The notes under the pieces are model-generated. The model did no database searches and was not told where the DNA came from. It saw nothing but the letters and a program-made list of their open reading frames with translations. A stretch of 64,000 nucleotides of DNA from an uncultured Methanomassiliicoccales archaeon (GTDB lineage Archaea; Thermoplasmatota; Thermoplasmata; Methanomassiliicoccales; Methanomethylophilaceae). The stretch lies in contig CAZHJV010000001.1 in NCBI GenBank assembly GCA_964533525.1, positions 13,928 through 77,927 on the forward strand, written 5' to 3'. Of the stretch, positions 1 to 64,000 are shown piece by piece; within the stretch, counting starts at the first letter, position 1, and the number at the start of each line of letters is the position of its first letter. Position numbers and translations under genes: made by a program.

Positions 1-1178
1 GGTCCGCGGGCGTGGATCTTTCCGGTGGACACACCCACCTCCGCGCCCTTCCCGAAACGGAAACCGTCGGCGAACCTGGTGGAGGCGTTGATGAACACAT
101 CGGCGGAGTCCACGCCCCTCACGAACTTCCTCTGGGTCTCCTCGTTCTCCGTGACGATGCAGTCGGTGTGGTGCGACCCGTGGGTGTTGATGAAATCCAT
201 GGCCTCCTCGGCGGAGTCCACCATCCTGATGGCGATGATGCGGGAATCGTACTCCGCGAACCAGTCGTCCTCGGAGGCATCCTTCACGTCGAAACCGAGG
301 AGATGTGCTTTACATCTCCCGTCGACTCTCATCTCCACCCCGTTGGCGGCGAACAGATCGGCCATGCGGGGAAGGAAGTACGCCGCGGCCTTGGAATGCA
401 CCAGCAGCTTCTCCGCAGCGTTGCAGACCGCGGGATACTGGATCTTGGAATCGAGGGCGACCCTGAGCGCCTTCTGCATGTCCGCCTCGGAATCCACGTA
501 AACGTGGCACACTCCCGCCGAATGACCCAGCACCGGAATTCTGGTGTTCTCCTGGATGTAGCGGACAAACCCGTAGGAGCCTCTCGGGATGAGGAGGTCG
601 ATGTACTCGTCGAGTTTCAGGATCTCCGCGATATCCTCCCTCGTCTCCATGAGGACGAAGGCCTTCCCGGGAACGCCCGCCGACACGGCGGCGTCCCTGA
701 GGATATCGAAGAGGGCCCTATTGGAACGTCTGGCCTCGGAACCGCCCTTGAAGGCGATGCTGTTCCCGCTCTTGAGGCACAGCGCCATGATCTGCGGGAC
801 CACATCGGGACGGGACTCGAAAATGACCCCGATCATGCCTATGGGGCACCTTATCTGATACAGTACGAGACCCTCGTCGAGCTCGGTGGCCGACATGGTC
901 TCCCCGATTGGGTCGGGGAGTTCCGCCACGCCCTTCAGACTCGCGACCATGTCCGAGATCTTGGAATCGGTGACCTTCAGCCTTGCGAGGATCTCGTCCG
1001 GCACGTTGCCTTCGGCCTCCTTCACGTCCTCCGCATTCGCCTCCAGGACCGCGGCGCGGTTGGCCTCCAGGGCGGCGGCCATGGCCGCAAGGGCCGAATT
1101 CCTGACATCCGCACCCAACGCGGCCATCTCCAGAGCCGCCTTCTTGGCATCCCTGATCTCGGATACTGTATCCGTCAT
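1..1178 (-). CDS. proA: gamma-glutamyl phosphate reductase (glutamate-5-semialdehyde dehydrogenase); 3' end runs off the left edge
   Basis: Absent from the ORF track because it is open to the window edge. My translation of the reverse strand from ATG at 1178-1176 gives MTDTVSEIRDAKKAALEMAALGADVRNSAL..IRCPIGMIGVIFESRPDVVPQI..LIPRGSYGFVRYIQE..AVCNAAEKLLVH..HGSHHTDCIVTE..NASTRFADGFRFG, the ProA/ALDH pattern. Confidence 0.9.
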   Translation of the reverse strand, partial: MTDTVSEIRDAKKAALEMAALGADVRNSALAAMAAALEANRAAVLEANAEDVKEAEGNVPDEILARLKVTDSKISDMVASLKGVAELPDPIGETMSATELDEGLVLYQIRCPIGMIGVIFESRPDVVPQIMALCLKSGNSIAFKGGSEARRSNRALFDILRDAAVSAGVPGKAFVLMETREDIAEILKLDEYIDLLIPRGSYGFVRYIQENTRIPVLGHSAGVCHVYVDSEADMQKALRVALDSKIQYPAVCNAAEKLLVHSKAAAYFLPRMADLFAANGVEMRVDGRCKAHLLGFDVKDASEDDWFAEYDSRIIAIRMVDSAEEAMDFINTHGSHHTDCIVTENEETQRKFVRGVDSADVFINASTRFADGFRFGKGAEVGVSTGKIHARG

Positions 1179-1256
1179 AGGTGCTCAATCGACCTTCATA
1201 ATTTAAATTTTAACAGGAAGAAACCGGAGAAAGCGCAGACGGAACACCGACTACGG

Positions 1257-1266
1257 AATATAAATA
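1257..1266 (+). promoter_or_regulatory. TATA-box candidate for tRNA-Ser
   Basis: AATATAAATA lies about 25-34 nt upstream of the tRNA 5' end at 1291, inside an AT-rich divergent spacer. A second AT block (TTTAAATT, about 1201-1215) is positioned for proA. Confidence 0.4.
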
Positions 1267-1290
1267 TTGGAAAACGGTTGGTGCGTGCAA

Positions 1291-1376
1291 GCCGAGATAG
1301 CCAAGCCCGGTATGGCGGTGGTCTCGAAAACCACTGGTCCTTGACCTCGGGAGTTCGAATCTCTCTCTCGGCGCCA
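1291..1376 (+). tRNA. tRNA-Ser (anticodon CGA), CCA encoded
   Basis: Acceptor GCCGAGA/TCTCGGC. Anticodon arm GGTGG-CTCGAAA-ACCAC gives anticodon CGA. It has a long variable arm, T-loop GTTCGAATC, discriminator G and CCA. Confidence 0.9.
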
Positions 1377-1482
1377 TCTTATTACCGCATCCTTCGCAGC
1401 CGTTCCCGCTTTCCGCAGCAGCGGAAGATTCCCGGCGGAGATACCTGTTTATCCCTGTTCCCTTATCTCTCCGGCGGTACCC

Positions 1483-1794
1483 ATGATAATAACCACGACG
1501 GAACACATCCCCGGAAAGGACTACGAGATAATCGGCATCGCCCAGGGAAACACCATCCAGACCAAGAACATCGGCCGCGACTTCACTCAGGGCCTCAGAT
1601 CTCTGGCCGGGGGAGAGCTGAAATCGTATGTGGACATGGTCTCGAAGGCCCGCATACTCGCCACCCAGAGGATGGTCGAGGATGCCGAGAGGCAGGGTGC
1701 CGATGCAATCGTCATGATGAGATACGCCTCCGCGGACGTGGCGGCGGGTGCGGCGGAGATCCTCGCATACGGGACCGCGGTCAGATTCGTCTGA
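1483..1794 (+). CDS. YbjQ/UPF0145 family protein (heavy-metal-binding-like domain)
   Basis: 103 aa, MIITTTEHIPGKDYEIIGIAQGN..GGELKSY..ARILATQRMVEDAERQGADAIVMMRY..AYGTAV. This matches the YbjQ_1 family pattern and size. Confidence 0.8.
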   Translation: MIITTTEHIPGKDYEIIGIAQGNTIQTKNIGRDFTQGLRSLAGGELKSYVDMVSKARILATQRMVEDAERQGADAIVMMRYASADVAAGAAEILAYGTAVRFV

Positions 1795-1830
1795 TCAAAC
1801 TTCTTCCACAGGATACGCAGAGGGCAGAAG

Positions 1831-2457
1831 ATGTCAAAAGAGGACCAGTACAGGAATCCGCAGGGAGACGAAGGACGCGAAGTCATCAAGGAGATGAACG
1901 AACACCACCGCGAGCTCACCGCATGGGGGCTCGAGAAGATCGGTTCGGTCGGAGATTTCAGTCCCAAGAAGATCCTGGACATCGGATGCGGAGGGGGGAA
2001 CTGCCTCCGCATGCTCGCCACACGCTACCCGAATGCGCACGCCGACGGCATAGACATCTCCGAAGACGCCGTGAAGATGACCCTCGAGCGCAACGCCGCG
2101 TACCACAGCTGGGGAAAGATAGACGCACAGGTCGCCGGCGTCTCCGACCTGCCCTTCCCGGAGAAGAGTTTCGGTCTCATCACCGCGATCGAAACGTACT
2201 TCTTCTGGCCCGACCTCGGGAAGGATGTGATGCATGCTGCATCCCGCCTGGAAGACGGAGGGGTGATGCTGATCGTCTCCGAACAGTATCCCGACGGGAA
2301 GAACGATGCGGCGCTGAAGGAATCCTGCGAAAAGTACCACATGAACATCGTCCCCAACGAGGAACTCTCCGGGATCATGGAGAAGGCGGGACTGAAGACC
2401 CAGACGTTCACCAATCCCGACAGGAACTGGGTGGCGTTCGTCGGCAGGAAATGCTGA
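1831..2457 (+). CDS. class I SAM-dependent methyltransferase
   Basis: SAM motif I ILDIGCGGGN, followed by GIDISEDAV and the post-I/II pattern FGLITAIETYFFWPD. 208 aa. Confidence 0.8.
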   Translation: MSKEDQYRNPQGDEGREVIKEMNEHHRELTAWGLEKIGSVGDFSPKKILDIGCGGGNCLRMLATRYPNAHADGIDISEDAVKMTLERNAAYHSWGKIDAQVAGVSDLPFPEKSFGLITAIETYFFWPDLGKDVMHAASRLEDGGVMLIVSEQYPDGKNDAALKESCEKYHMNIVPNEELSGIMEKAGLKTQTFTNPDRNWVAFVGRKC

Positions 2458-2494
2458 GCAAGGGTATATAAACAACCCAATTAGTCCGGCGGTC

Positions 2495-2872
2495 ATGGGA
2501 TTGTTCTCCAAGGACAGGGTCGAACTCGGAGACGGCGGACTGTCCGTCGAATCCGATTATTTCAGTTACGAGATTCCCTATTCGGAGATAAGGGACGTAC
2601 ATCTGAGAGACCCGTTCGACTTCGAGGTCGGCGATATGGTAGAAGGTTCCCGCAAAGTACTGAGCCAGTGCGGGAAATTCAGAAACAGGGAATACGGCCC
2701 TTACAGTCTTCTTTTCCATGTGACGTCCAAACTCTTCATCCTGCTGGATTTCGGGAAGGACGGCCACCTCGTATTCAACCTGAAAGACATGGAAGGCACG
2801 AAGAACTTCTACAGACGCCTCAAAAACATTGTGAAGACCTCCTCGCCCGAACCTATCCGCGATAGGCTCTAA
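2495..2872 (+). CDS. hypothetical protein (possible bacterial PH-like fold)
   Basis: 125-aa ORF with genome-typical codon bias and an ATG start. I recognise no motif. Confidence 0.55.
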   Translation: MGLFSKDRVELGDGGLSVESDYFSYEIPYSEIRDVHLRDPFDFEVGDMVEGSRKVLSQCGKFRNREYGPYSLLFHVTSKLFILLDFGKDGHLVFNLKDMEGTKNFYRRLKNIVKTSSPEPIRDRL

Positions 2873-2880
2873 TAGTATGG

Positions 2881-3576
2881 TTGGATGTAGCATCCAATAT
2901 GAGAACCGCTCAGGCCGAAGACTACGTGAATGCAATTCTAGCCATGGCAGACGGCGGCAACCACGACGCCCAGTGCAGTATCGGCATAATGTACCTGAAC
3001 GGAATTTCCGTGGACAAGGACGAGAAGAAAGGGATCGAATGGCTGAAGACGGCGGCGGAACACGGATCCGCGGAAGCTGCCAGCAAACTGGGGATCGCCC
3101 ACTACTGCGGCATCGGCACCCCTGTCGACTACGCCGAAGCCCTGAAATGGTTCCGCATTGCATCCGATATCGGACACGGCCCGTCCGATGTATATCTCGT
3201 GTGGATGTATGCCCGCGGCCAGGGGACCTCCAGAAACGCCGCGGAGGCACTGAACCACTATTTCCGTGCGATATCCTGCGCGGATGCCGGCGATGCGGCC
3301 ACCCAGGGACATCTGGGCCGCGTATATATGATGGACGACAACGTATTCGGAAAAGACTCCGTCAAAGCCGCGCATTACCTCAGGCTCGCCGCTTTGCAGG
3401 ACGATGCGGACTCCCAGTACGGTCTCGGTCTCATGTATGCGGACGGATTCGGCGTGGAACGCTCCATCCCGAAGGCCCGGATGTGGCTCGGAAGATCTCT
3501 CGCCAACGGCAAAACAGAAGCGTCCGAAGCTCTGGAAAAACTCTCCGAACGCAAAGTGCCTGCAGATGTTTTTTAA
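2881..3576 (+). CDS. Sel1-like (SLR/TPR-family) repeat protein
   Basis: Repeated ~36-aa units of the form A..WL/WF..AA..G...A...LG.MY..G.GV..D (GIMYLNGISVDKDEKKGIEWLKTAAEHGSAEA; LGLMYADGFGVERSIPKARMWL). The track start is TTG at 2881; the first ATG is at 2899. Confidence 0.8.
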   Translation: MDVASNMRTAQAEDYVNAILAMADGGNHDAQCSIGIMYLNGISVDKDEKKGIEWLKTAAEHGSAEAASKLGIAHYCGIGTPVDYAEALKWFRIASDIGHGPSDVYLVWMYARGQGTSRNAAEALNHYFRAISCADAGDAATQGHLGRVYMMDDNVFGKDSVKAAHYLRLAALQDDADSQYGLGLMYADGFGVERSIPKARMWLGRSLANGKTEASEALEKLSERKVPADVF

Positions 3577-4250
3577 AGCGACACCAGCACCCCGCCGCCG
3601 TACCTCCTGCAGGGGACCGAAGGGCCTCCGCGGAAAGGCATGACCCTGCGTATGGCATCACCCGACAGAAGATTGCCCCTGCATTCGGCCTCGCCGCAGT
3701 CATCGGGAGTCAGCAAAAGACTTTTCCCGTCCGCACTCACCCGGACGGAATAACGTCCGGTGCGGAATTCCGATGACATAAGGCCGTCGGGCGTATTCCT
3801 GACGGTCGGACACGTCTCCCTCTCGGACTGTTCATCGAGCTTTTCCGTCAGATCCTCTATCCTCCTCTCATAATCCTCCGCCGTCCTTTCGTAGACTTCC
3901 TTGGGGACAGCCTGCATCTCCGCAATCGCGGCGGCCACCTCGTCCCTGCATGTGTCCCAGAGGACCTCGGCAATCCCCTTCTTCTGATCCGTGCAGAGTT
4001 CCATGAAGAATGACGCGTCGATCTTCCTGATGGCCCTTGCGAAGTAATTCCCCATTCCGTAGGGATTCATCCTCAGGGAACAGAACCACATCTCTCCGGG
4101 GGAAATGACGTCTTCGCTCGCCCTGTCGCGGAGGACGACCGCTCCCTTGTGACGGCCGGAGACGTTTCCCTTCCGGTCGATGGCGAAGGAGACCGCGGCC
4201 ACCGTATCGAAATGTGCCAGATACGGATCCCGGGGCGGTTCGGACCTCAT
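3573..4250 (-). CDS. hypothetical protein; N-terminal TRAM-like barrel pattern, central coiled coil, C-terminal Cys-containing domain
   Basis: 225 aa. Its start overlaps the NYN gene stop by 4 nt (4247-4250). The N-terminus KGNVSGRHKGAVVLRDRASEDVISPGEMWFCSLRMNPYGMGNYFARAI resembles the TRAM pattern G.G..r..G.vv.v...pG....v.....nfAfA. Confidence 0.6.
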   Translation of the reverse strand: MRSEPPRDPYLAHFDTVAAVSFAIDRKGNVSGRHKGAVVLRDRASEDVISPGEMWFCSLRMNPYGMGNYFARAIRKIDASFFMELCTDQKKGIAEVLWDTCRDEVAAAIAEMQAVPKEVYERTAEDYERRIEDLTEKLDEQSERETCPTVRNTPDGLMSSEFRTGRYSVRVSADGKSLLLTPDDCGEAECRGNLLSGDAIRRVMPFRGGPSVPCRRYGGGVLVSL

Positions 4251-4810
4251 GCCTCCTCACCTGCCGGGTCCGCCTGCGTCCTGTGGGCAGGCATGATGAC
4301 GGGCAGGGAATCGAGCTCGCGGAACAGATCTCCCGCGCGGATCACGGACTGACTGACGGACGACCTGAAGGCCGCCACCTCCACCCTCTTCCCGGCGGAC
4401 TGTACATGTTCTATCGCAGGGATGAAGTCCCTGTCCCCGGAGACAATAAGGGCGGTGTCGAAGTGGTCCATGAGCGCATGGGTGACCATGTCGCAGGCCA
4501 GACATACGTCGACCTCCTTCTGGACGTTTCTGTTCGGATCGCACGATTCCCTCACGACAACTCTGAATCCCAAATACTCCAGTCTGTCGCGCAGCCGTTT
4601 CGAGGGATCCTCATACCCATAAGGCATCCTCGCGTCGTAAACATAGGCCGCCACGAGATTCCTGTTTCCGGCGAGTCCGTTCACCAGACCGCACAGGTCG
4701 ACGGTGGCGTTTCCGCCGTCGCCTACGGCATCGGAAGATCCGCTGAGCACATTGCGCAGGTCGATGAAAGCCATCAGCCTGTCTTTTCCGCATCCGGTAG
4801 TCAGAGACAT
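4247..4810 (-). CDS. NYN/LabA-like (PIN-like) nuclease domain protein
   Basis: FIDLRNV, DVCLACDMV and LIVSGDRDFIPAIEHVQSAGKRVEVAAF match the conserved Asp motifs of the NYN/DUF88 family. Confidence 0.8.
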   Translation of the reverse strand: MSLTTGCGKDRLMAFIDLRNVLSGSSDAVGDGGNATVDLCGLVNGLAGNRNLVAAYVYDARMPYGYEDPSKRLRDRLEYLGFRVVVRESCDPNRNVQKEVDVCLACDMVTHALMDHFDTALIVSGDRDFIPAIEHVQSAGKRVEVAAFRSSVSQSVIRAGDLFRELDSLPVIMPAHRTQADPAGEEA

Positions 4811-4861
4811 ACTCTGAAAGACCTACCGGATGCATATAAAGTGCAGATACTGCATGTAGTA

Positions 4862-6097
4862 TTACTGTTTCTCACGGGCCTCCGAAGGAAGATCGAAACC
4901 TTTCAGATCCATGCCGCGCTTTACGAACACCGCCCACAGGACGATGTAAATGACCGTCGACATGGCGATCAGCGCCGCGATTCCGAAGACGTAATCCTTC
5001 CACGGAAGAGTGGAAAGGATCATTCCCGCGCATCCGATCATGAAGAACACGAAGTTGGAGAGGGATGAGACCGCACCGCTGTCCCCGTCATGGCTCGCCA
5101 TAAGTATGCCGAGTCCCCACGGACGCACCGTCATGGTCGAGAACATGCAGATTGCGAAGCAGACGAAGAATGCGTACCATCCGACATCTCCGATGAGGAA
5201 CATGGAGATCGTACTCACGGCGCCGATGACCGGGAACAGCAGTACCTTGCGGCGGCTGGGGGTGTTCTTGGTGAGTTTGTTGATGATGATCATCGCCACC
5301 GTGCCGATTATCAGCGTTGCGGCGAGAAGAACGGAATAGATCGTCTGTCCCAGACCGAACATGTCTTCGTAAATGTAGGACGAGACAGAGAGATACGCCA
5401 TGAACGGCATATTGAACAGACACGTCATTATGGCGAATATCAGGAAAGGAGGGCTGCGGCAGAGCTTCTTCATACCGCTCATGCTCTCGCGGATGCCTCC
5501 GGTGATCCTCTCCTCCTTCGGAAGGGTCTCATCGAGCAGCAGGGACAGGATAAGACATATCAGGGACACGGCCGCGGGGGCGATGAAGGTGGATCTCCAT
5601 CCCCACGCCGCGATCATCCCGGATCCGATGATGGGTGCCAGAAGGGGCCCGAGAACCCCGACGATGGCCACTATGTTGAGGACTTTCAGACGGACGGTTC
5701 CCTGATAGCAGTCTTTCACGAATGCGACCGAAAGGGTCATCGCCGCTCCGGCACCGATGGCCTGCAGGACCCTCAGGAAGATCAGGGTCTCGACACTGTG
5801 CACGAATGCGCACAGAAGGGTCGTGACCGTGTATTCCGCAAGGGAGAGGATAAGGGGCATCCTCCTCCCGTACTTATCCGTAATCGGACCTAGGAGGAAG
5901 ATGGCGATGGCCATGGCGAACATGAATCCGTAGAGGACCATGTTCATGATCGCCGCTGTTGTTCCGAATTCCGTTACCATATCCGGAAGCGCGGGGAGGA
6001 ACATATCTGTCGATATGGGACCGAACGCTCCCAGCAGTATGACCAGGATCAGGAATGATCCCGAGTTCAGATGCCGCTGACCGTTCAATGCTGACAT
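4862..6097 (-). CDS. MFS transporter, Bcr/CflA drug-resistance subfamily
   Basis: 411 aa, about 12 TM segments. Family motifs GPISTDMFLPALPDM and GPITDKYGRRMPL (motif A). Confidence 0.9.
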   Translation of the reverse strand: MSALNGQRHLNSGSFLILVILLGAFGPISTDMFLPALPDMVTEFGTTAAIMNMVLYGFMFAMAIAIFLLGPITDKYGRRMPLILSLAEYTVTTLLCAFVHSVETLIFLRVLQAIGAGAAMTLSVAFVKDCYQGTVRLKVLNIVAIVGVLGPLLAPIIGSGMIAAWGWRSTFIAPAAVSLICLILSLLLDETLPKEERITGGIRESMSGMKKLCRSPPFLIFAIMTCLFNMPFMAYLSVSSYIYEDMFGLGQTIYSVLLAATLIIGTVAMIIINKLTKNTPSRRKVLLFPVIGAVSTISMFLIGDVGWYAFFVCFAICMFSTMTVRPWGLGILMASHDGDSGAVSSLSNFVFFMIGCAGMILSTLPWKDYVFGIAALIAMSTVIYIVLWAVFVKRGMDLKGFDLPSEAREKQ

Positions 6098-6146
6098 GCG
6101 GCGGGCGAAACTACACTTCTATAAAAAGATTTGTATTGTACCCCTT

Positions 6147-6584
6147 TCAGAACGCACGGAGCAGTGCGTCCATGACGTCTGCCAGATGCTCCAGTGCATC
6201 GTCCGCGTCTTTCATCGCATTGACTCTTCCGGGCGTGCCTGCCTCCATCGCCTCGGATGCATTGTGCTTCTCGAGATATGCGTCGTATGCGGCTATGCCC
6301 TTTCCGAGTTCGTCGGCCACGAATGCGTCCCCTGCCTCCCTGCAGGATTCCGCGCTCTTCCTCATGTCGCCGAAAGTCTTGTTGCACATACGGACGGCGG
6401 CTTCCCTCGAAGGGGTGCCCTCCTCGGTATCCAGCGCCTTTGCGACCGTGTTGCATGCGAGTGTCACCATCGTCGCCGCGGTGATCCTCACCACAGTGAA
6501 ATCCTTGGACATGACATGCTCTTTCTTTCCGTCATTCTCTCCCGACATACTGTCTCCTCCTGCCGTCATTTCCGAACAAGTCAA
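6147..6584 (-). CDS. hypothetical alpha-helical protein
   Basis: The TTG start at 6584 overlaps the upstream IMPase stop (TTGA). Alternative ATG starts lie at 6569, 6548 and 6512. No motif recognised. Confidence 0.5.
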   Translation of the reverse strand: MTCSEMTAGGDSMSGENDGKKEHVMSKDFTVVRITAATMVTLACNTVAKALDTEEGTPSREAAVRMCNKTFGDMRKSAESCREAGDAFVADELGKGIAAYDAYLEKHNASEAMEAGTPGRVNAMKDADDALEHLADVMDALLRAF

Positions 6585-7390
6585 TAAGACTGCCGTCCGA
6601 GGTCTATCCCCGAAAGGACCTTCTCCCTGTAGGCTTCAGCCTCCTCCTCCGTACCCGCGAGCAGGAGGAACTTCGTCTTCTCCAGGATCTCTTCGTCCAC
6701 ATAGGCGCCCGCGACACGAGCCATGAACAGCCCCGGCATGAAGTCCCAGATCTTGTTCACGAAACGGATGTGTATGTCCGTCCTTCCCGATGCGATGTAT
6801 GCGAAATCGACGCAGGCGGCACCGAACATCCTGATACGCGCCACCTCGTCCTTCATGGCGCCGATGATCTCATAGTGCAGATCCCTCCACACCTGTTTCT
6901 TTCTGGAGAAATCCCCTGTCGACACGATGGCCTTCTTCAGGTCGGTGTTCCCGCGGGGATGCACAGGGACTCCGTTGAGTTTCACTCCTCCGGCCTCGGT
7001 CGCCGTGAACATCTCGCCGCGGACGGGCAGATATATGACGGACATGACGGGCTTCCGATCCACCATCAGGACGATCTGCGTCCCGAACATCGGGATGCCG
7101 TGTTCGAAGTTCAGAGTGCCGTCGATGGGATCGATAGCCCAAGTCCTGGCACATGTGAGGGAATTCTCCTGCCCCTCTTCCGCGATGAAGAGATCTCCCG
7201 GGAACTGCGCCGATATCGCATCGATTATGCTCTTCTGCGCGGCCTCGTCCGAGACGGTGACGAGGTCGTAGGAACCGACGGCGTTGGTCTTCTCTTCGGA
7301 CGGTCCCGCCTCGGAACCGACGTACATGTCGCCCGCGGCGCGGACCGCAGAGACCGCCGCCTCCAATTCACGGGAATACGGATCTTCCAT
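6581..7390 (-). CDS. inositol monophosphatase / fructose-1,6-bisphosphatase family protein (paralog 1)
   Basis: Metal-binding motifs IAEEG and WAIDPIDGTLNF, plus the C-terminal WDFMPG motif. 269 aa. Confidence 0.9.
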   Translation of the reverse strand: MEDPYSRELEAAVSAVRAAGDMYVGSEAGPSEEKTNAVGSYDLVTVSDEAAQKSIIDAISAQFPGDLFIAEEGQENSLTCARTWAIDPIDGTLNFEHGIPMFGTQIVLMVDRKPVMSVIYLPVRGEMFTATEAGGVKLNGVPVHPRGNTDLKKAIVSTGDFSRKKQVWRDLHYEIIGAMKDEVARIRMFGAACVDFAYIASGRTDIHIRFVNKIWDFMPGLFMARVAGAYVDEEILEKTKFLLLAGTEEEAEAYREKVLSGIDLGRQSY

Positions 7391-7423
7391 GACCCAGACA
7401 AGAAAAAACGGACATATACGTTT

Positions 7424-8092
7424 TCAGGCGAAGGGGATGATCCTGCGGAACACGGCGGTCGCACGGACCTCCGGAAACTCCTCCCCCGAGCCGTCCCCGG
7501 CGAAATACCAATGTCCGTACCCGATCCTCCTCAGAACGGATTCCAGGACCTCCGCGGACTGCGGAACGTCCGATCCGGACGCATACCGTTTCCATGATCT
7601 GGGACAGTCGCAGGTCAGCACAATATCCGCCTTCCCGCCGGCCTTCCGTACGTTGCCGCAGGCAGTATCCGCATCCTCCTGCGACGGATCCTGTTCCGGC
7701 CACCAATCCCAGTATCTGCCGGCGTCCGTACGGCCGGGAACGGTCTTCCCGCCCATCGTCAGCACCGTCTTCCCGCCGAGTCTGAAGACCTGCCCGCGGG
7801 TGAGATGGATCAGCCCTCTGGATACCGTGTGGACGGTGCCCCCGTTCCACGGGAACGGCGGATAATCGCCTATGAGGTCGTAATCGTCGCCGGGGCCGTC
7901 GAGGAAAAGAACGGAACAGGGAAGGGACCTGTATTCCTCCGCGATACGGCGCAGGTCGGCGCGGGGCGCGAACACCCCGCTGTCCCCGAGTATGACCAGA
8001 AAATCGTTCTTGGACATGGATGCGACGGCCGGATCGGACTCCAAACCCGAAAGACCCAGAGGTCCGGAGAACCCGGCCGCCGCCGCGAACAT
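7424..8092 (-). CDS. metallophosphoesterase-like protein, degenerate (lacks N-terminal DxH; GNHD-equivalent reads GPGDD)
   Basis: ILGDSG (GD motif), FLDGPGDDYD in place of GNH[DE], IVLTCDCP in place of the His motif, GYGHWYF (GH.H-like). An in-frame stop lies about 60 nt upstream of the ATG, so no longer N-terminus is possible. Confidence 0.55.
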   Translation of the reverse strand: MFAAAAGFSGPLGLSGLESDPAVASMSKNDFLVILGDSGVFAPRADLRRIAEEYRSLPCSVLFLDGPGDDYDLIGDYPPFPWNGGTVHTVSRGLIHLTRGQVFRLGGKTVLTMGGKTVPGRTDAGRYWDWWPEQDPSQEDADTACGNVRKAGGKADIVLTCDCPRSWKRYASGSDVPQSAEVLESVLRRIGYGHWYFAGDGSGEEFPEVRATAVFRRIIPFA

Positions 8093-8093
8093 T

Positions 8094-9047
8094 TCAATGC
8101 TTCCCGTCGATCTCCCTGTATTCGGAGGACTTCTTCTCCCTGCGGGTCGATATCATGGATGCGACGATCGTCACCGCGAGGACCGTGATTATGAAGGCGA
8201 GGGATACGACGACCGAGACCTCGCAGATATCCGCAGCGGTCAGGAACATCTTCGCACCGATGAACGCGAGGATGACCCCGAGTCCGTACTTGAGGAACTT
8301 GAGCGACCCGATGACGTCCTTTATGACGAAATAGAGGGACCTGAGCCCCATGACGGCGAAGATGTTCGACGTGTAGACGATGAATATGTCCGTGGAGATG
8401 GCGAGCGCCGCCGGAATCGAATCGAACGCGAACATCAGGTCGGAGAGTTCGATGACTATCAGGCAGAGGAACATCGGGGTCGCCAGACGCTTCCCGTTCT
8501 CCCTTATGAAGAACTTGGCCCCGTGGAGTTCGGGCGTCGAATTTATGCGCCTGCTGAGACGGTACGGAAGAGTCTCCTCCGGAGGCTTGTCCCCGCTCTT
8601 GGAGAGAGCGGTCTTGTAAGCGGTGTAAATGAGTATGGCGCCGAACACGTACATCATCCAGTCGAAGGCATGGAGCAGTTCCGCACCCGCCGCGATGAAC
8701 GCCGCGCGGAAGAAGATGGCACCCATTATGCCCCAGAACAGGACCCTGTGCTGATCCTCGCTCGGAATCAGGAACGCCGCGAAGATGATGATGAAGACGA
8801 ACAGGTTGTCCACCGACATGGACAACTCTATCACATATGCGGCATAGTAGGAGACGGCCAGATCCGAACCCAGTTCGAAGAAGACCAGCAGGCCGAACGC
8901 AAGGGCCACGGCTATGTATACAACCACCATCTTGGCGGCCTTACGCGTATCGATGGTCTTCGCATCCTTGTCCACGACCGCCAGGTCTATGATCATGATC
9001 GCAAGGAAAACGGCCGCGAAGATGATCCAGAGGAAGGACTCGCTCAT
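8094..9047 (-). CDS. TerC/Alx family integral membrane protein
   Basis: YVIELSMSVDNLFVF and FAFDSIPAALAIS are the two TerC signature DN/DS motifs. 317 aa, multi-TM. Confidence 0.9.
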   Translation of the reverse strand: MSESFLWIIFAAVFLAIMIIDLAVVDKDAKTIDTRKAAKMVVVYIAVALAFGLLVFFELGSDLAVSYYAAYVIELSMSVDNLFVFIIIFAAFLIPSEDQHRVLFWGIMGAIFFRAAFIAAGAELLHAFDWMMYVFGAILIYTAYKTALSKSGDKPPEETLPYRLSRRINSTPELHGAKFFIRENGKRLATPMFLCLIVIELSDLMFAFDSIPAALAISTDIFIVYTSNIFAVMGLRSLYFVIKDVIGSLKFLKYGLGVILAFIGAKMFLTAADICEVSVVVSLAFIITVLAVTIVASMISTRREKKSSEYREIDGKH

Positions 9048-9094
9048 GGTTTTCCAGATATACAGGACGGTTATAAATCATAAGGTCCGGCGCT

Positions 9095-10969
9095 TCATTC
9101 GGATTCCGGACCGTCCAGGACCTTCCATACGGTGAATATGTTCCTCCCGGCGAAGTACTTGTAATCCATGTAAGTGACCAGATTCCTGATCATGTGGATC
9201 CCGAAACCGCCGATGGGCCAGTTGCCGACATCCTCGTCGATCTCGATCTCGTCCCTGCTGATGGGGTTGAACGCATCCGCGCTGTCGGCGAACGTCAGTT
9301 TCATCTCATTCCCGCGGGCGCTGCAGTACACGGTGACCTCCCCGTCCGAATCTTCGTAGGCGTGATCGCAGATGTTGACGAATATCTCCTCCGCGACGAT
9401 CTCCATCTTGAGGATCTCCTTCTCGGGGAAACCGTGTCCCGTCAGGACCTCCTCTATGAATGCGTTGACCTTTCCGAGTTCCTCCGCCTTTCCGGGGACG
9501 GTGAAACTGCGGTAGTCCGGACGGCGGGCGATGAAACACAGCATCGTTATGTCATCGGACTGCGGCTGTTTCCCTGCGAACTCCCTCACGGCGCCGCGGA
9601 CGTTCCTCACGATGCCTTCCGCATCCGCACCCGCGGAAGCGTCGAGGGCTTCCTCGAGGCGTTCCCTCCCGAACTGCTCCCCCTCGGTGTTGAACGCCTC
9701 GTTCACCCCGTCGGTGTAGCAGAAGAACGTGTCCGTGTCGGATACCGAGACGGCATCGGTCTTGTAGCGGACGGCCTCGTTCACCCCGATCATCAGACCT
9801 TTCTTCACGGGGAGTTTTTCGAACTTCCCGTCGGAATGCCTGACATACGGCGGAGGGTGCCCGGCATTGGCGTACTGCAGGGTCCCGGTATCGGAATCGT
9901 ACACGCCCATCCATACGGTGACGAACTGCTCCGCGGCGTTTCTGGCACATACCTCCCTGTTCACCGCGGAGAGGATGCGTCCGGGGTCGTTGTGGAGCAT
10001 CGATACCGCCCTTATGGACCCCATGACCTCCATCATCATCAGCGAGGCGGGAAGCCCCTTGTCGGATACATCGGCCGTGACGAACGCGGTGAGGTTCCTC
10101 CCGATGGAGAAACAGTCGTAGAAATCGCCGGCCACCTCCGCGGCCGGCTCCATCATCCCGTAGATGTTCAGGGACCGGGTGGAGGGGAATTCGGCTGGAA
10201 GGGTCGCCTGCTGTATGTCCCTCGCAAGACCCAGATCGTGTTCCGTGCGCTTGGCGTTCTCCTGCGTCTCGATCAGAAGCGTGTACTTGTAATACAGGAC
10301 GACCGTGAGGTATCCGAACAGGAGGACGGCGGCACAGGACCATCCGTAGAGAGTATACGCATAGGGGTCGTCTGCGATCCCCGCATCATCGAGCAGCGAA
10401 GGGATGCAGACCGCATACACGGCGGCCACCGCCGCGGGAACGAGGTACCAGAGGAAACGGCTCTTCCTCAGGGCGCTCAGCAGGGCGGACAGCGCACCTC
10501 CGACGGACAGGAGGAGAAGATAGTACCACTGGAGATCGTAGTAATCCGGTATGACCAGGATGTGGACGGACATCGTTAACACGGTCACGGCGATGACAAA
10601 GAGAGGCCCGCTGCACATACCCGTCAGCATGAGCCCGACGAAACCGTACTGGAACAGCGTGCTGTCGTTGCTCCCCATAACGCCGTTCATGACCGACAGT
10701 CCCGTCATCAGCGCGATGAAGGCGGCCTTGTAATACCACTCCGAGAGCCCCGGCTCCGACAGCGCCCGGTACATGGGGCTGCGGAGAATGAGGTACATGA
10801 TCAGCACGGTGACGATGGTCCATGCGACCCCGCTGCTCATGTAGTACGAGATCGCATATGCGGGGTACTCCTGCATATCGAGATTGTATGTCACATACGC
10901 CGCTGCAGTGATCAGCAGCGTCGCGATGATGAAGCTATTCTGCAGGGCAGATGCCGCTTTTCCGTCCAT
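9095..10969 (-). CDS. membrane sensor / PP2C (SpoIIE-RsbU type) phosphatase / RsbW-SpoIIAB-like GHKL kinase domain fusion
   Basis: N-terminal ~240 aa has about 7-8 TM helices. PP2C motifs: AGDFYD, ADVSDKG, YTDGVNEA, SDDITM. C-terminus: VAEEIFVNICDHAY (N-box) and GGFGIHMIRN (G-box). The start codon overlaps the upstream stop by 1 nt at 10969. Confidence 0.85.
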   Translation of the reverse strand: MDGKAASALQNSFIIATLLITAAAYVTYNLDMQEYPAYAISYYMSSGVAWTIVTVLIMYLILRSPMYRALSEPGLSEWYYKAAFIALMTGLSVMNGVMGSNDSTLFQYGFVGLMLTGMCSGPLFVIAVTVLTMSVHILVIPDYYDLQWYYLLLLSVGGALSALLSALRKSRFLWYLVPAAVAAVYAVCIPSLLDDAGIADDPYAYTLYGWSCAAVLLFGYLTVVLYYKYTLLIETQENAKRTEHDLGLARDIQQATLPAEFPSTRSLNIYGMMEPAAEVAGDFYDCFSIGRNLTAFVTADVSDKGLPASLMMMEVMGSIRAVSMLHNDPGRILSAVNREVCARNAAEQFVTVWMGVYDSDTGTLQYANAGHPPPYVRHSDGKFEKLPVKKGLMIGVNEAVRYKTDAVSVSDTDTFFCYTDGVNEAFNTEGEQFGRERLEEALDASAGADAEGIVRNVRGAVREFAGKQPQSDDITMLCFIARRPDYRSFTVPGKAEELGKVNAFIEEVLTGHGFPEKEILKMEIVAEEIFVNICDHAYEDSDGEVTVYCSARGNEMKLTFADSADAFNPISRDEIEIDEDVGNWPIGGFGIHMIRNLVTYMDYKYFAGRNIFTVWKVLDGPESE

Positions 10970-12699
10970 CAGACCGTCACCGTCAGATTATTCAGTTTCA
11001 CCGAATAACTGTATTCTATGTTCTTCGCGGCCGCACGCACCACCCTGATGCCGAGATGCTTCCCGTCGTCGGCCGTTATCGGGTTGAATCTGACGCCGTC
11101 GTCCCTCATACGGAAGATCACGTCGTCCCCGTCCTTCGCGATGCGTATGTCGATGAAGTGTTCCTTCCCGTCCGTGAATGCGTATTCCACGACGTTTCCC
11201 GCCATCTCCTCGATACAGAGCGCGATGCGGTCCGCCTTGTCGCGGGAGACGCCGTGCTCCGCACACAGGTCCGAGATCCTCTCCGTGAGTCCGGAGACCG
11301 CCTCCATCCTGTTGGGGATGGACAGTTCGCAGACCGTATCCGCGGAGAAGGCGCCGGCGGGCGCGATGACGAAGTCCTCCGCATGATGCGGGAACTTTCC
11401 CGTCTTCACCCTGATGAACGCTATTATCGTGAGCACGGAGAGGATATCTGCGAGCACGAAGGACAGCCACACCCCGTCGAGACCCATGACCGGGGCGAGG
11501 GCGAAGGACACGAGGATGACGTACAGGGCGCCCCTCGAGAGGGAGATGATGTTCGACATCATCAGGTTCCCCATCGTCTGGTACATGTACAGGAAGATGA
11601 GGCAGACGGTGGATGTGGGCTGGGACAGTGCGAACAGCCTCAGGCATCTGACCGCCAGATCCAGGTCCCCGCCGTCGGCTATGAACATCCTCGCCACAGG
11701 TTCCGCGAATACTATCAGCATGACCGCGGCGGCAGAGGATACTGCTGTTCCGGATTTCAGCGTGACGCGTATCGTATCCGTGATGGCCCTCCTGTCCCTC
11801 TCCCCGAAGAAGATGCCGCACATGGTGGCGACCATGAGTCCGTACCCGGTGGAGATGGCTATCAGGAACTGATACACATTGGTCTGCACCGAAAGTGCCA
11901 GCACCGCGGTGGAGCCTCCGAGGGACAGCAGGAATGCGTTGAGCACGAGGTTCTTGATGGTCTGCGAACCTCTGTTTATCGCAGTGGGGAGACCTGCCAT
12001 GCAGATGTCCTTCAGCTCCTTCCCGCATCCGGAGGGGGAGCAGAACCTCATCATACGCTCCTTCCTCCTGAAATGGGTGAGGGCGACGGCGAGTCCGACG
12101 ACATTCCCGATCATCATGGAGAGTCCGATACCGAAAAGACCCAAATCCGTGGATGATGCACTGCAGACCGCGGCGGCGGTGTTCACGATGATGACGACGA
12201 CCATCGAGATCAGGGAGATCCTCTGGTTGCTGTCCATCCTCAGGTAGATCAGCAGATTCTGCAGGAGGAGGAACGGCACCGCCGAGATCCCGAGACCGCG
12301 GATGTAATCGGCCGCCATCCCCTCGATGCTGTCCTCCGCGCCGAACAGGTCCGACAGGGGATCGGCGAAGAGGAGACAGAACACCATGAAGACGGCGCCC
12401 ACGGCGGCGGATGCCAGGGTCGTCACGGTATAATTCAGCCGTACGGCCGCCATATCGCCCCTGCCGATGTGGTTCGCGCACCTTATGGAACCTCCGTTGC
12501 TGAAGATTCCGGCGGCCGCTCCCAGAAGGATGAACACAGGCGAAGCGAGACCGAACGCCACGAGGGCGTCCGAACCCAGCATCTGTCCGGTGATCAGACC
12601 GTTGATGACCATGCTCAGCGTGGCCGTGAGCGTCACCAGAATGGTGACGGCCAGATGGCTGTGCAGGACCTTTTCGATCAGATACGTGTTCGTATGCAT
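10969..12699 (-). CDS. MATE family efflux transporter fused to a C-terminal RsbW/SpoIIAB-like GHKL kinase domain
   Basis: About 450 aa with 12 TM and MATE character (ALVAFGLASPVFILL, GLGISAVPFLLLQNLLIYLRMD). Then about 125 soluble aa with IEEMAGNVVEYAF (N-box), RDDGVRFNP and LGIRVVRAAA (G-box-like). Confidence 0.85.
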   Translation of the reverse strand: MHTNTYLIEKVLHSHLAVTILVTLTATLSMVINGLITGQMLGSDALVAFGLASPVFILLGAAAGIFSNGGSIRCANHIGRGDMAAVRLNYTVTTLASAAVGAVFMVFCLLFADPLSDLFGAEDSIEGMAADYIRGLGISAVPFLLLQNLLIYLRMDSNQRISLISMVVVIIVNTAAAVCSASSTDLGLFGIGLSMMIGNVVGLAVALTHFRRKERMMRFCSPSGCGKELKDICMAGLPTAINRGSQTIKNLVLNAFLLSLGGSTAVLALSVQTNVYQFLIAISTGYGLMVATMCGIFFGERDRRAITDTIRVTLKSGTAVSSAAAVMLIVFAEPVARMFIADGGDLDLAVRCLRLFALSQPTSTVCLIFLYMYQTMGNLMMSNIISLSRGALYVILVSFALAPVMGLDGVWLSFVLADILSVLTIIAFIRVKTGKFPHHAEDFVIAPAGAFSADTVCELSIPNRMEAVSGLTERISDLCAEHGVSRDKADRIALCIEEMAGNVVEYAFTDGKEHFIDIRIAKDGDDVIFRMRDDGVRFNPITADDGKHLGIRVVRAAAKNIEYSYSVKLNNLTVTV

Positions 12700-12702
12700 C
12701 GT

Positions 12703-12999
12703 TCATTCCAGGGTGAGGATCTCGTCGAGACCCGTCTCGGTGAACACTTCCATGACGAGTTCGGGCACGTTCCTGATAACCATCTTCCCGCCGTTCTTGG
12801 CCATCTTCTTCTCGAGTGCCAGTATGACCCTGAGGCCCGCACTGGAGATGTAGATGCACGGCGAGAGGTCGATCTCGATGTACTTGGTGTCGTCCCCGAT
12901 CTGCCTGTTCATGTCGGCCTCGAAATCGGGAGAGGACGTCCTATCCAGTTTCCCCTCGATGACTGCTTTGATCTCTGTCCCGTTCTTTGCGATCTTCAT
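12703..12999 (-). CDS. STAS-domain anti-sigma-factor-antagonist-like protein (SpoIIAA/RsbV type)
   Basis: 98 aa standalone STAS. IEIDLSPCIYISSAGLRVILAL contains the conserved phosphorylatable Ser context (DxSG-like SSAGL). Confidence 0.85.
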   Translation of the reverse strand: MKIAKNGTEIKAVIEGKLDRTSSPDFEADMNRQIGDDTKYIEIDLSPCIYISSAGLRVILALEKKMAKNGGKMVIRNVPELVMEVFTETGLDEILTLE

Positions 13000-14696
13000 T
13001 CTTCTTCCTCCCTGTCGACAAGTATTCTGAAGAAACGGAGCTGGGCTTCGTTCATGATAATCTTAACCGGTTTTATCTGGGTGGACGCACCGCCCATCAT
13101 GATCTGTTTGTCCCTCCAGAGGGCGTAGGTCTCGTCCTGGAGATAGTGGGACACCACGGGCCCCGTGAGCCTCCTCTCGAACTTGTACTCGAGCATAGGG
13201 TTGGCCTTGATGAGCTCCTTCTGCAGGCACGCGGACAGTTCCTTCAGGTCCGCCTTCGGACGTCTGGGACATTCGATGAAGAACCTGTAGCAGGACGGTG
13301 TCATGTCGGTGTCCGGGTACACGCAGAAGTCGGCGTAATCGAAATCGAGGTCTTTCGCGGTGGCGTCCACCGCGGCCCTGAGAGCGGGCTCGTACGTCTT
13401 CTCCCCGTTGAGGTTGACGCACATGTCTATGCGGTAGAGGTATTCCATCGTCGGAAGGCTGTTGTACATCTTCACGAAGCGGACGGCGTCGCGGGTCCTG
13501 TAGCGGTACAGTCCCGACTGGGTCGTCAGTATCACCTCGTACTCCTTCCCGAGCTCCACCTCCGACACGGTGCATGTCTTCGACGGATCCTCCTCGCCGA
13601 GGGGGAGGAACTCCAGGAACATCGTATTACCCAGAGGTGCCGAATCCGATGTATCGAAATCGTACGGGGCGGAGATCGCACCTTCGGATGCCACGATCCC
13701 GGTCATGAACACCGGCACGTCTTCGGAGATGAAGTTCTCCCTGAGTTTGCGCAGATATGCGGAGAATGTCCCGGTGCTCACGCCCATGACGAACGTGAGA
13801 TTCGGCCATATCCTCTTGGCGATCGTGTTGCCGAAGCCCTCCGAGAATATTTTCCTGAGTTCCTCCGCCCTCTCCGGCATCGGGACCAGTTCCGACTCCA
13901 GCTTCGCACGGACGGTATCGGACATCTTGACGGAGGGGTCGATCTTCCCGGTCTCGATATCCCTGCAGAGCATCTCCCAGTTGCCCTGGATGTAATGGAA
14001 CATATCCAAAACGAACGTGATGAACGTGGTCTGGAGACTGGATACGTCCCTGTATGCGAGACCGTACCTGGCATGGAGGTACCTGCTGTCCGTCTCCTTC
14101 TCGGGACATACGGCCTCTTCGGGCGAGGTGAACATCTCCGGCTGCATCATCTGCCAGTCGTACACGCACTGGCCGGATACGCCGTAATATCTCTTGGGAG
14201 GGGTTCCGACGACGGCTCTGGCGGACGCCTCCGCGACGGAGAGCGCCTTCCCCTTCAGGAAATCGGTGCCGAAACGCTTCACCGCCATCCCGTAAGGCTC
14301 TGCGAAGGCGTAGTCGAGCAGATATCCCATGGATACCGAGGACATCGGTATCTTCTTGGGGTTGCCCATGGTCCCGGAGGATCTGTTGTACTGCGCCACC
14401 CCGTACACGGAATGGAGGTGCTCCTCCTTCCCCGTAAGTTCGCGGACCACATATTCGGCGTAATCGTCGTAAACGGTGAGCGGGACTTTCTTCTTGTAGT
14501 CCTCCACCGTCCTGATGCCGGAGAAACCGACCTTCCTGCCGTATTCCGTGTCTTTGTTGTCGTCCAGTATTCTGAATAGGAGTTCCTCGCTGATCCTCTC
14601 CGGATCCTTGGAAAAAGCCTCCAGATCGTCCATCGCCTTCCTGCCGCGGTTGGCGGCCGAAAGGTTCACCTGAACGGTTTTCCCCGTTTCTGCCAT
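12996..14696 (-). CDS. GH3 family acyl-acid amido synthetase (adenylate-forming)
   Basis: 566 aa. GH3 nucleotide motif RSSGTMGNPKKIPMS, LYRYRTRDAV, and the C-terminal ASTQIKPVK pattern typical of GH3/JAR1-like enzymes. The stop overlaps the STAS start by 4 nt. Confidence 0.85.
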   Translation of the reverse strand: MAETGKTVQVNLSAANRGRKAMDDLEAFSKDPERISEELLFRILDDNKDTEYGRKVGFSGIRTVEDYKKKVPLTVYDDYAEYVVRELTGKEEHLHSVYGVAQYNRSSGTMGNPKKIPMSSVSMGYLLDYAFAEPYGMAVKRFGTDFLKGKALSVAEASARAVVGTPPKRYYGVSGQCVYDWQMMQPEMFTSPEEAVCPEKETDSRYLHARYGLAYRDVSSLQTTFITFVLDMFHYIQGNWEMLCRDIETGKIDPSVKMSDTVRAKLESELVPMPERAEELRKIFSEGFGNTIAKRIWPNLTFVMGVSTGTFSAYLRKLRENFISEDVPVFMTGIVASEGAISAPYDFDTSDSAPLGNTMFLEFLPLGEEDPSKTCTVSEVELGKEYEVILTTQSGLYRYRTRDAVRFVKMYNSLPTMEYLYRIDMCVNLNGEKTYEPALRAAVDATAKDLDFDYADFCVYPDTDMTPSCYRFFIECPRRPKADLKELSACLQKELIKANPMLEYKFERRLTGPVVSHYLQDETYALWRDKQIMMGGASTQIKPVKIIMNEAQLRFFRILVDREEEE

Positions 14697-14710
14697 AAGC
14701 GGGGGATGAA

Positions 14711-14723
14711 TTTATGTTATAAA
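14711..14723 (-). promoter_or_regulatory. TATA-box candidate for the GH3 operon
   Basis: The minus strand reads TTTATAACATAAA, centred about 24 nt upstream of the GH3 ATG (14696). This implies a leaderless or very short-leader mRNA. Confidence 0.45.
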
Positions 14724-14733
14724 TGAATGGCGA

Positions 14734-14750
14734 GCCCCCGGAACGGGGGC
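14734..14750 (-). terminator. hairpin after the LRR gene
   Basis: GCCCCCG-GAA-CGGGGGC is a perfect 7-bp stem immediately downstream of the stop at 14755, before the GH3 promoter. Confidence 0.4.
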
Positions 14751-14754
14751 GTTT

Positions 14755-17064
14755 TCAGGCCTTTCCCCTCCTGATCGCGATCAGTCCCGCGGCGGCGACG
14801 GCAATTATTATCACAGCGGCGAGAGCCAGCAGGAGCACCCCGCCGTCATCCTCCCCGTCATCCCGGTCCCCGACCGACATCGTACCGTCGCTGACGCTGA
14901 ACGATTTTCCGACGAGATTCGCCTCGTTGGGGAGAAGGACCCTGCCTTCGGAGTCGTAGAACGTGACCCCGTCGAACGCACCGAGGCCGATGGACTCGAC
15001 GGAATCGGAGATCGACAGGGACTCGAAGGAAGGACATCCGGCGAATGCGTATTTTCCGATGGATGCGACTGGGTTCCCTACGGTCACGGAGGCGAGGGAA
15101 GGACAGCCGGAGAATGCGGAGTCCCCGATAGATTCCACGGAATTCCCTATGACTACGGAAGTCAGGGAAACGCATCCGGAGAAGGCCCTGTCCCGGATGG
15201 TTGTAACCGAGGCGGGGACCTCGTAGGATTCATCCGCCCTGCCCAACGGATACTGTATCAGTTCCGTCCCGTCCCTGCTGAAAAGGACACCGTCGACGGA
15301 TTTGTATGCCGCATTGTCCGCGGAGACATTGATCGAAGAAAGAGAGGTGCAGCCGGAGAATGCATCGAATCTGACATCTGTGACGGAAGACGGAATGGTC
15401 ACGGAGACGAGAGAGGTGCAGCCGGTGAATGCGATGTCCCCGATGATTGCGACCGAGGAAGGGATCTCGTACGACGTATCGGCTCTCCCGGCCGGATAAC
15501 AGTACAATGCGACCCCGTCCTTGCTGAAAAGGACACCGTCGACGGATTTGTATGCCGCATTGTCCGCGGAGACATTGATCGAGGAAAGGGATGTGCAGCC
15601 GGTGAATGCATCGACTATGACGATTGCGGCAGAAGACGGGATGGTCACGGATGTAAGGGAAGAACAGCCGACGAATGCATGATCCCCTATGCTTGCAACG
15701 GAATTCCCGCATGCAACCGAGACGAGGGAAGTGCAGTTCTCGAATGCGTATGCACAGATGACCTCGACGGAATCGGGGACCGAATACGATGTATCGGTGC
15801 TGCCTGCAGGATAGTAAATCAGCCTTTTACCGCCGTCATCGAAAAGGACACCTCCGACGGAACTGTACCTCGGATTGCCCTCGGCGACCTCGAAGGAGAC
15901 AACGGAACTGCAGCCGTCGAACGCGCCGCCGGCGATTATGATGACGGAGGACGGGATGGTCACGGATGTAAGGGAAGAACAGCCGTCGAACGCACCATTA
16001 CTGATCATTGTAACGGAGGAAGGGATGTCCACGGAGGTTAGGGAAGAGCATCCATAGAACGTGTAACCCTTGACGGATGTGGCGGAGGACGGAATATTCG
16101 CGGAAACGAGGGAAGTGCAGTTCTCGAATGCGTATCCTCCGAGGGAAATGACCGAATCGGGCACCGTCACGGAAACGAGCGACGTGCATCCGGAGAATGC
16201 ACCTGCTCCGACGGATGTGACGGAATCGGGGACCGAATACGACTTTTCCGTCCTGCCCGCAGGATACTGGATCAATTCCGTCCCGTCCTTGCTGAAAAGG
16301 ATGCCGCCATCGGAACTGTAATTCTTATTATTCCCAGAGACCCAGATGTCGGTGATTGCGGCGCACTTCTCGAATGCGTTGCTGCCGATCGAGGTGACGG
16401 AGGACGGGATCGCTATTGATGTGAGGGAAACGCAGCCGGAGAACGCATAGGATCCGATGTCTGCAACGGAATTCCCCAGATTCGCGGAGATGAGGGAACC
16501 GCATTCGAAGAATGCTCTGCCTCCGATCGAAACGAGCGAATCCGGCAGGGATACGGAGACGAGGGAAGTACACAGATGAAATGAGGACTCCCCGATGGAT
16601 CCGACGGAATTGCCGAATACCGCCGAAATGAGGGAAGGGCATCCGTAGAACGCATATTCCCCGATGGATTTGACAGAGTTCCCTATCGTCACGGATCCGA
16701 GAGAAGTGCACTTCTCGAATGCGGATTTCCCAATAGATTCGACGGAATCCGGTATCGTCACGGATGCGAGGAAATTGCAGTCGGCGAACGCATTATTCCC
16801 GACAGATGTGACCGAATCCCCTATCGCGACCTCCCTGACGGCGGCCCTGTAGGAATACCACGGGGCATGGTCCGATGAATCGTAATCCTGCATCGTCCCG
16901 GAACCGCTTATCGTCAGGGTTCCCGACGAGAGACTGAATTCGTATGTGAGATCCGGCCCGCAGGAGCCGGAATAATCGGAGACCGCGGCCTCCGAACCGT
17001 CCGACAGGACGAATGCAGACACGCACACCAGTGCGGCGGCGATGAACATTACGGTTTTCTTCAT
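14755..17064 (-). CDS. BspA-type leucine-rich-repeat surface protein (adhesin-like), signal peptide plus C-terminal TM anchor
   Basis: N-terminus MKKTVMFIAAALVCVSAFVLS. It has over 25 units of the form IP.SV.SIG..AF.GC.SL.SV. C-terminus LLLALAAVIIIAVAAAGLIAIRRGKA. Confidence 0.85.
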   Translation of the reverse strand: MKKTVMFIAAALVCVSAFVLSDGSEAAVSDYSGSCGPDLTYEFSLSSGTLTISGSGTMQDYDSSDHAPWYSYRAAVREVAIGDSVTSVGNNAFADCNFLASVTIPDSVESIGKSAFEKCTSLGSVTIGNSVKSIGEYAFYGCPSLISAVFGNSVGSIGESSFHLCTSLVSVSLPDSLVSIGGRAFFECGSLISANLGNSVADIGSYAFSGCVSLTSIAIPSSVTSIGSNAFEKCAAITDIWVSGNNKNYSSDGGILFSKDGTELIQYPAGRTEKSYSVPDSVTSVGAGAFSGCTSLVSVTVPDSVISLGGYAFENCTSLVSANIPSSATSVKGYTFYGCSSLTSVDIPSSVTMISNGAFDGCSSLTSVTIPSSVIIIAGGAFDGCSSVVSFEVAEGNPRYSSVGGVLFDDGGKRLIYYPAGSTDTSYSVPDSVEVICAYAFENCTSLVSVACGNSVASIGDHAFVGCSSLTSVTIPSSAAIVIVDAFTGCTSLSSINVSADNAAYKSVDGVLFSKDGVALYCYPAGRADTSYEIPSSVAIIGDIAFTGCTSLVSVTIPSSVTDVRFDAFSGCTSLSSINVSADNAAYKSVDGVLFSRDGTELIQYPLGRADESYEVPASVTTIRDRAFSGCVSLTSVVIGNSVESIGDSAFSGCPSLASVTVGNPVASIGKYAFAGCPSFESLSISDSVESIGLGAFDGVTFYDSEGRVLLPNEANLVGKSFSVSDGTMSVGDRDDGEDDGGVLLLALAAVIIIAVAAAGLIAIRRGKA
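15275..15614 (-). repeat. near-identical 94-nt segments, 246 nt apart, inside the LRR gene
   Basis: 15275-15368 and 15521-15614 differ at about 5 of 94 positions. Both encode FxGCTSLSSINVSADNAAYKSVDGVLFS. This is a recent tandem duplication of an 82-aa repeat block. Confidence 0.8.
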
Positions 17065-17197
17065 GGCGATGGCCCCCCGGCCGCAGAATGCGGACAGCGA
17101 CTGACGGTAAACGTACGTATGCTGAGCATAAATCTGTACCGCAGAAAGAACGGCGGAAGGGACGAGGTTTTATCTGACAGTAACCGAATGGAGAATC

Positions 17198-17677
17198 ATG
17201 TTCGGAATCGGTAGGAAAACGGCTGGGATGAAACCTGGCAAAGTATACAGGGAACTGTGCACAGCCTTCGACTCCGTGAATTTCGATTACGATTCCGATG
17301 AAAAGAACCTCGTCATATACAGTGTCTTCGCCGGGAACGATCTCCCCATAAAACTGGCCGTCAACATCGACACCGAGATGCCCATCCTATGTTTCGACGC
17401 ACTTCTGGACCTCCAGGTCCCCTCCGGCAGCGAGAATGCCATCATCAGCGGACTCAACGAGATCAACACCGCCCTTCACTTCGGAGCATTCGTCTTCGAA
17501 CCCGAAAACAGACACGTAATCTACAGATACCATCACCTGTTCGCCGAACGCTCCCCCTCCAAGGACAGCATCCTCTCGATCACGAAGATGGTCATAGACA
17601 CGGTCGATGCCAACGACGGCAATCTCAGGAAGCTCATCCCGGAACGCACGAAGTTCTCCGACCCGATGTTCAGCTGA
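17198..17677 (+). CDS. YbjN-like (type III secretion chaperone-like fold) protein
   Basis: 159 aa. The pattern F.YDSDEKNLVIY..F..NDLPIKLAVNID......LNEINTALHFGAFVFEPENRHVIYRY fits the YbjN family as I recall it. Confidence 0.5.
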   Translation: MFGIGRKTAGMKPGKVYRELCTAFDSVNFDYDSDEKNLVIYSVFAGNDLPIKLAVNIDTEMPILCFDALLDLQVPSGSENAIISGLNEINTALHFGAFVFEPENRHVIYRYHHLFAERSPSKDSILSITKMVIDTVDANDGNLRKLIPERTKFSDPMFS

Positions 17678-17751
17678 GACATCTGGCACATTGTAAGAAC
17701 GGACCGCGCACCCGGAATAAAGAGAGCGAACGGGGGCGCGGGGAAAATGTT

Positions 17752-18888
17752 TCAGATCCCGAGTTTGTCCTTCAGTTTGGTCTTGCGGGCCTTCTTGGTG
17801 CCGGCCCCCTCGTCCAGTTTCTGCAGGAGTTCCTTCTCGTAATCCGTGAGTCTTTTCGGCACGGTTATGCCGAGGACGATGTACAGGTTCCCGCGTGCGG
17901 TGCGGCCGAGCGACGGGAGTCCCTGTCCCACGACCTTGAGGACTCCGCCCACCTGCGTACCGGCGGGGATGTTCACGCTCATCATCTGACCCTCGAGGTT
18001 CTTGACCTCCAGGGTGCCTCCGAGCGCGAGTCTGGGATATGTGGTCTCGGCGTCCATCCACAGGTCGCTGCCGTCCCTCTTGAATCCCATGTAGTCGGTG
18101 ATGTGTATCACGACGTAGAGATCCCCGGCGGGACCGCCCCTGTATCCGGCGTCGCCTGCCCCGGGTATGCGGAGGTTGGTGCCCTCGCCCATCCCGGGCT
18201 TGACATTGATGCTGACCTTGGTGTTCTTGGTGACCCTTCCGCGGCCGCGGCACTTGGGGCACTCCTCGTCGTAGCTCCTCCCGGTACCGCCGCAGCGTTT
18301 GCAGGGCGACACCTGGATCGTATCTCCGAACGGGGTGCGCATGCGGGTCTGCTGCTGACCGCTCCCGCCGCAGACGGGACAGGATTTGGTCTTGCCGCCC
18401 TTGCCTCCGGTCCCATGGCAGTCGGGGCATTCGGAGGTGTGGGGGACGGTGATCTCCACGGTCTTCCCCTTGAGCACATCCACAAGGGTGATGCCGAGGT
18501 CGTAGCGGAGGGATTCCCCGGCCTGCGGAGCGTTGGGGTCCTGCCTCCTCCGCCCGCCGCCGAAGATCCCGCCGAACAGGTCTCCGAAGATATCGTTCAG
18601 GTCGTCCCCGTGGGTGAAGTTGTCCCACGAGAACCCTCCCTGCCCGAACTGTCCGTCGACGCCGGCGTGCCCGTACTGGTCGTACATGCTGCGCTTCTGC
18701 TCGTCGGACAGGACCTCGTACGCCTCGGAGATCTCCTTGAACTTGGCCTCCGCCACCTCCTTGGGTTCGGTAGACACGTCGGGGTGGTACTTCTTCGCAA
18801 GGGTGCGGTAGGCCTTCTTGATCTCGTCGGGAGTCGCGGTCTTGGATACTCCGAGTACCTCGTAGTAATCCCTTTTCTCTTCGGGCAT
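17752..18888 (-). CDS. dnaJ: molecular chaperone DnaJ
   Basis: J domain [31 protein letters not shown], a G-rich linker, and four CxxCxGxG motifs ([32 protein letters not shown]). Confidence 0.97.
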
Positions 18889-18907
18889 CTGAACTTACCT
18901 CTTCGGA

Positions 18908-20797
18908 TCACTGGTCGTCGACTATCTTGTAGTCGGCGTCGACGACGTTGTCGTCGGCCTTCTTGGAAGCGTCCCCGCTCTTCTGGGCCTGCTCCTGGTA
19001 TGCCTTCGCGGCATCCTGGGCTGCCTGCTGCTGCTCGGGGGTGGCGTTCTTGTAGATCTTCTCGCTGATGGGGGCCATCGCCTTCATCAGGGCGTCGGTC
19101 TTGGTCTTGATGTCGTCGACGTTGTCGGTCTTGGCCGCGGCCTCCAGGTCGGAGACGGCCGCCTCGACGGAGGTGCGCTCCTCGTTGGTGACCTTGTCGC
19201 CGAGTTCGGACAGGGTCTTGCGGACGGAGTAGACCATGGTCTCGGCGCCGTTGCGGGCGTCGATGAGCTCCTCCTTCTTCTTGTCCGCGTCGGCGAACTT
19301 CTCGGCGTCCTTGATGGCCGCGTCGATGTCCTCCTTGGACAGCTTGTTGGAGGATGCGATGGTGATGTGCTGCTCCTTCCCGGTGCCGAGGTCCTTCGCG
19401 GAGACGTTGATGATACCGTTGGCGTCGATGTCGAAGGTGACCTCGATCTGAGGCACTCCGCGGTGCGCGGGGGGTATTCCGTCGAGGACGAATCTGCCGA
19501 GGCTGGTGTTGTCGGCGGCCATCTTCCTCTCTCCCTGGACGACGTTGATCTCCACGGAGGGCTGGTTGTCGGCCGCGGTGGAGAACACCTGGCTCTTCTT
19601 GGTCGGGATGGTGGTGTTCCTGTCGATCAGCTTGGTGGCGACTCCGCCGAGGGTCTCGATACCGAGGGACAGCGGGGTGACATCCAGAAGGAGGACGTCC
19701 TTGACGTCTCCGGAGAGGACAGCTCCCTGGATGGCCGCTCCCATGGAGACGCACTCCATGGGGTCGACTCCGTGCTGGATCTTGGGCCCGACGATGGACT
19801 CGACGAAGTTCTGGATGATGGGCATCCTGGTGGGTCCGCCGACCATGATGACCTTGTCGACGCCGTCGGAGGTGAGTCCCGCATCGGACAGGGCCTGCTC
19901 GATGGGTCCCCTGCATCTCTCCACGATGGGCTCCACGAGCTCCTCGAGTTTCGCACGGGTGATGGTCTGCACCAGGTGTTTGGGCCCGGAGGCATCCGCA
20001 GTGATGAAAGGCAGGTTGATCTCGGTCTGCATGGTGGTGGAGAGTTCGATCTTCGCCTTCTCGGCGGCCTCTCTGACCCTGACCCTCGCGGCGTTGTCCT
20101 TGGCGAGGTCGACGCCGGTCTCGTTCCTGAACTGCCCGATCACGTAGTTGGTGAGGGCCTCGTCCATATCGGATCCTCCGAGCTGGGTGTCTCCGGAGGT
20201 CGAAAGGACCTGGAACACTCCGTCGTCGAAGTCCATGATGGTGACATCGAGGGTTCCTCCTCCGAGGTCGAAGACGAGGATCTTCTGGGACTGTCCCGCC
20301 TTGTCGAGACCGTAGGCGAGAGCGGCCGCGGTAGGCTCGTTGATGATACGGACCACATCGAGTCCGGCGATCTTACCGGCGTCCTTGGTGGCCTGCCTCT
20401 GGTTGTCGTTGAAATAGGCGGGGACGGTGATGACGGCCTTGTCGATGGGCTCGCCGACGAACGCCTCCGCGTCCTTCTTGATCTTCATAAGGATGTATGC
20501 GGAGATCTGCTGGGGGGAGTACTCTTTCCCGAGGGCGGTGACCTTCTCGCTGGAACCCATCTTCCTCTTGACGTTCTTGATGGTTCCGTCGGGGTTGGTG
20601 ACGGCCTGTCTCCTGGCGGGCTCTCCCACGAGGAGCTGTCCGTCTTTGGTGAATGCTACGTAGGACGGGAAGGATTTCCCGCCGACGCTGGTCCCCTCTG
20701 CGCTGGGGATGACGGTAGGCCTGCCTCCCTCCATAATGGAGGCGGCAGAGTTGCTGGTTCCGAGATCGATTCCGATTATTCTTGACATTTCTAACAC
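18908..20797 (-). CDS. dnaK: molecular chaperone DnaK (Hsp70)
   Basis: [27 protein letters not shown] and related motifs. 629 aa. Confidence 0.98.
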
Positions 20798-20818
20798 CTC
20801 ATTGTTCTCTTAAACGGT

Positions 20819-21388
20819 TTATTCGGCCGTATCCCCTTCCGGGGCGGCCTGTTTCTTCTTGGTTACTCTGACTTTGGCGTAGCGGAGGACCTTGCCGTTC
20901 ATCATGTACCCTTTCTGATACACTTCGGCGATCATGTCGTCCTCGTCGCCCTCCGAGACCATCAGGGCCTCGTGCATGTTGGGGTCGAACTTCCCGTCCG
21001 CAGGGATCTCCCTGAGCCCCTGCGACTCGAGTATCTTCATCAGGTTGCCCCTGACGGCCCTGACCCCCTCGGAAAGGGATGACTCCTCCTTGACGGAGGC
21101 GAGCGCCCTCTCGAGGTCGTCCGCGATGTTCAGGAGCTGCGACACGAGGTCCTTGGTGGCGTATTTCCGATATTCCTCGGCGTCCCTCTCGGTCCTCTTG
21201 CGGTAGTTCTCGAAGTCCGCCTGCAGGCGTTTGGCCATATCGAGCATCTTGGCGGAGTTCTCCTTCTCCTCTTCGAGACGTGCTTTGAGTTCCTCAACGG
21301 TCTTCTTCTGACCTTTGTTTTCCTTCTTCGCCGTATCCGCCTCCTGCCCGGGGGCTTCCGCGCCCTTGTTTTCAGACTTATCAGTCAT
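20819..21388 (-). CDS. grpE: nucleotide exchange factor GrpE
   Basis: LQADFENYRKR and the C-terminal GY..NGKVLRYAKV pattern. 189 aa, immediately upstream of dnaK. Confidence 0.95.
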   Translation of the reverse strand: MTDKSENKGAEAPGQEADTAKKENKGQKKTVEELKARLEEEKENSAKMLDMAKRLQADFENYRKRTERDAEEYRKYATKDLVSQLLNIADDLERALASVKEESSLSEGVRAVRGNLMKILESQGLREIPADGKFDPNMHEALMVSEGDEDDMIAEVYQKGYMMNGKVLRYAKVRVTKKKQAAPEGDTAE

Positions 21389-21416
21389 AGGTGAACCTCT
21401 TGCGTGAACTTTCGAG

Positions 21417-21445
21417 GGACGGGAGGGCTTCCGACCCTCCCGTCC
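21417..21445 (-). terminator. perfect 11-bp hairpin between ths and grpE
   Basis: GGACGGGAGGG-CTTCCGA-CCCTCCCGTCC lies 19 nt downstream of the thermosome stop. No T-tract follows, so it could be an attenuator or processing site rather than a full terminator. Confidence 0.4.
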
Positions 21446-21463
21446 GGATGTGTTTCAGAAGAC

Positions 21464-23098
21464 TCAGTCGTCCATTCCGCCCATTCCGGGTGCTCCTCCG
21501 GCGGGAGCGGGGGCGGATTTGGAGGCGATGACATCGTCGATCCTGAGGATCATGACCGCCGCATCGGTTGCGGAGGAGATGGCCTGCTGACCGATCCTGA
21601 TGGGCTCGATGACGTCGAGGGCCATCATGTCCTCCACCTTTCCGGTGAAGGGGTTGATTCCGGCGTACTTCTTGCCGGCCTTGTGCTGCTTCCTCATCTC
21701 GATGACCATGTTGATGGGGTCGAGACCTGCGTTCTCGGCGAGGGTGGTGGGGATGATCTCCATTGCGGACGCGAAGGCCTCGATGGCAATCTGCTCCCTT
21801 CCGCCGACGGATGCCGCGTAGTCGCGGACTCCCATGGCGAGCTCCATTGCGGTGGATCCTCCTCCGGTGACGATCATTCCGTCCTCGATGGAGACCTTGA
21901 CGACGGACCATGCATCGACGAGAGACCTCTCGACCTCGTCGGCGACGTGGTTGGTTCCTCCCCTGACGAGGATGGAGACGGTCTTGGGGTCCTTGCATCC
22001 GGTGACGAAGGTCATCTGCTCGTCTCCGACGAACTTGAGCTCGACGGACTCGGCATCTCCGAGGTCCTCGGCGGACAGCTCGCTGATCTTGCTGACGATG
22101 GAGGCGTTGGTGGATTTCCCAAGCCTCTCCATGTCGGACTTCTTCACGCGGCGGCATGCGTAGATGCCTTCCTTGGCGAAGAAGTGCTGTGCGAGGTCGT
22201 CGATTCCCTTCTGGCAGAAGACGACGTTGGCTCCGGCCTTCTTGACGGACATGACCATGTCCTTCAGGGTCTTCTCTTCCTCGGCGATGAACTTGCTGAG
22301 CATCTCGGGGTCGGTGATCTGGATCTTCGCGTCGATCTCGGGCTTCTTGACCTCGAAGGCGGCGTCGATCAAGGCGATCTTGGCGTTCTTCACCAGCTTG
22401 GGCATGGTGGGGGAGACGGGCTCCTTGTCGATGATGAGTCCTTTCACGAGGACGGACTCGTCCATGCTGGCTCCGGCCTTCTTGACGGTCTGGATGTTCT
22501 TCAGGTCTGCGGTGTACTTTCCGTTCTCGTCCTTCTCGAGAATGGTCTTGACGGCGTCGACGACCATCTTGGCGAAGAACTTCTTGGAGGAGTTGACCTG
22601 CTTGCTGATCATGGAGGTCTCGGCGATCTTCTCGAGGAGGGCCTCGTCGTCGAGGGACACTTTGGTCGCGACGTTCTTCAGGATCTCCTGGGCCTTCTCG
22701 TTGGCGAGCCTGTATCCCGCGGTGATGATGGTGGGGTGGACGTTGGAGTCGATCAGGTCGAGGGACTTCTTCAGGAGTTCTCCGGCGACGATGACGGAGG
22801 TGGTGGTTCCGTCTCCGACTTCCTGGTCCTGGGTCTTTGCGACCTCCACGAGCATCTTGGCGGCGGGGTGCTGCACATCCATTTCCTTGAGGATGGTCAC
22901 ACCGTCGTTGGTGATGACGACGTCGCCGATGGAGTCGACGAGCATCTTGTCCATTCCCCTGGGTCCGAGGCTGCTCCTCACTGCGTCGGCGATGGTCCTC
23001 GCCGCGGTGATGTTGTTGAACTGAGCATCCTTTCCTTTGTCTCTCTTGGTGCCTTCCCTGAGGATCAGCACAGGTGCGTTACCCATTCCCATATTCAT
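21464..23098 (-). CDS. ths: thermosome subunit (group II chaperonin)
   Basis: GPRGMDKML, ITNDGVTIL, VGDGTTT, GGGSTAMEL and a C-terminal GGMGGMD tail. The start may be the second ATG at 23092. Confidence 0.97.
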   Translation of the reverse strand: MNMGMGNAPVLILREGTKRDKGKDAQFNNITAARTIADAVRSSLGPRGMDKMLVDSIGDVVITNDGVTILKEMDVQHPAAKMLVEVAKTQDQEVGDGTTTSVIVAGELLKKSLDLIDSNVHPTIITAGYRLANEKAQEILKNVATKVSLDDEALLEKIAETSMISKQVNSSKKFFAKMVVDAVKTILEKDENGKYTADLKNIQTVKKAGASMDESVLVKGLIIDKEPVSPTMPKLVKNAKIALIDAAFEVKKPEIDAKIQITDPEMLSKFIAEEEKTLKDMVMSVKKAGANVVFCQKGIDDLAQHFFAKEGIYACRRVKKSDMERLGKSTNASIVSKISELSAEDLGDAESVELKFVGDEQMTFVTGCKDPKTVSILVRGGTNHVADEVERSLVDAWSVVKVSIEDGMIVTGGGSTAMELAMGVRDYAASVGGREQIAIEAFASAMEIIPTTLAENAGLDPINMVIEMRKQHKAGKKYAGINPFTGKVEDMMALDVIEPIRIGQQAISSATDAAVMILRIDDVIASKSAPAPAGGAPGMGGMDD

Positions 23099-23142
23099 TT
23101 CTCCGATAGCTTCCGCCCCTTTCGGCGGAATATGTACCCTTG

Positions 23143-23167
23143 ATGGTTAGTCCTTCTATATAACCAT
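23143..23167 (-). promoter_or_regulatory. thermosome promoter: TATA box embedded in a 7-bp inverted repeat
   Basis: ATGGTTA (23143-49) and TAACCAT (23161-67) are exact reverse complements. They flank or overlap the minus-strand TTATATA, about 60 nt upstream of the ths ATG. Confidence 0.4.
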
Positions 23168-23421
23168 TGCTATGGTAGACAACTAGGGGTTAATTACATA
23201 TTGGATGAGTGATTGTAAATATCTGGCATATCGGAAAATATCATTTTTTGATTATTAATTCTACATATTCCGAAAAATGACATGAAAAAATATTTTTATC
23301 CTTTAAAGGAAAATCCGACCGTCTGCGGAGCCTCTTTCCGAGGAAACGGAAGACCCCCGTGCAGCATCGGCACATGTTCGCAAGTCCTTTAATAACGACA
23401 TATAGAGATTGAAAAACTCAT

Positions 23422-23778
23422 ATGGATGAATTGATGGCGTGGGTGATCCTTATCATCGCCAGCTGTATCGAACCGATATGGGTCACCTGTCTTGACAAGT
23501 CCGAAGGTTTCAAGCGCAAGGGATGGGGCGCCGCGACCATTATTCTGGTTCTGCTCTGCCTGTATCTCCTCGCATACGCGGTCGGAATGACCGACAGCAG
23601 CGGAAACAGCTACATCGGACCCGGAGTCGCCTATGCCGTACTGGCGGGAATAGGCGCAGCAGGCATCGTCGCCGTAGGACGCGTCCTGCACCGCGAGAAG
23701 CTCACGGCGAGGAGACTGTTCTTCGTCCTGCTGATCGTGCTCGGAATCATAGGTACCAGACTTGCCGGAGGTCTCTGA
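23422..23778 (+). CDS. SMR (small multidrug resistance / SugE-Gdx-like) transporter subunit A
   Basis: 4 TM. MAWVILIIASCIEPIWV has the TM1 Glu; GVAYAVLAGIGAAG is TM3. The likely true start is ATG 23434. Confidence 0.85.
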   Translation: MDELMAWVILIIASCIEPIWVTCLDKSEGFKRKGWGAATIILVLLCLYLLAYAVGMTDSSGNSYIGPGVAYAVLAGIGAAGIVAVGRVLHREKLTARRLFFVLLIVLGIIGTRLAGGL

Positions 23779-23779
23779 A

Positions 23780-24172
23780 ATGAAGTTCCTCGAAGGGAAG
23801 AGCGAACTTACGCTCGCATGGATCGTCCTGATCCTCGGAGGCGTGTTCCAGATCGGATGGTCCATCGGTGTCGATTACACCGAGAAGTTCACCGTGTGGA
23901 CCTGGGACATCGTCACCATCGTATTCCTCGCACTCAGCATGATATGCATGGAGTGGCCCATGAGGCACGGCATCGCGTTCACCACGGCCTACGCCGTGTG
24001 GATCGGTGTCGGAGTGAGCCTGACCGTCGTCGTCTCGGCCCTGCTGGGTCTCGATGACTTCAACTGGCTCATGGGGGTGTTCCTGATAATCGTCATCGCG
24101 GGAGTCGTCGGTCTGAAGGCCACGCCCGTGGAGTATCTGGACCCTCTGCCGGAAAAGAAGGAAAAGGAGTGA
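23780..24172 (+). CDS. SMR family transporter subunit B (paired with subunit A)
   Basis: ATG lies 1 nt after the subunit A stop. TM3 AYAVWIGVGV matches SMR, but TM1 reads GGVFQIGWS, with Gln where the essential Glu normally sits. Confidence 0.8.
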   Translation: MKFLEGKSELTLAWIVLILGGVFQIGWSIGVDYTEKFTVWTWDIVTIVFLALSMICMEWPMRHGIAFTTAYAVWIGVGVSLTVVVSALLGLDDFNWLMGVFLIIVIAGVVGLKATPVEYLDPLPEKKEKE

Positions 24173-24177
24173 ATCCG

Positions 24178-24213
24178 CAGGGGCCGGATTTTCCGGTCCC
24201 TGCTTTTTTGTTT
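24178..24213 (+). terminator. intrinsic-terminator-like hairpin plus T-tract after the SMR pair
   Basis: CAGGGGCCGG-ATTTT-CCGGTCCCTG (10 bp including one G-U pair), followed by CTTTTTTGTTT. Confidence 0.55.
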
Positions 24214-24287
24214 CCCCGATGCTCCGCACGCATATGCCAGCACCGGGAATTATGCGGTCCACGGATAACCCGCAGAACGGCGGTGTT

Positions 24288-26471
24288 TCAGTGGATGAAC
24301 AGCAGCTCCCTGTACTTGGGGAGGGGCCACATCTGGTCGTCGACCATCATCTCGAGGGAATCCACGTGGGACCTGATCTTCTCGAGCATGGGCGCCATCT
24401 TATCATGGTAGATGATGGCCGCGGCGCGTCCTTCCTCCTCCTGTGACAGTTTGGCATCCAGGGCGTCGAGCTCGTCGACGAGGCTCTCCGCGGCGGATAT
24501 GTCCTCGGAGATGCATCTGATGAGGTCCATCTGGGACGCGGCCATCTTCCTGAAGTCCTTGTCCCCGTAGATGTCCTTGAGGTTCCTGACGTTGTCGAGG
24601 AGGATGTTCTGATACCTGATCGACACGGGGATGACGTGGTTGGTGGTGAGGTCGCTGAGGACCTTGCCCTCGATCGCCATCTTCTTGCAGTAGATCTCCC
24701 AGAACACCTCCTTCCTGGAAGCCAGTTCGACCTCAGTCATGACCTTCGTCTCCGCGAACACCTTCACGGTCTGCTCGGAGGTGAACGTGTCGTAGACCAG
24801 GGGGACGGAGCTCTCGCAGTCGAGTCCGCGCCTGAGGGCCTCGGCCTTCCACTCATCGGAATACCCGTTCCCGTCGAAGCAGACGTTCTGGCAGGCCCTG
24901 TACGTCTCACGGGTCTCGTCGAGGACCGCCTGCATCGCGGGAACACCCGACGCGATTCTCGCGTCGACGGCCTTCTTGAACTGTGCCAGCTGATACGCGA
25001 GGATGGTGTTGAGCACGGTGACCGCACCGGAGCAGTTCGCGCTGGAACCGACGGCCCTGAACTCGAACCTGTTGCCGGTGAAGGCGAACGGGGAGGTCCT
25101 GTTCCTGTCGGTGTTGTCCACCAGGAGCTCGGGGATCTGCGGGATGCCGAGACTGTATCCCTTCTTCCCGGCGATCTTGACCATGTCCTTGCTGTCCAGC
25201 AGCTGGGCGAAGGCCGCGCTGACCTGTTTGCCGAGGAACGACGAGATGATCGCCGGAGGGGCCTCGTTCGCACCGAGCCTGTGGGCGTTGGTCGCGTTGA
25301 GGACGGTGGCTTTGAGGAGGGCGTTGTTGTCGTAGACGGCCTTGAGAGTGTTCGCCATGAAACACAGGAATCTGAGGTTCTCCTTGTCCGTCTTGCCGGG
25401 GGACATCAGGGCGATGCCGCTCTCGGATCCGAGGGACCAGTTGCAGTGTTTCCCGGATCCGTTGATGCCCGCGAAGGGCTTCTCGTGGAGGAGGACCTCG
25501 AAACCGTGCTTCTCGGCGACGGTCTTCATGAGGGACATCAGCAGGAGGTTGTGGTCGATGGCCAGGTTCGACGACTCGTAGACGGGGGCGATCTCGAACT
25601 GGTTGGGAGCGACCTCGTTGTGCCTCGTCTTCAGCGGGATGCCGAGTTTGTACGCCTCGAACTCCAGATCCTTCATGAACTCGAGGACGCGGGGCGGGAT
25701 CGTGGCGAAGTAGTGGTCATCGAGCTGCTGGTTCCTGGCACTGTCGTGCCCGATGAGCGTGCGGTCGGTGAGAACCAGGTCGGGACGCTGCATGTACAGG
25801 TCCCTGTCCACCAGGAAGTACTCCTGTTCCCAGCCGAGGTACGAGTGGATGACCTCGTTCCCCTCGCCGAAATACTCCAGGATCGACTTGGCGGCCTTGG
25901 TGACGGCAGAATCGGATTTCAGGAGGGGCGTCTTGTAGTCGAGCGCCTCCCCGGTGTACGACACGAACACGGTGGGGATGCACAGGGTGTCCCCTATGAC
26001 GAATGCGGGGGACGAGGGATCCCATGCGGTGTATCCCCTGGCCTCGAAGGTGTTCCTGAGGCCTCCGCTGGGGAAGGACGACGCATCCGGTTCCTGCTGG
26101 AAGAGGAGTTTTCCTTCGAATTTCTCCAGGGACTCCCCATGTCCGCGGGGGTGCGCGAACGAATCGTGTTTCTCGGCGGTGCCTCCCGTGAGGGGCTGGA
26201 ACCAGTGGGTGTAGTGGGTCGCACCGAGGTCCATAGCCCATCTTTTCATGCCTTCGGCCACGTGGTTCGCCACGTTGCCGTCGAGGGTCGCTCCCCTCTC
26301 GACGGTCTCATAGATGGATCTCCTGGTCTCCTCGGAGAGGTATCTCCTCATGGCGGCCCTGTTGAAGACGTTGCGTCCGTAGTACGCGGAAGTCTCCTTT
26401 TCCGGGGCGACCGCGGCGACGGGTTCCTTTGCATTGGCGCTCTCGACTGCAGTGAACCTGAAGGTCTGCAT
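24288..26471 (-). CDS. glnN: glutamine synthetase, type III
   Basis: 727 aa. It has the GSIII-specific N-terminal domain (YYGRNVFNRAAMRRYL, THYTHWFQPLTG) and catalytic core (GWEQEYFLVD, NGSGKHCNWSL, NRTSPFAFTGNRFEFRAVGSS). Confidence 0.95.
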   Translation of the reverse strand: MQTFRFTAVESANAKEPVAAVAPEKETSAYYGRNVFNRAAMRRYLSEETRRSIYETVERGATLDGNVANHVAEGMKRWAMDLGATHYTHWFQPLTGGTAEKHDSFAHPRGHGESLEKFEGKLLFQQEPDASSFPSGGLRNTFEARGYTAWDPSSPAFVIGDTLCIPTVFVSYTGEALDYKTPLLKSDSAVTKAAKSILEYFGEGNEVIHSYLGWEQEYFLVDRDLYMQRPDLVLTDRTLIGHDSARNQQLDDHYFATIPPRVLEFMKDLEFEAYKLGIPLKTRHNEVAPNQFEIAPVYESSNLAIDHNLLLMSLMKTVAEKHGFEVLLHEKPFAGINGSGKHCNWSLGSESGIALMSPGKTDKENLRFLCFMANTLKAVYDNNALLKATVLNATNAHRLGANEAPPAIISSFLGKQVSAAFAQLLDSKDMVKIAGKKGYSLGIPQIPELLVDNTDRNRTSPFAFTGNRFEFRAVGSSANCSGAVTVLNTILAYQLAQFKKAVDARIASGVPAMQAVLDETRETYRACQNVCFDGNGYSDEWKAEALRRGLDCESSVPLVYDTFTSEQTVKVFAETKVMTEVELASRKEVFWEIYCKKMAIEGKVLSDLTTNHVIPVSIRYQNILLDNVRNLKDIYGDKDFRKMAASQMDLIRCISEDISAAESLVDELDALDAKLSQEEEGRAAAIIYHDKMAPMLEKIRSHVDSLEMMVDDQMWPLPKYRELLFIH

Positions 26472-26493
26472 AGTAGCTGTTAGTTCCGCTCTC

Positions 26494-26506
26494 TTAATAT
26501 AATTTT
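26494..26506 (-). promoter_or_regulatory. TATA-box candidate for glnN
   Basis: The minus strand reads AAAATTATATTAA, about 25-35 nt upstream of the ATG at 26471. This is consistent with a leaderless or near-leaderless transcript. Confidence 0.45.
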
Positions 26507-26920
26507 CCCACAGAAGAAAACTCCATTTTGACGTCGAAATTGCAAAAAAGATATTGTCTTTGTTACCATTTAAACCTTTTAATTAGACAAATGTCTAACA
26601 ATTTAATTAATTGAAGAAGTGTTAACAACCATATTATCGGGTTAACGGCACTAAACACGAGTTTATATCCGCGATCGGACAGACAAGTGCCTACCGAAGC
26701 GTCCGCAGATGGACGGGAAAAACCCCTTCCGCGGGACAGGCCAGATGTCCGCGGCCCGTCTTCCGGGATATGCATCTGGCACATGCGTTCCGGGCAATAA
26801 CATAGATTAATTCAAATACCGAATGGAAATATGTTAAAGCAATAAGAAAAAGGGGGCCATACCATAGGATTCAAGCTGTTCAAATCCGGCGACCAACTGT
26901 ACGATGAGGCCATCGACCTC

Positions 26921-27790
26921 GTGAACAGGAAGGAGTACGGAAATGCCAAAGACAAGTTCGAGGACGCCCTGTCCAAGAACACCGGCAAGGCCGAGATGGC
27001 CAAAACGTACATCGCCCTGATCAAACTCCTCAACAACCGCGGAGATGCGGAAGCCTACAGGAATCTCATCAACTGCCTGGAGAGGTGCGGGGAGAGTTCG
27101 TTCAAATTCGGTCTCACCGACGTCGACACGGAGGAACTGAAGAACGAGTGCAACCTCTCGATAGAGGAGATCTTGGCGACTCAGATGCCCGGCTCCGACT
27201 ATATGGCCAAAGGTCAGGCCATGATCGACGTGGCGGCCAAATACGCCGGCGTGATAGGAGAGAATCCTCTCAAGATCAACGAGATCAGCACCGGCAACAC
27301 CCAGGCCACGGGTACCAGGGAATCCCTCATCCTCCAGGCCATGGCCTACGAGTGCATGGGAACCGGCATCGTGCTGAAGGACCCCAAACAGGGTTCAGAG
27401 TACATGCAGATGGCCTACAACTTCCGCAGGCAGGTGGGCGATTCCGGCGACAGGGATCTCGAACTGATGAAGTGCTATGCGAAGTCCGGCAAATGCTGGC
27501 TCTGCGGAAGGCCCGCCAACGGGGAGGGCGTCCACTTCATGGCCGTCAGAAGCACGATATCCGAGATGTTCAGGAACAGGGAGAGCTCCGACGTCATCAG
27601 AACCGCCGACGACGACTTCAGATCGATCTACATCTGCATGCCCTGCTACACCGCCGTATCCAACAGGTCCGACGAGATCTCCAAGGGCTACTACGACCAA
27701 GCCATCAGCGAGATGAGGGCCATGGAGGCGAGGCTCGAGATGGAGATCGCCTCGATCCGCACGGAGCTGACGTTCGTCAGAACGAGGTGA
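26921..27790 (+). CDS. hypothetical TPR-like / Zn-ribbon / coiled-coil protein (cluster gene 1); frame open and coding-like back to 26864
   Basis: The track start is GTG 26921. The C-terminal half carries CWLCGRP..(37 aa)..CMPC, followed by a heptad-rich tail. The in-frame upstream 57 nt read IGFKLFKSGDQLYDEAIDL with coding-type third positions. Confidence 0.7.
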   Translation: MNRKEYGNAKDKFEDALSKNTGKAEMAKTYIALIKLLNNRGDAEAYRNLINCLERCGESSFKFGLTDVDTEELKNECNLSIEEILATQMPGSDYMAKGQAMIDVAAKYAGVIGENPLKINEISTGNTQATGTRESLILQAMAYECMGTGIVLKDPKQGSEYMQMAYNFRRQVGDSGDRDLELMKCYAKSGKCWLCGRPANGEGVHFMAVRSTISEMFRNRESSDVIRTADDDFRSIYICMPCYTAVSNRSDEISKGYYDQAISEMRAMEARLEMEIASIRTELTFVRTR

Positions 27791-27804
27791 TCCGCACGGA
27801 CAGC

Positions 27805-29337
27805 ATGGTTTCCCTCAGGTGCAAATACTGCGGCGCGCCCCTCGAAGCAGACGACGTCAAGGGCGACAGCCCCTACGTCACATGTCCCAGCTGCGGTACG
27901 ACCCAGCAGAGGATCGACGCACAGGCGTACCTCGACCAGCTCATGGGACAGGTCCGCTCCTGGATCAACAAGGCCGTCCCCGGCGGACTGAGCGTCGCCC
28001 AGTCGGAGAACGTGGACAGCGTCGCAAGGCACAGCATATTCATGAACAGCGTCAAACCGAGGGTCGACATAGAGTTCGGCGAATACAAATTCGCCCTCAC
28101 CTCCCTGCTCGCCAACCCGATGCTCGTCATGCCCTTCACCGTGGACACGAAGATCAAGACGAAGCACACTCCCGCCCAGGCGTTCGAGTTCAGCGAGAAG
28201 ATGTCGGGAGTGGCCCCTCTGGCGGTGGATTCCGACAGCAAGGAACTCATCTCCACGGCGAAGAACGTCTCCGATGCCTACGCCCTGCTGATCAACAACT
28301 CCAACCTGCTCAAGGAGAACAAGGACGGAAGGTACATCCTCATGTCCAACAACTTCAGCGCGGCCGCAGAGGACTTCGGGGCCCTGAAGGACTACGAACC
28401 CGCGGCCACCCGCTTCGCCGGCCTCAGTACGGCCTGCCAGGGATGCGAAAAACTCCTCAACGGGGATGTCGCCACCGCCCTGCAGCTCTTCGGTCAGGGA
28501 AAAAGCAAACTGAACGAGGCGAAGACCCAGCTTGCCGGAAACATGAAGGTCGCCATCATGGGACAGCCCATCGCGACGGAGATCAAACAGGTCGAGACGC
28601 TCGAGGAGACGGCGAAATCCGTCTACTCCATGGGCGGCGACCCCGTCAAGGCGCTGGACAACATAAGGCGCATCTTCGAGTACAAGTTCCCTTCCGGAGG
28701 GAACTGGGGATTCATGCTCAACAACAGGGACAGGCTGACCGAGATATTCGCCAACATGACCGACGCCGTGAAGGCGAAGAGCGGAGGGTCCGTCAACATC
28801 GCACCCGGCGACGGGGACATACTCATCCCGTTCTGGCACATCGACCTCAGGTACAGTTTCCAGACGGGTTCCCTCTGGAAGAAGAAGGCCGTCGAGGTCA
28901 GCGAGGACCTCCTGATCCCCGCCGACTTCGTGATAGACGAGGCCTGCCTGAACAACCCCCGTTCCGCGGTCACAGACGTATTCAGCATCAGGACCAAGGA
29001 TGGTGCCTTCGCGGGCATCCTAGGGAACGAGAAATCGATCAGCAACGGTTCCGGGATCTCCGACATCGTATCGAGCGCGGCCCCCAACTCCATCGGAAGC
29101 AGGGCCGCCGTGGTGCCTCTCAGCACCGAAAAGGAAGCCGAGCGCCTCGCCGAACAGTACGTGAGCGCCGTGGCCTCCGCCGAATCCAAACTCAAACTCA
29201 GCAACCCGGACGTGGACAAACTCATTTACATCCCGTTCAGAAGATCCGGCAACCGCCTGACGGCGCCGTCCAGCTTCGGACAGCTCGTCCCCGGCAGGAT
29301 CGGACGCACGGACCTGGACGAACTGATCATCATCTGA
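27805..29337 (+). CDS. hypothetical 510-aa protein with N-terminal Zn-ribbon (cluster gene 2)
   Basis: MVSLRCKYCGAPLEADDVKGDSPYVTCPSCG, then helical and beta regions. This is the real C-terminal part of track ORF 27085..29337. ATG 27805 lies 14 nt after the gene 1 stop. Confidence 0.75.
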   Translation: MVSLRCKYCGAPLEADDVKGDSPYVTCPSCGTTQQRIDAQAYLDQLMGQVRSWINKAVPGGLSVAQSENVDSVARHSIFMNSVKPRVDIEFGEYKFALTSLLANPMLVMPFTVDTKIKTKHTPAQAFEFSEKMSGVAPLAVDSDSKELISTAKNVSDAYALLINNSNLLKENKDGRYILMSNNFSAAAEDFGALKDYEPAATRFAGLSTACQGCEKLLNGDVATALQLFGQGKSKLNEAKTQLAGNMKVAIMGQPIATEIKQVETLEETAKSVYSMGGDPVKALDNIRRIFEYKFPSGGNWGFMLNNRDRLTEIFANMTDAVKAKSGGSVNIAPGDGDILIPFWHIDLRYSFQTGSLWKKKAVEVSEDLLIPADFVIDEACLNNPRSAVTDVFSIRTKDGAFAGILGNEKSISNGSGISDIVSSAAPNSIGSRAAVVPLSTEKEAERLAEQYVSAVASAESKLKLSNPDVDKLIYIPFRRSGNRLTAPSSFGQLVPGRIGRTDLDELIII

Positions 29338-29363
29338 TAATTCAACGAAAGGAAGGGATTGAA

Positions 29364-29744
29364 ATGGTAGACAACCAAGGAAACGCATACAGGACGAGAG
29401 GCGTCATAATGGCGGCCGTTGCGCTCATCGGCATAGCCATATGCGCAGTCCTCTACGGAGTGGCCGGAGTGGACCTCCTCACGGTATTCGGAGCATTCCT
29501 CGTCATCATCGGCGCGGACCTGTTCCTCGTCGGGGCGACCTACAGCTCCGCACCCGACAAATTCGGACCCTCCGAGCAGATGTACAGAGTGGCAGTCGGT
29601 CTCCTGGTGGCCGTCATCGGCATAGCCGTGATCCTCATCGGACTCGACGTGAACATGTGGGTGGCCGTCGCCGTGGTGATCGTCGGAATCGCACTGATCG
29701 GTCTCGCCACCGGACTCATAAACAGCAAGAAATCCAAATTCTGA
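29364..29744 (+). CDS. small integral membrane protein, about 4 TM (cluster gene 3)
   Basis: MVDNQGNAYRTRGVIMAAVALIGIAICAVLYGV..VAVAVVIVGIALIGLATGLINSKKSKF. It is the 3' end of spurious track ORF 27819..29744. Confidence 0.7.
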   Translation: MVDNQGNAYRTRGVIMAAVALIGIAICAVLYGVAGVDLLTVFGAFLVIIGADLFLVGATYSSAPDKFGPSEQMYRVAVGLLVAVIGIAVILIGLDVNMWVAVAVVIVGIALIGLATGLINSKKSKF

Positions 29745-29756
29745 GGGTGAAGGCAA

Positions 29757-30302
29757 ATGGCTAACACACTGGAAAACAACGTAGAAGGCCAGATGGCCAA
29801 GAACAGGTCCCTCGTCGAGAGGATCGCGATGTACATCCCGTTCTACAGGGGCTACAAGCAGAAGAACCTCCGCAGGGACGAAGACAGGGCGATCAGAGAC
29901 GTCGTGGCCAAGGAACTGATGAACGTGAAGACCGACCTGTCCAACGCATCCCGCGCCGCCGTCGGCGACCTCGATGCCATGAGGGACGCCGAGAGGATCA
30001 AGGCGAAGGTCGACAGGTACTACGTGGACGTCAAGAAGGCCGCGGCCGGATACAGCGCATTCCACGACTCCGTGAAGATCATGGAGACGGAACTCGACAA
30101 CATCATCTCCTGGGACGCCCAGCTGATCGACGGCGTACAGAGCCTCAAGACATCATCCGCGGAACTCGTACAGTACGCGGACACCGGCGATAACATCAGG
30201 CCGGCCCTCCGCGCCGTGGAGAAGGAGATAGATGCGCTGATCGAGGCCTACAACCAGAGAGAGAACATCATGAAAGGCTTCGTCGACGGAGAGAAGGAGT
30301 GA
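29757..30302 (+). CDS. hypothetical coiled-coil protein, 181 aa (cluster gene 4)
   Basis: All-helical, heptad-rich sequence with no TM segment. ATG lies 12 nt after the gene 3 stop, and the stop overlaps or abuts the gene 5 start. Confidence 0.7.
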   Translation: MANTLENNVEGQMAKNRSLVERIAMYIPFYRGYKQKNLRRDEDRAIRDVVAKELMNVKTDLSNASRAAVGDLDAMRDAERIKAKVDRYYVDVKKAAAGYSAFHDSVKIMETELDNIISWDAQLIDGVQSLKTSSAELVQYADTGDNIRPALRAVEKEIDALIEAYNQRENIMKGFVDGEKE

Positions 30303-30307
30303 TTCCA

Positions 30308-31411
30308 ATGGCAGAAAAGAAACAGAACGTCGTATTCTGGAAAGACCAGGGGCCGGATGACATCATCTACGTGTCCCCCGATGACGACCTGAGGACCATC
30401 ACCTCCGTCACCGTACCCGAACACGCCGTCGCCCTGTTCGTCAGGGACGGCCAGCTGCAGGGGGTCCTGGAGCCCGGAAGGCATGTGGTCACCAGCGCCA
30501 ACATCCCCTGGCTCACCACCCTCTACAACAAGGCCCTCGGATTCAGGGAGACCCCCTTCAAATGCTCCGTGATCTTCATCTCGCTGAAGATCTTCAACGG
30601 AAAGTGGGGCCTCAGATCCATGATCAAGGCGGCCAAGGAATACGAGGTGCCCATAACCCTCATGGCGAACGGGGACTTCCAGTTCCGCATCCAGGATGTC
30701 AACGTGTTCTACACCCAGGTCCTGGGAGGAATGAAGAGCTACACGACCGGCGACGTGAACCAGTTCATGAAGAGCTTCATCACGGAACAGCTGATCCAGC
30801 AGCTCAACACCCAGTACTATATGGATGTCATGGGCAACCTGGAGAAGGCCTCCACCTCCACCAAGATCCTCATCGACCCCTACTTCCAGCAGAGAGGAAT
30901 CGAACTGCTGGCACTGAAGATCAACGAGGTCTCCACCACCGAGGAGGAGAAGACCAAGGTGTTCGAGTACCTCCAGTTCAGCAGCGCCAACGGAGAGGCC
31001 TTCAAGAGATACGAGGTCATGGACCGTATGGCGGATGCCATCGGAGATTCCCAGGGAGGTGCGGCCATGGGTGCAGGAATGCTCCTGTTCCCGCAGATGT
31101 ACCAGCAGCTCAGCCAGCAGCCAGTCCAGGGAGTGCAGCAGCAGGCGGCGCAGCCCCAGGCCCAGAAGGTCATGTGCCCGTTCTGCGGCGGTCTCAACGA
31201 CTATCCGTACAAGTTCTGCGGGAACTGCGGAAAGCCCTCCCCCATGATGCAGAACCAGCAGCAGGCCGCGGCACCCGCCGCACAGCCCGCTGCGGCGGCT
31301 CCCGCCGCCGGCGGAGCGGTCTTCAAGATCTGCCCCTACTGCGGACAGGACCTCAGCGGTCTGAAGAAGACCCCCAAGTTCTGCCCCTACTGCTCCGAGC
31401 AGCTTCAGTAA
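30308..31411 (+). CDS. SPFH/Band-7 superfamily protein with C-terminal double Zn-ribbons (COG4260 / YdjI-like) (cluster gene 5)
   Basis: VVFWKDQGPDDIIYVSP..VPEHAVALFVRDGQLQGVLEPGRH..FKCSVIFISLKIFNGKWG fits the YdjI-type SPFH pattern. A Q/A-rich linker follows, then CPFCGGLNDYPYKFCGNCG and CPYCGQDLSGLKKTPKFCPYC. AAGGAG lies 8 nt before ATG 30308; the track start GTG 30299 overlaps the upstream stop. Confidence 0.8.
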   Translation: MAEKKQNVVFWKDQGPDDIIYVSPDDDLRTITSVTVPEHAVALFVRDGQLQGVLEPGRHVVTSANIPWLTTLYNKALGFRETPFKCSVIFISLKIFNGKWGLRSMIKAAKEYEVPITLMANGDFQFRIQDVNVFYTQVLGGMKSYTTGDVNQFMKSFITEQLIQQLNTQYYMDVMGNLEKASTSTKILIDPYFQQRGIELLALKINEVSTTEEEKTKVFEYLQFSSANGEAFKRYEVMDRMADAIGDSQGGAAMGAGMLLFPQMYQQLSQQPVQGVQQQAAQPQAQKVMCPFCGGLNDYPYKFCGNCGKPSPMMQNQQQAAAPAAQPAAAAPAAGGAVFKICPYCGQDLSGLKKTPKFCPYCSEQLQ

Positions 31412-31421
31412 ACCCTTCAAA

Positions 31422-31452
31422 CCCGGGCTCCGGCCCGGGACCTTATCTTTTT
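31422..31452 (+). terminator. hairpin plus T-tract closing the five-gene cluster
   Basis: CCCGGGC-TCCG-GCCCGGG (7 bp), followed by ACCTTATCTTTTTCC. Confidence 0.5.
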
Positions 31453-31514
31453 CCGATATGTTTTTACGCCCGTCCCGAGTGGTACGGCCCAAGGTGTTCT
31501 CCGTGGACAGGATC

Positions 31515-32321
31515 ATGTTATCGGTCATAGACCTCGCCGTCAAGGCGGGGGAGATGGTTCTATGCGACTCCGGATTCGAAGTGAGGAACAAAGGGACCAA
31601 GGAGAACTACGTGACCTCCACCGACGTCAAGGTGCAGGAATACCTGCGGAGGGAACTCACCGCACTCATCCCGGGATCGTACTTCATGGGGGAAGAAGGG
31701 GACCTCCCTGAAGAGGATGACAGACTCCGCGGCAGCGACCGGTGGATATGGATCGTAGACCCCATCGACGGGACCGCCAACTATGCCAGGGGAATGGAAA
31801 ACTCCGTCGTCTCCATCGCCCTCGTGCGGTACGGGAAAGTGGTCCTCGGGACCGTACGCCACCCGTACCTCGACATGACCTTCCATGCGCAGGAAGGCAT
31901 GGGTGCATACATGAACGGGGAGAGGATCCATGTCTCCGACAGGGATCTGGCACATTCGATGTTCGCGACCGCGTGGTCCGCATACAACAAGAGCCGGGCC
32001 CATCAGTGCTTCCGCATATCGGAGAGACTGTACGGCGAATGCGAAGACATCAGGAGGACCGGCACGGCCGCCTTCGAACTCTGCATGCTCGCCAAAGGCG
32101 CCATAGACATCTACTTCGAGATCAACCTCGCACCGTGGGACTACGCCGCCGCCTCGCTCATCGTGAAGGAGGCAGGGGGGTTCACCGCATCCCTGAAGGG
32201 AGACCTCGACCTCTACGCCCAGGGAACTGCCATGGCCGGCAACACGGAAGAGAATCTGGAACATGTGAAGGCCGTGGTCTCGGAGGAACTCTCGAAATCC
32301 GAAAACAGCAGGTCCGACTGA
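31515..32321 (+). CDS. inositol monophosphatase family protein (paralog 2)
   Basis: FMGEEG, WIVDPIDGTANY and WDYAAASLIV motifs. The track ORF starts at 31458, but the family-typical N-terminus is MLSVIDLAVKAGE (ATG 31515). Confidence 0.9.
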   Translation: MLSVIDLAVKAGEMVLCDSGFEVRNKGTKENYVTSTDVKVQEYLRRELTALIPGSYFMGEEGDLPEEDDRLRGSDRWIWIVDPIDGTANYARGMENSVVSIALVRYGKVVLGTVRHPYLDMTFHAQEGMGAYMNGERIHVSDRDLAHSMFATAWSAYNKSRAHQCFRISERLYGECEDIRRTGTAAFELCMLAKGAIDIYFEINLAPWDYAAASLIVKEAGGFTASLKGDLDLYAQGTAMAGNTEENLEHVKAVVSEELSKSENSRSD

Positions 32322-32385
32322 AGTTTTCATCAATCCCATTACGATTTTCGCAGTAAATCGCCGTTAATCGTACGAAGATAGATTA

Positions 32386-32392
32386 TTTATAT
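32386..32392 (+). promoter_or_regulatory. TATA-box candidate in the 388-bp spacer after IMPase 2
   Basis: TTTATAT is followed about 25 nt later by GGAGG (32417-21) and a short coding-like frame (see findings). Confidence 0.35.
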
Positions 32393-32709
32393 CATAAATT
32401 CGATGTATACATCACAGGAGGCGCAAAACCATAGGCAAAAAGAATACGTCGGAATTCCGCGGAGAGAAGTATATCGTTCTGAAGCTCACCGCCATGAGCG
32501 ACGCAGGGCCAGTTGGCGCGTCTGTGTGCGGAAGTTTCTAAGCGGTCAACTCAGGTCTCTCTGACGCGGCCAAACCCCTTAGCCTCTCAGGCATTTTTGC
32601 GACTGCATTGTATAATTCCCAGGTTCGGTTTTTGTGATTTCCGGGCAGCCGGCATCTGTCCGCAGAACCGCTTCAAATCCCCGAACCCGATGTGCCAGAC
32701 ATCATGAAA

Positions 32710-33219
32710 TCATTCGATTTTCTCCCTGCAGTACGATGCGGCGTATGCAACCGCCATCATCGCCAGAAGGCCGGGGATCAGAGGGAATATCATGAACTGC
32801 CAATCGGTGATCTGACTTATCGCGACCGTCAGCGCCGTCGCTCCTGCGGGCGGATGGACGGTGCCGGTGCACATCATAAGGACTATCGAAACGGATACGC
32901 AGAGTCCGCAGACGATCCAATGGCATCCGTCCAGGACACCGGCATATGAGAACAGGGTAACTATGGCCAGCGAGACCGCCGCCGAGAAGACGTGCCCGAA
33001 AAAGACATTCTTCGGCTTGGAGAACGGGGCCTTCGGCGCGGCATAGATCAGGACGGCGGTGGAACCGAAGGATGCGACTATGAACTGGCTGCGTGTACCT
33101 TCGACGGTCAGATATTGGTCGGTGAACGCCAGGACGGCGATCCCGATGAAGGAGAAGACCGCCGCTGTGAGGAATGCGGCACGGGAATAGTTTTCAGATG
33201 CTTTGAACGGGTTGTCCAT
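32710..33219 (-). CDS. HPP family membrane protein
   Basis: The signature GTVHPPAGATAL (HPP motif) in a 169-aa, about 4-TM protein. Confidence 0.85.
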   Translation of the reverse strand: MDNPFKASENYSRAAFLTAAVFSFIGIAVLAFTDQYLTVEGTRSQFIVASFGSTAVLIYAAPKAPFSKPKNVFFGHVFSAAVSLAIVTLFSYAGVLDGCHWIVCGLCVSVSIVLMMCTGTVHPPAGATALTVAISQITDWQFMIFPLIPGLLAMMAVAYAASYCREKIE

Positions 33220-33261
33220 CGGGTATCATCAGACAGGGTGCGGACTCCTGAGAGGTTTATA

Positions 33262-33277
33262 TTTTCTGCGCAGAAAA
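33262..33277. promoter_or_regulatory. perfect 16-nt palindrome abutting a TATA element
   Basis: TTTTCTGCGCAGAAAA lies directly next to GGTTTATAT (33255-62) in the HPP/apt divergent spacer. Confidence 0.4.
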
Positions 33278-33454
33278 AACTCTGAAGACACGGAAATCCA
33301 ACGGTTCGCCCGCAGTCGGAGCGTTCGATATTTAACCCGAGGGAATTCCGGGGAAAAACGGCCTGAATAGACGGATGTCCGATCAGGGCTCGGAGATTCA
33401 ACACGGTCTATTTTTGTAACAACCTATAAGACTGACCTGTATGTTTTCAGACGT

Positions 33455-33985
33455 ATGGCAGAAGACCTCGAGAAGTACGTCACGACCATACCTGATTTCC
33501 CTCAGCCCGGAGTCATGTTCAGAGACATCACCACCATCATCTCCAACCCCGACGGCCTCAGGCTCGCCGTGGACGGACTGTGCGACATGGTGAAGGACAT
33601 GGACGTCGACATCGTGGTCGGCTCCGAATCCAGAGGATTCGTCTTCGGAACCCCCGTGGCCTACAAACTCGGCAAAGGCTTCGTTATGGCGAGGAAGAAA
33701 GGCAAACTTCCCCGCGAGACCGTGTCGGAGACCTACGACCTCGAGTACGGCACCGCCACCCTGGAGATGCACAAGGACAGCATCAAACCGGGGATGAAGG
33801 TGTTCCTGGTGGACGATCTCGTCGCCACCGGCGGAACCACCGCCGCCATCATCAAGATGGTGGAGAAACTCGGCGGAAAAGTCGTCAAGATCGGATTCGT
33901 CCTCGAACTCGCCGGATTCGACGCCAAGAACAAGGTACTCAAAGGTTACGACGTAGAGAGCCTTCTCTCCTATCCCGGCGCCTGA
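33455..33985 (+). CDS. apt: adenine phosphoribosyltransferase
   Basis: IPDFPQPGVMFRDIT, ESRGFVFG and the PRPP motif VFLVDDLVATGGT. 176 aa. Confidence 0.95.
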   Translation: MAEDLEKYVTTIPDFPQPGVMFRDITTIISNPDGLRLAVDGLCDMVKDMDVDIVVGSESRGFVFGTPVAYKLGKGFVMARKKGKLPRETVSETYDLEYGTATLEMHKDSIKPGMKVFLVDDLVATGGTTAAIIKMVEKLGGKVVKIGFVLELAGFDAKNKVLKGYDVESLLSYPGA

Positions 33986-34001
33986 AAGGCCCGGATACGG
34001 A

Positions 34002-34079
34002 TGGAGGGCGTGCCGGGATTCGAACCCGGGTTGTCAGCTCCGAAGGCTGATAGGATCGTCCTGGCTACCACACACGCCC
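34002..34079 (-). tRNA. tRNA-Arg (anticodon TCG), CCA encoded
   Basis: The reverse complement reads GGGCGTG..TCAGC-CTTCGGA-GCTGA..GGGTTCGAATCCCGG-CACGCCC-T-CCA. Confidence 0.9.
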
Positions 34080-34169
34080 GTCCGCACCATCGTCGGCGCT
34101 CTATTAATTATGATTGGACGGGCGGCCCTCTCAATACCCTTTAATCAAACCTATCCGATTACCGTCGCA

Positions 34170-35216
34170 ATGTCAAAGGTTGTAATGAACGACGGTGCGG
34201 GCGGAGAACTCATGCAGGAGTTCATCTCGAAGCACATCACCGGCCATTTCCCCAAAATGGAGTCGGAGATCCCGCTGGACGCATTGGATGATTCCGCGGT
34301 GGTCGACGACGTCGTATTCACCATCGACGGACATACCGTCAACCCCCTGTTCTTCCCCGGAGGCGACATCGGAAGGATCGCCGTCTCCGGAACCGTGAAC
34401 GACATCTCCGTCATGGGTGCGAAACCCATCGGGATCGCCAGTTCCGTCATCCTCGAGGAAGGACTCGATTCCGACACCGTCGACAGGGTCATGAAGAGCA
34501 TGGGCGCCACCGCCGGGGAGGCGGGCGTCCCCGTCGTCACGGGCGACACGAAAGTCATGGGTGCGGGCGAGATCGACAAGATGGTCATCACCACCGCGGC
34601 GATCGGGAAGAGGCCCGACTACCTCGACCACGATATGGAAGTGGCCAATTCCTACAGGAAGGTGGACAGCAGATGGTGCTCCGATTCCAACACCCGTCCC
34701 GGAGACGTCATCATCGTCTCCGGATACATGGGAGACCACGGCATAGCCCTCCTCTCGTTCAGGGAAGGATACGGGTTCGACAGTGTCATAGAATCGGACG
34801 TGCAGCCTCTCAACAAAATGATCGAGAAGGGTCTCCGCGCCGGAGGCATCGTGGCGATGAAGGATCCGACCAGGGGAGGACTTGCGAACACCCTCAACGA
34901 GTGGGCCGAGAAATCGAAGTGCCAGCTCGAGATAGATGAAGCGAACATCCCCCTGAGGGACGGCGTGGTCAGCGCCTGCGAACTGCTCGGGATCGAACCC
35001 CTCAACATAGGTAACGAGGGCAAGTGCGTGATCTCCGTCGTCCCGGAGATGGCGGAGGAGGTCCTGAAGGCCATCAGGTCCACTCCCGAGGGAAAGGACG
35101 CGGCCATCATCGGAAAAGCGTCCGAAGGACCCGCAAGGGTCATCCTGCGCACCGAGGTCGGCGGAAGGAGGATCCTCGAACCTCCGTCCGGAGACCCCGT
35201 CCCCAGGATCTGCTGA
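34170..35216 (+). CDS. hypE: hydrogenase maturation protein HypE
   Basis: AIR-synthase-like fold motifs (DDSAV, GGDIGRIAVSGTVNDISVMGA, TGDTKV) and the diagnostic C-terminal PRIC. The start is taken at MSKVVMNDGAGG rather than the track start 34110. Confidence 0.92.
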   Translation: MSKVVMNDGAGGELMQEFISKHITGHFPKMESEIPLDALDDSAVVDDVVFTIDGHTVNPLFFPGGDIGRIAVSGTVNDISVMGAKPIGIASSVILEEGLDSDTVDRVMKSMGATAGEAGVPVVTGDTKVMGAGEIDKMVITTAAIGKRPDYLDHDMEVANSYRKVDSRWCSDSNTRPGDVIIVSGYMGDHGIALLSFREGYGFDSVIESDVQPLNKMIEKGLRAGGIVAMKDPTRGGLANTLNEWAEKSKCQLEIDEANIPLRDGVVSACELLGIEPLNIGNEGKCVISVVPEMAEEVLKAIRSTPEGKDAAIIGKASEGPARVILRTEVGGRRILEPPSGDPVPRIC

Positions 35217-35227
35217 AACTTTTCAAA

Positions 35228-35258
35228 GGGAGACGGAGACGTCTCCCTTTCTCCTTTT
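35228..35258 (+). terminator. intrinsic-terminator-like hairpin plus T-tract after hypE
   Basis: GGGAGACG-GAGA-CGTCTCCC is a perfect 8-bp stem, followed by TTTCTCCTTTT. Confidence 0.6.
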
Positions 35259-35398
35259 CCCGCATCCGGCATCCCGAATGACCCAGATGCGGAGAACCTC
35301 GCCCCGTCCTCTTTTTCCTAAGGGATACGGAGCTTCCGCCGGGGGGAATAGAACCTTTATAGAACAACCCTGTTGATACCCAATCAGAGTCGATCAAC

Positions 35399-36589
35399 AT
35401 GGTCACATTCCTTCCGTTCAAAGGCTACAGGCCCAACATCCGCGCAGGCGAGAACATCGGCAGCCGCGTATCCCCTCCGTACGACGTCATCGGAGACGAC
35501 TATCTGGCACAGCTGCAGTCCGACGCCAACAACGTCACCAACCTCACCCTCGCGCCCGATGCGGACAAGAGATACACTCAGGCCAGGAAGAGACTCGACG
35601 GCATGATCGAGAGCGGCGCCCTGAAGCAGGACGAGCCCTCGTTCTACATCTACGACCAGACGTTCGAAGCCGACGGGAAGACCTACACCAGAAGGGGCCT
35701 CGTGGGCATCCTGAAGACGGAGGACTACTCCGAAGGGAACATCATCCCCCACGAGGAGACGTTCTCCAAGGTGAAGGCGGACAGGCTGAACCTCCTGAGG
35801 GACATGGAGACCCACCTCGAGAGCATCTTCGGGATATTCCCCGGTCTGGGAGATGACCTCAGCAGGGAGATCGACAACAGTGCCAGACTGCTCTACAGGT
35901 ACGTCGACGGGAACGGCGTCGAACACAGGTACAGCAGGATCTGCGACCCGGATCTCTGCGGCAGAGTCTCCGATAAGCTGAAGGATCAGAAGATGCTGAT
36001 CGCGGACGGCCACCACAGATACGAGACCGCCCTGAACTATGCGAAGGAGAACCCGGACTGCGAGGCGAAACAGTACGTCCTCTGCACCATGGTGGCGCAG
36101 GACGACCCGGGACTCGTCATATGGCCCACCCACCGCCTCATCGATGCGGGGGACATAGGGGAGACCTCCGCCATCAAGAAGATCGGAAAGACCATGGCGA
36201 TGAAGGAGGTCTCCGAGGAGGAGATGGAAGCGGAACTCGGCTCCCACCTCTTCGGGATGATGTTCAGGTCCGGGAGGTGCTTCCTCCTCGACAGCACGGC
36301 CGATGACGGGAACATCCTCATGAAGCTCGACACATACGCCGCCCAGCAGAAGATCCTCTACGGCGTCTACAAGAGCGACGAAGGGAAATCCAAGATCTCC
36401 TACGACGCCGAACTGGAGTCCGTCAAGAAGGCCATGGCCGAGAAGAAACACGATGCGGCCGTAATCCTCAACGCACCGTGCCTTCAGACGATCTGGGACA
36501 TTGCGGGACAGGGCAAGAGGATGCCCAAGAAGACCACCTATTTCTTCCCCAAGATCTGGTCCGGCTGGGTATTCTACAGGATGGCATGA
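35399..36589 (+). CDS. DUF1015 family protein
   Basis: FLPFKGYRP, SPPYDVI, FYIYDQ, IIPHEETFSKVKADRLNLL and LIADGHHRYETAL match the DUF1015 pattern. Confidence 0.85.
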   Translation: MVTFLPFKGYRPNIRAGENIGSRVSPPYDVIGDDYLAQLQSDANNVTNLTLAPDADKRYTQARKRLDGMIESGALKQDEPSFYIYDQTFEADGKTYTRRGLVGILKTEDYSEGNIIPHEETFSKVKADRLNLLRDMETHLESIFGIFPGLGDDLSREIDNSARLLYRYVDGNGVEHRYSRICDPDLCGRVSDKLKDQKMLIADGHHRYETALNYAKENPDCEAKQYVLCTMVAQDDPGLVIWPTHRLIDAGDIGETSAIKKIGKTMAMKEVSEEEMEAELGSHLFGMMFRSGRCFLLDSTADDGNILMKLDTYAAQQKILYGVYKSDEGKSKISYDAELESVKKAMAEKKHDAAVILNAPCLQTIWDIAGQGKRMPKKTTYFFPKIWSGWVFYRMA

Positions 36590-36591
36590 AC

Positions 36592-36631
36592 GGCCCTGCC
36601 GCATACGTGCGGCACGGCCTCTTCCTTTTTT
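36592..36631 (+). terminator. hairpin plus T-tract after the DUF1015 gene
   Basis: GGCCCTGCCGCA-TACG-TGCGGCACGGCC (12 bp with one mismatch), followed by TCTTCCTTTTTT. Confidence 0.6.
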
Positions 36632-36680
36632 GAACGAACGCGGCGGATACGCAGGACTGCGATCCGTGAGAATAACAAAA

Positions 36681-36755
36681 TGGAGCCGCTGGAGGGAATT
36701 GAACCCTCGGCCTACGCCTTACCAAGGCGTCGCTATACCCCTTAGCCACAGCGGC
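36681..36755 (-). tRNA. tRNA-Thr (anticodon GGT), CCA encoded
   Basis: The reverse complement reads GCCGCTG..ACGCC-TTGGTAA-GGCGT..GAGGGTTCAATTCCCTC-CAGCGGC-T-CCA. Confidence 0.9.
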
Positions 36756-36891
36756 AGCATTCTTCGCTAATTGTACATTGATATTTAATGGTTATTGGCT
36801 GGCAGGTTCCGGAGAGCTACCCCGGGACCCCGAACTTCCGACCGTTCTCCGGAAAGAGGCTATTTTATCAATGAACACGTTAGCGGCGGAC

Positions 36892-38826
36892 ATGAAGAAG
36901 GAGATGAGCTCTTTCGATGTCCGCTCCGTGGTCACCGAGATGGCCGCATTGGAGAACGCCCACATGGACAAGATCTTCCAGTGGGGCGCTGGAAACGTCC
37001 TGTTCCGTATCAACACCAAGAACGGCAAGGAGGATCTTTTCTTCAAGGATAAGAAATGGCTTTATCTGTCCCCCGACAGGCCCGACACGCCTGTCACACC
37101 CACCTCCTTCGCCACGTTCCTGAGGAAATACCTCGCCAACGCCCGTATCGGGAAGACGAGACAGATCGGTTTCGACCGTATCGTCGAGATGCAGGTATTC
37201 AAGGCCGAAGGCGAGTATCTCCTGATCTTCGAGATGTTCGGCGGAGGCAACGTCCTCCTGGTGCAGGACGGGAAGATCGTCAACTGCCTCACCCAGAGGA
37301 CCTTCCGCGACAGGGCCACCCGCCCAGGGGAGGAGTACGTCATGCCCAAGGAGCGGTTCAACCCCCTGACCTCCGACCTGAAGTCCTTCGAGGAACTCTT
37401 CAGAAGTTCCGACTCCGACACCGTCAGGACCCTCGCCACCGTCAACAACCTCGGAGGGCAGTATGCCGAAGAGGTCTGCAGACGCGCGGGGGCGGACAAG
37501 TCGGTTCCCGCCAAAGAGGCGGACGGAGGCACCGTCGCCGCCCTCCACTCCGCCGTCATGGAGATCGCCGACTATGTCATGGGGAACCCGTGCCCGACCG
37601 TGTTCCGCAGGGACGGGAAGATCGTGGACATCGCCCCCATGGATCTGCAGATCTACGACGACTGCGTGAAGGAATCCGTCCCCACGATCTCCGAGGCCAT
37701 CGGGAAGTACATGGAGGAGAACAGGGAAGAGGAGAAGAGGGAGTACGTCGACCCCGAGATCGAGAAACTCAAGAAGAGGATCGAGAAACAGAGGGAGACG
37801 GTGGACGCGTACCGCATGGAAGCCGAACGCCTCAAAGCGCAGGCGGATTCCCTCTACACGGAATATCAGAAGGTATCCGAGCTCCTGAACGTCCTCGGCG
37901 AACAGAGCAGGAAGCTGTCGTGGGAGAAGCTCACGGAAGGTGCCCTGAAGATCCCGTACGTGGCCTACATCGACCCCTCCAAGAACACCGTGGCCGCGAA
38001 GATCGGCATCCTCGAAGTGGAGATGGATTACACCAAAAACATCGACACCAACGCCTCCGACATATATGCCAGAGGGAAGGAGCAGGGGGCCAAGGCGGAC
38101 AATGCGGAGAAGGCCCTGAACGACTCCCTGGCGGAGCTGGAGAAGAAGCAGAAGGGTTTCGACAAGAAGGTGGCCGCGGAGCTGTCCAAGGCCAAACCCA
38201 CGAAGAGGTTCTGGTTCGAATCGTACAAGTGGTTCATATCCTCCGGAGGAAGGCTCGTCATCGCCGGGAGGGACGCCCACTCCAACGACCAGGCGGTGAA
38301 GAAGCATCTGAAGGACGGCGACATATACGCCCACGCGGACATCCACGGGGCGCCGTCCATCATCCTGAAGGACGGCCTCAAGGCGTCCGGAGAGGAGCTC
38401 AGGGAGGCCTGCTGGTTCGCTCTGGCACATTCGAAGGCATGGATGGCCGGATCGGCCGAGGGAGGGGCTTTCTGGGCCTATCCCGACCAGGTCAGCAAGA
38501 CCCCCAATGCGGGAGAGTTCGTCCCCAGGGGAGCGTTCATCATCAGGGGGAAGAGGAACTACGAGTACCACCTCCCGCTGGAGATGGGGATCGGGGAGAT
38601 CTATTACGAGAACGAGCGCAAGGTCATGTGCGCCCCCACCCCGGTGATCGAGAAATGCAGCGAAAAGTACTGTGTCATACGCCCCTCGAAGGAGAAGAAC
38701 GGCAGGATGGCGGGAGATATCGCCAAGCTGTTCGAGGTCCCGGAGGAGGAGGTCTCGAGGATCCTCCCGCCGGGATCGGTGGAGATAGTCCGCAGAGTAT
38801 TCCCCAAACCGGAAGAGGACGAGTGA
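36892..38826 (+). CDS. NFACT family protein (RqcH/Rqc2/FbpA homolog, ribosome quality control)
   Basis: N-terminal NFACT-N (MKKEMSSFDVRSVVTEM..FEMFGGGNVLLV), a long coiled coil, and C-terminal NFACT-R/DUF814 (DIYAHADIHGAPSIILK). Alternative starts lie at 36871 and 36778 (track). Confidence 0.9.
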   Translation: MKKEMSSFDVRSVVTEMAALENAHMDKIFQWGAGNVLFRINTKNGKEDLFFKDKKWLYLSPDRPDTPVTPTSFATFLRKYLANARIGKTRQIGFDRIVEMQVFKAEGEYLLIFEMFGGGNVLLVQDGKIVNCLTQRTFRDRATRPGEEYVMPKERFNPLTSDLKSFEELFRSSDSDTVRTLATVNNLGGQYAEEVCRRAGADKSVPAKEADGGTVAALHSAVMEIADYVMGNPCPTVFRRDGKIVDIAPMDLQIYDDCVKESVPTISEAIGKYMEENREEEKREYVDPEIEKLKKRIEKQRETVDAYRMEAERLKAQADSLYTEYQKVSELLNVLGEQSRKLSWEKLTEGALKIPYVAYIDPSKNTVAAKIGILEVEMDYTKNIDTNASDIYARGKEQGAKADNAEKALNDSLAELEKKQKGFDKKVAAELSKAKPTKRFWFESYKWFISSGGRLVIAGRDAHSNDQAVKKHLKDGDIYAHADIHGAPSIILKDGLKASGEELREACWFALAHSKAWMAGSAEGGAFWAYPDQVSKTPNAGEFVPRGAFIIRGKRNYEYHLPLEMGIGEIYYENERKVMCAPTPVIEKCSEKYCVIRPSKEKNGRMAGDIAKLFEVPEEEVSRILPPGSVEIVRRVFPKPEEDE

Positions 38827-38936
38827 CGGCCCTCCGGCATGGTGAAACCTGCCGAATATGCTGAATGCGTCGGCGCAACAGCTGGACAGCGTAAACGCCG
38901 CAGAAACCTGCACAGATGCCGATATCGAAAAAGGTA

Positions 38937-39013
38937 TGGCGGGCATATTGGGATTCGAACCCAAGTCTAGGGCTCCGCAAGCCCCTAGGATATCCAAGCT
39001 ACCCCATATGCCC
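38937..39013 (-). tRNA. tRNA-Arg (anticodon GCG), CCA encoded
   Basis: The reverse complement reads GGGCATA..AGGGC-TTGCGGA-GCCCT..TTGGGTTCGAATCCCAA-TATGCCC-G-CCA. Confidence 0.9.
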
Positions 39014-39061
39014 GTATAATGTGCGGTCAAATCCTTTCGGATAAGTAAATGGTTTTACCTA

Positions 39062-39253
39062 TCATGCCTCAGGGTGAGACAGATAGCGGGTGATGTATCC
39101 GGCGATCTTGTTCCTCATGGGAACCGTCTTGACGTCGGTAAGGGTTGCGACCATTTCCTTGTTGTTGTCGAAATCCTTGTTGAACGCCTGAGGATATTTG
39201 TTGACGAGTTCGATGGATACTCTCTTGATGTAGGTGGGTCTTATTCTTCCCAT
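39062..39253 (-). CDS. rps17e: 30S ribosomal protein S17e
   Basis: MGRIRPTYIKRVSIELVNKYPQAFNKDFDNNKEMV. The track ORF adds 3 codons (MKD) upstream, to 39262. Confidence 0.92.
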   Translation of the reverse strand: MGRIRPTYIKRVSIELVNKYPQAFNKDFDNNKEMVATLTDVKTVPMRNKIAGYITRYLSHPEA

Positions 39254-39391
39254 ATCTTTCACCGAGTAATCCGACTGATGGATATTCCTTATTTAAAACA
39301 TTGTGAACAGGACGGGCCTGCATCGCCACAGGGAACCCCCCTTCCCGCATGCTCCGATGCGTGAAATACAGGGTCCGCGGCCACTGTCCGT

Positions 39392-40048
39392 TCAATCCCG
39401 GCGGGGATGTCCGCAGGTCTTCTTCCCCTCGGGGCACGGGCCCCTGACGCATGCGGGTCCCGCATCGGCGAATATGACGGGGGACACCTCTCTGCAGAGC
39501 CTGAGCATCTCGTCGGCCATGGCCCTGATCTCCCACTGGGCCCTGTTGCAGCACCTCATGGAGAAGAAGTGCAGCAGCTCGCGGGCGTTCATCGTGATGG
39601 TGATGTCGGTGGTGCATCCGTTGGGGAGCACGTACCTCGCATCCTCCGCGGGAATACCTAGATTGATCAGATCCGCATACGCCTTCCATATCCTGTCCAT
39701 GGTGTCGGCGTAGACCTGCGATGCTTTCCCGTCCCCTTTCACTGTCTCCGGGACCACGAACGTCGGCTCCGAGATCTCCACGTACCTCTGGGACTGCTGG
39801 GAGAACGATGCGATGCGGTGCCTCACCAGCTGATGGGTGAGGGCACGGGAGACCCCTTCCACGGAGAACGTGAACACGGCGTGTTCGATGACGGAGTGGT
39901 GCCCCATCCCTATGACACGGCGCAGCATCTTCTCCGGGTCGACCTCCTCCAGGAGGTCCGCGGAGGACCTGTCCGAATAACATGAATGCGCCGCCGCGGC
40001 GCAGATCCTGTCCGCGTCGGGGGTATGTGCCAGCAATGTAACCTTCAT
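39392..40048 (-). CDS. thyX: FAD-dependent thymidylate synthase ThyX
   Basis: ThyX motif RHRIASFSQQSQRY. The start MKVTLLAHTPDAD at 40048 overlaps the traB-like stop by 1 nt. The remaining N-terminus of track ORF 39392..40213 is out-of-gene read-through. Confidence 0.92.
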   Translation of the reverse strand: MKVTLLAHTPDADRICAAAAHSCYSDRSSADLLEEVDPEKMLRRVIGMGHHSVIEHAVFTFSVEGVSRALTHQLVRHRIASFSQQSQRYVEISEPTFVVPETVKGDGKASQVYADTMDRIWKAYADLINLGIPAEDARYVLPNGCTTDITITMNARELLHFFSMRCCNRAQWEIRAMADEMLRLCREVSPVIFADAGPACVRGPCPEGKKTCGHPRRD

Positions 40049-40797
40049 CAATCCGCACCTTCCCAATACTCTGTCTTGAGTTCCTTCAGACGGGCGGGGT
40101 CCATGAGTTCCTTCAGGCGGATCACCCTCCTGTCCGAATCCGGAAGCAGTTTCAGGAGACCGTCCACATGGCCGTCCCCGACCACCGCCACGACCCTCTC
40201 GTGGGTGGCGCATATCTCCCGGATCCTTGCGGCCATGTGCTCGTTCCTCTCGTCGATGAGGACCCTCACCATCGCAGGATACTTCTTCCTCATCTCCTCG
40301 ACGTAGGCCGCCTGATCCTTGGAATAATCCTTCTGGGTCTTATCGACCTTCCTCTTCCCGAAGATGTTGTCCGTGATACCGGACATCCTGTAACGGAACT
40401 TCTCGCCGCGTCCCATCTGAGACCACATGCGGTCCATTGCGACGGCCGCATCCGTATCTATGCAGAAGATCTCCGCATCGCAGGACTTCGCGGCGCCGAT
40501 GGCCGCCACCATGTCCGCCCCCGCGGTGCTCTTGTTCTGCGCAGACATCTTCTCCTGGTATCTGGCAGACTGCCTGTAGGCGGCGTTCATGTTCTTCAGC
40601 CGTTCCTCCTTGGATGCGTCGGGATTTATCCCGCGGGCCTCCAGATCTTTTCTGAGGGCCTCCTTGTCGCCCGTGAGGGCGTGGTATCTCATATCGTCGA
40701 GTTCCACGCACACGGCCTGCGGCCAGCACCGTCTGACGATGAACGAGACGGGTTCCGAGATGTTGAAAACGTGGCCGGTCCCGATTATCGTGAGCAT
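40048..40797 (-). CDS. TraB/PrgY/GumN family protein
   Basis: MLTIIGTGHVFNISE (GTxHV signature), VCVELD and the C-terminal VVAVVGDGHVDGL. Confidence 0.8.
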   Translation of the reverse strand: MLTIIGTGHVFNISEPVSFIVRRCWPQAVCVELDDMRYHALTGDKEALRKDLEARGINPDASKEERLKNMNAAYRQSARYQEKMSAQNKSTAGADMVAAIGAAKSCDAEIFCIDTDAAVAMDRMWSQMGRGEKFRYRMSGITDNIFGKRKVDKTQKDYSKDQAAYVEEMRKKYPAMVRVLIDERNEHMAARIREICATHERVVAVVGDGHVDGLLKLLPDSDRRVIRLKELMDPARLKELKTEYWEGAD

Positions 40798-40848
40798 ATC
40801 CTTCCCAATACCGTCGGGCGATATAACGCATTTGTTCCTTCGGAAGCG

Positions 40849-41289
40849 TCACTCCCCGGCCGATACGGGACAGCCCTGTATCCACTCGCCGGAATAGGTC
40901 ACGGAGCCGTCCGGAGCGTAGAGGACGCCGATGCCCTCCATCTTCCCGTCCTTGAAACCGCCCTCGTAGACCTCGCCGTTGGCCCAGACCATCTTCCCTA
41001 TGCCGCAGAAGGTGCCGTCCACGAAATCGCCGGTGTAGACGTCCCCCGCGGGCCACCTGAAGGTGCCCTTCCCGGTGCGGACGTCATCCCTGAACTCACC
41101 CTCGTAGACCCTTCCGTCGGGCCATCTGAACGTTCCCCTTCCGGTGCGGACGCCGTTCTCAAAGTAACCCACGTAGGATTCTCCGTTGTTCCACATGAAC
41201 ATCCCGAGACCGTGCTCGGTCGTCCCGTCTTCCGCGACCGCGCCGACGTAGTATCCGTTGTCGTAATCGATCCTGACGTCCTCTGCCAT
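40849..41289 (-). CDS. MORN-repeat protein
   Basis: 146 aa with about six Y.G.F..G...G.G.....G units (YVGYFENGVRTGRGTFRWPDGRVYEGEFRDDVRTGKGTFRWPAGDVYTGDFVDG). It is the real 3' part of track ORF 40849..42027. Confidence 0.8.
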   Translation of the reverse strand: MAEDVRIDYDNGYYVGAVAEDGTTEHGLGMFMWNNGESYVGYFENGVRTGRGTFRWPDGRVYEGEFRDDVRTGKGTFRWPAGDVYTGDFVDGTFCGIGKMVWANGEVYEGGFKDGKMEGIGVLYAPDGSVTYSGEWIQGCPVSAGE

Positions 41290-41370
41290 GGGGAACCCAA
41301 TCCCGCATACGGTGTTAAAACCTGCGCTGCGGGGACCAGTATAATCTACGGGCTCGGCATATCCCCGGCC

Positions 41371-42036
41371 ATGCGCGGAAAATACGACCTCGTCTGCTTC
41401 GACATGGACGGGGTTCTCACCAAACTGAGGAGTTCCTGGGCCTGGATCCACCAGAGTCTCGGGGTGGAGAACGAAGCCGCTTACAGGGCGTTCATCAACC
41501 AGGAGATCGACGAGAGGGAGTTCATGCGCAGGGATATCGCCAAATGGAAATCCGCGAAGCCCGACATCTGCGAACGCGACCTCATCCGTTTCTTCCGCGA
41601 CATGCCGGTCATCGACGGCATCCAAGAGACCGTCGCATCCCTCAGGGAATGCGGGATGAAATGCGTCATAATCAGCGGCGGGATAGACATCGCCGCGAAC
41701 ATGCTGAAGAACGAATACGGATTCGACGACTGCATCGCCGACAGGGTGCTGACCAATCCCGACGGCACGCTCTCCGGAGAGGGTGAGGTCGTGGTGGATC
41801 TGAAGGACAAAGGGATCTTCGTCAGAAAGTACATCGAGAAATACGGCACCTCTCAGGAAAGGACCGTGTCCCTCGGCAACTCGTTCACCGACATACCGAT
41901 GTTCAAGAACTCCGCCGTGTCGATCGCGTTCAACCCCACCGACCCCTACACGTCGGATGCGGCCACCTACACGGTGAGGAGCGACAACATCGCGGATATC
42001 CTCGACTGCATCCTGCCCGACGGGCACGGGAACTGA
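41371..42036 (+). CDS. HAD-superfamily hydrolase, subfamily IB (phosphoserine-phosphatase-like)
   Basis: Motif I CFDMDGVL, ISGGID, and motif III/IV KG..V..Y......SLGNSFTD. It is the real 3' part of track ORF 40168..42036. Confidence 0.8.
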   Translation: MRGKYDLVCFDMDGVLTKLRSSWAWIHQSLGVENEAAYRAFINQEIDEREFMRRDIAKWKSAKPDICERDLIRFFRDMPVIDGIQETVASLRECGMKCVIISGGIDIAANMLKNEYGFDDCIADRVLTNPDGTLSGEGEVVVDLKDKGIFVRKYIEKYGTSQERTVSLGNSFTDIPMFKNSAVSIAFNPTDPYTSDAATYTVRSDNIADILDCILPDGHGN

Positions 42037-42039
42037 ATC

Positions 42040-42732
42040 TCACTCGTCGAGATCCATCGTCCCGTCGTCGTAGACGGATTCGTCGAACGGGGCGTCCTCG
42101 TCGACGAGGAGTTCCTCGGGGCGCTGCTGGCCGCTGAGTTTCTTGCCGTAGATGCGGACGATGTCCCTGGCCTCCGCGGTGCCTCTCCTGATGAGCTTCG
42201 TGTGGGTCTTGATCGCATGGATTACGGCGTCCCACGTCTCGAAGTTCATGATCATCCCGACGGTGAACTCGTCGTCGGGCTCCGCCTCGACGTACATGGG
42301 ATAGGTCTTCTTGTAATCGTTGACGGAGACCTTCACGTGGAGGACGTCGAAACTCTTGACCCAGAGGGCCTTCACGTCGGGTGCGTTGCAGGATTTCCTC
42401 CTCTTCCCCTCGGCGTTGTCGATGTAGGTGATCCTGACATGGCGGCCGTCGTCCAGATCGAACTCGTCGCCGACCTCCACGATCTCGTCCTCGAGGAGGA
42501 CGGTCTTGGTGACCTCGGTGACATCCTGGTCGCTGAACATGACCTTCACCTCGATCTTCCTGGGAAGTCTGATGGTCCCGGTGAACACGCGTCCGCACTC
42601 CCCGCAGCGGAAGGTCCCGCTGATACTGGATTTCCCCATCTTCGCCTTCAGGATATCATGTTCCGTGATATCGGCGCAGTCGGGGCACTGATATAATATC
42701 GTATCCGGGAGTTCTTCTGCCATGTCCTTCAC
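42040..42732 (-). CDS. archaeal Zn-ribbon protein (COG1326-like), acidic C-terminal tail
   Basis: CPDC..(24 aa)..CGEC Zn-ribbon at the N-terminus, followed by a beta-rich domain. 230 aa. Confidence 0.7.
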   Translation of the reverse strand: MKDMAEELPDTILYQCPDCADITEHDILKAKMGKSSISGTFRCGECGRVFTGTIRLPRKIEVKVMFSDQDVTEVTKTVLLEDEIVEVGDEFDLDDGRHVRITYIDNAEGKRRKSCNAPDVKALWVKSFDVLHVKVSVNDYKKTYPMYVEAEPDDEFTVGMIMNFETWDAVIHAIKTHTKLIRRGTAEARDIVRIYGKKLSGQQRPEELLVDEDAPFDESVYDDGTMDLDE

Positions 42733-42755
42733 CTATGGGCCACGTGTAAGCGGTC

Positions 42756-43358
42756 TTATTTATAAAGCCTTTTAAGGGACCCGACGGTGAACGGTTTCCC
42801 GTGGCCCGGAATGACCACGTCGGCGTATCTCGCGATCCTCGCCATGGACGCCATCGCCTTCTCCGGGTCCGTATTGAGTGCTGGGACTGTCTTCTTGGCC
42901 AGATTGTCCTGCAGCGGGACCGCGTCCCCTGCGAACGCGTAGTTCCTGTCGGCGTCGACGAACACGGAACCGGAATCGTCGCTGTGACCGGGGGTACGGA
43001 CGAAACGCACGCCTCTGGCGATCTCCTTCTCGGTCTCCAGGACCGTGACCCCGTCCATGGGTTCCCCGCCGGAGAACTTGTAGACCTTCGCATTGCGGAA
43101 CATCCCGACGTTGCCGACATGGTCGGGGTGGGAATGGGTGAGCAGCACGATGTCCACATCCTCCGGGAAGATCTTCCCGATCTGCCTGAAGGACGTCTTT
43201 ATCCCGGCCCTCATGTACTCCTGGGACGTGTCGATGACGATGTTGTGCCCGTCGTCGGTCCTCACGAGCGAGGAGGTGGACCAGGTCCCGGAGGATACGA
43301 CCGCGCCGGATGCGTCCCTTTCGAGATGCCCGATGACCAGGATGTCTATGGATGTCAT
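42756..43358 (-). CDS. MBL-fold metallo-hydrolase
   Basis: LLTHSHPDHVGN (HxHxDH motif), TPGHSDDS and IPGHG. Start at MTSIDILVIGH; the longer track ORF to 43820 is antisense to the neighbouring gene. Confidence 0.85.
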   Translation of the reverse strand: MTSIDILVIGHLERDASGAVVSSGTWSTSSLVRTDDGHNIVIDTSQEYMRAGIKTSFRQIGKIFPEDVDIVLLTHSHPDHVGNVGMFRNAKVYKFSGGEPMDGVTVLETEKEIARGVRFVRTPGHSDDSGSVFVDADRNYAFAGDAVPLQDNLAKKTVPALNTDPEKAMASMARIARYADVVIPGHGKPFTVGSLKRLYK

Positions 43359-43403
43359 GGAATCAGGAATAAAATACCCCGATGAATATGTTGTCCCGGT
43401 ACA

Positions 43404-43979
43404 ATGGAATACAGGGACGGTCTCGATATAGCGGATGATCCGGACGTCTATCCCCCGTCGGAGGACAGCATACTGCTGGCGGAGTCCCTCGACATAAGGA
43501 AGGGCGAGAAGGTCCTGGAGATCGGACCCGGCTCCGGGATCGTATCCATACAGTGCGCCCTCAATGGGGCGGAGGTCGTCTGCGGGGACATCAACCCGAA
43601 GGCGGTGGCCCTCACGAGGAGGAATGCGGAGGCGAACGGCGTCTCCGTGAAGGCCGTGGAGAGCGACGTGTACTCCGCCATCGAAGGAAGGTTCGATACG
43701 ATCGTGTTCAACCTCCCGTACCTCCCGGTGGAGGACGAAGGCGAACTCGCGAAGGCATGGTCCGGCGGAAAGGACGGCCTCGGGCCGCTGCCGAGACTCC
43801 TGGAAGGAGCGCCGGAACATCTCCTCCCGGGCGGGAGGATTGTCGTGGTGGTGTCATCCCTCATGGACGGGGAACGCCTGAAAGAGGTCCTCGGAGACCG
43901 CCCCGTGAAGGTCCTCGGAGAACTCCCTCTGTTCTTCGAAAAGCTGCAGGTCTTGGAGATTCGGTTCCCGGGCATCTGA
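43404..43979 (+). CDS. HemK/Mtq2-like N5-glutamine methyltransferase
   Basis: VLEIGPGSGIVS (SAM motif I) and FNLPYLP (an NPPY-type substrate motif). 191 aa. Confidence 0.75.
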   Translation: MEYRDGLDIADDPDVYPPSEDSILLAESLDIRKGEKVLEIGPGSGIVSIQCALNGAEVVCGDINPKAVALTRRNAEANGVSVKAVESDVYSAIEGRFDTIVFNLPYLPVEDEGELAKAWSGGKDGLGPLPRLLEGAPEHLLPGGRIVVVVSSLMDGERLKEVLGDRPVKVLGELPLFFEKLQVLEIRFPGI

Positions 43980-44057
43980 TTTTTCATATCTGGCACATTG
44001 TTTTTCAAACAGAAATAAAGGGTGATGCGGACCCGTCCGCGAGGACGGGCGGACGCA

Positions 44058-45929
44058 TCATCCGAGAAGTTTTCCGATAGCCTCGGTGAGCAGATCGGAC
44101 GCCTGTTTCCCGTCGATTTTGCCTCTGAGGGCGCCCATGACGGGACCCATCAGAGGGCCGACGGCGGCCATACCCTTGGACTTCACGAAGTCGGCACGCT
44201 CGGCGACGATCTTGGCGATGATCGCCGCGGCCTCTCCGGCATCCACGGCGGAAAGACCCAGCTTCCCGATCGCGGCCTCCATGGAGGCACCGGACGCCAT
44301 CTCCTTCAGAAGGGCGGGGATGGCCTCCTTGGCGAACTTCCCCTCCTTCAGCCCTGCGAACACGCCGTAGAGGGCGTCGTAAGTGAACATGTCGGTGTCG
44401 ATGCCGTCGTGCTCCAGCTCCTGGAAGGTGTTCTGGAACGTGGTGGCCGCCACCGCGGACAGTCCGAACTCGTCGGAGATGTGGCAGAACAGGTCGTCCC
44501 TGCCCTGTCTGACGATCTGGTCGGCCTGCTGGGCGTTCAGCCCGTAGTCCTTCATCAGCCTCGCCTTGATCTGCTCGGGGAACTCGGGCAGGTTGGCCCT
44601 GATCCTCTCGAGTCTCGCGGCGGGTATGGGGGTGGGCGGGACGTCCGTCTCGGGATACATCCTCGCCGCGCCCGGCAGAGGCCTCGAGTACTTGGTGGTC
44701 CCGTCGGGCAGAGGGTCCCTGGTCTCCTCGGGAACGCCGTCAAGGGCGGTGTTGGCCCTTCCGGCTGCGAGGACGAGTGCGTCCCTGGCCTTCTTCTCGG
44801 ATGCGGCGCAGATGACGAATGCGTCATATTCGCCGGTCATGCCGAGGAACTCCCTCAGGGAGTCGACGTACTTCTGCTCGATACCGTAGTTGGGAAGTTC
44901 GTCGGAATGGAAGATGCCTTTGACCCCGACGGTCCTGGCGTACTGCGCCATCTCGGAACCGAGACGGAGGGTCTTGTTGTCGCCGTTCATGACCCCCGCG
45001 AATCCGGGGAGTTTCACGGCGAGGACCTTGCCCTTGGATTTCAGGGCGGAGGAGATGATCTTGGACTCGCAGTCCCTGAAGATGTCGGTGACGTCGACCG
45101 TCTCCACGGGGACGGGTTTGACGCCTCTCCCCTTCAGGATGTCCCTGACCCTGACGAGCATCTTCTGCCTCTTCACCTCGTTGGAGACGAAGTCGGGGAG
45201 CATCCTGAGCTCCTGGACACCCTTGATCTCGATGCGGGCGCCCTCGGGGATGGAGATGTTCAAATCTTCCCTGATGGTCCCGAGTCCCCTCTTGACCCTC
45301 TTGGTGGCCCTGAGGAGGGTTCCGATCCTGGAAGCGACCTCCATGACCTCCTCGGGGGTCCTCATGTCGGGAGCGGTGGCCACCTCGATGAGCGGGATAC
45401 CCAGACGGTCGGTCCTCCACGTGACCTCGGTCTCGCCGGTCTCGACCTTCCTGCAGGCGTCCTCCTCGAGACAGACGGAGAGGATCCCGATCTTCCTTCC
45501 GATGGCCTCGACGGAACCGTCGACGGCCACGAGGGAGGTCCTCTGGAAACCGGAAGTGTTGGAACCGTCCACGACGATCTTCCTCATGAACTGGACCTCG
45601 TCGATGACGCTTGCGCCCAGGAGTTCGCTGAAGATCAGCGCCGTCTCCATGGCATCGGGGTTCACCTCGTGGGGAGGCTCCTCGTCGAGTTCCACGAGAC
45701 AGGTCTCGCAGGCGCAGCTCTGATATCTGTATCCGTACCCTCTCCTGAACTGTGCCAGCGCGGCGCGGTCGACCTCTCCCATCTCGGAGGTGGTGGGCCT
45801 GAGTCTCCTGTAGATGCCGCCGGTGCCGTCCTCGGACAGCTCGCTGCGGCAGTTGCAGAACAGTTTGTGGGTGTCGAGCTGCTGGTGGATCTCGATACCG
45901 CACATCATCTCGTACTTCTCATCGCTCAA
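44058..45929 (-). CDS. gatE: Glu-tRNA(Gln) amidotransferase subunit E
   Basis: MCGIEIHQQLDT..KLFCNC, GVQELRM and a C-terminal GatB/YqeY-like domain. 623 aa, with a 4-nt overlap with gatD. Confidence 0.95.
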   Translation of the reverse strand: MSDEKYEMMCGIEIHQQLDTHKLFCNCRSELSEDGTGGIYRRLRPTTSEMGEVDRAALAQFRRGYGYRYQSCACETCLVELDEEPPHEVNPDAMETALIFSELLGASVIDEVQFMRKIVVDGSNTSGFQRTSLVAVDGSVEAIGRKIGILSVCLEEDACRKVETGETEVTWRTDRLGIPLIEVATAPDMRTPEEVMEVASRIGTLLRATKRVKRGLGTIREDLNISIPEGARIEIKGVQELRMLPDFVSNEVKRQKMLVRVRDILKGRGVKPVPVETVDVTDIFRDCESKIISSALKSKGKVLAVKLPGFAGVMNGDNKTLRLGSEMAQYARTVGVKGIFHSDELPNYGIEQKYVDSLREFLGMTGEYDAFVICAASEKKARDALVLAAGRANTALDGVPEETRDPLPDGTTKYSRPLPGAARMYPETDVPPTPIPAARLERIRANLPEFPEQIKARLMKDYGLNAQQADQIVRQGRDDLFCHISDEFGLSAVAATTFQNTFQELEHDGIDTDMFTYDALYGVFAGLKEGKFAKEAIPALLKEMASGASMEAAIGKLGLSAVDAGEAAAIIAKIVAERADFVKSKGMAAVGPLMGPVMGALRGKIDGKQASDLLTEAIGKLLG

Positions 45930-47218
45930 AGCAGCTCCCTCCTGTCACTCATCTCGCCTGCGAGGGGAGTCTGCATGACGGCTTTGGCCGCTTCGGCGGA
46001 TTTGGTGTTGGCGAGGGCCCACATCAGCTTGACGTAGGCCGTCTCAGGAAGCATGTCCCAGACGGTCACGGCGCCGGCCGCGAGCATGTCCCTGCCGGTG
46101 TTGTAGACATTGAGGTTCGTCCTGCCGTTGAGGCACTGGGACGTCACCACGACGACAATCCCCGCGTCGGATGCCTCCTTTATGAGGGGGACCATGTTGC
46201 TGTTCACGTGTCCGAGACCGGAACCCGCGATCACCACCCCTTTGCTCTTCATCACGACGTCGCGGAAGAGGGCGGGGTCCATCCCGGGGTAGAACTGCAG
46301 GAGGATCACGTCGGTGCACATGGAGTTCATGAGCTCCGTCTTCCCTGCGGATACCTCCCTCCCGGGAGCATTGAACGTTATCTTCCCGGCGGCATCCACA
46401 TGCGCCACCGGAGGCACGTTGATGCTCCTGAAGGCGTCCCTGCGGGACGTGTGCATCTTCCTGACCCTGGTGCCGCAGTGCACCGCGAAGGAGTCGTCGC
46501 CGGGAGTGTCGTGCATGACCACGAAGACCCCTGCGCGGTTCCCGTCGGTGCAGAACCTGGCGGCCGCCATGAGATTGGAACTGGCGTCGGAGGACGGTCT
46601 GTCCGAGGACCTCTGGGCCCCGACGAACACCACGGGTTTCGGAACGTCTCCGAGCATGAACGACACCGCGGCGGCGGTGTATCCCATGGTATCCGTGCCG
46701 TGGGGCACGATGACCGCATCCGCGCCGGCGTTGAGCTCCTCCGCGATGGCCTCGGCCAGTTTCTGCCAGTGGGGCACCGTCATGTTCTCGGAGAAGATGG
46801 AGAACAGGACCTTCGCCTTCAGATTGGCGATCTCCCTGATCTCCGGGACGGCGTTGATCATGTCGGAGGTGGACAGGGCGGGGTGCACCGCGCCGGTCCT
46901 GTAGTCGACGTAGGACGCAATGGTACCGCCGGTGCCGATCAGGACAATGGTCTTCATACCGGGGACCGCATCCTCCGCGGTCTCGGTCTTCACCCTCTCG
47001 GCGGGCCTCGACACGACCTCTATCTTAGCATCCGCATCCATGCGGATACCGATGTTGTACCCGCTCTTCACCTTCAGGATGACGACGTCGCTGCCGCTGA
47101 ACTCGTGATGCGGCATGAGGACGCCTTTGTAAGTTTTACCGGAAGTCTCGACAGTAAGCATACAGCCCTCCTCGGCCCCTGCTTCCGCGAGCTTACCCGA
47201 CAGGAATTCGGCATACAT
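45926..47218 (-). CDS. gatD: Glu-tRNA(Gln) amidotransferase subunit D
   Basis: Asparaginase-like motifs GTGGTIAS and HGTDTMGYT. 430 aa. Confidence 0.95.
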   Translation of the reverse strand: MYAEFLSGKLAEAGAEEGCMLTVETSGKTYKGVLMPHHEFSGSDVVILKVKSGYNIGIRMDADAKIEVVSRPAERVKTETAEDAVPGMKTIVLIGTGGTIASYVDYRTGAVHPALSTSDMINAVPEIREIANLKAKVLFSIFSENMTVPHWQKLAEAIAEELNAGADAVIVPHGTDTMGYTAAAVSFMLGDVPKPVVFVGAQRSSDRPSSDASSNLMAAARFCTDGNRAGVFVVMHDTPGDDSFAVHCGTRVRKMHTSRRDAFRSINVPPVAHVDAAGKITFNAPGREVSAGKTELMNSMCTDVILLQFYPGMDPALFRDVVMKSKGVVIAGSGLGHVNSNMVPLIKEASDAGIVVVVTSQCLNGRTNLNVYNTGRDMLAAGAVTVWDMLPETAYVKLMWALANTKSAEAAKAVMQTPLAGEMSDRRELL

Positions 47219-47306
47219 GATACTGCGGCGTATTCCCTTGTCCCTTTTATACGTACGCGCACGCGCACACTCAACCTTTAATTCGGAGGACAGGCATCAT
47301 ACCCGC

Positions 47307-47957
47307 ATGCACATAGTTCAGGCCGGAATGGAGACCGACGTCCTCAGGGCGAACAACAAGATCGCCCACGAGATCTACCACATGTTCAAGGAACACGGTA
47401 TAAGGTCCGTCGACTTCATGGGGTCCATCGGGTCCGGGAAGACCACCCTCATCTGCGAGATGGGGAAGCGTCTCAAGGAACGCGGGAAGAGGGTCGTCGT
47501 GATCGCCGGGGACGTCACCGGGGACGACGACTTCAAGCGCTTCAGAGCGGCCGGGCTGGACGCGATCAACTGCAACACGAACAAGGAATGCCATCTGGAG
47601 GCCAGGCAGATAAAGAAGGTCCTGGAAGGCACCGACCTCTCGCAGTACGACACCGTCATAATCGAGAACGTCGGGAACCTCGTGTGCCCCGCCGACTTCC
47701 CCCTGGGGACCGACTACAGGGCCGTCGTCATATCCACCACGGAAGGGGACGACATGGTCAGGAAACACCACGCGGTCTTCCTCCACTCGGATGTGGCGGT
47801 CCTCAACAAGATGGACATCTGCGATGCGGTGGGAGTGGATCCGGCGGTCATTCTGAACGATTATTCCAAACTCACCGGCGGAGCGAAGAAGATGTACACG
47901 GCCAGCGCCAAGAAGGGAGACGGCGTCGACGCCATCATAGACGCACTGGACCTCTGA
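47307..47957 (+). CDS. hypB: hydrogenase nickel incorporation GTPase HypB
   Basis: P-loop GSIGSGKTT, ENVGNLVCPA and NKMD. Start at MHIVQAG (47307) or METDVL (47328). Confidence 0.92.
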   Translation: MHIVQAGMETDVLRANNKIAHEIYHMFKEHGIRSVDFMGSIGSGKTTLICEMGKRLKERGKRVVVIAGDVTGDDDFKRFRAAGLDAINCNTNKECHLEARQIKKVLEGTDLSQYDTVIIENVGNLVCPADFPLGTDYRAVVISTTEGDDMVRKHHAVFLHSDVAVLNKMDICDAVGVDPAVILNDYSKLTGGAKKMYTASAKKGDGVDAIIDALDL

Positions 47958-48021
47958 ATCCAAACACGTGGGATAAAATCATTTAATAACCCGCTAGCCA
48001 TAGGTGATTGAAGTGAGCAAT

Positions 48022-49344
48022 ATGAAGATCCTGACAATCGGAGGAGGAGCAAGGGAACACGCCGCCGTGTGTGCCCTCTCCCGCGGAGGGGCGGAGATTT
48101 ACGCCGTCATGAAAAACGCAAACCCGGGGATCGAGGAACTCGCCAAGGAGGTTCTGATCTGCGACGAATCCGATATCGACAGAATCTGCGATTTCGCTCT
48201 CAACAACTTCATCGAATTCGCATTCGTCGGGCCGGAAGCCCCTCTTGCGGCCGGCGTCGTGGACGCCCTCGCCAACATAGGCGTGAAATGCGCATCCCCG
48301 ACCAAGGCCGCCGCCAGGATCGAGACCTCGAAGACCTTCATGAGGAATCTCGTTCAGAAATACAACATCGAGGGCAACATCGCCTTCGCCAGCTTCGACA
48401 ACGAGACCGATGCGGTCGAATACGTCAGGAACGTGAAGTACCAGATCGCCGTGAAACCCGTCGGACTCACGGGCGGGAAAGGCGTCAAGGTCCAGGGCGA
48501 CCAGCTCGAGAGCATCGAGGATACGATCGCATACATCGACGAGATCTTCCAGAACAACGTCGGCGGAGGGAAGGTCATCATCGAGGAGAAAGCCGTGGGA
48601 GAGGAATTCACCCAGATGGTTTTCACCGACGGAAAGGAGATCATCCCCATGCCGCTCGTGCAGGACCACAAGCGCGCTTACGAGGGGGACATAGGACCCA
48701 ACACCGGCGGAATGGGCTCCTACAGCGATGCGGACGGTCTCCTGCCCTTCGTGAACGAAGAGGACAGACAGAAGGCCCTCGACATCATCGGGGCCATCGT
48801 GAAGGCCCTCGCCGACGAAGGATGCCCCTACAAAGGCACGATGTACGGCCAATTCATGCTCACCAAGGACGGACCCAAGATCATCGAGATCAACGCCAGA
48901 TTCGGCGACCCCGAGGCCATGAACGTCCTCACTGCCCTGAGGTCCGACTTCACTGAGATCATCAGGTGGATGGCGACCGGGAAGATGAGAGGCGAAGTAG
49001 AATTCGCACCCGTGGCCACGGTCTGCAAATACCTGGTCCCCAAGGGATACGGCGTACAGTCCGAACCCGGACACACGATCGCGGTCGACACGGATGCCGT
49101 GGACACCGCCGGAGCGGTGGCCTACTTCGGAAGCGTCGAGAAGAGAGACGGGAAACTCGTCACCGGGACATCCCGTTCCGTCGGAGTCGTCGGCATCGGC
49201 AGCACCCTCGAGGAAGCGAACGAGAACTGCGAGCAGGCGCTGAAATACGTAAGATGCGACGCATCCTACGTCCGCCACGACATCGGGACCGCGGAGCTCA
49301 TCTCCAAGAGAGTAGAGCACATGAATCAGATCCGCGGACAATGA
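48022..49344 (+). CDS. purD: phosphoribosylamine-glycine ligase
   Basis: MKILTIGGGAREHA, an ATP-grasp core, EINARFGDPE. Confidence 0.95.
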   Translation: MKILTIGGGAREHAAVCALSRGGAEIYAVMKNANPGIEELAKEVLICDESDIDRICDFALNNFIEFAFVGPEAPLAAGVVDALANIGVKCASPTKAAARIETSKTFMRNLVQKYNIEGNIAFASFDNETDAVEYVRNVKYQIAVKPVGLTGGKGVKVQGDQLESIEDTIAYIDEIFQNNVGGGKVIIEEKAVGEEFTQMVFTDGKEIIPMPLVQDHKRAYEGDIGPNTGGMGSYSDADGLLPFVNEEDRQKALDIIGAIVKALADEGCPYKGTMYGQFMLTKDGPKIIEINARFGDPEAMNVLTALRSDFTEIIRWMATGKMRGEVEFAPVATVCKYLVPKGYGVQSEPGHTIAVDTDAVDTAGAVAYFGSVEKRDGKLVTGTSRSVGVVGIGSTLEEANENCEQALKYVRCDASYVRHDIGTAELISKRVEHMNQIRGQ

Positions 49345-50150
49345 GACGCGTAGCTGTCAAGATCGCCTATCTGGGTGACGGATTCAGCGGTTCCCAGATA
49401 CAGCCCCCGGAAACAGGCCTCCGCACCGTTGCGGGGGAGATACTGGATAAACTCCTCCTCGTGGACCACGTGCCCGAGGATAGGATAGACCTGCGTTTCT
49501 CCAGCCGCACCGATTCGGGCGTCAGCGCCCTCGGGAATGTGATTGCGTTCTACACCGAATTCAAGGATCTGGGTCTTCTTCTCCAGGCTCTCAACTCCGT
49601 ATCATACGGAGTCTATTACACCGCCGTCGCGGAGATACCCGACACATTCAATCCGAGAATGGCCGACAAACGCTACTACAGATACGTCACCCCGTCCAAG
49701 AACATAGATCTGGGTCTTTTCACGGAAGCGGCCAAGCTGTTCGAAGGGCACCATGATTTCAAGAGATTCGCCAAGAACGAGACGGGAAGATCCACCGTCA
49801 TGGCCATCGATTACGTGAAGGTGCATGAGGAGAACGGGGTCATATCAACCGACTTCTGCGCCAACTACTTCCTCTGGAACATGATACGCAGGATAATGGC
49901 CGCGGTCATACAGGTGGGGAACGGCATGTCCGACCTGGATGACGTCAAAGAGGCTCTGGCCGGAAAGGACACCACGTTCGGACTCGCCAAACCGTACGGC
50001 CTCACCCTGATGGACGTCACATTCCCGGATCTGGAATTCAAGAGGCCGGACACATGCCCGTACACCAAACGCATCGAACACGACCTGTACACCGATGCCG
50101 TGACGGCGGATTTCCACAGGGCCCTGAAATACCCGGAGCAACCGATATGA
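49341..50150 (+). CDS. truA: tRNA pseudouridine synthase A
   Basis: MRRVAVKIAYLGDGFSGSQ, catalytic SSRTDSGVSALGN. ATGA overlap with the purD stop. Confidence 0.9.
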   Translation: MRRVAVKIAYLGDGFSGSQIQPPETGLRTVAGEILDKLLLVDHVPEDRIDLRFSSRTDSGVSALGNVIAFYTEFKDLGLLLQALNSVSYGVYYTAVAEIPDTFNPRMADKRYYRYVTPSKNIDLGLFTEAAKLFEGHHDFKRFAKNETGRSTVMAIDYVKVHEENGVISTDFCANYFLWNMIRRIMAAVIQVGNGMSDLDDVKEALAGKDTTFGLAKPYGLTLMDVTFPDLEFKRPDTCPYTKRIEHDLYTDAVTADFHRALKYPEQPI

Positions 50151-50737
50151 GTTTCAAAGAAGACATAGAAGGGGCCGCCGCCGCCCTGGCGGATCTCGAA
50201 AAGGCCAAAGATGAGATATTCGTACAATCCAGGAAGATCATCAGGAAGACGAAGACCGCGATCCACCTCATACATGAAGGGAAACGGGACCCCGAACTCC
50301 TCGATTCGATATCCGGGGATCTGGCAGTCATGGCGGAAAGCGCCGCCGGCCATCCGCAGCTGATGTACGGACAGGCCGCCGAGGATGCGATGGCGGAGTT
50401 CGCAGAGACTGTCATCTACGACTATGCGTCCCGCGGAGAGGAGATACCTTCTTACAGCATCCTCGATGTCACTCCGGGCGCCTGGGTCATGGGCCTCGCC
50501 GATGCCGTGGGAGAACTCAGAAGGGATCTTCTGAACGATCTGATGAAAGACGACATCGACGGTGCCGGAAGGATCTTCTCTTCCATGGAGACCCTCTCGG
50601 ACGCCCTCATGACCTTCGATGTGAAGGATTCCGTGGCCCCGGTAAGAAGGAAACAGGACATAGCCAGAGGGATCATGGACCGCTCCCGCGCAGACCTTTC
50701 CACCGCGCGGATCATGTCCCGTTACGGGAACAAATGA
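50147..50737 (+). CDS. translin-family protein (COG2178-like)
   Basis: 196-aa all-helical protein with ATGA overlap with truA. AVGELRRDLLNDL and the RKQD..RGI..SRADL pattern resemble archaeal translin-like proteins. Confidence 0.6.
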   Translation: MSFKEDIEGAAAALADLEKAKDEIFVQSRKIIRKTKTAIHLIHEGKRDPELLDSISGDLAVMAESAAGHPQLMYGQAAEDAMAEFAETVIYDYASRGEEIPSYSILDVTPGAWVMGLADAVGELRRDLLNDLMKDDIDGAGRIFSSMETLSDALMTFDVKDSVAPVRRKQDIARGIMDRSRADLSTARIMSRYGNK

Positions 50738-50785
50738 AAACCCGAAAGTGCAGACCGCACCGTCTGGATATTTTGTAAAAATGAA

Positions 50786-50803
50786 AGGGGCCCTGGGGCC
50801 CCT
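50786..50803. terminator. bidirectional hairpin between convergent genes
   Basis: AGGGGCCC-TG-GGGCCCCT is a GC-only palindrome flanked by A/T runs on both sides. Confidence 0.45.
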
Positions 50804-50811
50804 GAAAAGTT

Positions 50812-51603
50812 TTAACGCCTAGCCTTCGGCTTGCCGTAGTTCTTCACGGGCTTCCTTACGACGTAGACCAGCGCGATAATGACGATCACGAAGATGATCG
50901 CCATTATGTAGTTCAGCCAGTCGTAGTTGCCGTCCTCGTAGTAGAACGAGGAGTCGCTCAGAACGATGCTGCCGTCGGAAGTCGCCACATGGAACGAGTG
51001 CTTGCCCTGAGACAGGTCGGAGTTGTAGTACTCGTAGGTTATGGTGGTGGACTCTCCGGGAGAGACCTTCAGAGCAGTGGAGCTGTCCTCCGCCTTCACT
51101 CCGTCCACGTAGAAGTAGACGTTCGTGTCAATGTCGACCTCTCCGTTGTTGGAGATGGTGGCGGAGAGCGTGATCGGGGTCACGACCCTGATGTCGACGG
51201 AGTCGGTGAATTTCTTCTCGTCCCCGTCATCGACGGTCTCCTCCCAGGTCACGGTGAGTGTGTACCTGCCGGTGTCGTCCGGTGCGGTCACGGTGAGGGT
51301 GACGATCGCACCGTCGTCCACATCCCCGGAAGAGGGGGTGACGGCATCGCTCTCGGTGCTCCCGGAGGAGTCGGTCAGCTTGGCGGTGTAGGAGACGGAG
51401 AGGGTGCTGTAGCCGGCGGTCTCCGTGAAGGTGATGTCGAACTTCAGCTCCGCTCCGGGCTTGGCGGAGGTCTCGTCTCCCTTTATCGAATAGTTGGCGG
51501 TCTGTTCCTCGTCGGAGTCTGCGGCGGAACCGTCCCCGCTGAGGAGGACGGCTCCGGCCGAGAAGACGACCAGTGCGGCCGCCAGGATTGTCCATACTTT
51601 CAT
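50812..51603 (-). CDS. secreted beta-rich protein with C-terminal TM anchor, coupled to the giant upstream gene
   Basis: MKVWTILAAALVVFSAGAVLLSG signal peptide. C-terminus IMAIIFVIVIIALVYVVRKPVKNYGKPKARR. ATGA overlap with the giant gene stop (51600-51603). Confidence 0.75.
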   Translation of the reverse strand: MKVWTILAAALVVFSAGAVLLSGDGSAADSDEEQTANYSIKGDETSAKPGAELKFDITFTETAGYSTLSVSYTAKLTDSSGSTESDAVTPSSGDVDDGAIVTLTVTAPDDTGRYTLTVTWEETVDDGDEKKFTDSVDIRVVTPITLSATISNNGEVDIDTNVYFYVDGVKAEDSSTALKVSPGESTTITYEYYNSDLSQGKHSFHVATSDGSIVLSDSSFYYEDGNYDWLNYIMAIIFVIVIIALVYVVRKPVKNYGKPKARR

Positions 51604-54600
51604 CTGCGTGCGAACACCCCCCTCTTGGATCCGGTCCAGATTATCAGGAGCAGGACCAGGACGGTCAGTACGAAGAGGACCCAGAAGGTCGTTCCGATCT
51701 TCTTGCCCTCGTCGGATGCGCCTCCGTCGGAGACGGAGCCGCTGTCGAGGGACAGATCGGCCTTCTGCGCCTTCAGGTCCGCTGCGGACACAGTCTTGCC
51801 CGAAACCGTCAGGCCGGCGGAATCGGTCGACAGGGCGGAATCGGCACCGTTCAGGTCCGTGACGGAGATGCTGAACTTCACATCGGGCACGGCGGTGCTC
51901 TGTCCGTCGGTGTTGATCACGGTGACGTACACCGTAGTGGTCGAGTATCCCTTCAGGAGGAAGGGCCCGTTCGACAGACCGCTGAATACCATGTATCCAT
52001 CGCTGTCCGTCCAGCAGACCGTCCAATCGTCGGAAGAACTGACGAATTCGGCGGTGACGCTCGCCATCTCCGCCCAGAGGTTGGAGTTGGCGAATGTCAC
52101 TGCATACTTGTAGGCGGAACCGGCCGCTATGTCGGCGCTTGCGCCGTCGGCGGAGGTGACATTCACCTTGGTTCCCAGATCGTCTCCGGACCTCTCGTAG
52201 CAGTCAGCGGGGACGATGATGTCCGCCACTTCGTTTCCGGCCGTGTCGGTGATGCAGACATACATGTCTTCGCTGCCCGCACCGACGGTGGCCGCATCGA
52301 AGTGTCCCTTGACGGTAACGGTTCCGTCGTATCCCGGAACGATCGACAGGGCATACGTCTGGTCGAGGACGAATGCGGAACTTCCCTTGATCAGGTAGGT
52401 CAGGTAGAAGTCGCTGTTGTTGGTGATGGTGAACGTCATCTCTCCGCTGCCGTCGGACTTGAACGATCCGGTGACATTGTCGTAATGGACATACACATCG
52501 TCTCCCCAGTCGTACTCGGCCGCAGAGGTGACGACGGAGAAGTTGCAGGTGACGTCCTTGTCCGCGACATTCACGGTCTTGTCGGCATCGGTGTCGAACG
52601 TGTAGATCTTGCCGTCGTTCTCATACACGAGTCCGTTGACTCTCATCGTGACGGTTCCGACGTTCTCGGGCACCTCGAACTCGTACTCCCCGTCGGTCAC
52701 ATCCTTGTAGAATGTGTAGGACTCGGAGTTGTAGGTGTACTCGACCTCCATCGTTCCGCTGATGTCCGCACCGACGGAACCCGAGACCTTCACGGTCTTG
52801 TAGAGAGTCGTCAGGTCGACGGATATGCTGGTGGGGGTGTCGGCGAAGACTATGGAGGACACTGCGACTGCTCCATCGGAGTTCTTTACATTGAAGGTGT
52901 AATCGAAGTTCTGCTCGAGATAGTACTTCACGGTGGCGACACCGGTGGTCTCGTCGACCGTTTTCTCACCCTTCACGTACTTGCCCGTATTTTCACTGGC
53001 GTCCTCGAAGGCGGTGATATTCAGGGTGTCCCCGTCGTTGTACTTGACCTCGGCGGTGAAACACACGAATCCGGACAGGTCGTCGAGGGTGATCGAGCTG
53101 TGTCCGAGGTAGAGGGTGAAGCTCTCCTCGGAGTGGTATCCGAGAGCGAGGAGGGCCTCGGTGTCCACATACCACTTTCCGGCATACATGTCGATCTGGC
53201 CCGCGTCGGCCCAGTCCGTGTACTCGTCGGACTCTTTGTACTTCACCTTGAGGGGATAGCCGGTGTTGTTCGTCACGTGCAGAGTCTTCGCGACCTGCAG
53301 TTTGTCGGTATCGTTCAGTCTGAACGTCCAGGTGTTGGAGGTGTTGGAGGTTACCTCGTCCTTGCTGTAGGTCTGATCCTCGGTGGCCTTCAGGATGCCT
53401 CCGTCGGAGGTGGAGTCGAACGCCTTGAGGGTGATGGTTATGCCGGAGTTCTCGGGGACCCAGAATACTGCGCGCCCGGAGGTGTTGGTCAGCACGGGGA
53501 CGGTGTAGGCCGCGTCGCCCACGGTGATCTTCCCTTCGACTCCGAAGTATGCGAGGTACTTCGAGGATCCGCTGCTGGCTGTGTAGGTGTTGACGTACTG
53601 TCCTACGGAGTAGGCCGTACCCATGGCGATGTCCGCCTTGTCCGTGTCGGCGGAGACGGTGATGTTCGCCAGGGAGACGAGGGAACTGCCGTTGTATGCG
53701 TACTGCACGAAGGTTGTGTCCTTGGGCAGATAGGCGGTGTACTTGCCGTCGCTGTCGGTCGTGTAGACGAACACGTTGGATCCGTCGACGAAGTTGACGG
53801 TCGCGCCGGAGACGGTGTCTCCGTCGGCGTTCTTCACGATTCCGGAAACGGTGCAGAAATCGGTTCCGACGAGGACGATGCCGCTCTCGTAGGTTCCGCT
53901 GCCGTAGTAGATCTTGCCGTTCTCGATGACGGAGGCGGTGTAGGTGTTGACCGCCCCTCCGGGTGCTGGCACATATGCCTTGTCAGCAGACTCCGCGACA
54001 CCGATGTATCCGATGGCGGAGATTGTGGGCACGGATCCGGTGGTGTTGGTGATGGCCAGTTCCTTCGCGTCGAAGAGGGTCAGACTGATGGTCTTGGAAC
54101 CGCCGGATGTCACGGAGACGGTGGAGGTGGAGCTGAACGAGTAGTTCTCGACAGCCTTCACGGCATAGGTTCCGACGGGGACGGAGATCTTCGCGGATCC
54201 CGCTTCGGCGGTACCCTCGAACTCCATTCCGGTGGAGACATTGTACACTGTCACCTGTCCGGTGTAGCTTCCTCCATAAGGTTCAGTGATGCTCACGGTG
54301 ACCGTTCCGGAAGGCACGGAGACGCGTGCGTTGACCATACTGTAGACAAAGGTCACGTCCGCAGTGGTGACGGAGGTTCCGTCCGCGGAGATGAGGTCGG
54401 CCGAATACACGTCGGGGACCATGCCAGCAACGCTGAACATTCCGCCGATGACATCGACCTGGTATGTCCTGCCGCAGGATTTCCCGGTGAATTTGATGTA
54501 ACCGTCGTAATTGTAGTCGGAACCGTCGCTCTCGATGACGGTGGAACCCGTGATATCCACGAGGTCGAGCTCCAGGGAGTAGTACCCGGATGCGGGGATG

Positions 54601-57413
54601 TCGGCCTTGTAGACCGTCTTCACGGCGGTGCCGTCGAACGCATTCGACGCACCCACGCTGTACTGGATGTAGTAGTCGCCGGAGGCGGGGACGGAAACGG
54701 TGTACATTCCGTTGATGTTGGTGAATGCGGTGGAGCGCTGCACGTATTTGCCGAGTTTCTCGTTGTACTCGAACACGGCGACCTTAACTCCGCTGATGTT
54801 GTCGCTGTCCGCGGTGATCTGTCCGCTGACCTCGCCGCGGGCGCTGTTTCCGCCGTTGTACTCGAGGAGCACCACGGAGGACAGGTAGTTGATGAGTCCT
54901 CCCTCGGACTTCTGCTTGGCGACGGCCTCGTAGCCGTCCATCTCGGTCCATCCGTCGGAGTCGGCGGTCGCGTCGGAGTCGGCGTTGTACTTGACGTGCC
55001 AGTAGACGACGTCGAAGCTGCCGAGGGCGGTCGCGGGAGCGACCGATACGGACCTGTCCGCAAGGGCGAGCTTCTCGAGGAGATCGGTGGTGCTGTCGTA
55101 ACCGCTTCCGTCGATACCGAAGAGGGCCTTCCAGAGGAACGTCTGGTACATTGCGTCCTTGTAGTTCGCGTATCCGGTGGTGTAACCGAAGGAGTAGAAC
55201 TCCTTGACGGCGCCGTAGTAATCGGTGGTGTAGTTCCCGAGGTATGCCATGGTAGCGAAGGAGGAACTGTCGCCGTAGTAGATCGGAAGCATGCTTCCGT
55301 CCACCTGGACGTATTTGATGCCGTTGTAATGTCCGGCGGTCTTGCAGACGGAGGCGTAGAGCTTCTGGATCTCGTCCTCTCCGATCGTGTCGGCGATGTA
55401 GTCGGTTACGGCCAAGTACACCGCGTTCTCGCAGGTCGCATCCGCGACATCGATACCGGAGAACTTTGCGGACTCGGTCTCGATGTACTTCTCCGCGCCG
55501 TCGGCGGTGAAGAGAGATTTCACGTTGTCGAAGAAGGCCGTGCTCGAGGGTCCGGAGGGATCCACGGCGGAGAAATCGGCCTTGAAATCGTCGATGTCCG
55601 CGGAACACATCACGCGGACGATGAATGCGGCCACTGCCTTGGCGCTGCTGTCAGCCAGATATATGGCGGTCATGGCGGACGAACCTCCGCCGACGACGTC
55701 GGTGACGGTCTTGAAACCGCCCTCGGTGACGGCATCGTTGGAGTTGGTGATCCATGTGACGAGGGCTCCGCTCTTGTCCTTTCCGGAGTAGTCCGTCCAA
55801 AGAGTGTCGATCATGGAGTCGTCGGTGGTGCTGACGGTATATCCCAGACCTCCGAAGTAATCGGACTTCTCGTCGTTGGTGGGGGTGGCCGCGTCGACGG
55901 CGTACACCGCGTTGGGGACGGCCACGAGGAACACCGCCACGAGGAGGGTTACGAGCGGGAAGAAGTTGAGTGCCTTCCTGGCACCTGCCCTGACCCCGTT
56001 GCCCCTGAGGGACGCGAAGTATCCTTTCAGATCGACGGCCCTGATCACCGTTACGGTGAGCGCGGCGCATCCGATGGCGAATGCCGCACCTGCGGCGACC
56101 GCGTAATCGGCGCTGAACCATGCCGCGAAGAACATGAGGAGGAGGAAGAGTGCGGTGAACCCGTAGAGCCTGGAGTTGGCGTTCTTCCTGTACTTGTAGA
56201 GCATCCAGGCGCCGAAGATCAGCGGGAGCCACAGGGTGAGCCATCCGTAGTAGGCGGCCATGCCGGAGATGCTGGTTGCGGAACTGCTGCTCACGAGCGA
56301 CTTCATGAGGCTTCCGCTGTACACGCTGTTGCCGCTGTTCATCGCCTCGGAGATCTCGGGGAGACCGAAGGCGAAGATGACGGCGATCACGGCGATGATG
56401 ACGATGAAGGCGGGGATCGTGACGACCCAAGGCTTCTTCTCCGCCGCCGCGAAGGCGAGGCTGAGGACGATGGTCAGCAGACCGAGGACGAATCCTCCGG
56501 AGAAGACGGTGTCCCACAGCCCGGCGGGGATGTAGTAGCACGCTCCGAGGATGAGCCCGACCGCGAGGACGGTGTCCGTGATGAGGACGGCGGACCAGAG
56601 GTCCTTTCCGCCGATGCGCAGGAAGATCGATGCGATCGCGATGCCGAAGGCCGCGACGATGACGAACATCCTGAAGTCGGTCCAGGAGAGGACGACCGCG
56701 GCGAAGAAGATCGCTGCGAGGACGGTATTCCTGCGGACGGACTTGTTGGCGAAGACCCCTTTGGATCCTGCGACGGCATCCCTGTCGACGGCTGCGAAGG
56801 CGGACGCCAGGAAGTAGACCATCCAGGCGGCCACGAAGCAGATGAAGGCGAAACCGGTCCCGTTGGAGAAGGGGGTCGTCATGATGAGCAGCGCGAAGAA
56901 GGCGTAGAACAGAGCGGCGGCGATGCCGATGACCTCGTCTCCCTTGAACATCTTCTTGGCGGTCATGTAGACGGGGATGCAGGTGAGTGCGCCCAATACG
57001 GGTGCGGACCATGCAAGCACGCCTGCGGCCGCGGTGGCGTCGGAGACGCCGAAGAAGGTCGCGACGAATGCGAAGGCTGCGATAATATAGTCGAAGAGCG
57101 GGCCGAAGGTGTTGACCGACCCGAAGGGATAGTTCAGTGCGGCATCCCTGGCGGGGCTGTAGGTGCCCGCGAGGATCTCCTCCACGATGCGGAGGTTGTT
57201 GGTGGCGCTTGAACCGCCGGACAGTGCGTAATTGTCCCCGGCGGAGATCCCGTACGCGAACACGAACCTCATGAGGAAGGCTGCAATGATGATCACGAAC
57301 AGGGAAAGCAGGCGCCAATGCTCTCTGAACCATGCACCGCTGCTTCCGCCCTCGGCGGAAGAGCTGGTTTTCCCATCATCCGGGACGGCTTTTCCGATAG
57401 CAAATTTGCGCAT
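51600..57413 (-). CDS. giant (1937 aa) AglB/STT3-like GT-C membrane protein fused to CarboxypepD_reg/Ig-like beta-sandwich repeats, C-terminal TM anchor
   Basis: N-terminal ~560 aa has about 13 TM segments, with an EL1 pattern GDNYAL..RIVEEIL..NYPFG and a WWDYG-like LWTDYSG after the last TM. The C-terminal half has repeats such as VSGIVKNADGDTVSGATVNFVDG..TTDSDGKYTAYLPKD. It ends FWVLFVLTVLVLLLIIWTGSKRGVFARR. Confidence 0.6.
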   Translation of the reverse strand: MRKFAIGKAVPDDGKTSSSAEGGSSGAWFREHWRLLSLFVIIIAAFLMRFVFAYGISAGDNYALSGGSSATNNLRIVEEILAGTYSPARDAALNYPFGSVNTFGPLFDYIIAAFAFVATFFGVSDATAAAGVLAWSAPVLGALTCIPVYMTAKKMFKGDEVIGIAAALFYAFFALLIMTTPFSNGTGFAFICFVAAWMVYFLASAFAAVDRDAVAGSKGVFANKSVRRNTVLAAIFFAAVVLSWTDFRMFVIVAAFGIAIASIFLRIGGKDLWSAVLITDTVLAVGLILGACYYIPAGLWDTVFSGGFVLGLLTIVLSLAFAAAEKKPWVVTIPAFIVIIAVIAVIFAFGLPEISEAMNSGNSVYSGSLMKSLVSSSSATSISGMAAYYGWLTLWLPLIFGAWMLYKYRKNANSRLYGFTALFLLLMFFAAWFSADYAVAAGAAFAIGCAALTVTVIRAVDLKGYFASLRGNGVRAGARKALNFFPLVTLLVAVFLVAVPNAVYAVDAATPTNDEKSDYFGGLGYTVSTTDDSMIDTLWTDYSGKDKSGALVTWITNSNDAVTEGGFKTVTDVVGGGSSAMTAIYLADSSAKAVAAFIVRVMCSADIDDFKADFSAVDPSGPSSTAFFDNVKSLFTADGAEKYIETESAKFSGIDVADATCENAVYLAVTDYIADTIGEDEIQKLYASVCKTAGHYNGIKYVQVDGSMLPIYYGDSSSFATMAYLGNYTTDYYGAVKEFYSFGYTTGYANYKDAMYQTFLWKALFGIDGSGYDSTTDLLEKLALADRSVSVAPATALGSFDVVYWHVKYNADSDATADSDGWTEMDGYEAVAKQKSEGGLINYLSSVVLLEYNGGNSARGEVSGQITADSDNISGVKVAVFEYNEKLGKYVQRSTAFTNINGMYTVSVPASGDYYIQYSVGASNAFDGTAVKTVYKADIPASGYYSLELDLVDITGSTVIESDGSDYNYDGYIKFTGKSCGRTYQVDVIGGMFSVAGMVPDVYSADLISADGTSVTTADVTFVYSMVNARVSVPSGTVTVSITEPYGGSYTGQVTVYNVSTGMEFEGTAEAGSAKISVPVGTYAVKAVENYSFSSTSTVSVTSGGSKTISLTLFDAKELAITNTTGSVPTISAIGYIGVAESADKAYVPAPGGAVNTYTASVIENGKIYYGSGTYESGIVLVGTDFCTVSGIVKNADGDTVSGATVNFVDGSNVFVYTTDSDGKYTAYLPKDTTFVQYAYNGSSLVSLANITVSADTDKADIAMGTAYSVGQYVNTYTASSGSSKYLAYFGVEGKITVGDAAYTVPVLTNTSGRAVFWVPENSGITITLKAFDSTSDGGILKATEDQTYSKDEVTSNTSNTWTFRLNDTDKLQVAKTLHVTNNTGYPLKVKYKESDEYTDWADAGQIDMYAGKWYVDTEALLALGYHSEESFTLYLGHSSITLDDLSGFVCFTAEVKYNDGDTLNITAFEDASENTGKYVKGEKTVDETTGVATVKYYLEQNFDYTFNVKNSDGAVAVSSIVFADTPTSISVDLTTLYKTVKVSGSVGADISGTMEVEYTYNSESYTFYKDVTDGEYEFEVPENVGTVTMRVNGLVYENDGKIYTFDTDADKTVNVADKDVTCNFSVVTSAAEYDWGDDVYVHYDNVTGSFKSDGSGEMTFTITNNSDFYLTYLIKGSSAFVLDQTYALSIVPGYDGTVTVKGHFDAATVGAGSEDMYVCITDTAGNEVADIIVPADCYERSGDDLGTKVNVTSADGASADIAAGSAYKYAVTFANSNLWAEMASVTAEFVSSSDDWTVCWTDSDGYMVFSGLSNGPFLLKGYSTTTVYVTVINTDGQSTAVPDVKFSISVTDLNGADSALSTDSAGLTVSGKTVSAADLKAQKADLSLDSGSVSDGGASDEGKKIGTTFWVLFVLTVLVLLLIIWTGSKRGVFARR

Positions 57414-57544
57414 TCTCGATTCTCCGTAACGATATCGAATACGCGAACATGCCCGATTTGTTATTTATAGGTTTACGGGTGCGCGTTTTTAATATAATAA
57501 TATAAAAGAGAGGTTGGATGGATTAATCCGACAGCTTCCGAAGG

Positions 57545-58204
57545 TCACAATACCCTGCGGATCTCGTCGGCCACGGCACCGGCGGCCGCCGCGGGGTCCT
57601 CGGCCCTGTAGATGGCCCTGCCCACGATGACATAGTCGGCGCCCGCGCTTATGGCCGCGGAGGCGGAACCTCCCTGGGCGCCCACTCCGGGAGAGAGGAT
57701 CTCCCTGTCCCCTATGACCTTCCTGACCGCCGCGATCCTCTCGGGACGCGTCGCGGGTGCGATGAAACCCTTCACCCCGCACCTTACGCCCACAAGTGCC
57801 AGAGACTCCGCGTTGGGTGCGGTGAACTCCTGTCCTCCGGGGTGGCTCATCTCCGTGACGGCGTAGATGTTCCCTCTTCCCGCGGCGGTGTCGACGGCCT
57901 CCTTCATGGAGTCGCTGCCGGTGAACGCATGGACGATGACCGCGGAGGCACCCCTGCCGAGAGCCCCGTCCACGATGAGATGTACGGTGTTGGGTATGTC
58001 GGCCACCTTGAAATCGCAGATGACGTCCGAACGCTTGGAGAGTTCGGTGATCATCTCGGGGCCGGCGGAGAGTACCAGAGGCCAGTTGATCTTGATCGCA
58101 TCCACTGTGCCAGACACGGAATCCGCTATCGCAAGTGCCTTCTCCCTGTCGGTCTCGTCGAGTGCGAGTATCAGACGGCTGCTCTTTCTCATCGGAGTTG
58201 CCAT
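57545..58204 (-). CDS. pyrF: orotidine 5'-phosphate decarboxylase
   Basis: LILALD, ICDFKVADIPNTV and PGVGAQGG. Start at MATPMRKSS; the track ORF extends spuriously to 58357. Confidence 0.92.
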   Translation of the reverse strand: MATPMRKSSRLILALDETDREKALAIADSVSGTVDAIKINWPLVLSAGPEMITELSKRSDVICDFKVADIPNTVHLIVDGALGRGASAVIVHAFTGSDSMKEAVDTAAGRGNIYAVTEMSHPGGQEFTAPNAESLALVGVRCGVKGFIAPATRPERIAAVRKVIGDREILSPGVGAQGGSASAAISAGADYVIVGRAIYRAEDPAAAAGAVADEIRRVL

Positions 58205-58244
58205 CGTCCGAACATTTTTAAAACCTTGCCATAGATTGTGCGTC

Positions 58245-59306
58245 ATGTCCTTCGTAAGGTTCGATTCCGGGTCCGCCGCGAACGGCGCACTTGCCAAAGG
58301 CTGCGATTTCTGCATCGAGGGGGCCAAGATGGTCCTCTTCGTCACCGGACGCTGCAAAGCAGGCTGCTTCTACTGCCCGATCTCGGCCGAAAGGAGAGGA
58401 CGCGACACCGTCTACGCCAACGAATGCCCGGCCGCCAACGACGACCAGGTGATCGAGGAAGCCGAGGCGATGGATGCGCTGGGCACCGGCATCACGGGAG
58501 GGGACCCGTCGGAAAAGATGGACAGGACCGTCCACTTCATACGTCTCCTGAAGGACCACTTCGGAAAAGACCACCACATCCACATGTACACGTCTGTCAT
58601 CAGCCTCGAGAATGCGAAGATCCTCGAGGAGGCGGGACTCGACGAGATCCGCTACCACCCCCGCGAGGACCTGTGGACGGAGATGGAAAAAACCGAACTG
58701 GGACTTGTGATCCGTTCGGTCGGAATGGATGTCGGGATAGAAGTCCCCGCACTCCCCGGGAAGGAGGAGGAACTCACGGCGCTCATCAGATACGCCGTCG
58801 GGGCCGGGGTGAAATTCGTCAACCTCAACGAACTCGAGTTCTCCGAGACCAACTGGGATATGATGGAGAAGTACGGTTACGAAGTGAAGGACGACCTCTC
58901 CGCGGCGGTCCTCGGATCGGAGGAGACCGCAGTCAATGTCATGAATGCACTGCCCGATGCGCCCATACACTTCTGTTCGTCCACTTTCAAGGACGGGGTG
59001 CAGCTCAGGAACCGGCTGAAGAGGAGGGCGGAGAACACCGCCCGCGAGTACGACGTGGTAACCGAGGACGGGACCGTCCTGAAGGGCATCGTCTACGCGG
59101 ACGACCTCGACGCCGCGGTCTCGCTGCTGAAGGGAGATTACGATGTGCCAGACGAACTTATTTCCGTCGACCGCGACAGGAACAGGATCGAAACGGCATC
59201 GTGGATCCTCGACGAGATCGCGGAGGAGTTCCCGTATAAATGCTACATCGTGGAGGAGTACCCCACGAAAGACCGCCTCGAGGTCGAAAGGACCCCGCTG
59301 AACTGA
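58245..59306 (+). CDS. radical SAM protein (archaeal PFL-activase-related family)
   Basis: CKAGCFYC is a CxxxCxxC cluster near the N-terminus, with GGDPS further on. 353 aa. It is the real 3' part of track ORF 57867..59306. Confidence 0.8.
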   Translation: MSFVRFDSGSAANGALAKGCDFCIEGAKMVLFVTGRCKAGCFYCPISAERRGRDTVYANECPAANDDQVIEEAEAMDALGTGITGGDPSEKMDRTVHFIRLLKDHFGKDHHIHMYTSVISLENAKILEEAGLDEIRYHPREDLWTEMEKTELGLVIRSVGMDVGIEVPALPGKEEELTALIRYAVGAGVKFVNLNELEFSETNWDMMEKYGYEVKDDLSAAVLGSEETAVNVMNALPDAPIHFCSSTFKDGVQLRNRLKRRAENTAREYDVVTEDGTVLKGIVYADDLDAAVSLLKGDYDVPDELISVDRDRNRIETASWILDEIAEEFPYKCYIVEEYPTKDRLEVERTPLN

Positions 59307-59322
59307 AAAAACCAAACAGAAG

Positions 59323-59344
59323 GGCCCTCCCCGGAGGGAGGGCC
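59323..59344. terminator. hairpin between convergent radical-SAM and nusA genes
   Basis: GGCCCTCCC-CGGA-GGGAGGGCC is a perfect 9-bp stem. On the minus strand it is followed by TTCTGTTTGGTTTTTT, so it probably terminates the rpoA-nusA operon. Confidence 0.5.
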
Positions 59345-59398
59345 GATAAAAGGTTTGTGATGTTCCATACACCTTGATACGTTTACCGGGGGCACCGG

Positions 59399-59836
59399 TC
59401 AGTCCACGCTGAGGCTCTGGATATCGTGATGTCTGTTCACGATGTCTCTGGCTATGCGCAGATTCTTTCCGGCTTTGCCGATCGCACGGCCCTTGAGCTT
59501 CGGGTCGACGGTGACCGTGGCGTGCGTTATGTTTCCACGCTGCTCGATAACGACCTTCTGAGGTTCATAGATGTGGAACACGTTCATGACGAACTGCTGG
59601 GGATCATCGGAGTACTCGACCACCTGGATGTTCTTTCCCGTCATGTCCTTCAGTTTGATGACGTGTTCTCCCTTCTTTCCTACAGCTATGTTCCCCTGAC
59701 CTTTCTCGACCACGAAGACGAGTTTGTCCTCGGTGTCCATGCAGTCGACCGCGTTGGTGTGGGTCAGCTGCTGGAACAGGGCGATATAGCGCAGAGTCTC
59801 CTCTGTCAGTACGATATCCGCCGCCATATAGCTCAC
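59399..59836 (-). CDS. nusA: archaeal NusA-like transcription termination/elongation factor (two KH domains)
   Basis: Two GxxG KH motifs (VGKKGEHV, IGKAGKNL). 145 aa, with a 4-nt overlap with rpl30e. Confidence 0.92.
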   Translation of the reverse strand: MSYMAADIVLTEETLRYIALFQQLTHTNAVDCMDTEDKLVFVVEKGQGNIAVGKKGEHVIKLKDMTGKNIQVVEYSDDPQQFVMNVFHIYEPQKVVIEQRGNITHATVTVDPKLKGRAIGKAGKNLRIARDIVNRHHDIQSLSVD

Positions 59837-60117
59837 AACGTTAAGATGTTGGAGGTACCCTTGTCGATGACGGCCAGGGCAGACACGGAGAAGGGCTTTC
59901 CGCAGAGGGCTCCCAGCTCCATGTTGTTTCCGCCGTATACGTGTACCTTGACCTTGCTGTTAGAGACGAGGAACTCGCTGGGACAGTTGTCCGCGAGGAC
60001 GATCATCTGTGCCTTTCCGGCCTTGACGGCCTTCTCGGTCTGGTCTACTCCGAACTCCACCTTTCCGGTGGCGATGGCTGCTTTCAGTGCTTTGCTGATA
60101 TCTACTTCTTCGCTCAT
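59833..60117 (-). CDS. rpl30e: 50S ribosomal protein L30e
   Basis: KALKAAIATGKVEFGVDQTEKAVKAGKAQMIVLADNCP. 94 aa, in the canonical position between rpoA2 and nusA. Confidence 0.93.
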   Translation of the reverse strand: MSEEVDISKALKAAIATGKVEFGVDQTEKAVKAGKAQMIVLADNCPSEFLVSNSKVKVHVYGGNNMELGALCGKPFSVSALAVIDKGTSNILTL

Positions 60118-61580
60118 TCATCTTCCCCCTTTTTCTTCTTGGGTGTATATATGAGATTGACTGCGCCGGTTCCAAGGGTCACCGGCTGACCCACAATGAT
60201 GTTTTCCGTGACTCCCTCCAGGTGGTCGACCTCTCCGACCATCGCCGCATGCAGCAGGTGCGCGGCGGTGATCTCGAAGGCGGCCCTGGCGAGAACCGAC
60301 GACTTCTTTCCGGATACTCCGTGCCTTCCGATGGCCCTGACGGTACCGTCGTTGGTCATGAGATCCGCAACGAGCATAACGTGTCTTACATCGACATCCA
60401 GTCCGGCGTGCCTCATGGTGGTCATAGCCTCGTGGACGATCGAGTTCCTGGCGGCCTCGATACCGAGGACGTCGGCCACCTCCAGGACGGAGTTGGTCAT
60501 GACGTTCGGCGCATCGACGTTCTCCACCTGCAGGACCTCTTTGAGGTTGCTTCCCTCGGTGACGATGGACCAGTGTCCGGTCGCCTTGTCCTTCTCGAGG
60601 ATAGCTCTCTTGATGCCGTCGATGCCTTTCAGTTTGGCATGCCTGATGGCGTCGTACATCTGCTGGAGTTTCTTGAAGGAAGCCTCCTCGGATGCGATGA
60701 CGATGTCGTACTCCTCTTTGGTGACCATGCCGCGGACGGCCTTGATCTTGTTGAGCCTCTCGGCGATGTCGTCGATGTTAAGGCCGCGGTCCTCCATCTT
60801 CTTCGCGTCGGGTACGACGACGAGTCTCTGGTTGGTGATATCGGTCTCGATCGATGCGACGTCCAGGAGGGAGGTGATCTCAATGTTGGATGCCACATAT
60901 CTCGCGAACTTCTCGTCCTCGGCGGCGAGGCCGACGAGCGGGATGTTCATGGACGGGGTGCTGGGCTCGCGCCTCGCATCCACGATCTCGATGATCCTAG
61001 GCAGACCTTCCGTAACGTTGATGTTCGCGACTCCCGCGAAGTGGAAGGTACGCAGGTTCATCTGGGTGGCAGGCTCTCCCAGGGAGTGGGCGGCCATGAC
61101 GCCGGCGGACTCGTTCTGGTCCATGAGATGGGACGTGTACATCCTGTTCGCCACGGAGATCAGCTTCTCGCAGATCTCGTCGGAGAGTTCCGCGTTCTCG
61201 ATGGTGTGCGCGATGTCGCACACGATCTTCATGGGGAGGTTCACACCCAGTTTCTCCTCGATGGCGTAGAGTTTCTTCTCCATCTCGGTGTACTCGTGGG
61301 GGCGGAAGACCTCCTCGGGAGGGTCCCTGGGGACCTCGGGAACGGGTTCCTCGTCCTTCTTCTTGGCTTTGGATGTGCTGCGGGAGGAGCTGCGTTTGCC
61401 GATCTTCGAGATGATGGACTCGGCCTCCGCCTGGTCCACTCCGAGGGCGGCGAGGCCCTCGGCCCCGGCGTCGGAGATGTCCCCGAGGGTGTCGTACTTG
61501 GACATGATGAGCTTCGCGACCTCCTCGCTGACGTCTCTCTTAAGCAGTGCATTGAGCGTATCTTTCTTGGCCATCGTCAC
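60114..61580 (-). CDS. rpoA2: DNA-directed RNA polymerase subunit A'' with an N-terminal extension of about 95 aa
   Basis: Core motifs AHSLGEPATQMNLRTFHFAGV, GLPRIIEI and VLARAAFE. At 488 aa it is about 100 aa longer than typical A''. Confidence 0.93.
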   Translation of the reverse strand: MTMAKKDTLNALLKRDVSEEVAKLIMSKYDTLGDISDAGAEGLAALGVDQAEAESIISKIGKRSSSRSTSKAKKKDEEPVPEVPRDPPEEVFRPHEYTEMEKKLYAIEEKLGVNLPMKIVCDIAHTIENAELSDEICEKLISVANRMYTSHLMDQNESAGVMAAHSLGEPATQMNLRTFHFAGVANINVTEGLPRIIEIVDARREPSTPSMNIPLVGLAAEDEKFARYVASNIEITSLLDVASIETDITNQRLVVVPDAKKMEDRGLNIDDIAERLNKIKAVRGMVTKEEYDIVIASEEASFKKLQQMYDAIRHAKLKGIDGIKRAILEKDKATGHWSIVTEGSNLKEVLQVENVDAPNVMTNSVLEVADVLGIEAARNSIVHEAMTTMRHAGLDVDVRHVMLVADLMTNDGTVRAIGRHGVSGKKSSVLARAAFEITAAHLLHAAMVGEVDHLEGVTENIIVGQPVTLGTGAVNLIYTPKKKKGEDE

Positions 61581-64000
61581 TCGCCTCCGTCATAGTCGCC
61601 GCCGTCGTCGTAATCGGTGCTCTCCTCGTCTCCGTCGGAGTCGAAGTCGTCCTCTCCGATGCCCTCGAGATCCTTCTCGCGGGCTCCGTAGTCGTCTCCG
61701 CTGTTCTCCTTCTGGTCGACGTTGAGCAGCTTGTCCGCGTCGTCGCCGAGGACCTCCGCCAGGAGGTCGTTGATGTCGATCGCTTTTCCGCGGACGGCGC
61801 GGGACGGGTCGATACCGTCCTCTCCGTACCTGAACTGGACGATCGTTCCGACGGTGTTCCTGACGGTTCCGTCGGAAGTCAGTTTGAGGTCCTCGAGTGC
61901 GGAGATCAGACGCCTCTGCATGTATCCGGACCTCGAAGTCCTGACCGCGGTATCGACCAGTCCCTCTCTTCCTCCCATTGCGTGGAAGAAGAACTCGGTG
62001 GGGCTGAGTCCGCTCTTGTAGGAGTCGGAGCAGAATCCCCTGGCGTACGCGCCCAGGTCTCCCTTGTGGAAGTGGGGCAGGGTCCTGTCCCAGTATCCTC
62101 TCGCGATCCTCTCACCGCGGACGGCCTGCTGTCCGACGCAACCCGCCATCTGGGACAGGTTAAGCATCGAACCGCGGGCTCCGGTCTTCGCCATGATGAC
62201 GGCGGGGTTGGACATACCCAGATAGTTACCCGCAATGGTACCTGCCTGGTCACGGGCCCCTGCGAGGGTGCTCATGATGTTGACCTCGAGGGTATCCCTC
62301 AGGGACCTTCCGGGCATCTCGGCGAGGGTTCCCTCGCGGTAGGAGCTGACGAGGTCGTCCACCTTCTGGATGCACTCGGAGCTGTTGGTGTTGATCTGGT
62401 CGACGGCCTGCAGGGGGATGTCTTCATCGGAGATACCGGTGGAGAATCCGTGGTCCATGATGGCGCCGAGGGCGAGCCTCGTGACCTCGTTGAGGAACTT
62501 GGCGGCGCGGTCCGCTCCGTAGTCGCGGGCGATGCGCTCGAGGATCTTTCCCTTGCTGTTCCCGATACCCTTCTCGTCGATGGTTCCCATGAGGAGCTGC
62601 CCGTTGCGGATCTTCACATATCCGTCCCAGGGGCACTCCTCCTTCTTGCAGGCGCCCTGGCACTGGCACACGGCGGCCTTGTAGGTGATGTTGAAATCGG
62701 GGGGCAGGAGGAGGGAGAACAGCTGTTTCCCGGTCCAGTAGGGCTTCCCGTTCTCATCGGTGCCGGCGGGCTCGGGGACCTTGACGTCCGGGAGCTTCAG
62801 GAGGATGTTCATGGCCTCGTAGCGGTCGAAGTGGGGTCCTCCGTCCTTACCGTGGGTGAGGAAGTAGGCTCCGGTGATGTGGTCGTGGATGCCTCCGATG
62901 ATAGGTCCTCCGTACCTCGGGGAGAGGATGTTCTCCTGGACCTGCATGAGGATACGCGCCTCGGCGCGGGCCTCGTCGGACTGGAGGACGTGGAGGTTCA
63001 TCTCATCGCCGTCGAAGTCGGCGTTGTAGGGTGCGCAGACGCAGAGGTTGAACCTGAAGGTACGTCCGGGCATGACTCTCACGCGGTGGGCCATGATGGA
63101 CATCCTGTGCAGCGAAGGCTGCCTGTTGAACAGGACGACGTCGCCGTCGACGAGCTGCCTCTCGACGGTGTAGTCGATCTCGAGACCCTCGGCGACCTCG
63201 GCCGCGTTGTGGTCGGTGACCCTGATCCTCCTTCCGTCGGACCTGATGACGTAGTTGGCGCCGGGCTTGTAGCCGTCGGTCTCGTCGGGGGCGGGTCCGC
63301 GGGATACGAGTTCCCTCATCAGGTCGATGTTGTGCTCGTTCACGTGGACGGGGACGGTGAGTTCCCTGGCCGCGATGATAGGCACGCCGACCTCGTTGAT
63401 GGACAGGTTGGGGTCGGGCGAGATGACGGTACGGGCCGAGAAGTTGACACGCTTACCGGACAGGTTGGATCTGAAACGTCCCTCCTTACCCTTCAGCCTC
63501 TGGGCGAGGGTCTTCAGCGGGCGGCCGGACCTGTGCCTCGCGGGCGGGATACCGGACGTCTGGTTGTCGAAGTAGGTGGTGACGTGGTACTGCAGGAGTT
63601 CCCACAGATCCTCGACGATCAGCTGGGGTGCTCCCGCGTCACGGTTCTCCCTGAGCCTCTGGTTGATCCTGAGGACGTCGACCAGCTTGTGGGTGAGGTC
63701 GTCCTCGGACCTGTCTCCGGAGTCGAGGGTGATGGAAGGCCTGACGGTCACGGGCGGGACGGCGAGGGCGGTGAGGACCATCCACTCGGGCCTGCAGGTG
63801 GCGGGGGCGATGCCGAGCGCCCTCAGGTCGTCGTCGGGGATCCTCTCGAGTCTCTCGCGGACCTCTTTGGCGGTCAGTTTGTGGTTGTCGTTGACCTCCC
63901 TGAAGGTGGTGGGCTTGTCGAGTTTGATCTTGATCTGCTCCGCGCCGCAGTAAGGGCAGACGCCTTTGGACGAAGCGTCCTTGACGGTCTCCTTGCTGTA
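61577..64000 (-). CDS. rpoA1: DNA-directed RNA polymerase subunit A' (5' end beyond the right edge)
   Basis: NADFDGDEMNLH (catalytic DFDGD), RQPSLHRMS. The frame stays open upstream of the track start at 63781; my translation of 63782-64000 reads ..VCPYCGAEQIKIKLDKPTTFREV..LGIAPATCRPEW. Confidence 0.95.
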   Translation of the reverse strand, partial: YSKETVKDASSKGVCPYCGAEQIKIKLDKPTTFREVNDNHKLTAKEVRERLERIPDDDLRALGIAPATCRPEWMVLTALAVPPVTVRPSITLDSGDRSEDDLTHKLVDVLRINQRLRENRDAGAPQLIVEDLWELLQYHVTTYFDNQTSGIPPARHRSGRPLKTLAQRLKGKEGRFRSNLSGKRVNFSARTVISPDPNLSINEVGVPIIAARELTVPVHVNEHNIDLMRELVSRGPAPDETDGYKPGANYVIRSDGRRIRVTDHNAAEVAEGLEIDYTVERQLVDGDVVLFNRQPSLHRMSIMAHRVRVMPGRTFRFNLCVCAPYNADFDGDEMNLHVLQSDEARAEARILMQVQENILSPRYGGPIIGGIHDHITGAYFLTHGKDGGPHFDRYEAMNILLKLPDVKVPEPAGTDENGKPYWTGKQLFSLLLPPDFNITYKAAVCQCQGACKKEECPWDGYVKIRNGQLLMGTIDEKGIGNSKGKILERIARDYGADRAAKFLNEVTRLALGAIMDHGFSTGISDEDIPLQAVDQINTNSSECIQKVDDLVSSYREGTLAEMPGRSLRDTLEVNIMSTLAGARDQAGTIAGNYLGMSNPAVIMAKTGARGSMLNLSQMAGCVGQQAVRGERIARGYWDRTLPHFHKGDLGAYARGFCSDSYKSGLSPTEFFFHAMGGREGLVDTAVRTSRSGYMQRRLISALEDLKLTSDGTVRNTVGTIVQFRYGEDGIDPSRAVRGKAIDINDLLAEVLGDDADKLLNVDQKENSGDDYGAREKDLEGIGEDDFDSDGDEESTDYDDGGDYDGGE

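Follow-up and report, generated by a model that had tools for sequence, protein, structure and literature searches.

Short signals described in other genomes

Among described systems, the word family reported here comes closest to bacterial DNA uptake sequences, both those known as DUS in Neisseriaceae (AT-GCCGTCTGAA, with dialects) and those known as USS in Pasteurellaceae. Our word was found in a gut methanogen, an archaeon of the family Methanomethylophilaceae within the order Methanomassiliicoccales. Like our word, DUS and USS are short (10 to 12 bp), non-palindromic, and hugely over-represented (PMC3630211). As with the archaeal word, they lie on both strands and in several frames within genes, are enriched in permissive or intergenic DNA, and are common to related species, with a strict core, tolerated variant positions, and sites that are more conserved than their flanks yet turn over (PMC3630211). 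The archaeal word is 3- to 6-fold less dense than its counterparts in Neisseria or Haemophilus (PMC3630211 and general background). No competence system or receptor is known for its archaeal host, and the word lacks the inverted-pair terminator arrangements typical of DUS and USS. A single genome holds two rather dissimilar words that can stand in for one another, whereas Neisseriaceae genomes mostly hold one dialect. The word is also patchy among clades and identical in each, while DUS and USS have clade-specific dialects.

Other systems share part of this profile. KOPS and SRS, the architecture-imparting polar motifs that guide FtsK and SpoIIIE, are short, chromosome-wide, and read by a DNA-binding domain, but they are strongly strand-skewed in each replichore, whereas our word occurs in both orientations within 1 to 10 kb. 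REP/BIME and MITE-like miniature repeats are likewise present in many copies and concentrated in spacers, among them spacers of convergent genes. They are longer, however (at least 20 to 35 bp), do not occur outside spacers, and either form palindromes or carry inverted repeats at their ends. Chi, which acts with RecBCD or AddAB, is likewise lineage-specific, scattered in genes every few kilobases (in E. coli at a frequency similar to one per 3 to 6 kb), and a genome-wide “self” signal. Chi sites are 5 to 8 nt long and exceed expectation only a few-fold, and they are recognized on a single strand and share the orientation of replication; our word shows duplex-type degeneracy and no local polarity. 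HIP1 (palindrome GCGATCGC) is also very abundant, within genes as well as between them, in a single lineage, the cyanobacteria; its function is unsettled, and a drive may maintain it. It is, however, a perfect palindrome of 8 bp tied to a methyltransferase site, while our word is asymmetric, with three degenerate positions. The sites of ParB (parS), Noc (NBS), SlmA (SBS), and MatP (matS) are similarly high in information, also intragenic, conserved among relatives, and independent of transcription direction. They differ in being palindromic, regionally confined, and present in tens per genome, compared with several hundred sites by extrapolation, and high turnover, for the archaeal word. We know of only three kinds of element with a roughly 20- to 100-fold excess of ~18-bit intragenic words: uptake sequences, short mobile repeats, and HIP1.

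The preliminary description of this DNA had named no counterpart for the lineage. Our literature search agreed, finding no description of the word m1 or its family and no such motif described for archaea.

A degenerate word family is over-represented

We examined a stretch of about 64 kb of this genome (the window) together with about 1.7 Mb of loci from relatives. Nine copies of the 10-mer TCTGGCACAT (m1) had been located by eye. Exact search reproduced all nine and added one at 59143 on the minus strand, giving 10 copies (7 plus, 3 minus), or 1 per 6.4 kb. Dinucleotide-preserving shuffles predicted 0.09 copies, and none of 100 shuffles gave more than one. Across these shuffles and Markov models of orders 1 to 5, the expectation was 0.07 to 0.56; with the copies masked before estimation, the Markov models gave 0.06 to 0.16. 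The over-representation of m1 in the window is real and confirmed.

Three reported 9-mer copies (7146, 53966, and 40025) were likewise reproduced, along with the longer identities ATCTGGCACATTGT (17681 and 43988) and TCTGGCACATTCGA (31946 and 38421). All six reported one-base variants were recovered, and a further one at 11577 on the plus strand had been missed. The variant class TCTGGNACAT matched 17 times against 0.41 expected, but it captured the degeneracy only in part. The actual pattern is TCTGG(CA/GT/GA)C(A/T)T, which takes in a second abundant word that had gone unseen, TCTGGGTCTT (m2; 6 copies in the window against 0.11 expected). Both m1 and m2 belong to one degenerate family, A-TCTGG-(CA/GT/GA)-C-(A/T)-T, which is 11 to 12 bp long. 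The window contains 23 such sites, about one every 3 kb, where 0.95 would be expected. Exact m1 does show an approximately 3:1 plus-strand excess (7:3), but this is a small-sample effect, as the whole family divides 12 plus to 11 minus.

Some other over-represented words in the window do stem from coding or repeats. One, GGCCTTCTTG, encodes K-K-A every time on the coding strand, and another, CGAATGCG, comes mostly from the repeats of a BspA-like LRR gene.

Placement and flanks of the sites

The family sites in the window are as follows.

2395 to 2404, minus: m2 (TCTGGGTCTT), antisense within a methyltransferase gene (1831-2457, plus)
4212 to 4221, minus: m1 (TCTGGCACAT), sense, 29 nt into the gene of a 225-aa hypothetical protein and 25 nt past the stop of an NYN-domain gene
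6741 to 6750, minus: TCTGGGACTT, sense within an inositol-monophosphatase gene (6581-7390, minus)
7389 to 7398, minus: TCTGGGTCAT, overlapping the start codon of the same gene, at the gene/spacer boundary
8051 to 8060, minus: m2 (TCTGGGTCTT), sense, gene of a 222-aa hypothetical protein; kept in relative L001
9941 to 9950, plus: m1, antisense within a SpoIIE-phosphatase/HATPase gene (9095-10969, minus); kept in L001
10226 to 10235, minus: m2, sense within the same gene; kept in L001 and in L004, whose region is 76% identical
13263 to 13272, plus: TCTGGGACAT, antisense, GH3-family gene
17682 to 17691, plus: m1, convergent spacer between a YbjN-like gene and dnaJ, 4 nt past the YbjN-like stop; L002 carries TCTGGCACTT there in reversed orientation
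26775 to 26784, plus: m1, 600-nt divergent spacer upstream of a glutamine synthetase III gene; L001 retains CATCTGGCACAT though neighboring bases differ
28832 to 28841, plus: m1, sense, gene of a 750-aa hypothetical protein, encoding F-W-H-I; kept in L006 and differing by a single base in L001 (TTTGGCACAT)
31946 to 31955, plus: m1, sense, inositol-monophosphatase gene (31458-32321), encoding L-A-H
32690 to 32699, minus: m1, spacer, 10 nt past the stop of an HPP gene (32710-33219, minus)
35278 to 35287, minus: TCTGGGTCAT, spacer between PurM-like and DUF1015 genes
36492 to 36501, plus: TCTGGGACAT, sense, DUF1015 gene; the orthologous position in L089 holds TCTGGGACTT, another member of the family
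38421 to 38430, plus: m1, sense, NFACT gene, encoding L-A-H; one base off in relatives (CACAG in L086, CACAA in L089)
40332 to 40341, plus: m2, sense, HAD-hydrolase gene; one base off in relatives
43989 to 43998, plus: m1, convergent spacer, 9 nt past the stop of an MTS methyltransferase gene and 59 nt past that of gatE
46053 to 46062, minus: TCTGGGACAT, sense, gatD; kept in L086
49568 to 49577, plus: m2, sense, truA-like gene; kept in L085, L086, L089, L090, and L091 (74 to 85% regional identity)
49709 to 49718, plus: m2, sense, truA-like gene; L085 and L086 carry m1-like TCTGGCACGT at the orthologous position
57794 to 57803, minus: TCTGGCACTT, divergent spacer between the gene of a 1937-aa surface protein and a radical-SAM gene
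59143 to 59152, minus: m1, antisense, radical-SAM gene (57867-59306, plus)

With orthologous duplicates removed, 66 sites were available, 23 of them sense, 22 antisense, and 21 intergenic, with every frame used. The intergenic share (32% of sites against about 10% of DNA) is an approximately 3-fold enrichment (p = 6e-7), and the remaining two thirds lie within genes, spread evenly along gene length. Since the word uses three frames, both orientations, and spacers, it is a DNA-level signal that coding does not explain, as the preliminary description had held, and we rejected protein coding as its cause. Mobile repeats were rejected also, as sites share no flank similarity. Flanking conservation is limited to an A at position −1 and a T or C after the word, with nothing beyond 12 bp. 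Neither a partner half-site nor an inverted-pair, terminator-like arrangement was found. Origin boxes and sigma-54 promoters were likewise rejected as its identity.

Polarity and position relative to stop codons had both been proposed as clues. Single loci of 10 to 20 kb contain both orientations, and with the balanced strand count of the window this led us to reject a strongly polar motif of the architecture-imparting or KOPS-like kind. The three intergenic copies noted shortly past stop codons are indeed there: 4 nt past the YbjN-like gene, 9 nt past the MTS-type methyltransferase gene (43404-43979), and 10 nt past the HPP gene. The enrichment in spacers generalizes, but the post-stop position does not, being seen for 4 of the 10 m1 copies in the window and for 1 of 22 sites in relatives, and a general 3′-end element was rejected. 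Several intergenic sites fall between convergent genes, but convergent spacers are not significantly enriched beyond the general intergenic enrichment.

Degeneracy suggests a duplex recognition code

The tolerated changes are not random in type. At position 9, the A-T transversion is common (11 and 8 copies) and transitions are rare (0 to 2). The hybrid words CACTT and GTCAT are enriched, while control prefixes are not. Judged from these base patterns, the degeneracy appears to be a recognition code as opposed to mutational decay. In addition, m1 and m2 swap, with orientation flips, at shared spots, namely the gatE 3′ spacer, the dnaJ 3′ spacer, and the truA site. At the gatE spacer (43989), m1 is present in L089 and L091, and m2 in reversed orientation in L085, L086, and L120, amid flanks that cannot be aligned. 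This interchange at shared spots points to one orientation-blind reader. We infer that, most likely, a single sequence-specific DNA-binding protein recognizes the word as double-stranded DNA. The putative reader would be strict about TCTGG, C8, and T10, whereas at positions 6, 7, and 9 it would distinguish no more than the type of base pair, G:C or A:T.

Density is kept among relatives while sites turn over

Loci from relatives bore out the excess and showed where it stops. The family reaches 3.8 sites per 10 kb in clade A, 3.2 in clade B, and 2.3 in L053, as opposed to 0.2 to 0.3 in the negative clades (clade A versus clade C, 17.6-fold; p = 8e-26). It is thus about 10- to 17-fold denser in three archaeal clades (at least three of Methanomethylophilaceae) than in sister clades, where the word is at background level. 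The motif-rich clades span 43 to 60% G+C. Metagenome loci around an independent gene, gatE, gave the same enrichment in close relatives.

Between close species, motif positions had 13 substitutions in 230, against 202 in 1,380 for the flanks of 30 nt on either side (p = 4.6e-5), so that family sites evolve about 2.6-fold more slowly. At 93.5% identity, 6 of 8 sites were shared; near 80%, about 3 of 8 were. Density is kept rather than site position, and turnover is substantial.

Possible roles of the word

Taken together, the word is very probably a selected, DNA-level protein-recognition word and not an effect of coding, repeats, or chance. For its role, we tentatively favor, by analogy with bacterial DUS and USS, a self-DNA tag, with a probability of about 0.35. 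A machinery for DNA import or exchange would favor word-bearing fragments, and homologous recombination of these fragments would both spread and restore the word in any place that can accommodate it. This would give a high, even density in which individual sites need no local function. DUS are reported in permissive DNA, and the intergenic excess and even intragenic spread of the word match this placement, in support of a self tag (PMC3630211). Against it, neither uptake or exchange machinery nor a receptor was identified in the DNA examined. Also against it, we know of no case of natural transformation in Methanomassiliicoccales, and a comparative-genomics paper on this order makes no mention of competence or pili. 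The lower density than in Neisseria or Haemophilus, the lack of inverted pairs, and the presence of two dissimilar words in one genome weigh against it too. The repeated retention of a site in two 3′ spacers speaks against a self tag as well, by allowing a position-specific function.

That retention is what the main rival accounts for. There, the sites bind an abundant, sequence-specific chromosome-architecture protein, each kept by ordinary positional selection; the protein could be nucleoid-associated, serve SMC loading or segregation, or be of the occlusion type, or else the word could be a site that a topoisomerase prefers. The gatE and dnaJ 3′ spacers, which keep a site across species amid divergence while word and orientation change, fit such a protein, as do the slow evolution of family sites, the location of several between convergent genes, and orientation-blind recognition, m1 being nearly palindromic (AT.TG.CA.AT, read directly). 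We nevertheless think it rather unlikely. Site-by-site selection on several hundred ~18-bit sites per genome, many of them intragenic, is hard; the parS, matS, Noc, and SlmA systems make do with tens. Between-species turnover is high, convergent spacers show no significant enrichment of their own, and the background level in sister lineages implies that the function of the word is dispensable.

The other alternatives are weaker than either the self tag or the architectural sites. A Chi-like signal, modulating a DNA end-processing or degradation machine and marking self in repair, recombination, or defense, is improbable. The word is lineage-specific, intragenic, and as frequent as such a signal (about 1 per 3 to 6 kb), and a modest replication-linked bias is possible on the 64-kb scale: up to about 9 kb every exact m1 or m2 site is minus, and beyond that point 10 of 13 are plus. 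But the word is about 11 nt long and 20- to 100-fold over-represented, family orientations are mixed within 10-kb loci, complementary-base swaps (positions 6, 7, and 9) and same-spot flips better fit duplex recognition, and an enzyme of the RecBCD/AddAB type is neither known nor found here. We put slightly less weight still on a functionless by-product of biased repair or modification, for example, methyltransferase-linked repair of the very-short-patch type. Conversion of near-matches, as proposed for the HIP1 palindromes, would make sites appear “conserved,” and the strong excess, the enriched one-off variants, and the clade-specific presence fit an enzyme prone to gain and loss. Yet an asymmetric word of 10 to 12 bp far exceeds known repair specificities, and one directed correction would hardly yield two words with S/W degeneracy. 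Very unlikely is an RNA-level or transcription-linked element, whether a 3′-end or termination signal or an mRNA binding site. The window suggests one, with 4 of 10 m1 copies in sense 4 to 25 nt past a stop codon and a GC-rich hairpin plus a T-rich stretch preceding the word in two spacers; the relatives do not (post-stop p = 0.62), and the sense/antisense balance, the uniform intragenic positions of two thirds of the sites, and the use of either orientation at the gatE spacer run counter to it. Chance, codon or amino acid usage, a hidden repeat family, or an assembly artifact has next to no probability left. Usage and repeats do explain the excess of GGCCTTCTTG and CGAATGCG, but for our word this account is refuted by the shuffles, none of 100 of which matched the observed counts, by the Markov models, by the occupation of all frames and both orientations, by the dissimilar flanks, and by the recurrence of the word in other species assembled independently and in a separate, independent part of the genome.

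Two related 10-mers are in large excess in the window

An exact search reproduced every coordinate that the preliminary description had listed for the over-represented 10-mer TCTGGCACAT (termed m1) and added a copy at 59143 on the minus strand that had been overlooked. This brings m1 to 10 copies in the window, 7 on the plus and 3 on the minus strand, compared to 0.09 expected from dinucleotide-preserving shuffles of the 64 kb. The k-mer count against a Markov background that had been proposed as a check was run on the window and bore out the excess, since models of order 1 to 5 predicted only 0.07 to 0.56 copies (10 observed versus ≤0.56). String search likewise confirmed the previously reported 9-mer copies and both 14-mer identities, while a variant-class match at 11577 had been missed. 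The pattern TCTGGNACAT had 17 matches versus 0.41 expected, a second 10-mer, TCTGGGTCTT (m2), had 6 copies versus 0.11, and the family TCTGGSWCWT (where “S” is G or C and “W” is A or T) had 23 versus 0.95. These window counts lie far above expectation, as is the case for DUS/USS, and the probability that chance or an artifact is the source of the excess is negligible. In all, the analysis covered 64 kb of the host genome together with some 1.7 Mb of relatives' loci; pooled k-mer enrichment across these loci was uninformative because it was swamped by orthologous conservation.

Another over-represented word in the window, GGCCTTCTTG(AC), had 8 copies of the 10-mer. All six copies inspected (18812, 22236, 22476, 24970, 30031, and 36423) were antisense to an annotated gene, and we therefore attribute this excess to preferred codons for a common peptide, K-K-A, and not to a DNA signal. 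The word is a useful negative control for our main result.

Tolerated substitutions resemble a recognition code

Both m1 and m2 contain the half-word TCTGG. Within the window's clade, in 178 kb of sequence that was approximately non-redundant, TCTGG was followed by GTCTT 19 times, CACAT 16 times, and CACTT and GTCAT 7 times each. Rarer suffixes were GACAT (6), GACTT (2), CTCAT (1), and CTCTT (0), for a total of 58, compared to 1 to 16 for control prefixes with the same suffixes. Position-by-position counts over 248 kb found CTGG (positions 2 to 5), position 7, and the C at position 8 to be nearly invariant, with positions 6 and 7 being CA, GT, or GA. Position 9 accommodated A or T (the transversion in 11 and 8 copies), while transitions occurred in 0 to 2. 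Read directly, the two words are distinguished solely by complementary bases at positions 6, 7, and 9. Mutational decay would favor transitions. The substitutions look instead like the recognition code of a protein that would distinguish, at three positions, no more than the type of pair, G:C or A:T. With its preceding A, m1 (ATCTGGCACAT) is a near-palindrome (AT.TG.CA.AT, four of five symmetric pairs); m2 is not palindromic.

Around independent sites (24 of m1 and 20 of m2), base counts were flat except for an A at position −1 and T or C right after the word, and no partner half-site or second copy was found within ±60 nt at 69 sites. We conclude that the word stands alone, as a unit of 11 to 12 bp. 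We also examined known elements. A sigma-54 promoter (−24 TGGCAC, 5 nt, −12 TTGC, lying upstream of genes in a bacterium that has RpoN) did not fit, as TTGC was at the required spacing in 0 of 10 contexts and the host is an archaeon. The origin recognition box (ORB) consensus of the Methanomassiliicoccales, GTTCCAGTGGAAATGG-AGGGGTA (PMC4153887), is unrelated to the word, and the sites are dispersed, whereas ORBs cluster by orc1/cdc6; this rules out ORB and mini-ORB elements.

The word occurs in genes and spacers on both strands

The intragenic m1 copies in the window fall in three frames. Sense copies encode L-A-H (three) and W-H-I (one), and antisense copies lie opposite C-A-R and V-P-D. Across all loci, with orthologous duplicates removed, 66 family sites comprised 23 sense, 22 antisense, and 21 intergenic, a tally that in relatives depends on heuristic gene calls. 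Given three frames, both orientations, and spacers, a protein-coding cause is out, as had been argued previously. Spacers held 32% of sites versus about 10% of the DNA in the loci (p=6e-7), with no enrichment of convergent spacers beyond spacers generally; the other 68% were intragenic. Presence on both strands, in several coding frames, and in excess between genes is a feature of DUS/USS. A hidden longer repeat, REP, or MITE (>20 bp, spacer confined) was rejected on account of this intragenic share, flanks that are flat beyond −1 and +11, and the lack of partner elements.

Several trends seen in the window did not extend to other loci. The placement of copies just after a stop codon reached significance for the window (4 of 10, p ~1e-3) but not for relatives (1 of 22), which rules out a general after-stop element and makes an RNA-level or 3′-end role very improbable. 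Zero reads from four RNA runs fell on the locus of one relative. A gene-end bias hinted at by 16 intragenic window sites gave way to uniform positions across 45 de-duplicated sites, and a sense-strand bias of 12:4 in the window became 23:22 overall. Spacing in the window was not significantly regular (gap coefficient of variation, 0.85 versus 0.94 for random).

The preliminary description had also noted plus-strand copies at about 3:1. This was not supported: the family is 12 plus to 11 minus in the window, and orientations are mixed within loci. Opposite orientations lie 285 to 750 bp apart at 9941+/10226− and 31946+/32690−, and sites in L073, a locus of a distant clade, run −, −, +, + within 10 kb. 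With both orientations a few hundred bases apart, a strongly polar motif is excluded, and the strong (>80 to 90%) one-strand skew over long stretches that marks KOPS/AIMS was absent. The GC-skew profile of the window had no clear origin or terminus.

Directly 3′ of the gatE and dnaJ stops (window 44000 to 44057 and 17700 to 17751), we observed a GC-rich hairpin followed by a T-rich stretch. It recurs with differing sequences in most Methanomethylophilaceae loci, just past the gatE stop in L085 to L111. Its sequence resembles an intrinsic terminator of the bacterial type, here in an archaeon.

Sites are conserved relative to their flanks and turn over

In seven close species pairs, the motif carried 13 substitutions in 230 positions versus 202 in 1380 in the ±30-nt flanks (Fisher p=4.6e-5; some pairs share a member and are not fully independent). 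In the spacer at 26775, the 12-mer CATCTGGCACAT was intact in L001, the locus on the nearest public contig, while the adjoining bases differed. Where species were 93.5% identical, six of 8 sites were shared; where they were roughly 80% identical, the figure was only about 3 of 8. Sites absent in other species were often one base off there.

The m1- and m2-type words are interchangeable in three places. The gatE 3′ spacer has m1 in the window and in L089 and L091, and m2 in the opposite orientation in L085, L086, and L120, with unalignable flanks. In the dnaJ 3′ spacer, the window has the CACAT form, and L002 has CACTT, oriented the other way. Where the window has m2 at 49709, L085 and L086 have TCTGGCACGT.

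The 600-nt spacer at 26472 to 27084, upstream of the glutamine synthetase III gene, has a very A+T-rich proximal half with several TATA-like stretches and a G+C-rich distal half in which one motif copy lies. The spacer is changing far more quickly than the genes beside it, with an aligned stretch 88% identical to L001.

The word is dense in three clades of relatives

The relatives of the window's DnaK all belong to archaea of the Methanomassiliicoccales, whether Methanomethylophilaceae or other members. Among public contigs, the nearest is CAVIJO010000002.1 (L001); it was 93.5% identical over 22 kb of DNA and is therefore from a sister species, not the same genome. A methyltransferase identical to that of the window was found on contigs in ENA and Logan assemblies; sequence beyond one window end added only about 8 kb, and a protein encoded at the other end had no database record. 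We placed family densities on a DnaK tree of 80 loci.

Density of motif-family sites by clade (sites per 10 kb)
Window's clade (Methanomethylophilus-like, G+C 53-65%): 3.8
Distant clade L069/L072/L073/L075 (G+C 43-48%): 3.2
L053: 2.3
Remaining clades, including a 462-kb block of 33 species: 0.2-0.3

Three clades are rich in the family, and their sister clades have background levels. Density in the window's clade exceeded that in the 33-species block 17.6-fold (p=8e-26). Independent gatE loci from metagenomes had 2.0 sites per 10 kb in close relatives versus 0.7 in other gatE loci. Across related species, DUS/USS share a core with dialects that follow phylogeny. Here, no alternative over-represented word, or “dialect,” was found in the motif-poor clades, where the top within-locus repeated 10-mers were coding words.

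Ten species-representative genomes titled as bacteria (L003, L005, L012, L016, L017, L020, L027, L029, L041, and L052; titles Eggerthellaceae, Acutalibacteraceae, Ruminococcus, Dialister hominis, Firmicutes, Lachnospiraceae, Bacteroidaceae, Anaerovoracaceae, and Bacteroides salyersiae) contain contigs with a Methanomethylophilaceae dnaK region, with DnaK 81 to 87% identical to that of the window. These look like misbinned or mislabeled MAG contigs. As a practical marker, the word can help to place metagenomic contigs from these host-associated methanogens or to verify their assignment; several of them sit in public bins with bacterial labels.

Possible roles of the word

Taken together, we consider it very probable (roughly 0.85) that the word is a selected, lineage-specific, orientation-blind recognition word in duplex DNA. 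Bacterial uptake sequences are maintained by drive, that is, preferential uptake followed by recombination. Our word has a very large excess for its roughly 18 bits of information, intragenic sites in any frame, an excess in permissive DNA, and a conserved core with tolerated variants that is conserved versus its flanks yet turns over and is dispensable in sister clades. Because bacterial uptake sequences are described with this same combination (PMC3630211), we tentatively rank first a role in which the word would serve as a self tag for uptake or exchange. In its sequence statistics the word has the features of DUS/USS, but terminator-like inverted pairs, frequent in DUS/USS, were absent within ±60 nt of 69 sites, the density is lower, and there is no known competence system (no report of competence in this order in the literature searched). 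We therefore do not file the word as a DUS/USS and say only that it would work like one.

The main rival, that the sites bind a chromosome-architecture protein, is favored by repeated site retention in the same two 3′ spacers; it is a rather doubtful explanation of the word. A Chi-like end-processing signal, for which strand bias would follow replication, is unlikely, and no RecBCD/AddAB-type helicase-nuclease is encoded in the window. It is quite unlikely that the word is a by-product of repair or modification. Pfam and NCBIfam scans of unannotated window proteins gave no candidate for a reader protein that would bind the word.

String and keyword searches of the literature returned only primers and unrelated papers, and neither this word nor any uptake- or Chi-type word of archaea was described in the literature searched. 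By sequence, the word would be a genome-wide signature word of a known general type but in a new domain of life. Extending the self-tag reading, we speculate, with considerable doubt, that Archaea would here have their first known self-DNA tag that is sequence specific. Via A-TCTGG-SW-C-W-T, some of the gut and rumen Methanomethylophilaceae would bias DNA import or cell-to-cell exchange toward their own kind, or protect self DNA, and a putative reader protein would be gained and lost with the word by clade.

Genome-wide signature words (DUS, USS, and Chi) exposed major bacterial DNA uptake and recombination machineries. Archaeal DNA exchange and double-strand-break processing are poorly understood, and the word offers a concrete handle: a defined putative binding site of 11 to 12 bp whose tolerated substitutions form a clear code. 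Motif-rich clades and their motif-free sisters provide a natural comparison in which the reader gene could be found by phylogenetic profiling. Experiments would be feasible in culturable relatives if Methanomethylophilus alvus proves motif rich.

Other features of the window

Archaeal housekeeping genes in the window include dnaK-dnaJ-grpE, thermosome, glutamine synthetase III, gatDE, purD, purM-like, thyX, NFACT, rpoA′/A″, L30e, and NusA-KH. Adhesin-like surface proteins are also encoded. Additional features were as follows.

9095-12999, minus strand: bacterial-type partner-switching module with, in a row, a SpoIIE/PP2C phosphatase-HATPase_c_2 (kinase-like) fusion, a MatE transporter-HATPase_c_2 fusion, and a STAS-domain protein
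12996-14696, minus strand: full-length GH3-family (acyl-acid amido synthetase-like) protein
14755-17064, minus strand: 769-aa BspA-type leucine-rich-repeat (LRR) protein
42756-43820, minus strand: 354-aa open reading frame (ORF) with a metallo-beta-lactamase match in the C-terminal half only
43404-43979, plus strand: MTS-type methyltransferase gene
51600-57413, minus strand: 1937-aa surface protein with a CarboxypepD_reg domain as its sole Pfam match

The MatE-kinase fusion is unusual, and the GH3 protein has all three GH3 domains in an archaeon. Internal repeats of the LRR gene largely account for a strand-biased word, CGAATGCG(T). Together, the LRR and 1937-aa surface-protein genes contained 0 motif-family sites versus 2.9 expected (P ~0.04). 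The 354-aa ORF overlaps the methyltransferase gene, which is real, and the N-terminal part of the ORF is probably not translated, which would mislead naive gene calling at this locus.

Follow-up and report, generated by a model that had tools for sequence, protein, structure and literature searches.

Layout of the five-gene cluster

The window, by which we mean the whole 64,000-nt stretch of DNA that was analysed, contains a block of five co-directional genes at 26864-31411, all on the + strand. The host is a gut methanogen belonging to the Methanomassiliicoccales. The features of the block are:

26852-26866, + strand: GGGGG Shine-Dalgarno-like run (26852-26856), 7 nt before the ATA at 26864
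26864-27790, + strand: gene 1, 308 aa (ATA start) or 289 aa (start at GTG 26921)
27805-29337, + strand: gene 2, 510 aa
29364-29744, + strand: gene 3, 126 aa
29757-30302, + strand: gene 4, 181 aa
30308-31411, + strand: gene 5, 367 aa
31422-31452, + strand: terminator-like hairpin with a 7-bp all-GC stem, plus T5 tract

The spacers of 14, 26, 12 and 5 nt reported in an initial, sequence-only reading of this DNA were recovered in the sequence, and an alternative GTG start for gene 5 at 30299 would give a 4-nt overlap with gene 4. The same reading had the cluster closed by a hairpin plus T-tract, and both elements are indeed present (CCCGGGC-TCCG-GCCCGGG at 31422-31439 and TTTTT at 31448-31452); together they probably mark the end of the transcription unit, possibly as a leaky terminator. 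The ATG at 31458 opens an inositol-monophosphatase-like gene, which is not a conserved neighbour in the syntenic contigs that were compared. Upstream lies a divergent type III glutamine synthetase gene starting at 26471. The surrounding genes are of the housekeeping type (thermosome, glutamine synthetase, purine genes, tRNAs), and we identified neither a promoter nor a regulator of the stress-responsive kind for the cluster.

Homologues of gene 1 open with M[AG]F(K)LFKSGD, to which the window aligns as I-G-F-K-L-F-K-S-G-D. The window shares the ATA at this position with four independent assemblies; BRNA1 has ACG at the site, again following GGGGG. Judged from this alignment, ATA 26864 is probably a near-cognate start codon. 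The upstream spacer, originally given as 449 bp, has that length if measured from 26471 to GTG 26921, but it shrinks to 392 bp if gene 1 starts at the ATA, because the homologues start 19 codons earlier.

The five encoded proteins

Gene 5 had been assigned to the SPFH/COG4260 (YdjI) type, and its profile matches bear this out: PF13421 (Band_7_1) is matched with E 8.6e-26 and 91 bits versus a cut-off of 24, accompanied by matches to PF01145 (E 9e-9) and DZR (26.1 bits). The SPFH (Band_7_1) domain occupies residues 29-219 and is followed by a Gly/Ala/Met-rich segment and a Q/A/P-rich linker. The Q/A-rich linker and two terminal Zn ribbons described earlier are thus both found, with the ribbons at 290-307 and 342-362 (CPFC, CGNC, CPYC, CPYC). 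We detected no transmembrane segment or membrane anchor in this protein, and found no solved structure related to it by sequence. As claimed, three of the five proteins carry Zn ribbons, CxxC pairs also being seen in the products of gene 1 (CWLC, CMPC) and gene 2 (CKYC, CPSC).

The gene 4 protein was expected to be an all-helical coiled coil. It is all-helical, but is modelled by AlphaFold as a four-helix bundle preceded by an N-terminal helix (pLDDT 83, pTM 0.78) and not as a long coiled coil. Its description as a non-PspA partner agrees with profile and sequence comparisons, which gave no PspA or ESCRT-III likeness. The family has two conserved Gly/Tyr loops (IPxYRGYKxK and GYSxF) and invariant residues P28, Y33, R40, D43, R47, D120 and R168; it is large (1159 clusters at 50% identity) and unnamed, with no Pfam entry. 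All 53 sampled members match NCBIfam NF047596 (LIMLP_15305_fam, Leptospira) at near full length, with a best E of 2.4e-23, but all of them fall below its cut-off. Gene 4 itself aligns to model positions 24-173 of 175 with E 2.9e-8, scoring 33.8 bits versus the equivalog cut-off of 210, and the NF047596 family has no assigned function. The gene 4 domain also occurs fused to a Zn ribbon, including in Lokiarchaeota, to DUF4178 in probably bacterial loci, to an anti-sigma-like zf-HC2 segment and, in one truncated metagenomic protein, to a Ser/Thr kinase.

Gene 3 encodes four hydrophobic segments, corresponding to four transmembrane (TM) helices, and its product is the sole membrane-integral protein of the five and a candidate membrane anchor. 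It is homologous to a 4-TM protein of about 115 aa from Bathyarchaeia (hhalign probability 98.3%, E 1.2e-14), whose gene directly follows the SPFH gene and which occurs in 53 of the 81 loci.

The gene 2 product consists of an N-terminal Zn ribbon, a helical solenoid of about 290 residues and a C-terminal alpha/beta domain (AlphaFold model, pLDDT 85, pTM 0.74). It is soluble, with no TM segment, and gave no match to the PDB by sequence or by fold. It has 212 homologues; the gene was found in Methanomassiliicoccales alone and is lineage-specific. Comparison with the Zn-ribbon partner from Bathyarchaeia gave an hhalign probability of 94%, covering the Zn ribbon and first helix only. Homology of gene 2 to YdjG could not be demonstrated past the N-terminal Zn ribbon.

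The gene 1 product begins with a TPR-like helical region and ends in a coiled coil; its CxxC...CxxC Zn ribbon has invariant C217, C220, C264 and C267 (numbered in a query starting at 26846). Weak TPR_2 matches were obtained for 12 of 23 family members, and no other Pfam family was matched in these 23. Every one of the 142 homologues is of Methanomassiliicoccales type, and the gene was absent from 160 loci outside this order; from its sequence distribution, gene 1 is a lineage-specific accessory. The view that genes 1, 2 and 4 belong to no characterised family was upheld by profile, sequence and fold comparisons. A short IPF motif said to recur in genes 2 and 4 does occur three times, but at chance frequency (25 tripeptides are seen at least three times in the cluster proteins versus 24.7 expected from shuffles), and at two of the sites its F is not conserved, most family members having IPGY at the gene 4 site and IPC at the second gene 2 site.

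Conservation of the gene 4-gene 5 pair and its gene context

Synteny in relatives, which the sequence-only reading had made a test of its proposal, was found: the five-gene order is kept in BRNA1, L089 and L090, all Methanomassiliicoccales, and one contig of the latter two retains it despite different flanking genes. In a more divergent contig (L091), genes 1, 2, 4 and 5 are in order with no gene 3 between genes 2 and 4. Co-occurrence of the SPFH gene with its neighbours extends further, a gene 4 homologue directly preceding a gene 5 homologue at approximately 155 loci from other archaea and metagenomes. This adjacency was seen at 81 of 81 genome loci, spanning Bathyarchaeia, Nitrososphaeria, Thermofilaceae, Methanocella and Lokiarchaeota, and at 72 of the 75 metagenomic loci with enough room, and the two genes overlap or are at most 5 nt apart in 108 of 156 pairs (69%). 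Members of the gene 4 family behave as obligate neighbours of Band_7_1 SPFH genes, being encoded directly upstream of them at nearly every locus examined, archaeal or bacterial. A Zn-ribbon protein gene lies upstream in 56 of the 81 genome loci, and in other archaeal phyla the Zn-ribbon protein, gene 4, SPFH and small 4-TM proteins recur in varying order. What is conserved is not the five-gene cluster but a smaller unit, in which the gene 4-gene 5 pair is joined by a Zn-ribbon protein and a small 4-TM protein.

At some loci, DUF4178 or Zn-ribbon-Toastrack genes lie between gene 4 and the SPFH gene, and at two probably bacterial loci (L092, L093) a gene 4-DUF4178 fusion is followed by PspA_IM30 and then Band_7_1. 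In such probably bacterial loci the fused gene 4 domain shares an operon with PspA or with Toastrack genes. A Novosphingobium plasmid carries Band_7_1 with DUF4178, DUF350 and a polyamine aminopropyltransferase. Ravi et al. [quoted passage not shown] Our loci resemble those contexts in that Band_7_1 is linked with DUF4178, Toastrack, Zn ribbons and PspA, and in that the gene 4 domain is fused to DUF4178 and found beside those genes. They differ in that DUF4178, Toastrack, polyamine and PspA genes are all missing from the window cluster, and in that the gene 4 domain is not named in the consulted passages of that paper. Searches with phmmer and two bacterial PspA queries, which have limited sensitivity, returned no PspA gene in the window and no PspA homologue in the archaeal loci. 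Since gene 4 and PspA co-occur in some probably bacterial loci, gene 4 would be an additional partner and not a PspA replacement.

[quoted passage not shown] The analogy is partly supported. Gene 5 shares the published YdjI/SamI architecture (SPFH domain, low-complexity region, C-terminal zinc finger, no anchor), and in both systems the SPFH protein is co-encoded with an alpha-helical protein, a membrane protein (here the sole one, from gene 3) and an N-terminal Zn-ribbon protein, the ydjG primer encoding MIISYKCPNC. The occurrence of gene 4/gene 5 loci with PspA, Toastrack and DUF4178 supports the analogy at the level of gene context. The individual partners differ: the gene 3 protein (126 aa, 4-TM) has no TPM domain, unlike YdjH, and the gene 2 protein combines a single ribbon with a long helical insert and lacks a TM segment, so that neither fits YdjH or YdjG as described. 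The helical partner is a four-helix bundle unrelated to PspA/ESCRT-III, gene 1 adds a further protein, with TPR and Zn ribbon, and the gene order is not the same. In SPFH-NfeD and HflK/C-FtsH, too, the gene of an SPFH scaffold is closely linked to that of a dedicated partner, but there the SPFH protein has its own membrane anchor and the partner is NfeD or a protease, whereas here an anchorless SPFH protein is paired with a soluble helical bundle.

A candidate sub-membrane SPFH scaffold complex

On balance, we favour an operon whose genes together encode a YdjI/SamI-type SPFH scaffold complex, one that lies beneath the membrane and forms part of a PSP-style membrane-stress network. By analogy with the B. 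subtilis experiments, the gene 3 protein, aided by the Zn-ribbon protein of gene 2, would hold the SPFH oligomer, which has no anchor of its own, at the membrane. The gene 4 protein would be produced in step with gene 5 and bound to its product as a fixed partner, a physical contact that we infer from gene order, probably through the conserved Tyr/Gly/Lys-Arg tip of its two loops. It would govern how the scaffold assembles or link the scaffold to effectors. The Zn ribbons, which are on nearly all components and in Lokiarchaeota on gene 4 itself, may mediate assembly, and gene 1 (TPR, Zn ribbon, coiled coil) would be an additional adaptor specific to Methanomassiliicoccales.

The same complex might serve signalling instead of repair, with the gene 3 and gene 2 proteins forming a membrane sensor that the SPFH protein holds in check, and the gene 4 protein as a signal-transmitting or modulating subunit. 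A 2026 preprint proposes that SamI restrains SamG-SamH in B. subtilis, such that SamI loss leads to constitutive SamGH signalling, a phenotype for which PspA is dispensable. The kinase and anti-sigma-like zf-HC2 fusions of the gene 4 domain point the same way, as do the genes for Toastrack proteins, which have been proposed to form sub-membrane signalling platforms, between gene 4 and the SPFH gene at some loci. However, the kinase fusion is that single truncated protein, and the Methanomassiliicoccales and Bathyarchaeia modules encode neither a transcription factor nor a kinase nor any other output domain; we consider signalling a rather doubtful reading, though one with some chance of being right. 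It is unlikely that the SPFH protein serves as scaffold or regulator for an unrelated membrane enzyme or protease whose gene lies elsewhere, with its neighbours as assembly chaperones only. Such behaviour is general in the SPFH family (HflK/C with FtsH, stomatin with NfeD), and chaperone-like band-7 roles are proposed by Ravi et al. (2024, PMC11237479), but no linked protease, NfeD or transporter gene was seen in about 160 loci, where the conserved partners are gene 4, the 4-TM protein and Zn-ribbon proteins.

We regard as very unlikely an ESCRT-related accessory system for sorting or division. Makarova et al. (2024, PMC10936438) report Meth_adaptin ESCRT neighbourhoods in methanogens and an SPFH-ESCRT-III link. 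Like our cluster, these archaeal neighbourhoods join one protein of SPFH, coiled-coil and Zn-ribbon make-up to multidomain proteins with Zn ribbons, which in the Meth_adaptin case are of the adaptin-appendage kind. The build of gene 2 (Zn ribbon, helical solenoid, alpha/beta C-terminal domain) would suit such a role, its weak Foldseek matches include Bro1 domains, and at one Thermofilaceae locus an arrestin-N-like Zn-ribbon protein is encoded downstream of the gene 4-gene 5 dyad. Yet the Bro1 matches are non-significant (E 0.5-1, TM 0.24-0.33), the adaptin-appendage fold is missing from the best 50 fold matches of gene 2, and the CdvA-like match of gene 1 has E 0.28 in 1 of 23 family members. 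There is no Vps4, ESCRT-III/Snf7 or CdvA gene in the cluster or its called neighbours, and the gene 4 and 4-TM components are not described in the Meth_adaptin report. Lastly, defence islands often contain multi-gene clusters that encode uncharacterised Zn-ribbon proteins, and a study of CBASS regulation mentions PspA and YdjI, which could suggest an anti-virus or abortive-infection module with an SPFH protein and Zn-ribbon sensors. This is the most improbable of the readings: none of the five proteins matches PADLOC-DB, domains of the nuclease, NTPase or toxin kind are absent, the surrounding genes serve housekeeping functions, and the block is vertically conserved over an order and the dyad over phyla. 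Moreover, plasmid matches to the SPFH query were limited to Proteobacteria and a few other bacteria, all lacking gene 4.

Under the favoured reading of a YdjI/SamI-type scaffold, archaeal ether-lipid membranes may have requirements other than those in the B. subtilis analogy, and the physiological role of the complex would be the sensing or stabilisation of stressed membranes.

Layout of the cluster and the start of g1

The five co-directional genes, g1 to g5, and the features that flank them are as follows:

24288–26471, minus strand: type III glutamine synthetase gene, divergent, upstream of g1
26921 (first canonical start, GTG) to 27790, plus strand: g1, 289 aa from the GTG
27805–29337, plus strand: g2, 510 aa
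29364–29744, plus strand: g3, 126 aa
29757–30302, plus strand: g4, 181 aa
30308–31411, plus strand: g5, 367 aa
31422–31439: all-GC hairpin of 7 bp, downstream of g5
31448–31452: T5 tract, 3' of the hairpin, closing the cluster
31458–32321: inositol-monophosphatase-like gene, the next gene after the cluster

The gaps between g1 and g5 measure 14, 26, 12 and 5 nt, in agreement with the tight packing described in a sequence-only reading of this DNA, and the hairpin and T-tract that it placed at the end of the cluster were both found. Every one of the CxxC pairs it reported in g1, g2 and g5 is present, and its small membrane protein is g3, with four hydrophobic segments of membrane-spanning length; among the five proteins, such segments are confined to g3. 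Genes called in the neighbourhood are those for a thermosome, SMR transporters, glutamine synthetase III, the inositol phosphatase, an HPP protein and purine genes. The ATG of the inositol-monophosphatase-like gene lies only 5 nt past the T5 tract, close enough that read-through may transcribe this gene. The gene is not kept as a neighbour, being absent from this place in two other Methanomassiliicoccales contigs (L089, L090), and in Thermoplasmatales archaeon BRNA1 a 225-aa gene lies between. The order g1–g5 itself is preserved in BRNA1 and two more contigs, one of which has wholly different flanks, as expected if the five genes are syntenic. In the more divergent contig L091, g1, g2, g4 and g5 are kept, with no g3 between g2 and g4. 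Nine metagenomic contigs carry an exact copy of g4, with the gene order unchanged in the six places listed, and the names of close relatives include Thermoplasmatales archaeon BRNA1, Candidatus Methanoplasma and Methanomethylophilaceae, which assigns the window to the Methanomassiliicoccales.

Homologues of g1 are ~305 aa long and begin with M-[A/G]-F-(K)-L-F-K-S-G-D. In the window, the in-frame residues I-G-F-K-L-F-K-S-G-D upstream of GTG 26921 align with this N-terminus, and 26864, the start coordinate of the earlier reading, is for this reason the better start. The 449-bp upstream spacer of that reading was measured to the GTG, and becomes 392 bp when the gene starts at 26864. The codon at the position of the homologues' ATG is ATA, 7 nt after a GGGGG run; ATA is found here in four independent assemblies too, and the BRNA1 gene has ACG, likewise preceded by GGGGG. 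Judging from these alignments, g1 probably initiates at a near-cognate codon. Across the start sites of the window (26852–26866) and of the retrieved locus L088 (~3090–3130), the ATA and ACG codons lie 7–10 nt after GGGGG. No structured RNA was found in the ~390-bp leader of g1, and Rfam yielded four tRNAs only in the whole window.

The proteins of the cluster

None of g1, g2, g3 and g4 matches a Pfam family, so g1, g2 and g4 are indeed without a nameable Pfam family. g1 gave weak TPR matches only, and a CdvA-like nature of its coiled coil was rejected (E 0.28, in one of 23 family members). g5, in contrast to these, belongs to a family that is already known. It scores 91.3 bits against PF13421 (Band_7_1; cut-off 24, E 8.6e-26, profile positions 12–204 of 211), which bears out its assignment to the SPFH/Band-7 proteins of the COG4260 (YdjI) type, and it also matches PF01145, with the double Zn ribbon scoring slightly below the DZR threshold. 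The highest 19-residue hydropathy is 1.03, and hence g5 has no TM-like segment; the tail is rich in Q, A and P and carries four CxxC motifs. g5 thus shares with YdjI/SamI the lack of an anchor and a low-complexity stretch that leads into a C-terminal zinc finger. No solved structural relative of g5 was detectable by sequence. Around residues 245–262 of g5, and in its Bathyarchaeia homologues, there is a segment that falls short of a TM helix in both length and hydrophobicity and could serve in membrane dipping or oligomerisation.

For g2 we obtained Zn-ribbon matches only, corresponding to one N-terminal ribbon, and no TM segment. Its full-length model, the C-terminal alpha/beta domain included, gave no significant fold match, and so lends no support to a kinship of g2 with adaptin appendages, Bro1 or YdjG; a profile search of the PDB returned a single marginal match, to GID8 (E 0.01). 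g3 has four TM helices in 126 aa and no match to TPM. A short IPF[WYR] motif had been seen to recur in g2 and g4, but its recurrence is at chance level: shuffled proteins yield as many tripeptides occurring three times, and the F is conserved in neither the g4 nor the g2 family, so we regard the motif as meaningless. The identical DNA words at these sites (family D4) reflect preferred codons.

The AlphaFold model of g4 (pLDDT 83, pTM 0.78, built on 29 sequences) consists of an N-terminal helix (2–24), a loop with a conserved IPxYRGYKxK motif, and four helices of 26–34 residues each (40–67, 72–97, 110–143, 148–178), with two Gly/Tyr loops paired by two short strands. g4 is thus helical, as had been proposed, but the model is a compact four-helix bundle rather than an extended coiled coil. 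Foldseek against the PDB and viral models gave generic helical bundles (best E 0.012–0.03, TM ~0.5 or lower), with no ESCRT-III or PspA structure near the top of either list; in BFVD, a phage PspA/IM30 protein ranks 39th (E 0.71, TM 0.26). A profile search of PDB sequences found nothing, and for g4 and one Bathyarchaeia homologue neither PF04012 nor PF03357 appeared at E up to 1. Compared by hhalign with two PspA proteins whose operons also contain g4, a 53-member alignment of the g4 family reached a probability of 0.2%. The long alpha1–alpha2 hairpin of the ESCRT-III fold is not seen in the model. A kinship of g4 with PspA, Vipp1 or ESCRT-III, which the sequence-only reading had put up for checking, is ruled out by these Pfam, PDB-profile, Foldseek and hhalign results, and its description of g4 as helical and not PspA stands.

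g4 belongs to a large family. In an exhaustive HMMER search with sequences clustered at 50% identity, 1159 clusters had E up to 1e-3, and 503 remained at 1e-10. Members are nearly all 165–185 aa long and are matched over their full length. They share the motifs IPGYRGYKEKELRRExDxxxR and YGYSGFFDxVK...ELD...FD, and P28, Y33, R40, D43, R47, D120 and R168 are invariant in the 53-member sample. All 53 members match NF047596, the NCBIfam family named after Leptospira LIMLP_15305, significantly and far below its cut-off; g4 itself scores 33.8 bits against an equivalog cut-off of 210, in an alignment of near full length. This combination places g4 in the LIMLP_15305 superfamily as a different equivalog. 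For LIMLP_15305, the literature held a table entry only in the way of functional data. The two g4 loops, GYRGYK (residues 25–40) and GYSGFF (95–110), are each followed by a helical hairpin and are joined by a small beta bridge. Aligned with each other by hhalign, the two halves give a probability of 16% and an E of 0.0015, which is no more than suggestive of an internal duplication. In a 1032-aa metagenomic protein (P0435), 11 stretches match g4 profile positions 42–93; a repetitive protein, coiled-coil or of low complexity, is more probable here than a true relative.

Gene context of g4 homologues

Our first scan searched one genome per GTDB species with a motif and confirmed at least 527 g4 matches, for which 80 loci were listed, mostly from Bathyarchaeia and also from Nitrososphaeria, Thermofilaceae and Methanocella. 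With one Lokiarchaeota locus added, an SPFH g5 homologue directly follows the g4 homologue in 81 of the 81 loci examined, so the co-occurrence that was to be checked in archaeal genomes is borne out for this pair. These SPFH proteins are ~325 aa long, and the majority carry two Zn ribbons at the C-terminus. The second scan, with a different motif and in metagenomes, added 80 further loci, with the SPFH gene present in 72 of the 75 that had room downstream. Both scans were built on narrower g4 alignments than the broad family alignment. The two genes are at most 5 nt apart or overlap in 108 of 156 pairs, as is usual for translationally coupled genes and for subunits produced in a fixed ratio.

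The surroundings of this g4–SPFH dyad vary with lineage. In Thermoproteota, a ~248-aa protein with an N-terminal Zn ribbon is encoded ~70 nt upstream (56/81 loci examined) and a ~115-aa four-TM protein ~13 nt downstream (53/81). The latter is homologous to g3 (hhalign probability 98.3%, E 1.2e-14). The former aligns to g2 in the ribbon and the next helix (probability 94%); homology to the C-terminal domain of g2 was rejected, hhalign and hmmsearch not being significant. Other lineages rearrange or fuse the parts; there are examples of an upstream 4-TM gene in Nitrososphaeria, of Zn-ribbon proteins with TM segments in Thermofilaceae, and of g4 fused to a Zn ribbon in Lokiarchaeota. g1 and g2 are restricted to Methanomassiliicoccales among their homologues and the 81 loci examined. 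In one Thermofilaceae locus (L011), the dyad and a small TM gene are followed by a gene at 7082–7615 whose 177-aa product combines an arrestin-N/Spo0M-like domain (E 2.4e-9) with a Zn ribbon at the C-terminus. Three MAG contigs are labelled Sulfotelmatobacter (L055), "bacterium" (L028) and Nanoarchaeia (L073); these labels are probably wrong, because L055 and L073 show the Bathyarchaeia-type order around the dyad and the SPFH protein of L028 is of the same archaeal type.

Longer proteins with a g4 domain are fusions to DUF4178, an N-terminal Zn ribbon, a TM helix or a Ser/Thr kinase fragment. Three of the fusion proteins (P0476, 384 aa, from a JGI metagenome; P0488; P0417) have the g4 domain at the C-terminus, preceded by a Ser/Thr protein-kinase fragment, an anti-sigma-like zf-HC2 segment or a single TM helix. 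On two contigs, a g4–DUF4178 fusion gene is followed by PspA_IM30 and then by Band_7_1 with Zn ribbons, and one of the two has a gene for a TM and Zn-ribbon protein further upstream. In other metagenomic loci, g4 and the SPFH gene are separated by genes for DUF4178, Zn-ribbon–Toastrack or TM–Toastrack proteins. Ravi et al. (2024, PMC11237479) count Toastrack, DUF4178, band-7 and Zn ribbons among the partners in the phage-shock-protein network, and in the parts of that paper available to us the g4 domain was not found named. The DUF350/polyamine operon type is described there as PspA-associated, with band-7 able to replace the CesT/Tir–PspA pair (Ravi et al., 2024). On plasmid p1 of Novosphingobium sp. 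ES2-1 (L174, 88980–97597), a Band_7_1 gene without g4 heads an annotated operon with two DUF4178 genes, a small hypothetical gene, DUF350 and a polyamine aminopropyltransferase gene, and a helix-turn-helix gene lies upstream; no plasmid-borne g4 homologues were found.

Relation to pspA-ydjGHI and a possible role

The YdjI/SamI protein of B. subtilis is soluble, and its localisation to the membrane depends on the membrane proteins YdjG and YdjH; YdjI is required for PspA foci, and YdjH interacts with both YdjI and PspA. The sequence-only reading saw in our cluster a possible rearranged module of this kind. The likeness holds in gene context, and by analogy the cluster would work like pspA-ydjGHI. 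It is not a member of that system, however, because it lacks PspA, a TPM-domain protein and a demonstrable YdjG homologue: the Bacillus operon includes a PspA gene, and none was found in the window with phmmer (two PspA queries) or Pfam PspA_IM30; YdjG-type proteins combine two Zn ribbons, a YpeB-like NTF2 fold and a TM segment, whereas g2 has a single ribbon and no TM segment; and YdjH is a membrane protein with a TPM domain, in contrast to the four-TM g3.

We observe the gene order, homology and architecture of the cluster directly, and from the Bacillus analogy we would expect physical contacts, membrane localisation and a role in stress. An oligomer of g5 would be anchored by g3 together with g2, g4 would be a fixed partner of g5 that governs its assembly or its coupling to effectors, and g1 may be a lineage-specific adaptor. 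In the predicted recruitment of g5 to the membrane, the part visible in the cluster is the co-encoded 4-TM protein g3. The main rival keeps the same complex and has it act as a signalling brake; according to a 2026 preprint, SamI restrains SamGH signalling. The other explanations have little support. An ESCRT accessory would find its model in the Meth_adaptin neighbourhood, but that contains Vps4/ESCRT-III and adaptin-appendage genes, none of which are among the neighbours here, and no appendage domain is among the top 50 fold matches of the full-length g2 model. A defence module was rejected, as the PADLOC-DB models of known anti-phage systems gave no match to the five proteins beyond g1 at E 0.066. 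There is equally little to favour the SPFH protein as a scaffold for client enzymes.

SPFH proteins of the YdjI/SamI type are actively studied as a link from membrane-stress sensing to PspA/ESCRT-III, and to our knowledge the Bacillus operon is the only such system dissected so far. In the searchable literature there appears to be no description of the g4 family, of its near-obligate pairing with Band_7_1 or of the four-part archaeal module. The cluster leads to a partner family of more than 1000 sequence clusters without a Pfam entry, tied by fusion and operon to DUF4178, Toastrack and PspA. Its coupling to YdjI-type SPFH proteins is closer than that of PspA, in several archaeal phyla and in metagenomic loci that are probably bacterial. 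g4 offers a concrete, testable idea of how SPFH scaffolds without an anchor may be assembled or read out, within a minimal, reconstitutable module of Zn-ribbon protein, helical bundle, SPFH protein and 4-TM protein. More than half of 915 archaeal genomes in a Psp survey were without any Psp domain, and the cluster offers an entry point to archaeal membrane-stress biology, of relevance to researchers of SPFH proteins, PspA/ESCRT-III and archaeal membranes. The boldest reading, which we think rather unlikely as a whole, is that the g4 family is an ancient, undescribed core subunit of YdjI-type SPFH machines in archaea and bacteria, the one that acts on the membrane or transmits the signal. If so, the dyad of archaea without PspA would suffice by itself to maintain the membrane, independently of ESCRT-III/PspA, and bacterial g4–DUF4178 would be the missing link joining the SPFH protein to PspA.
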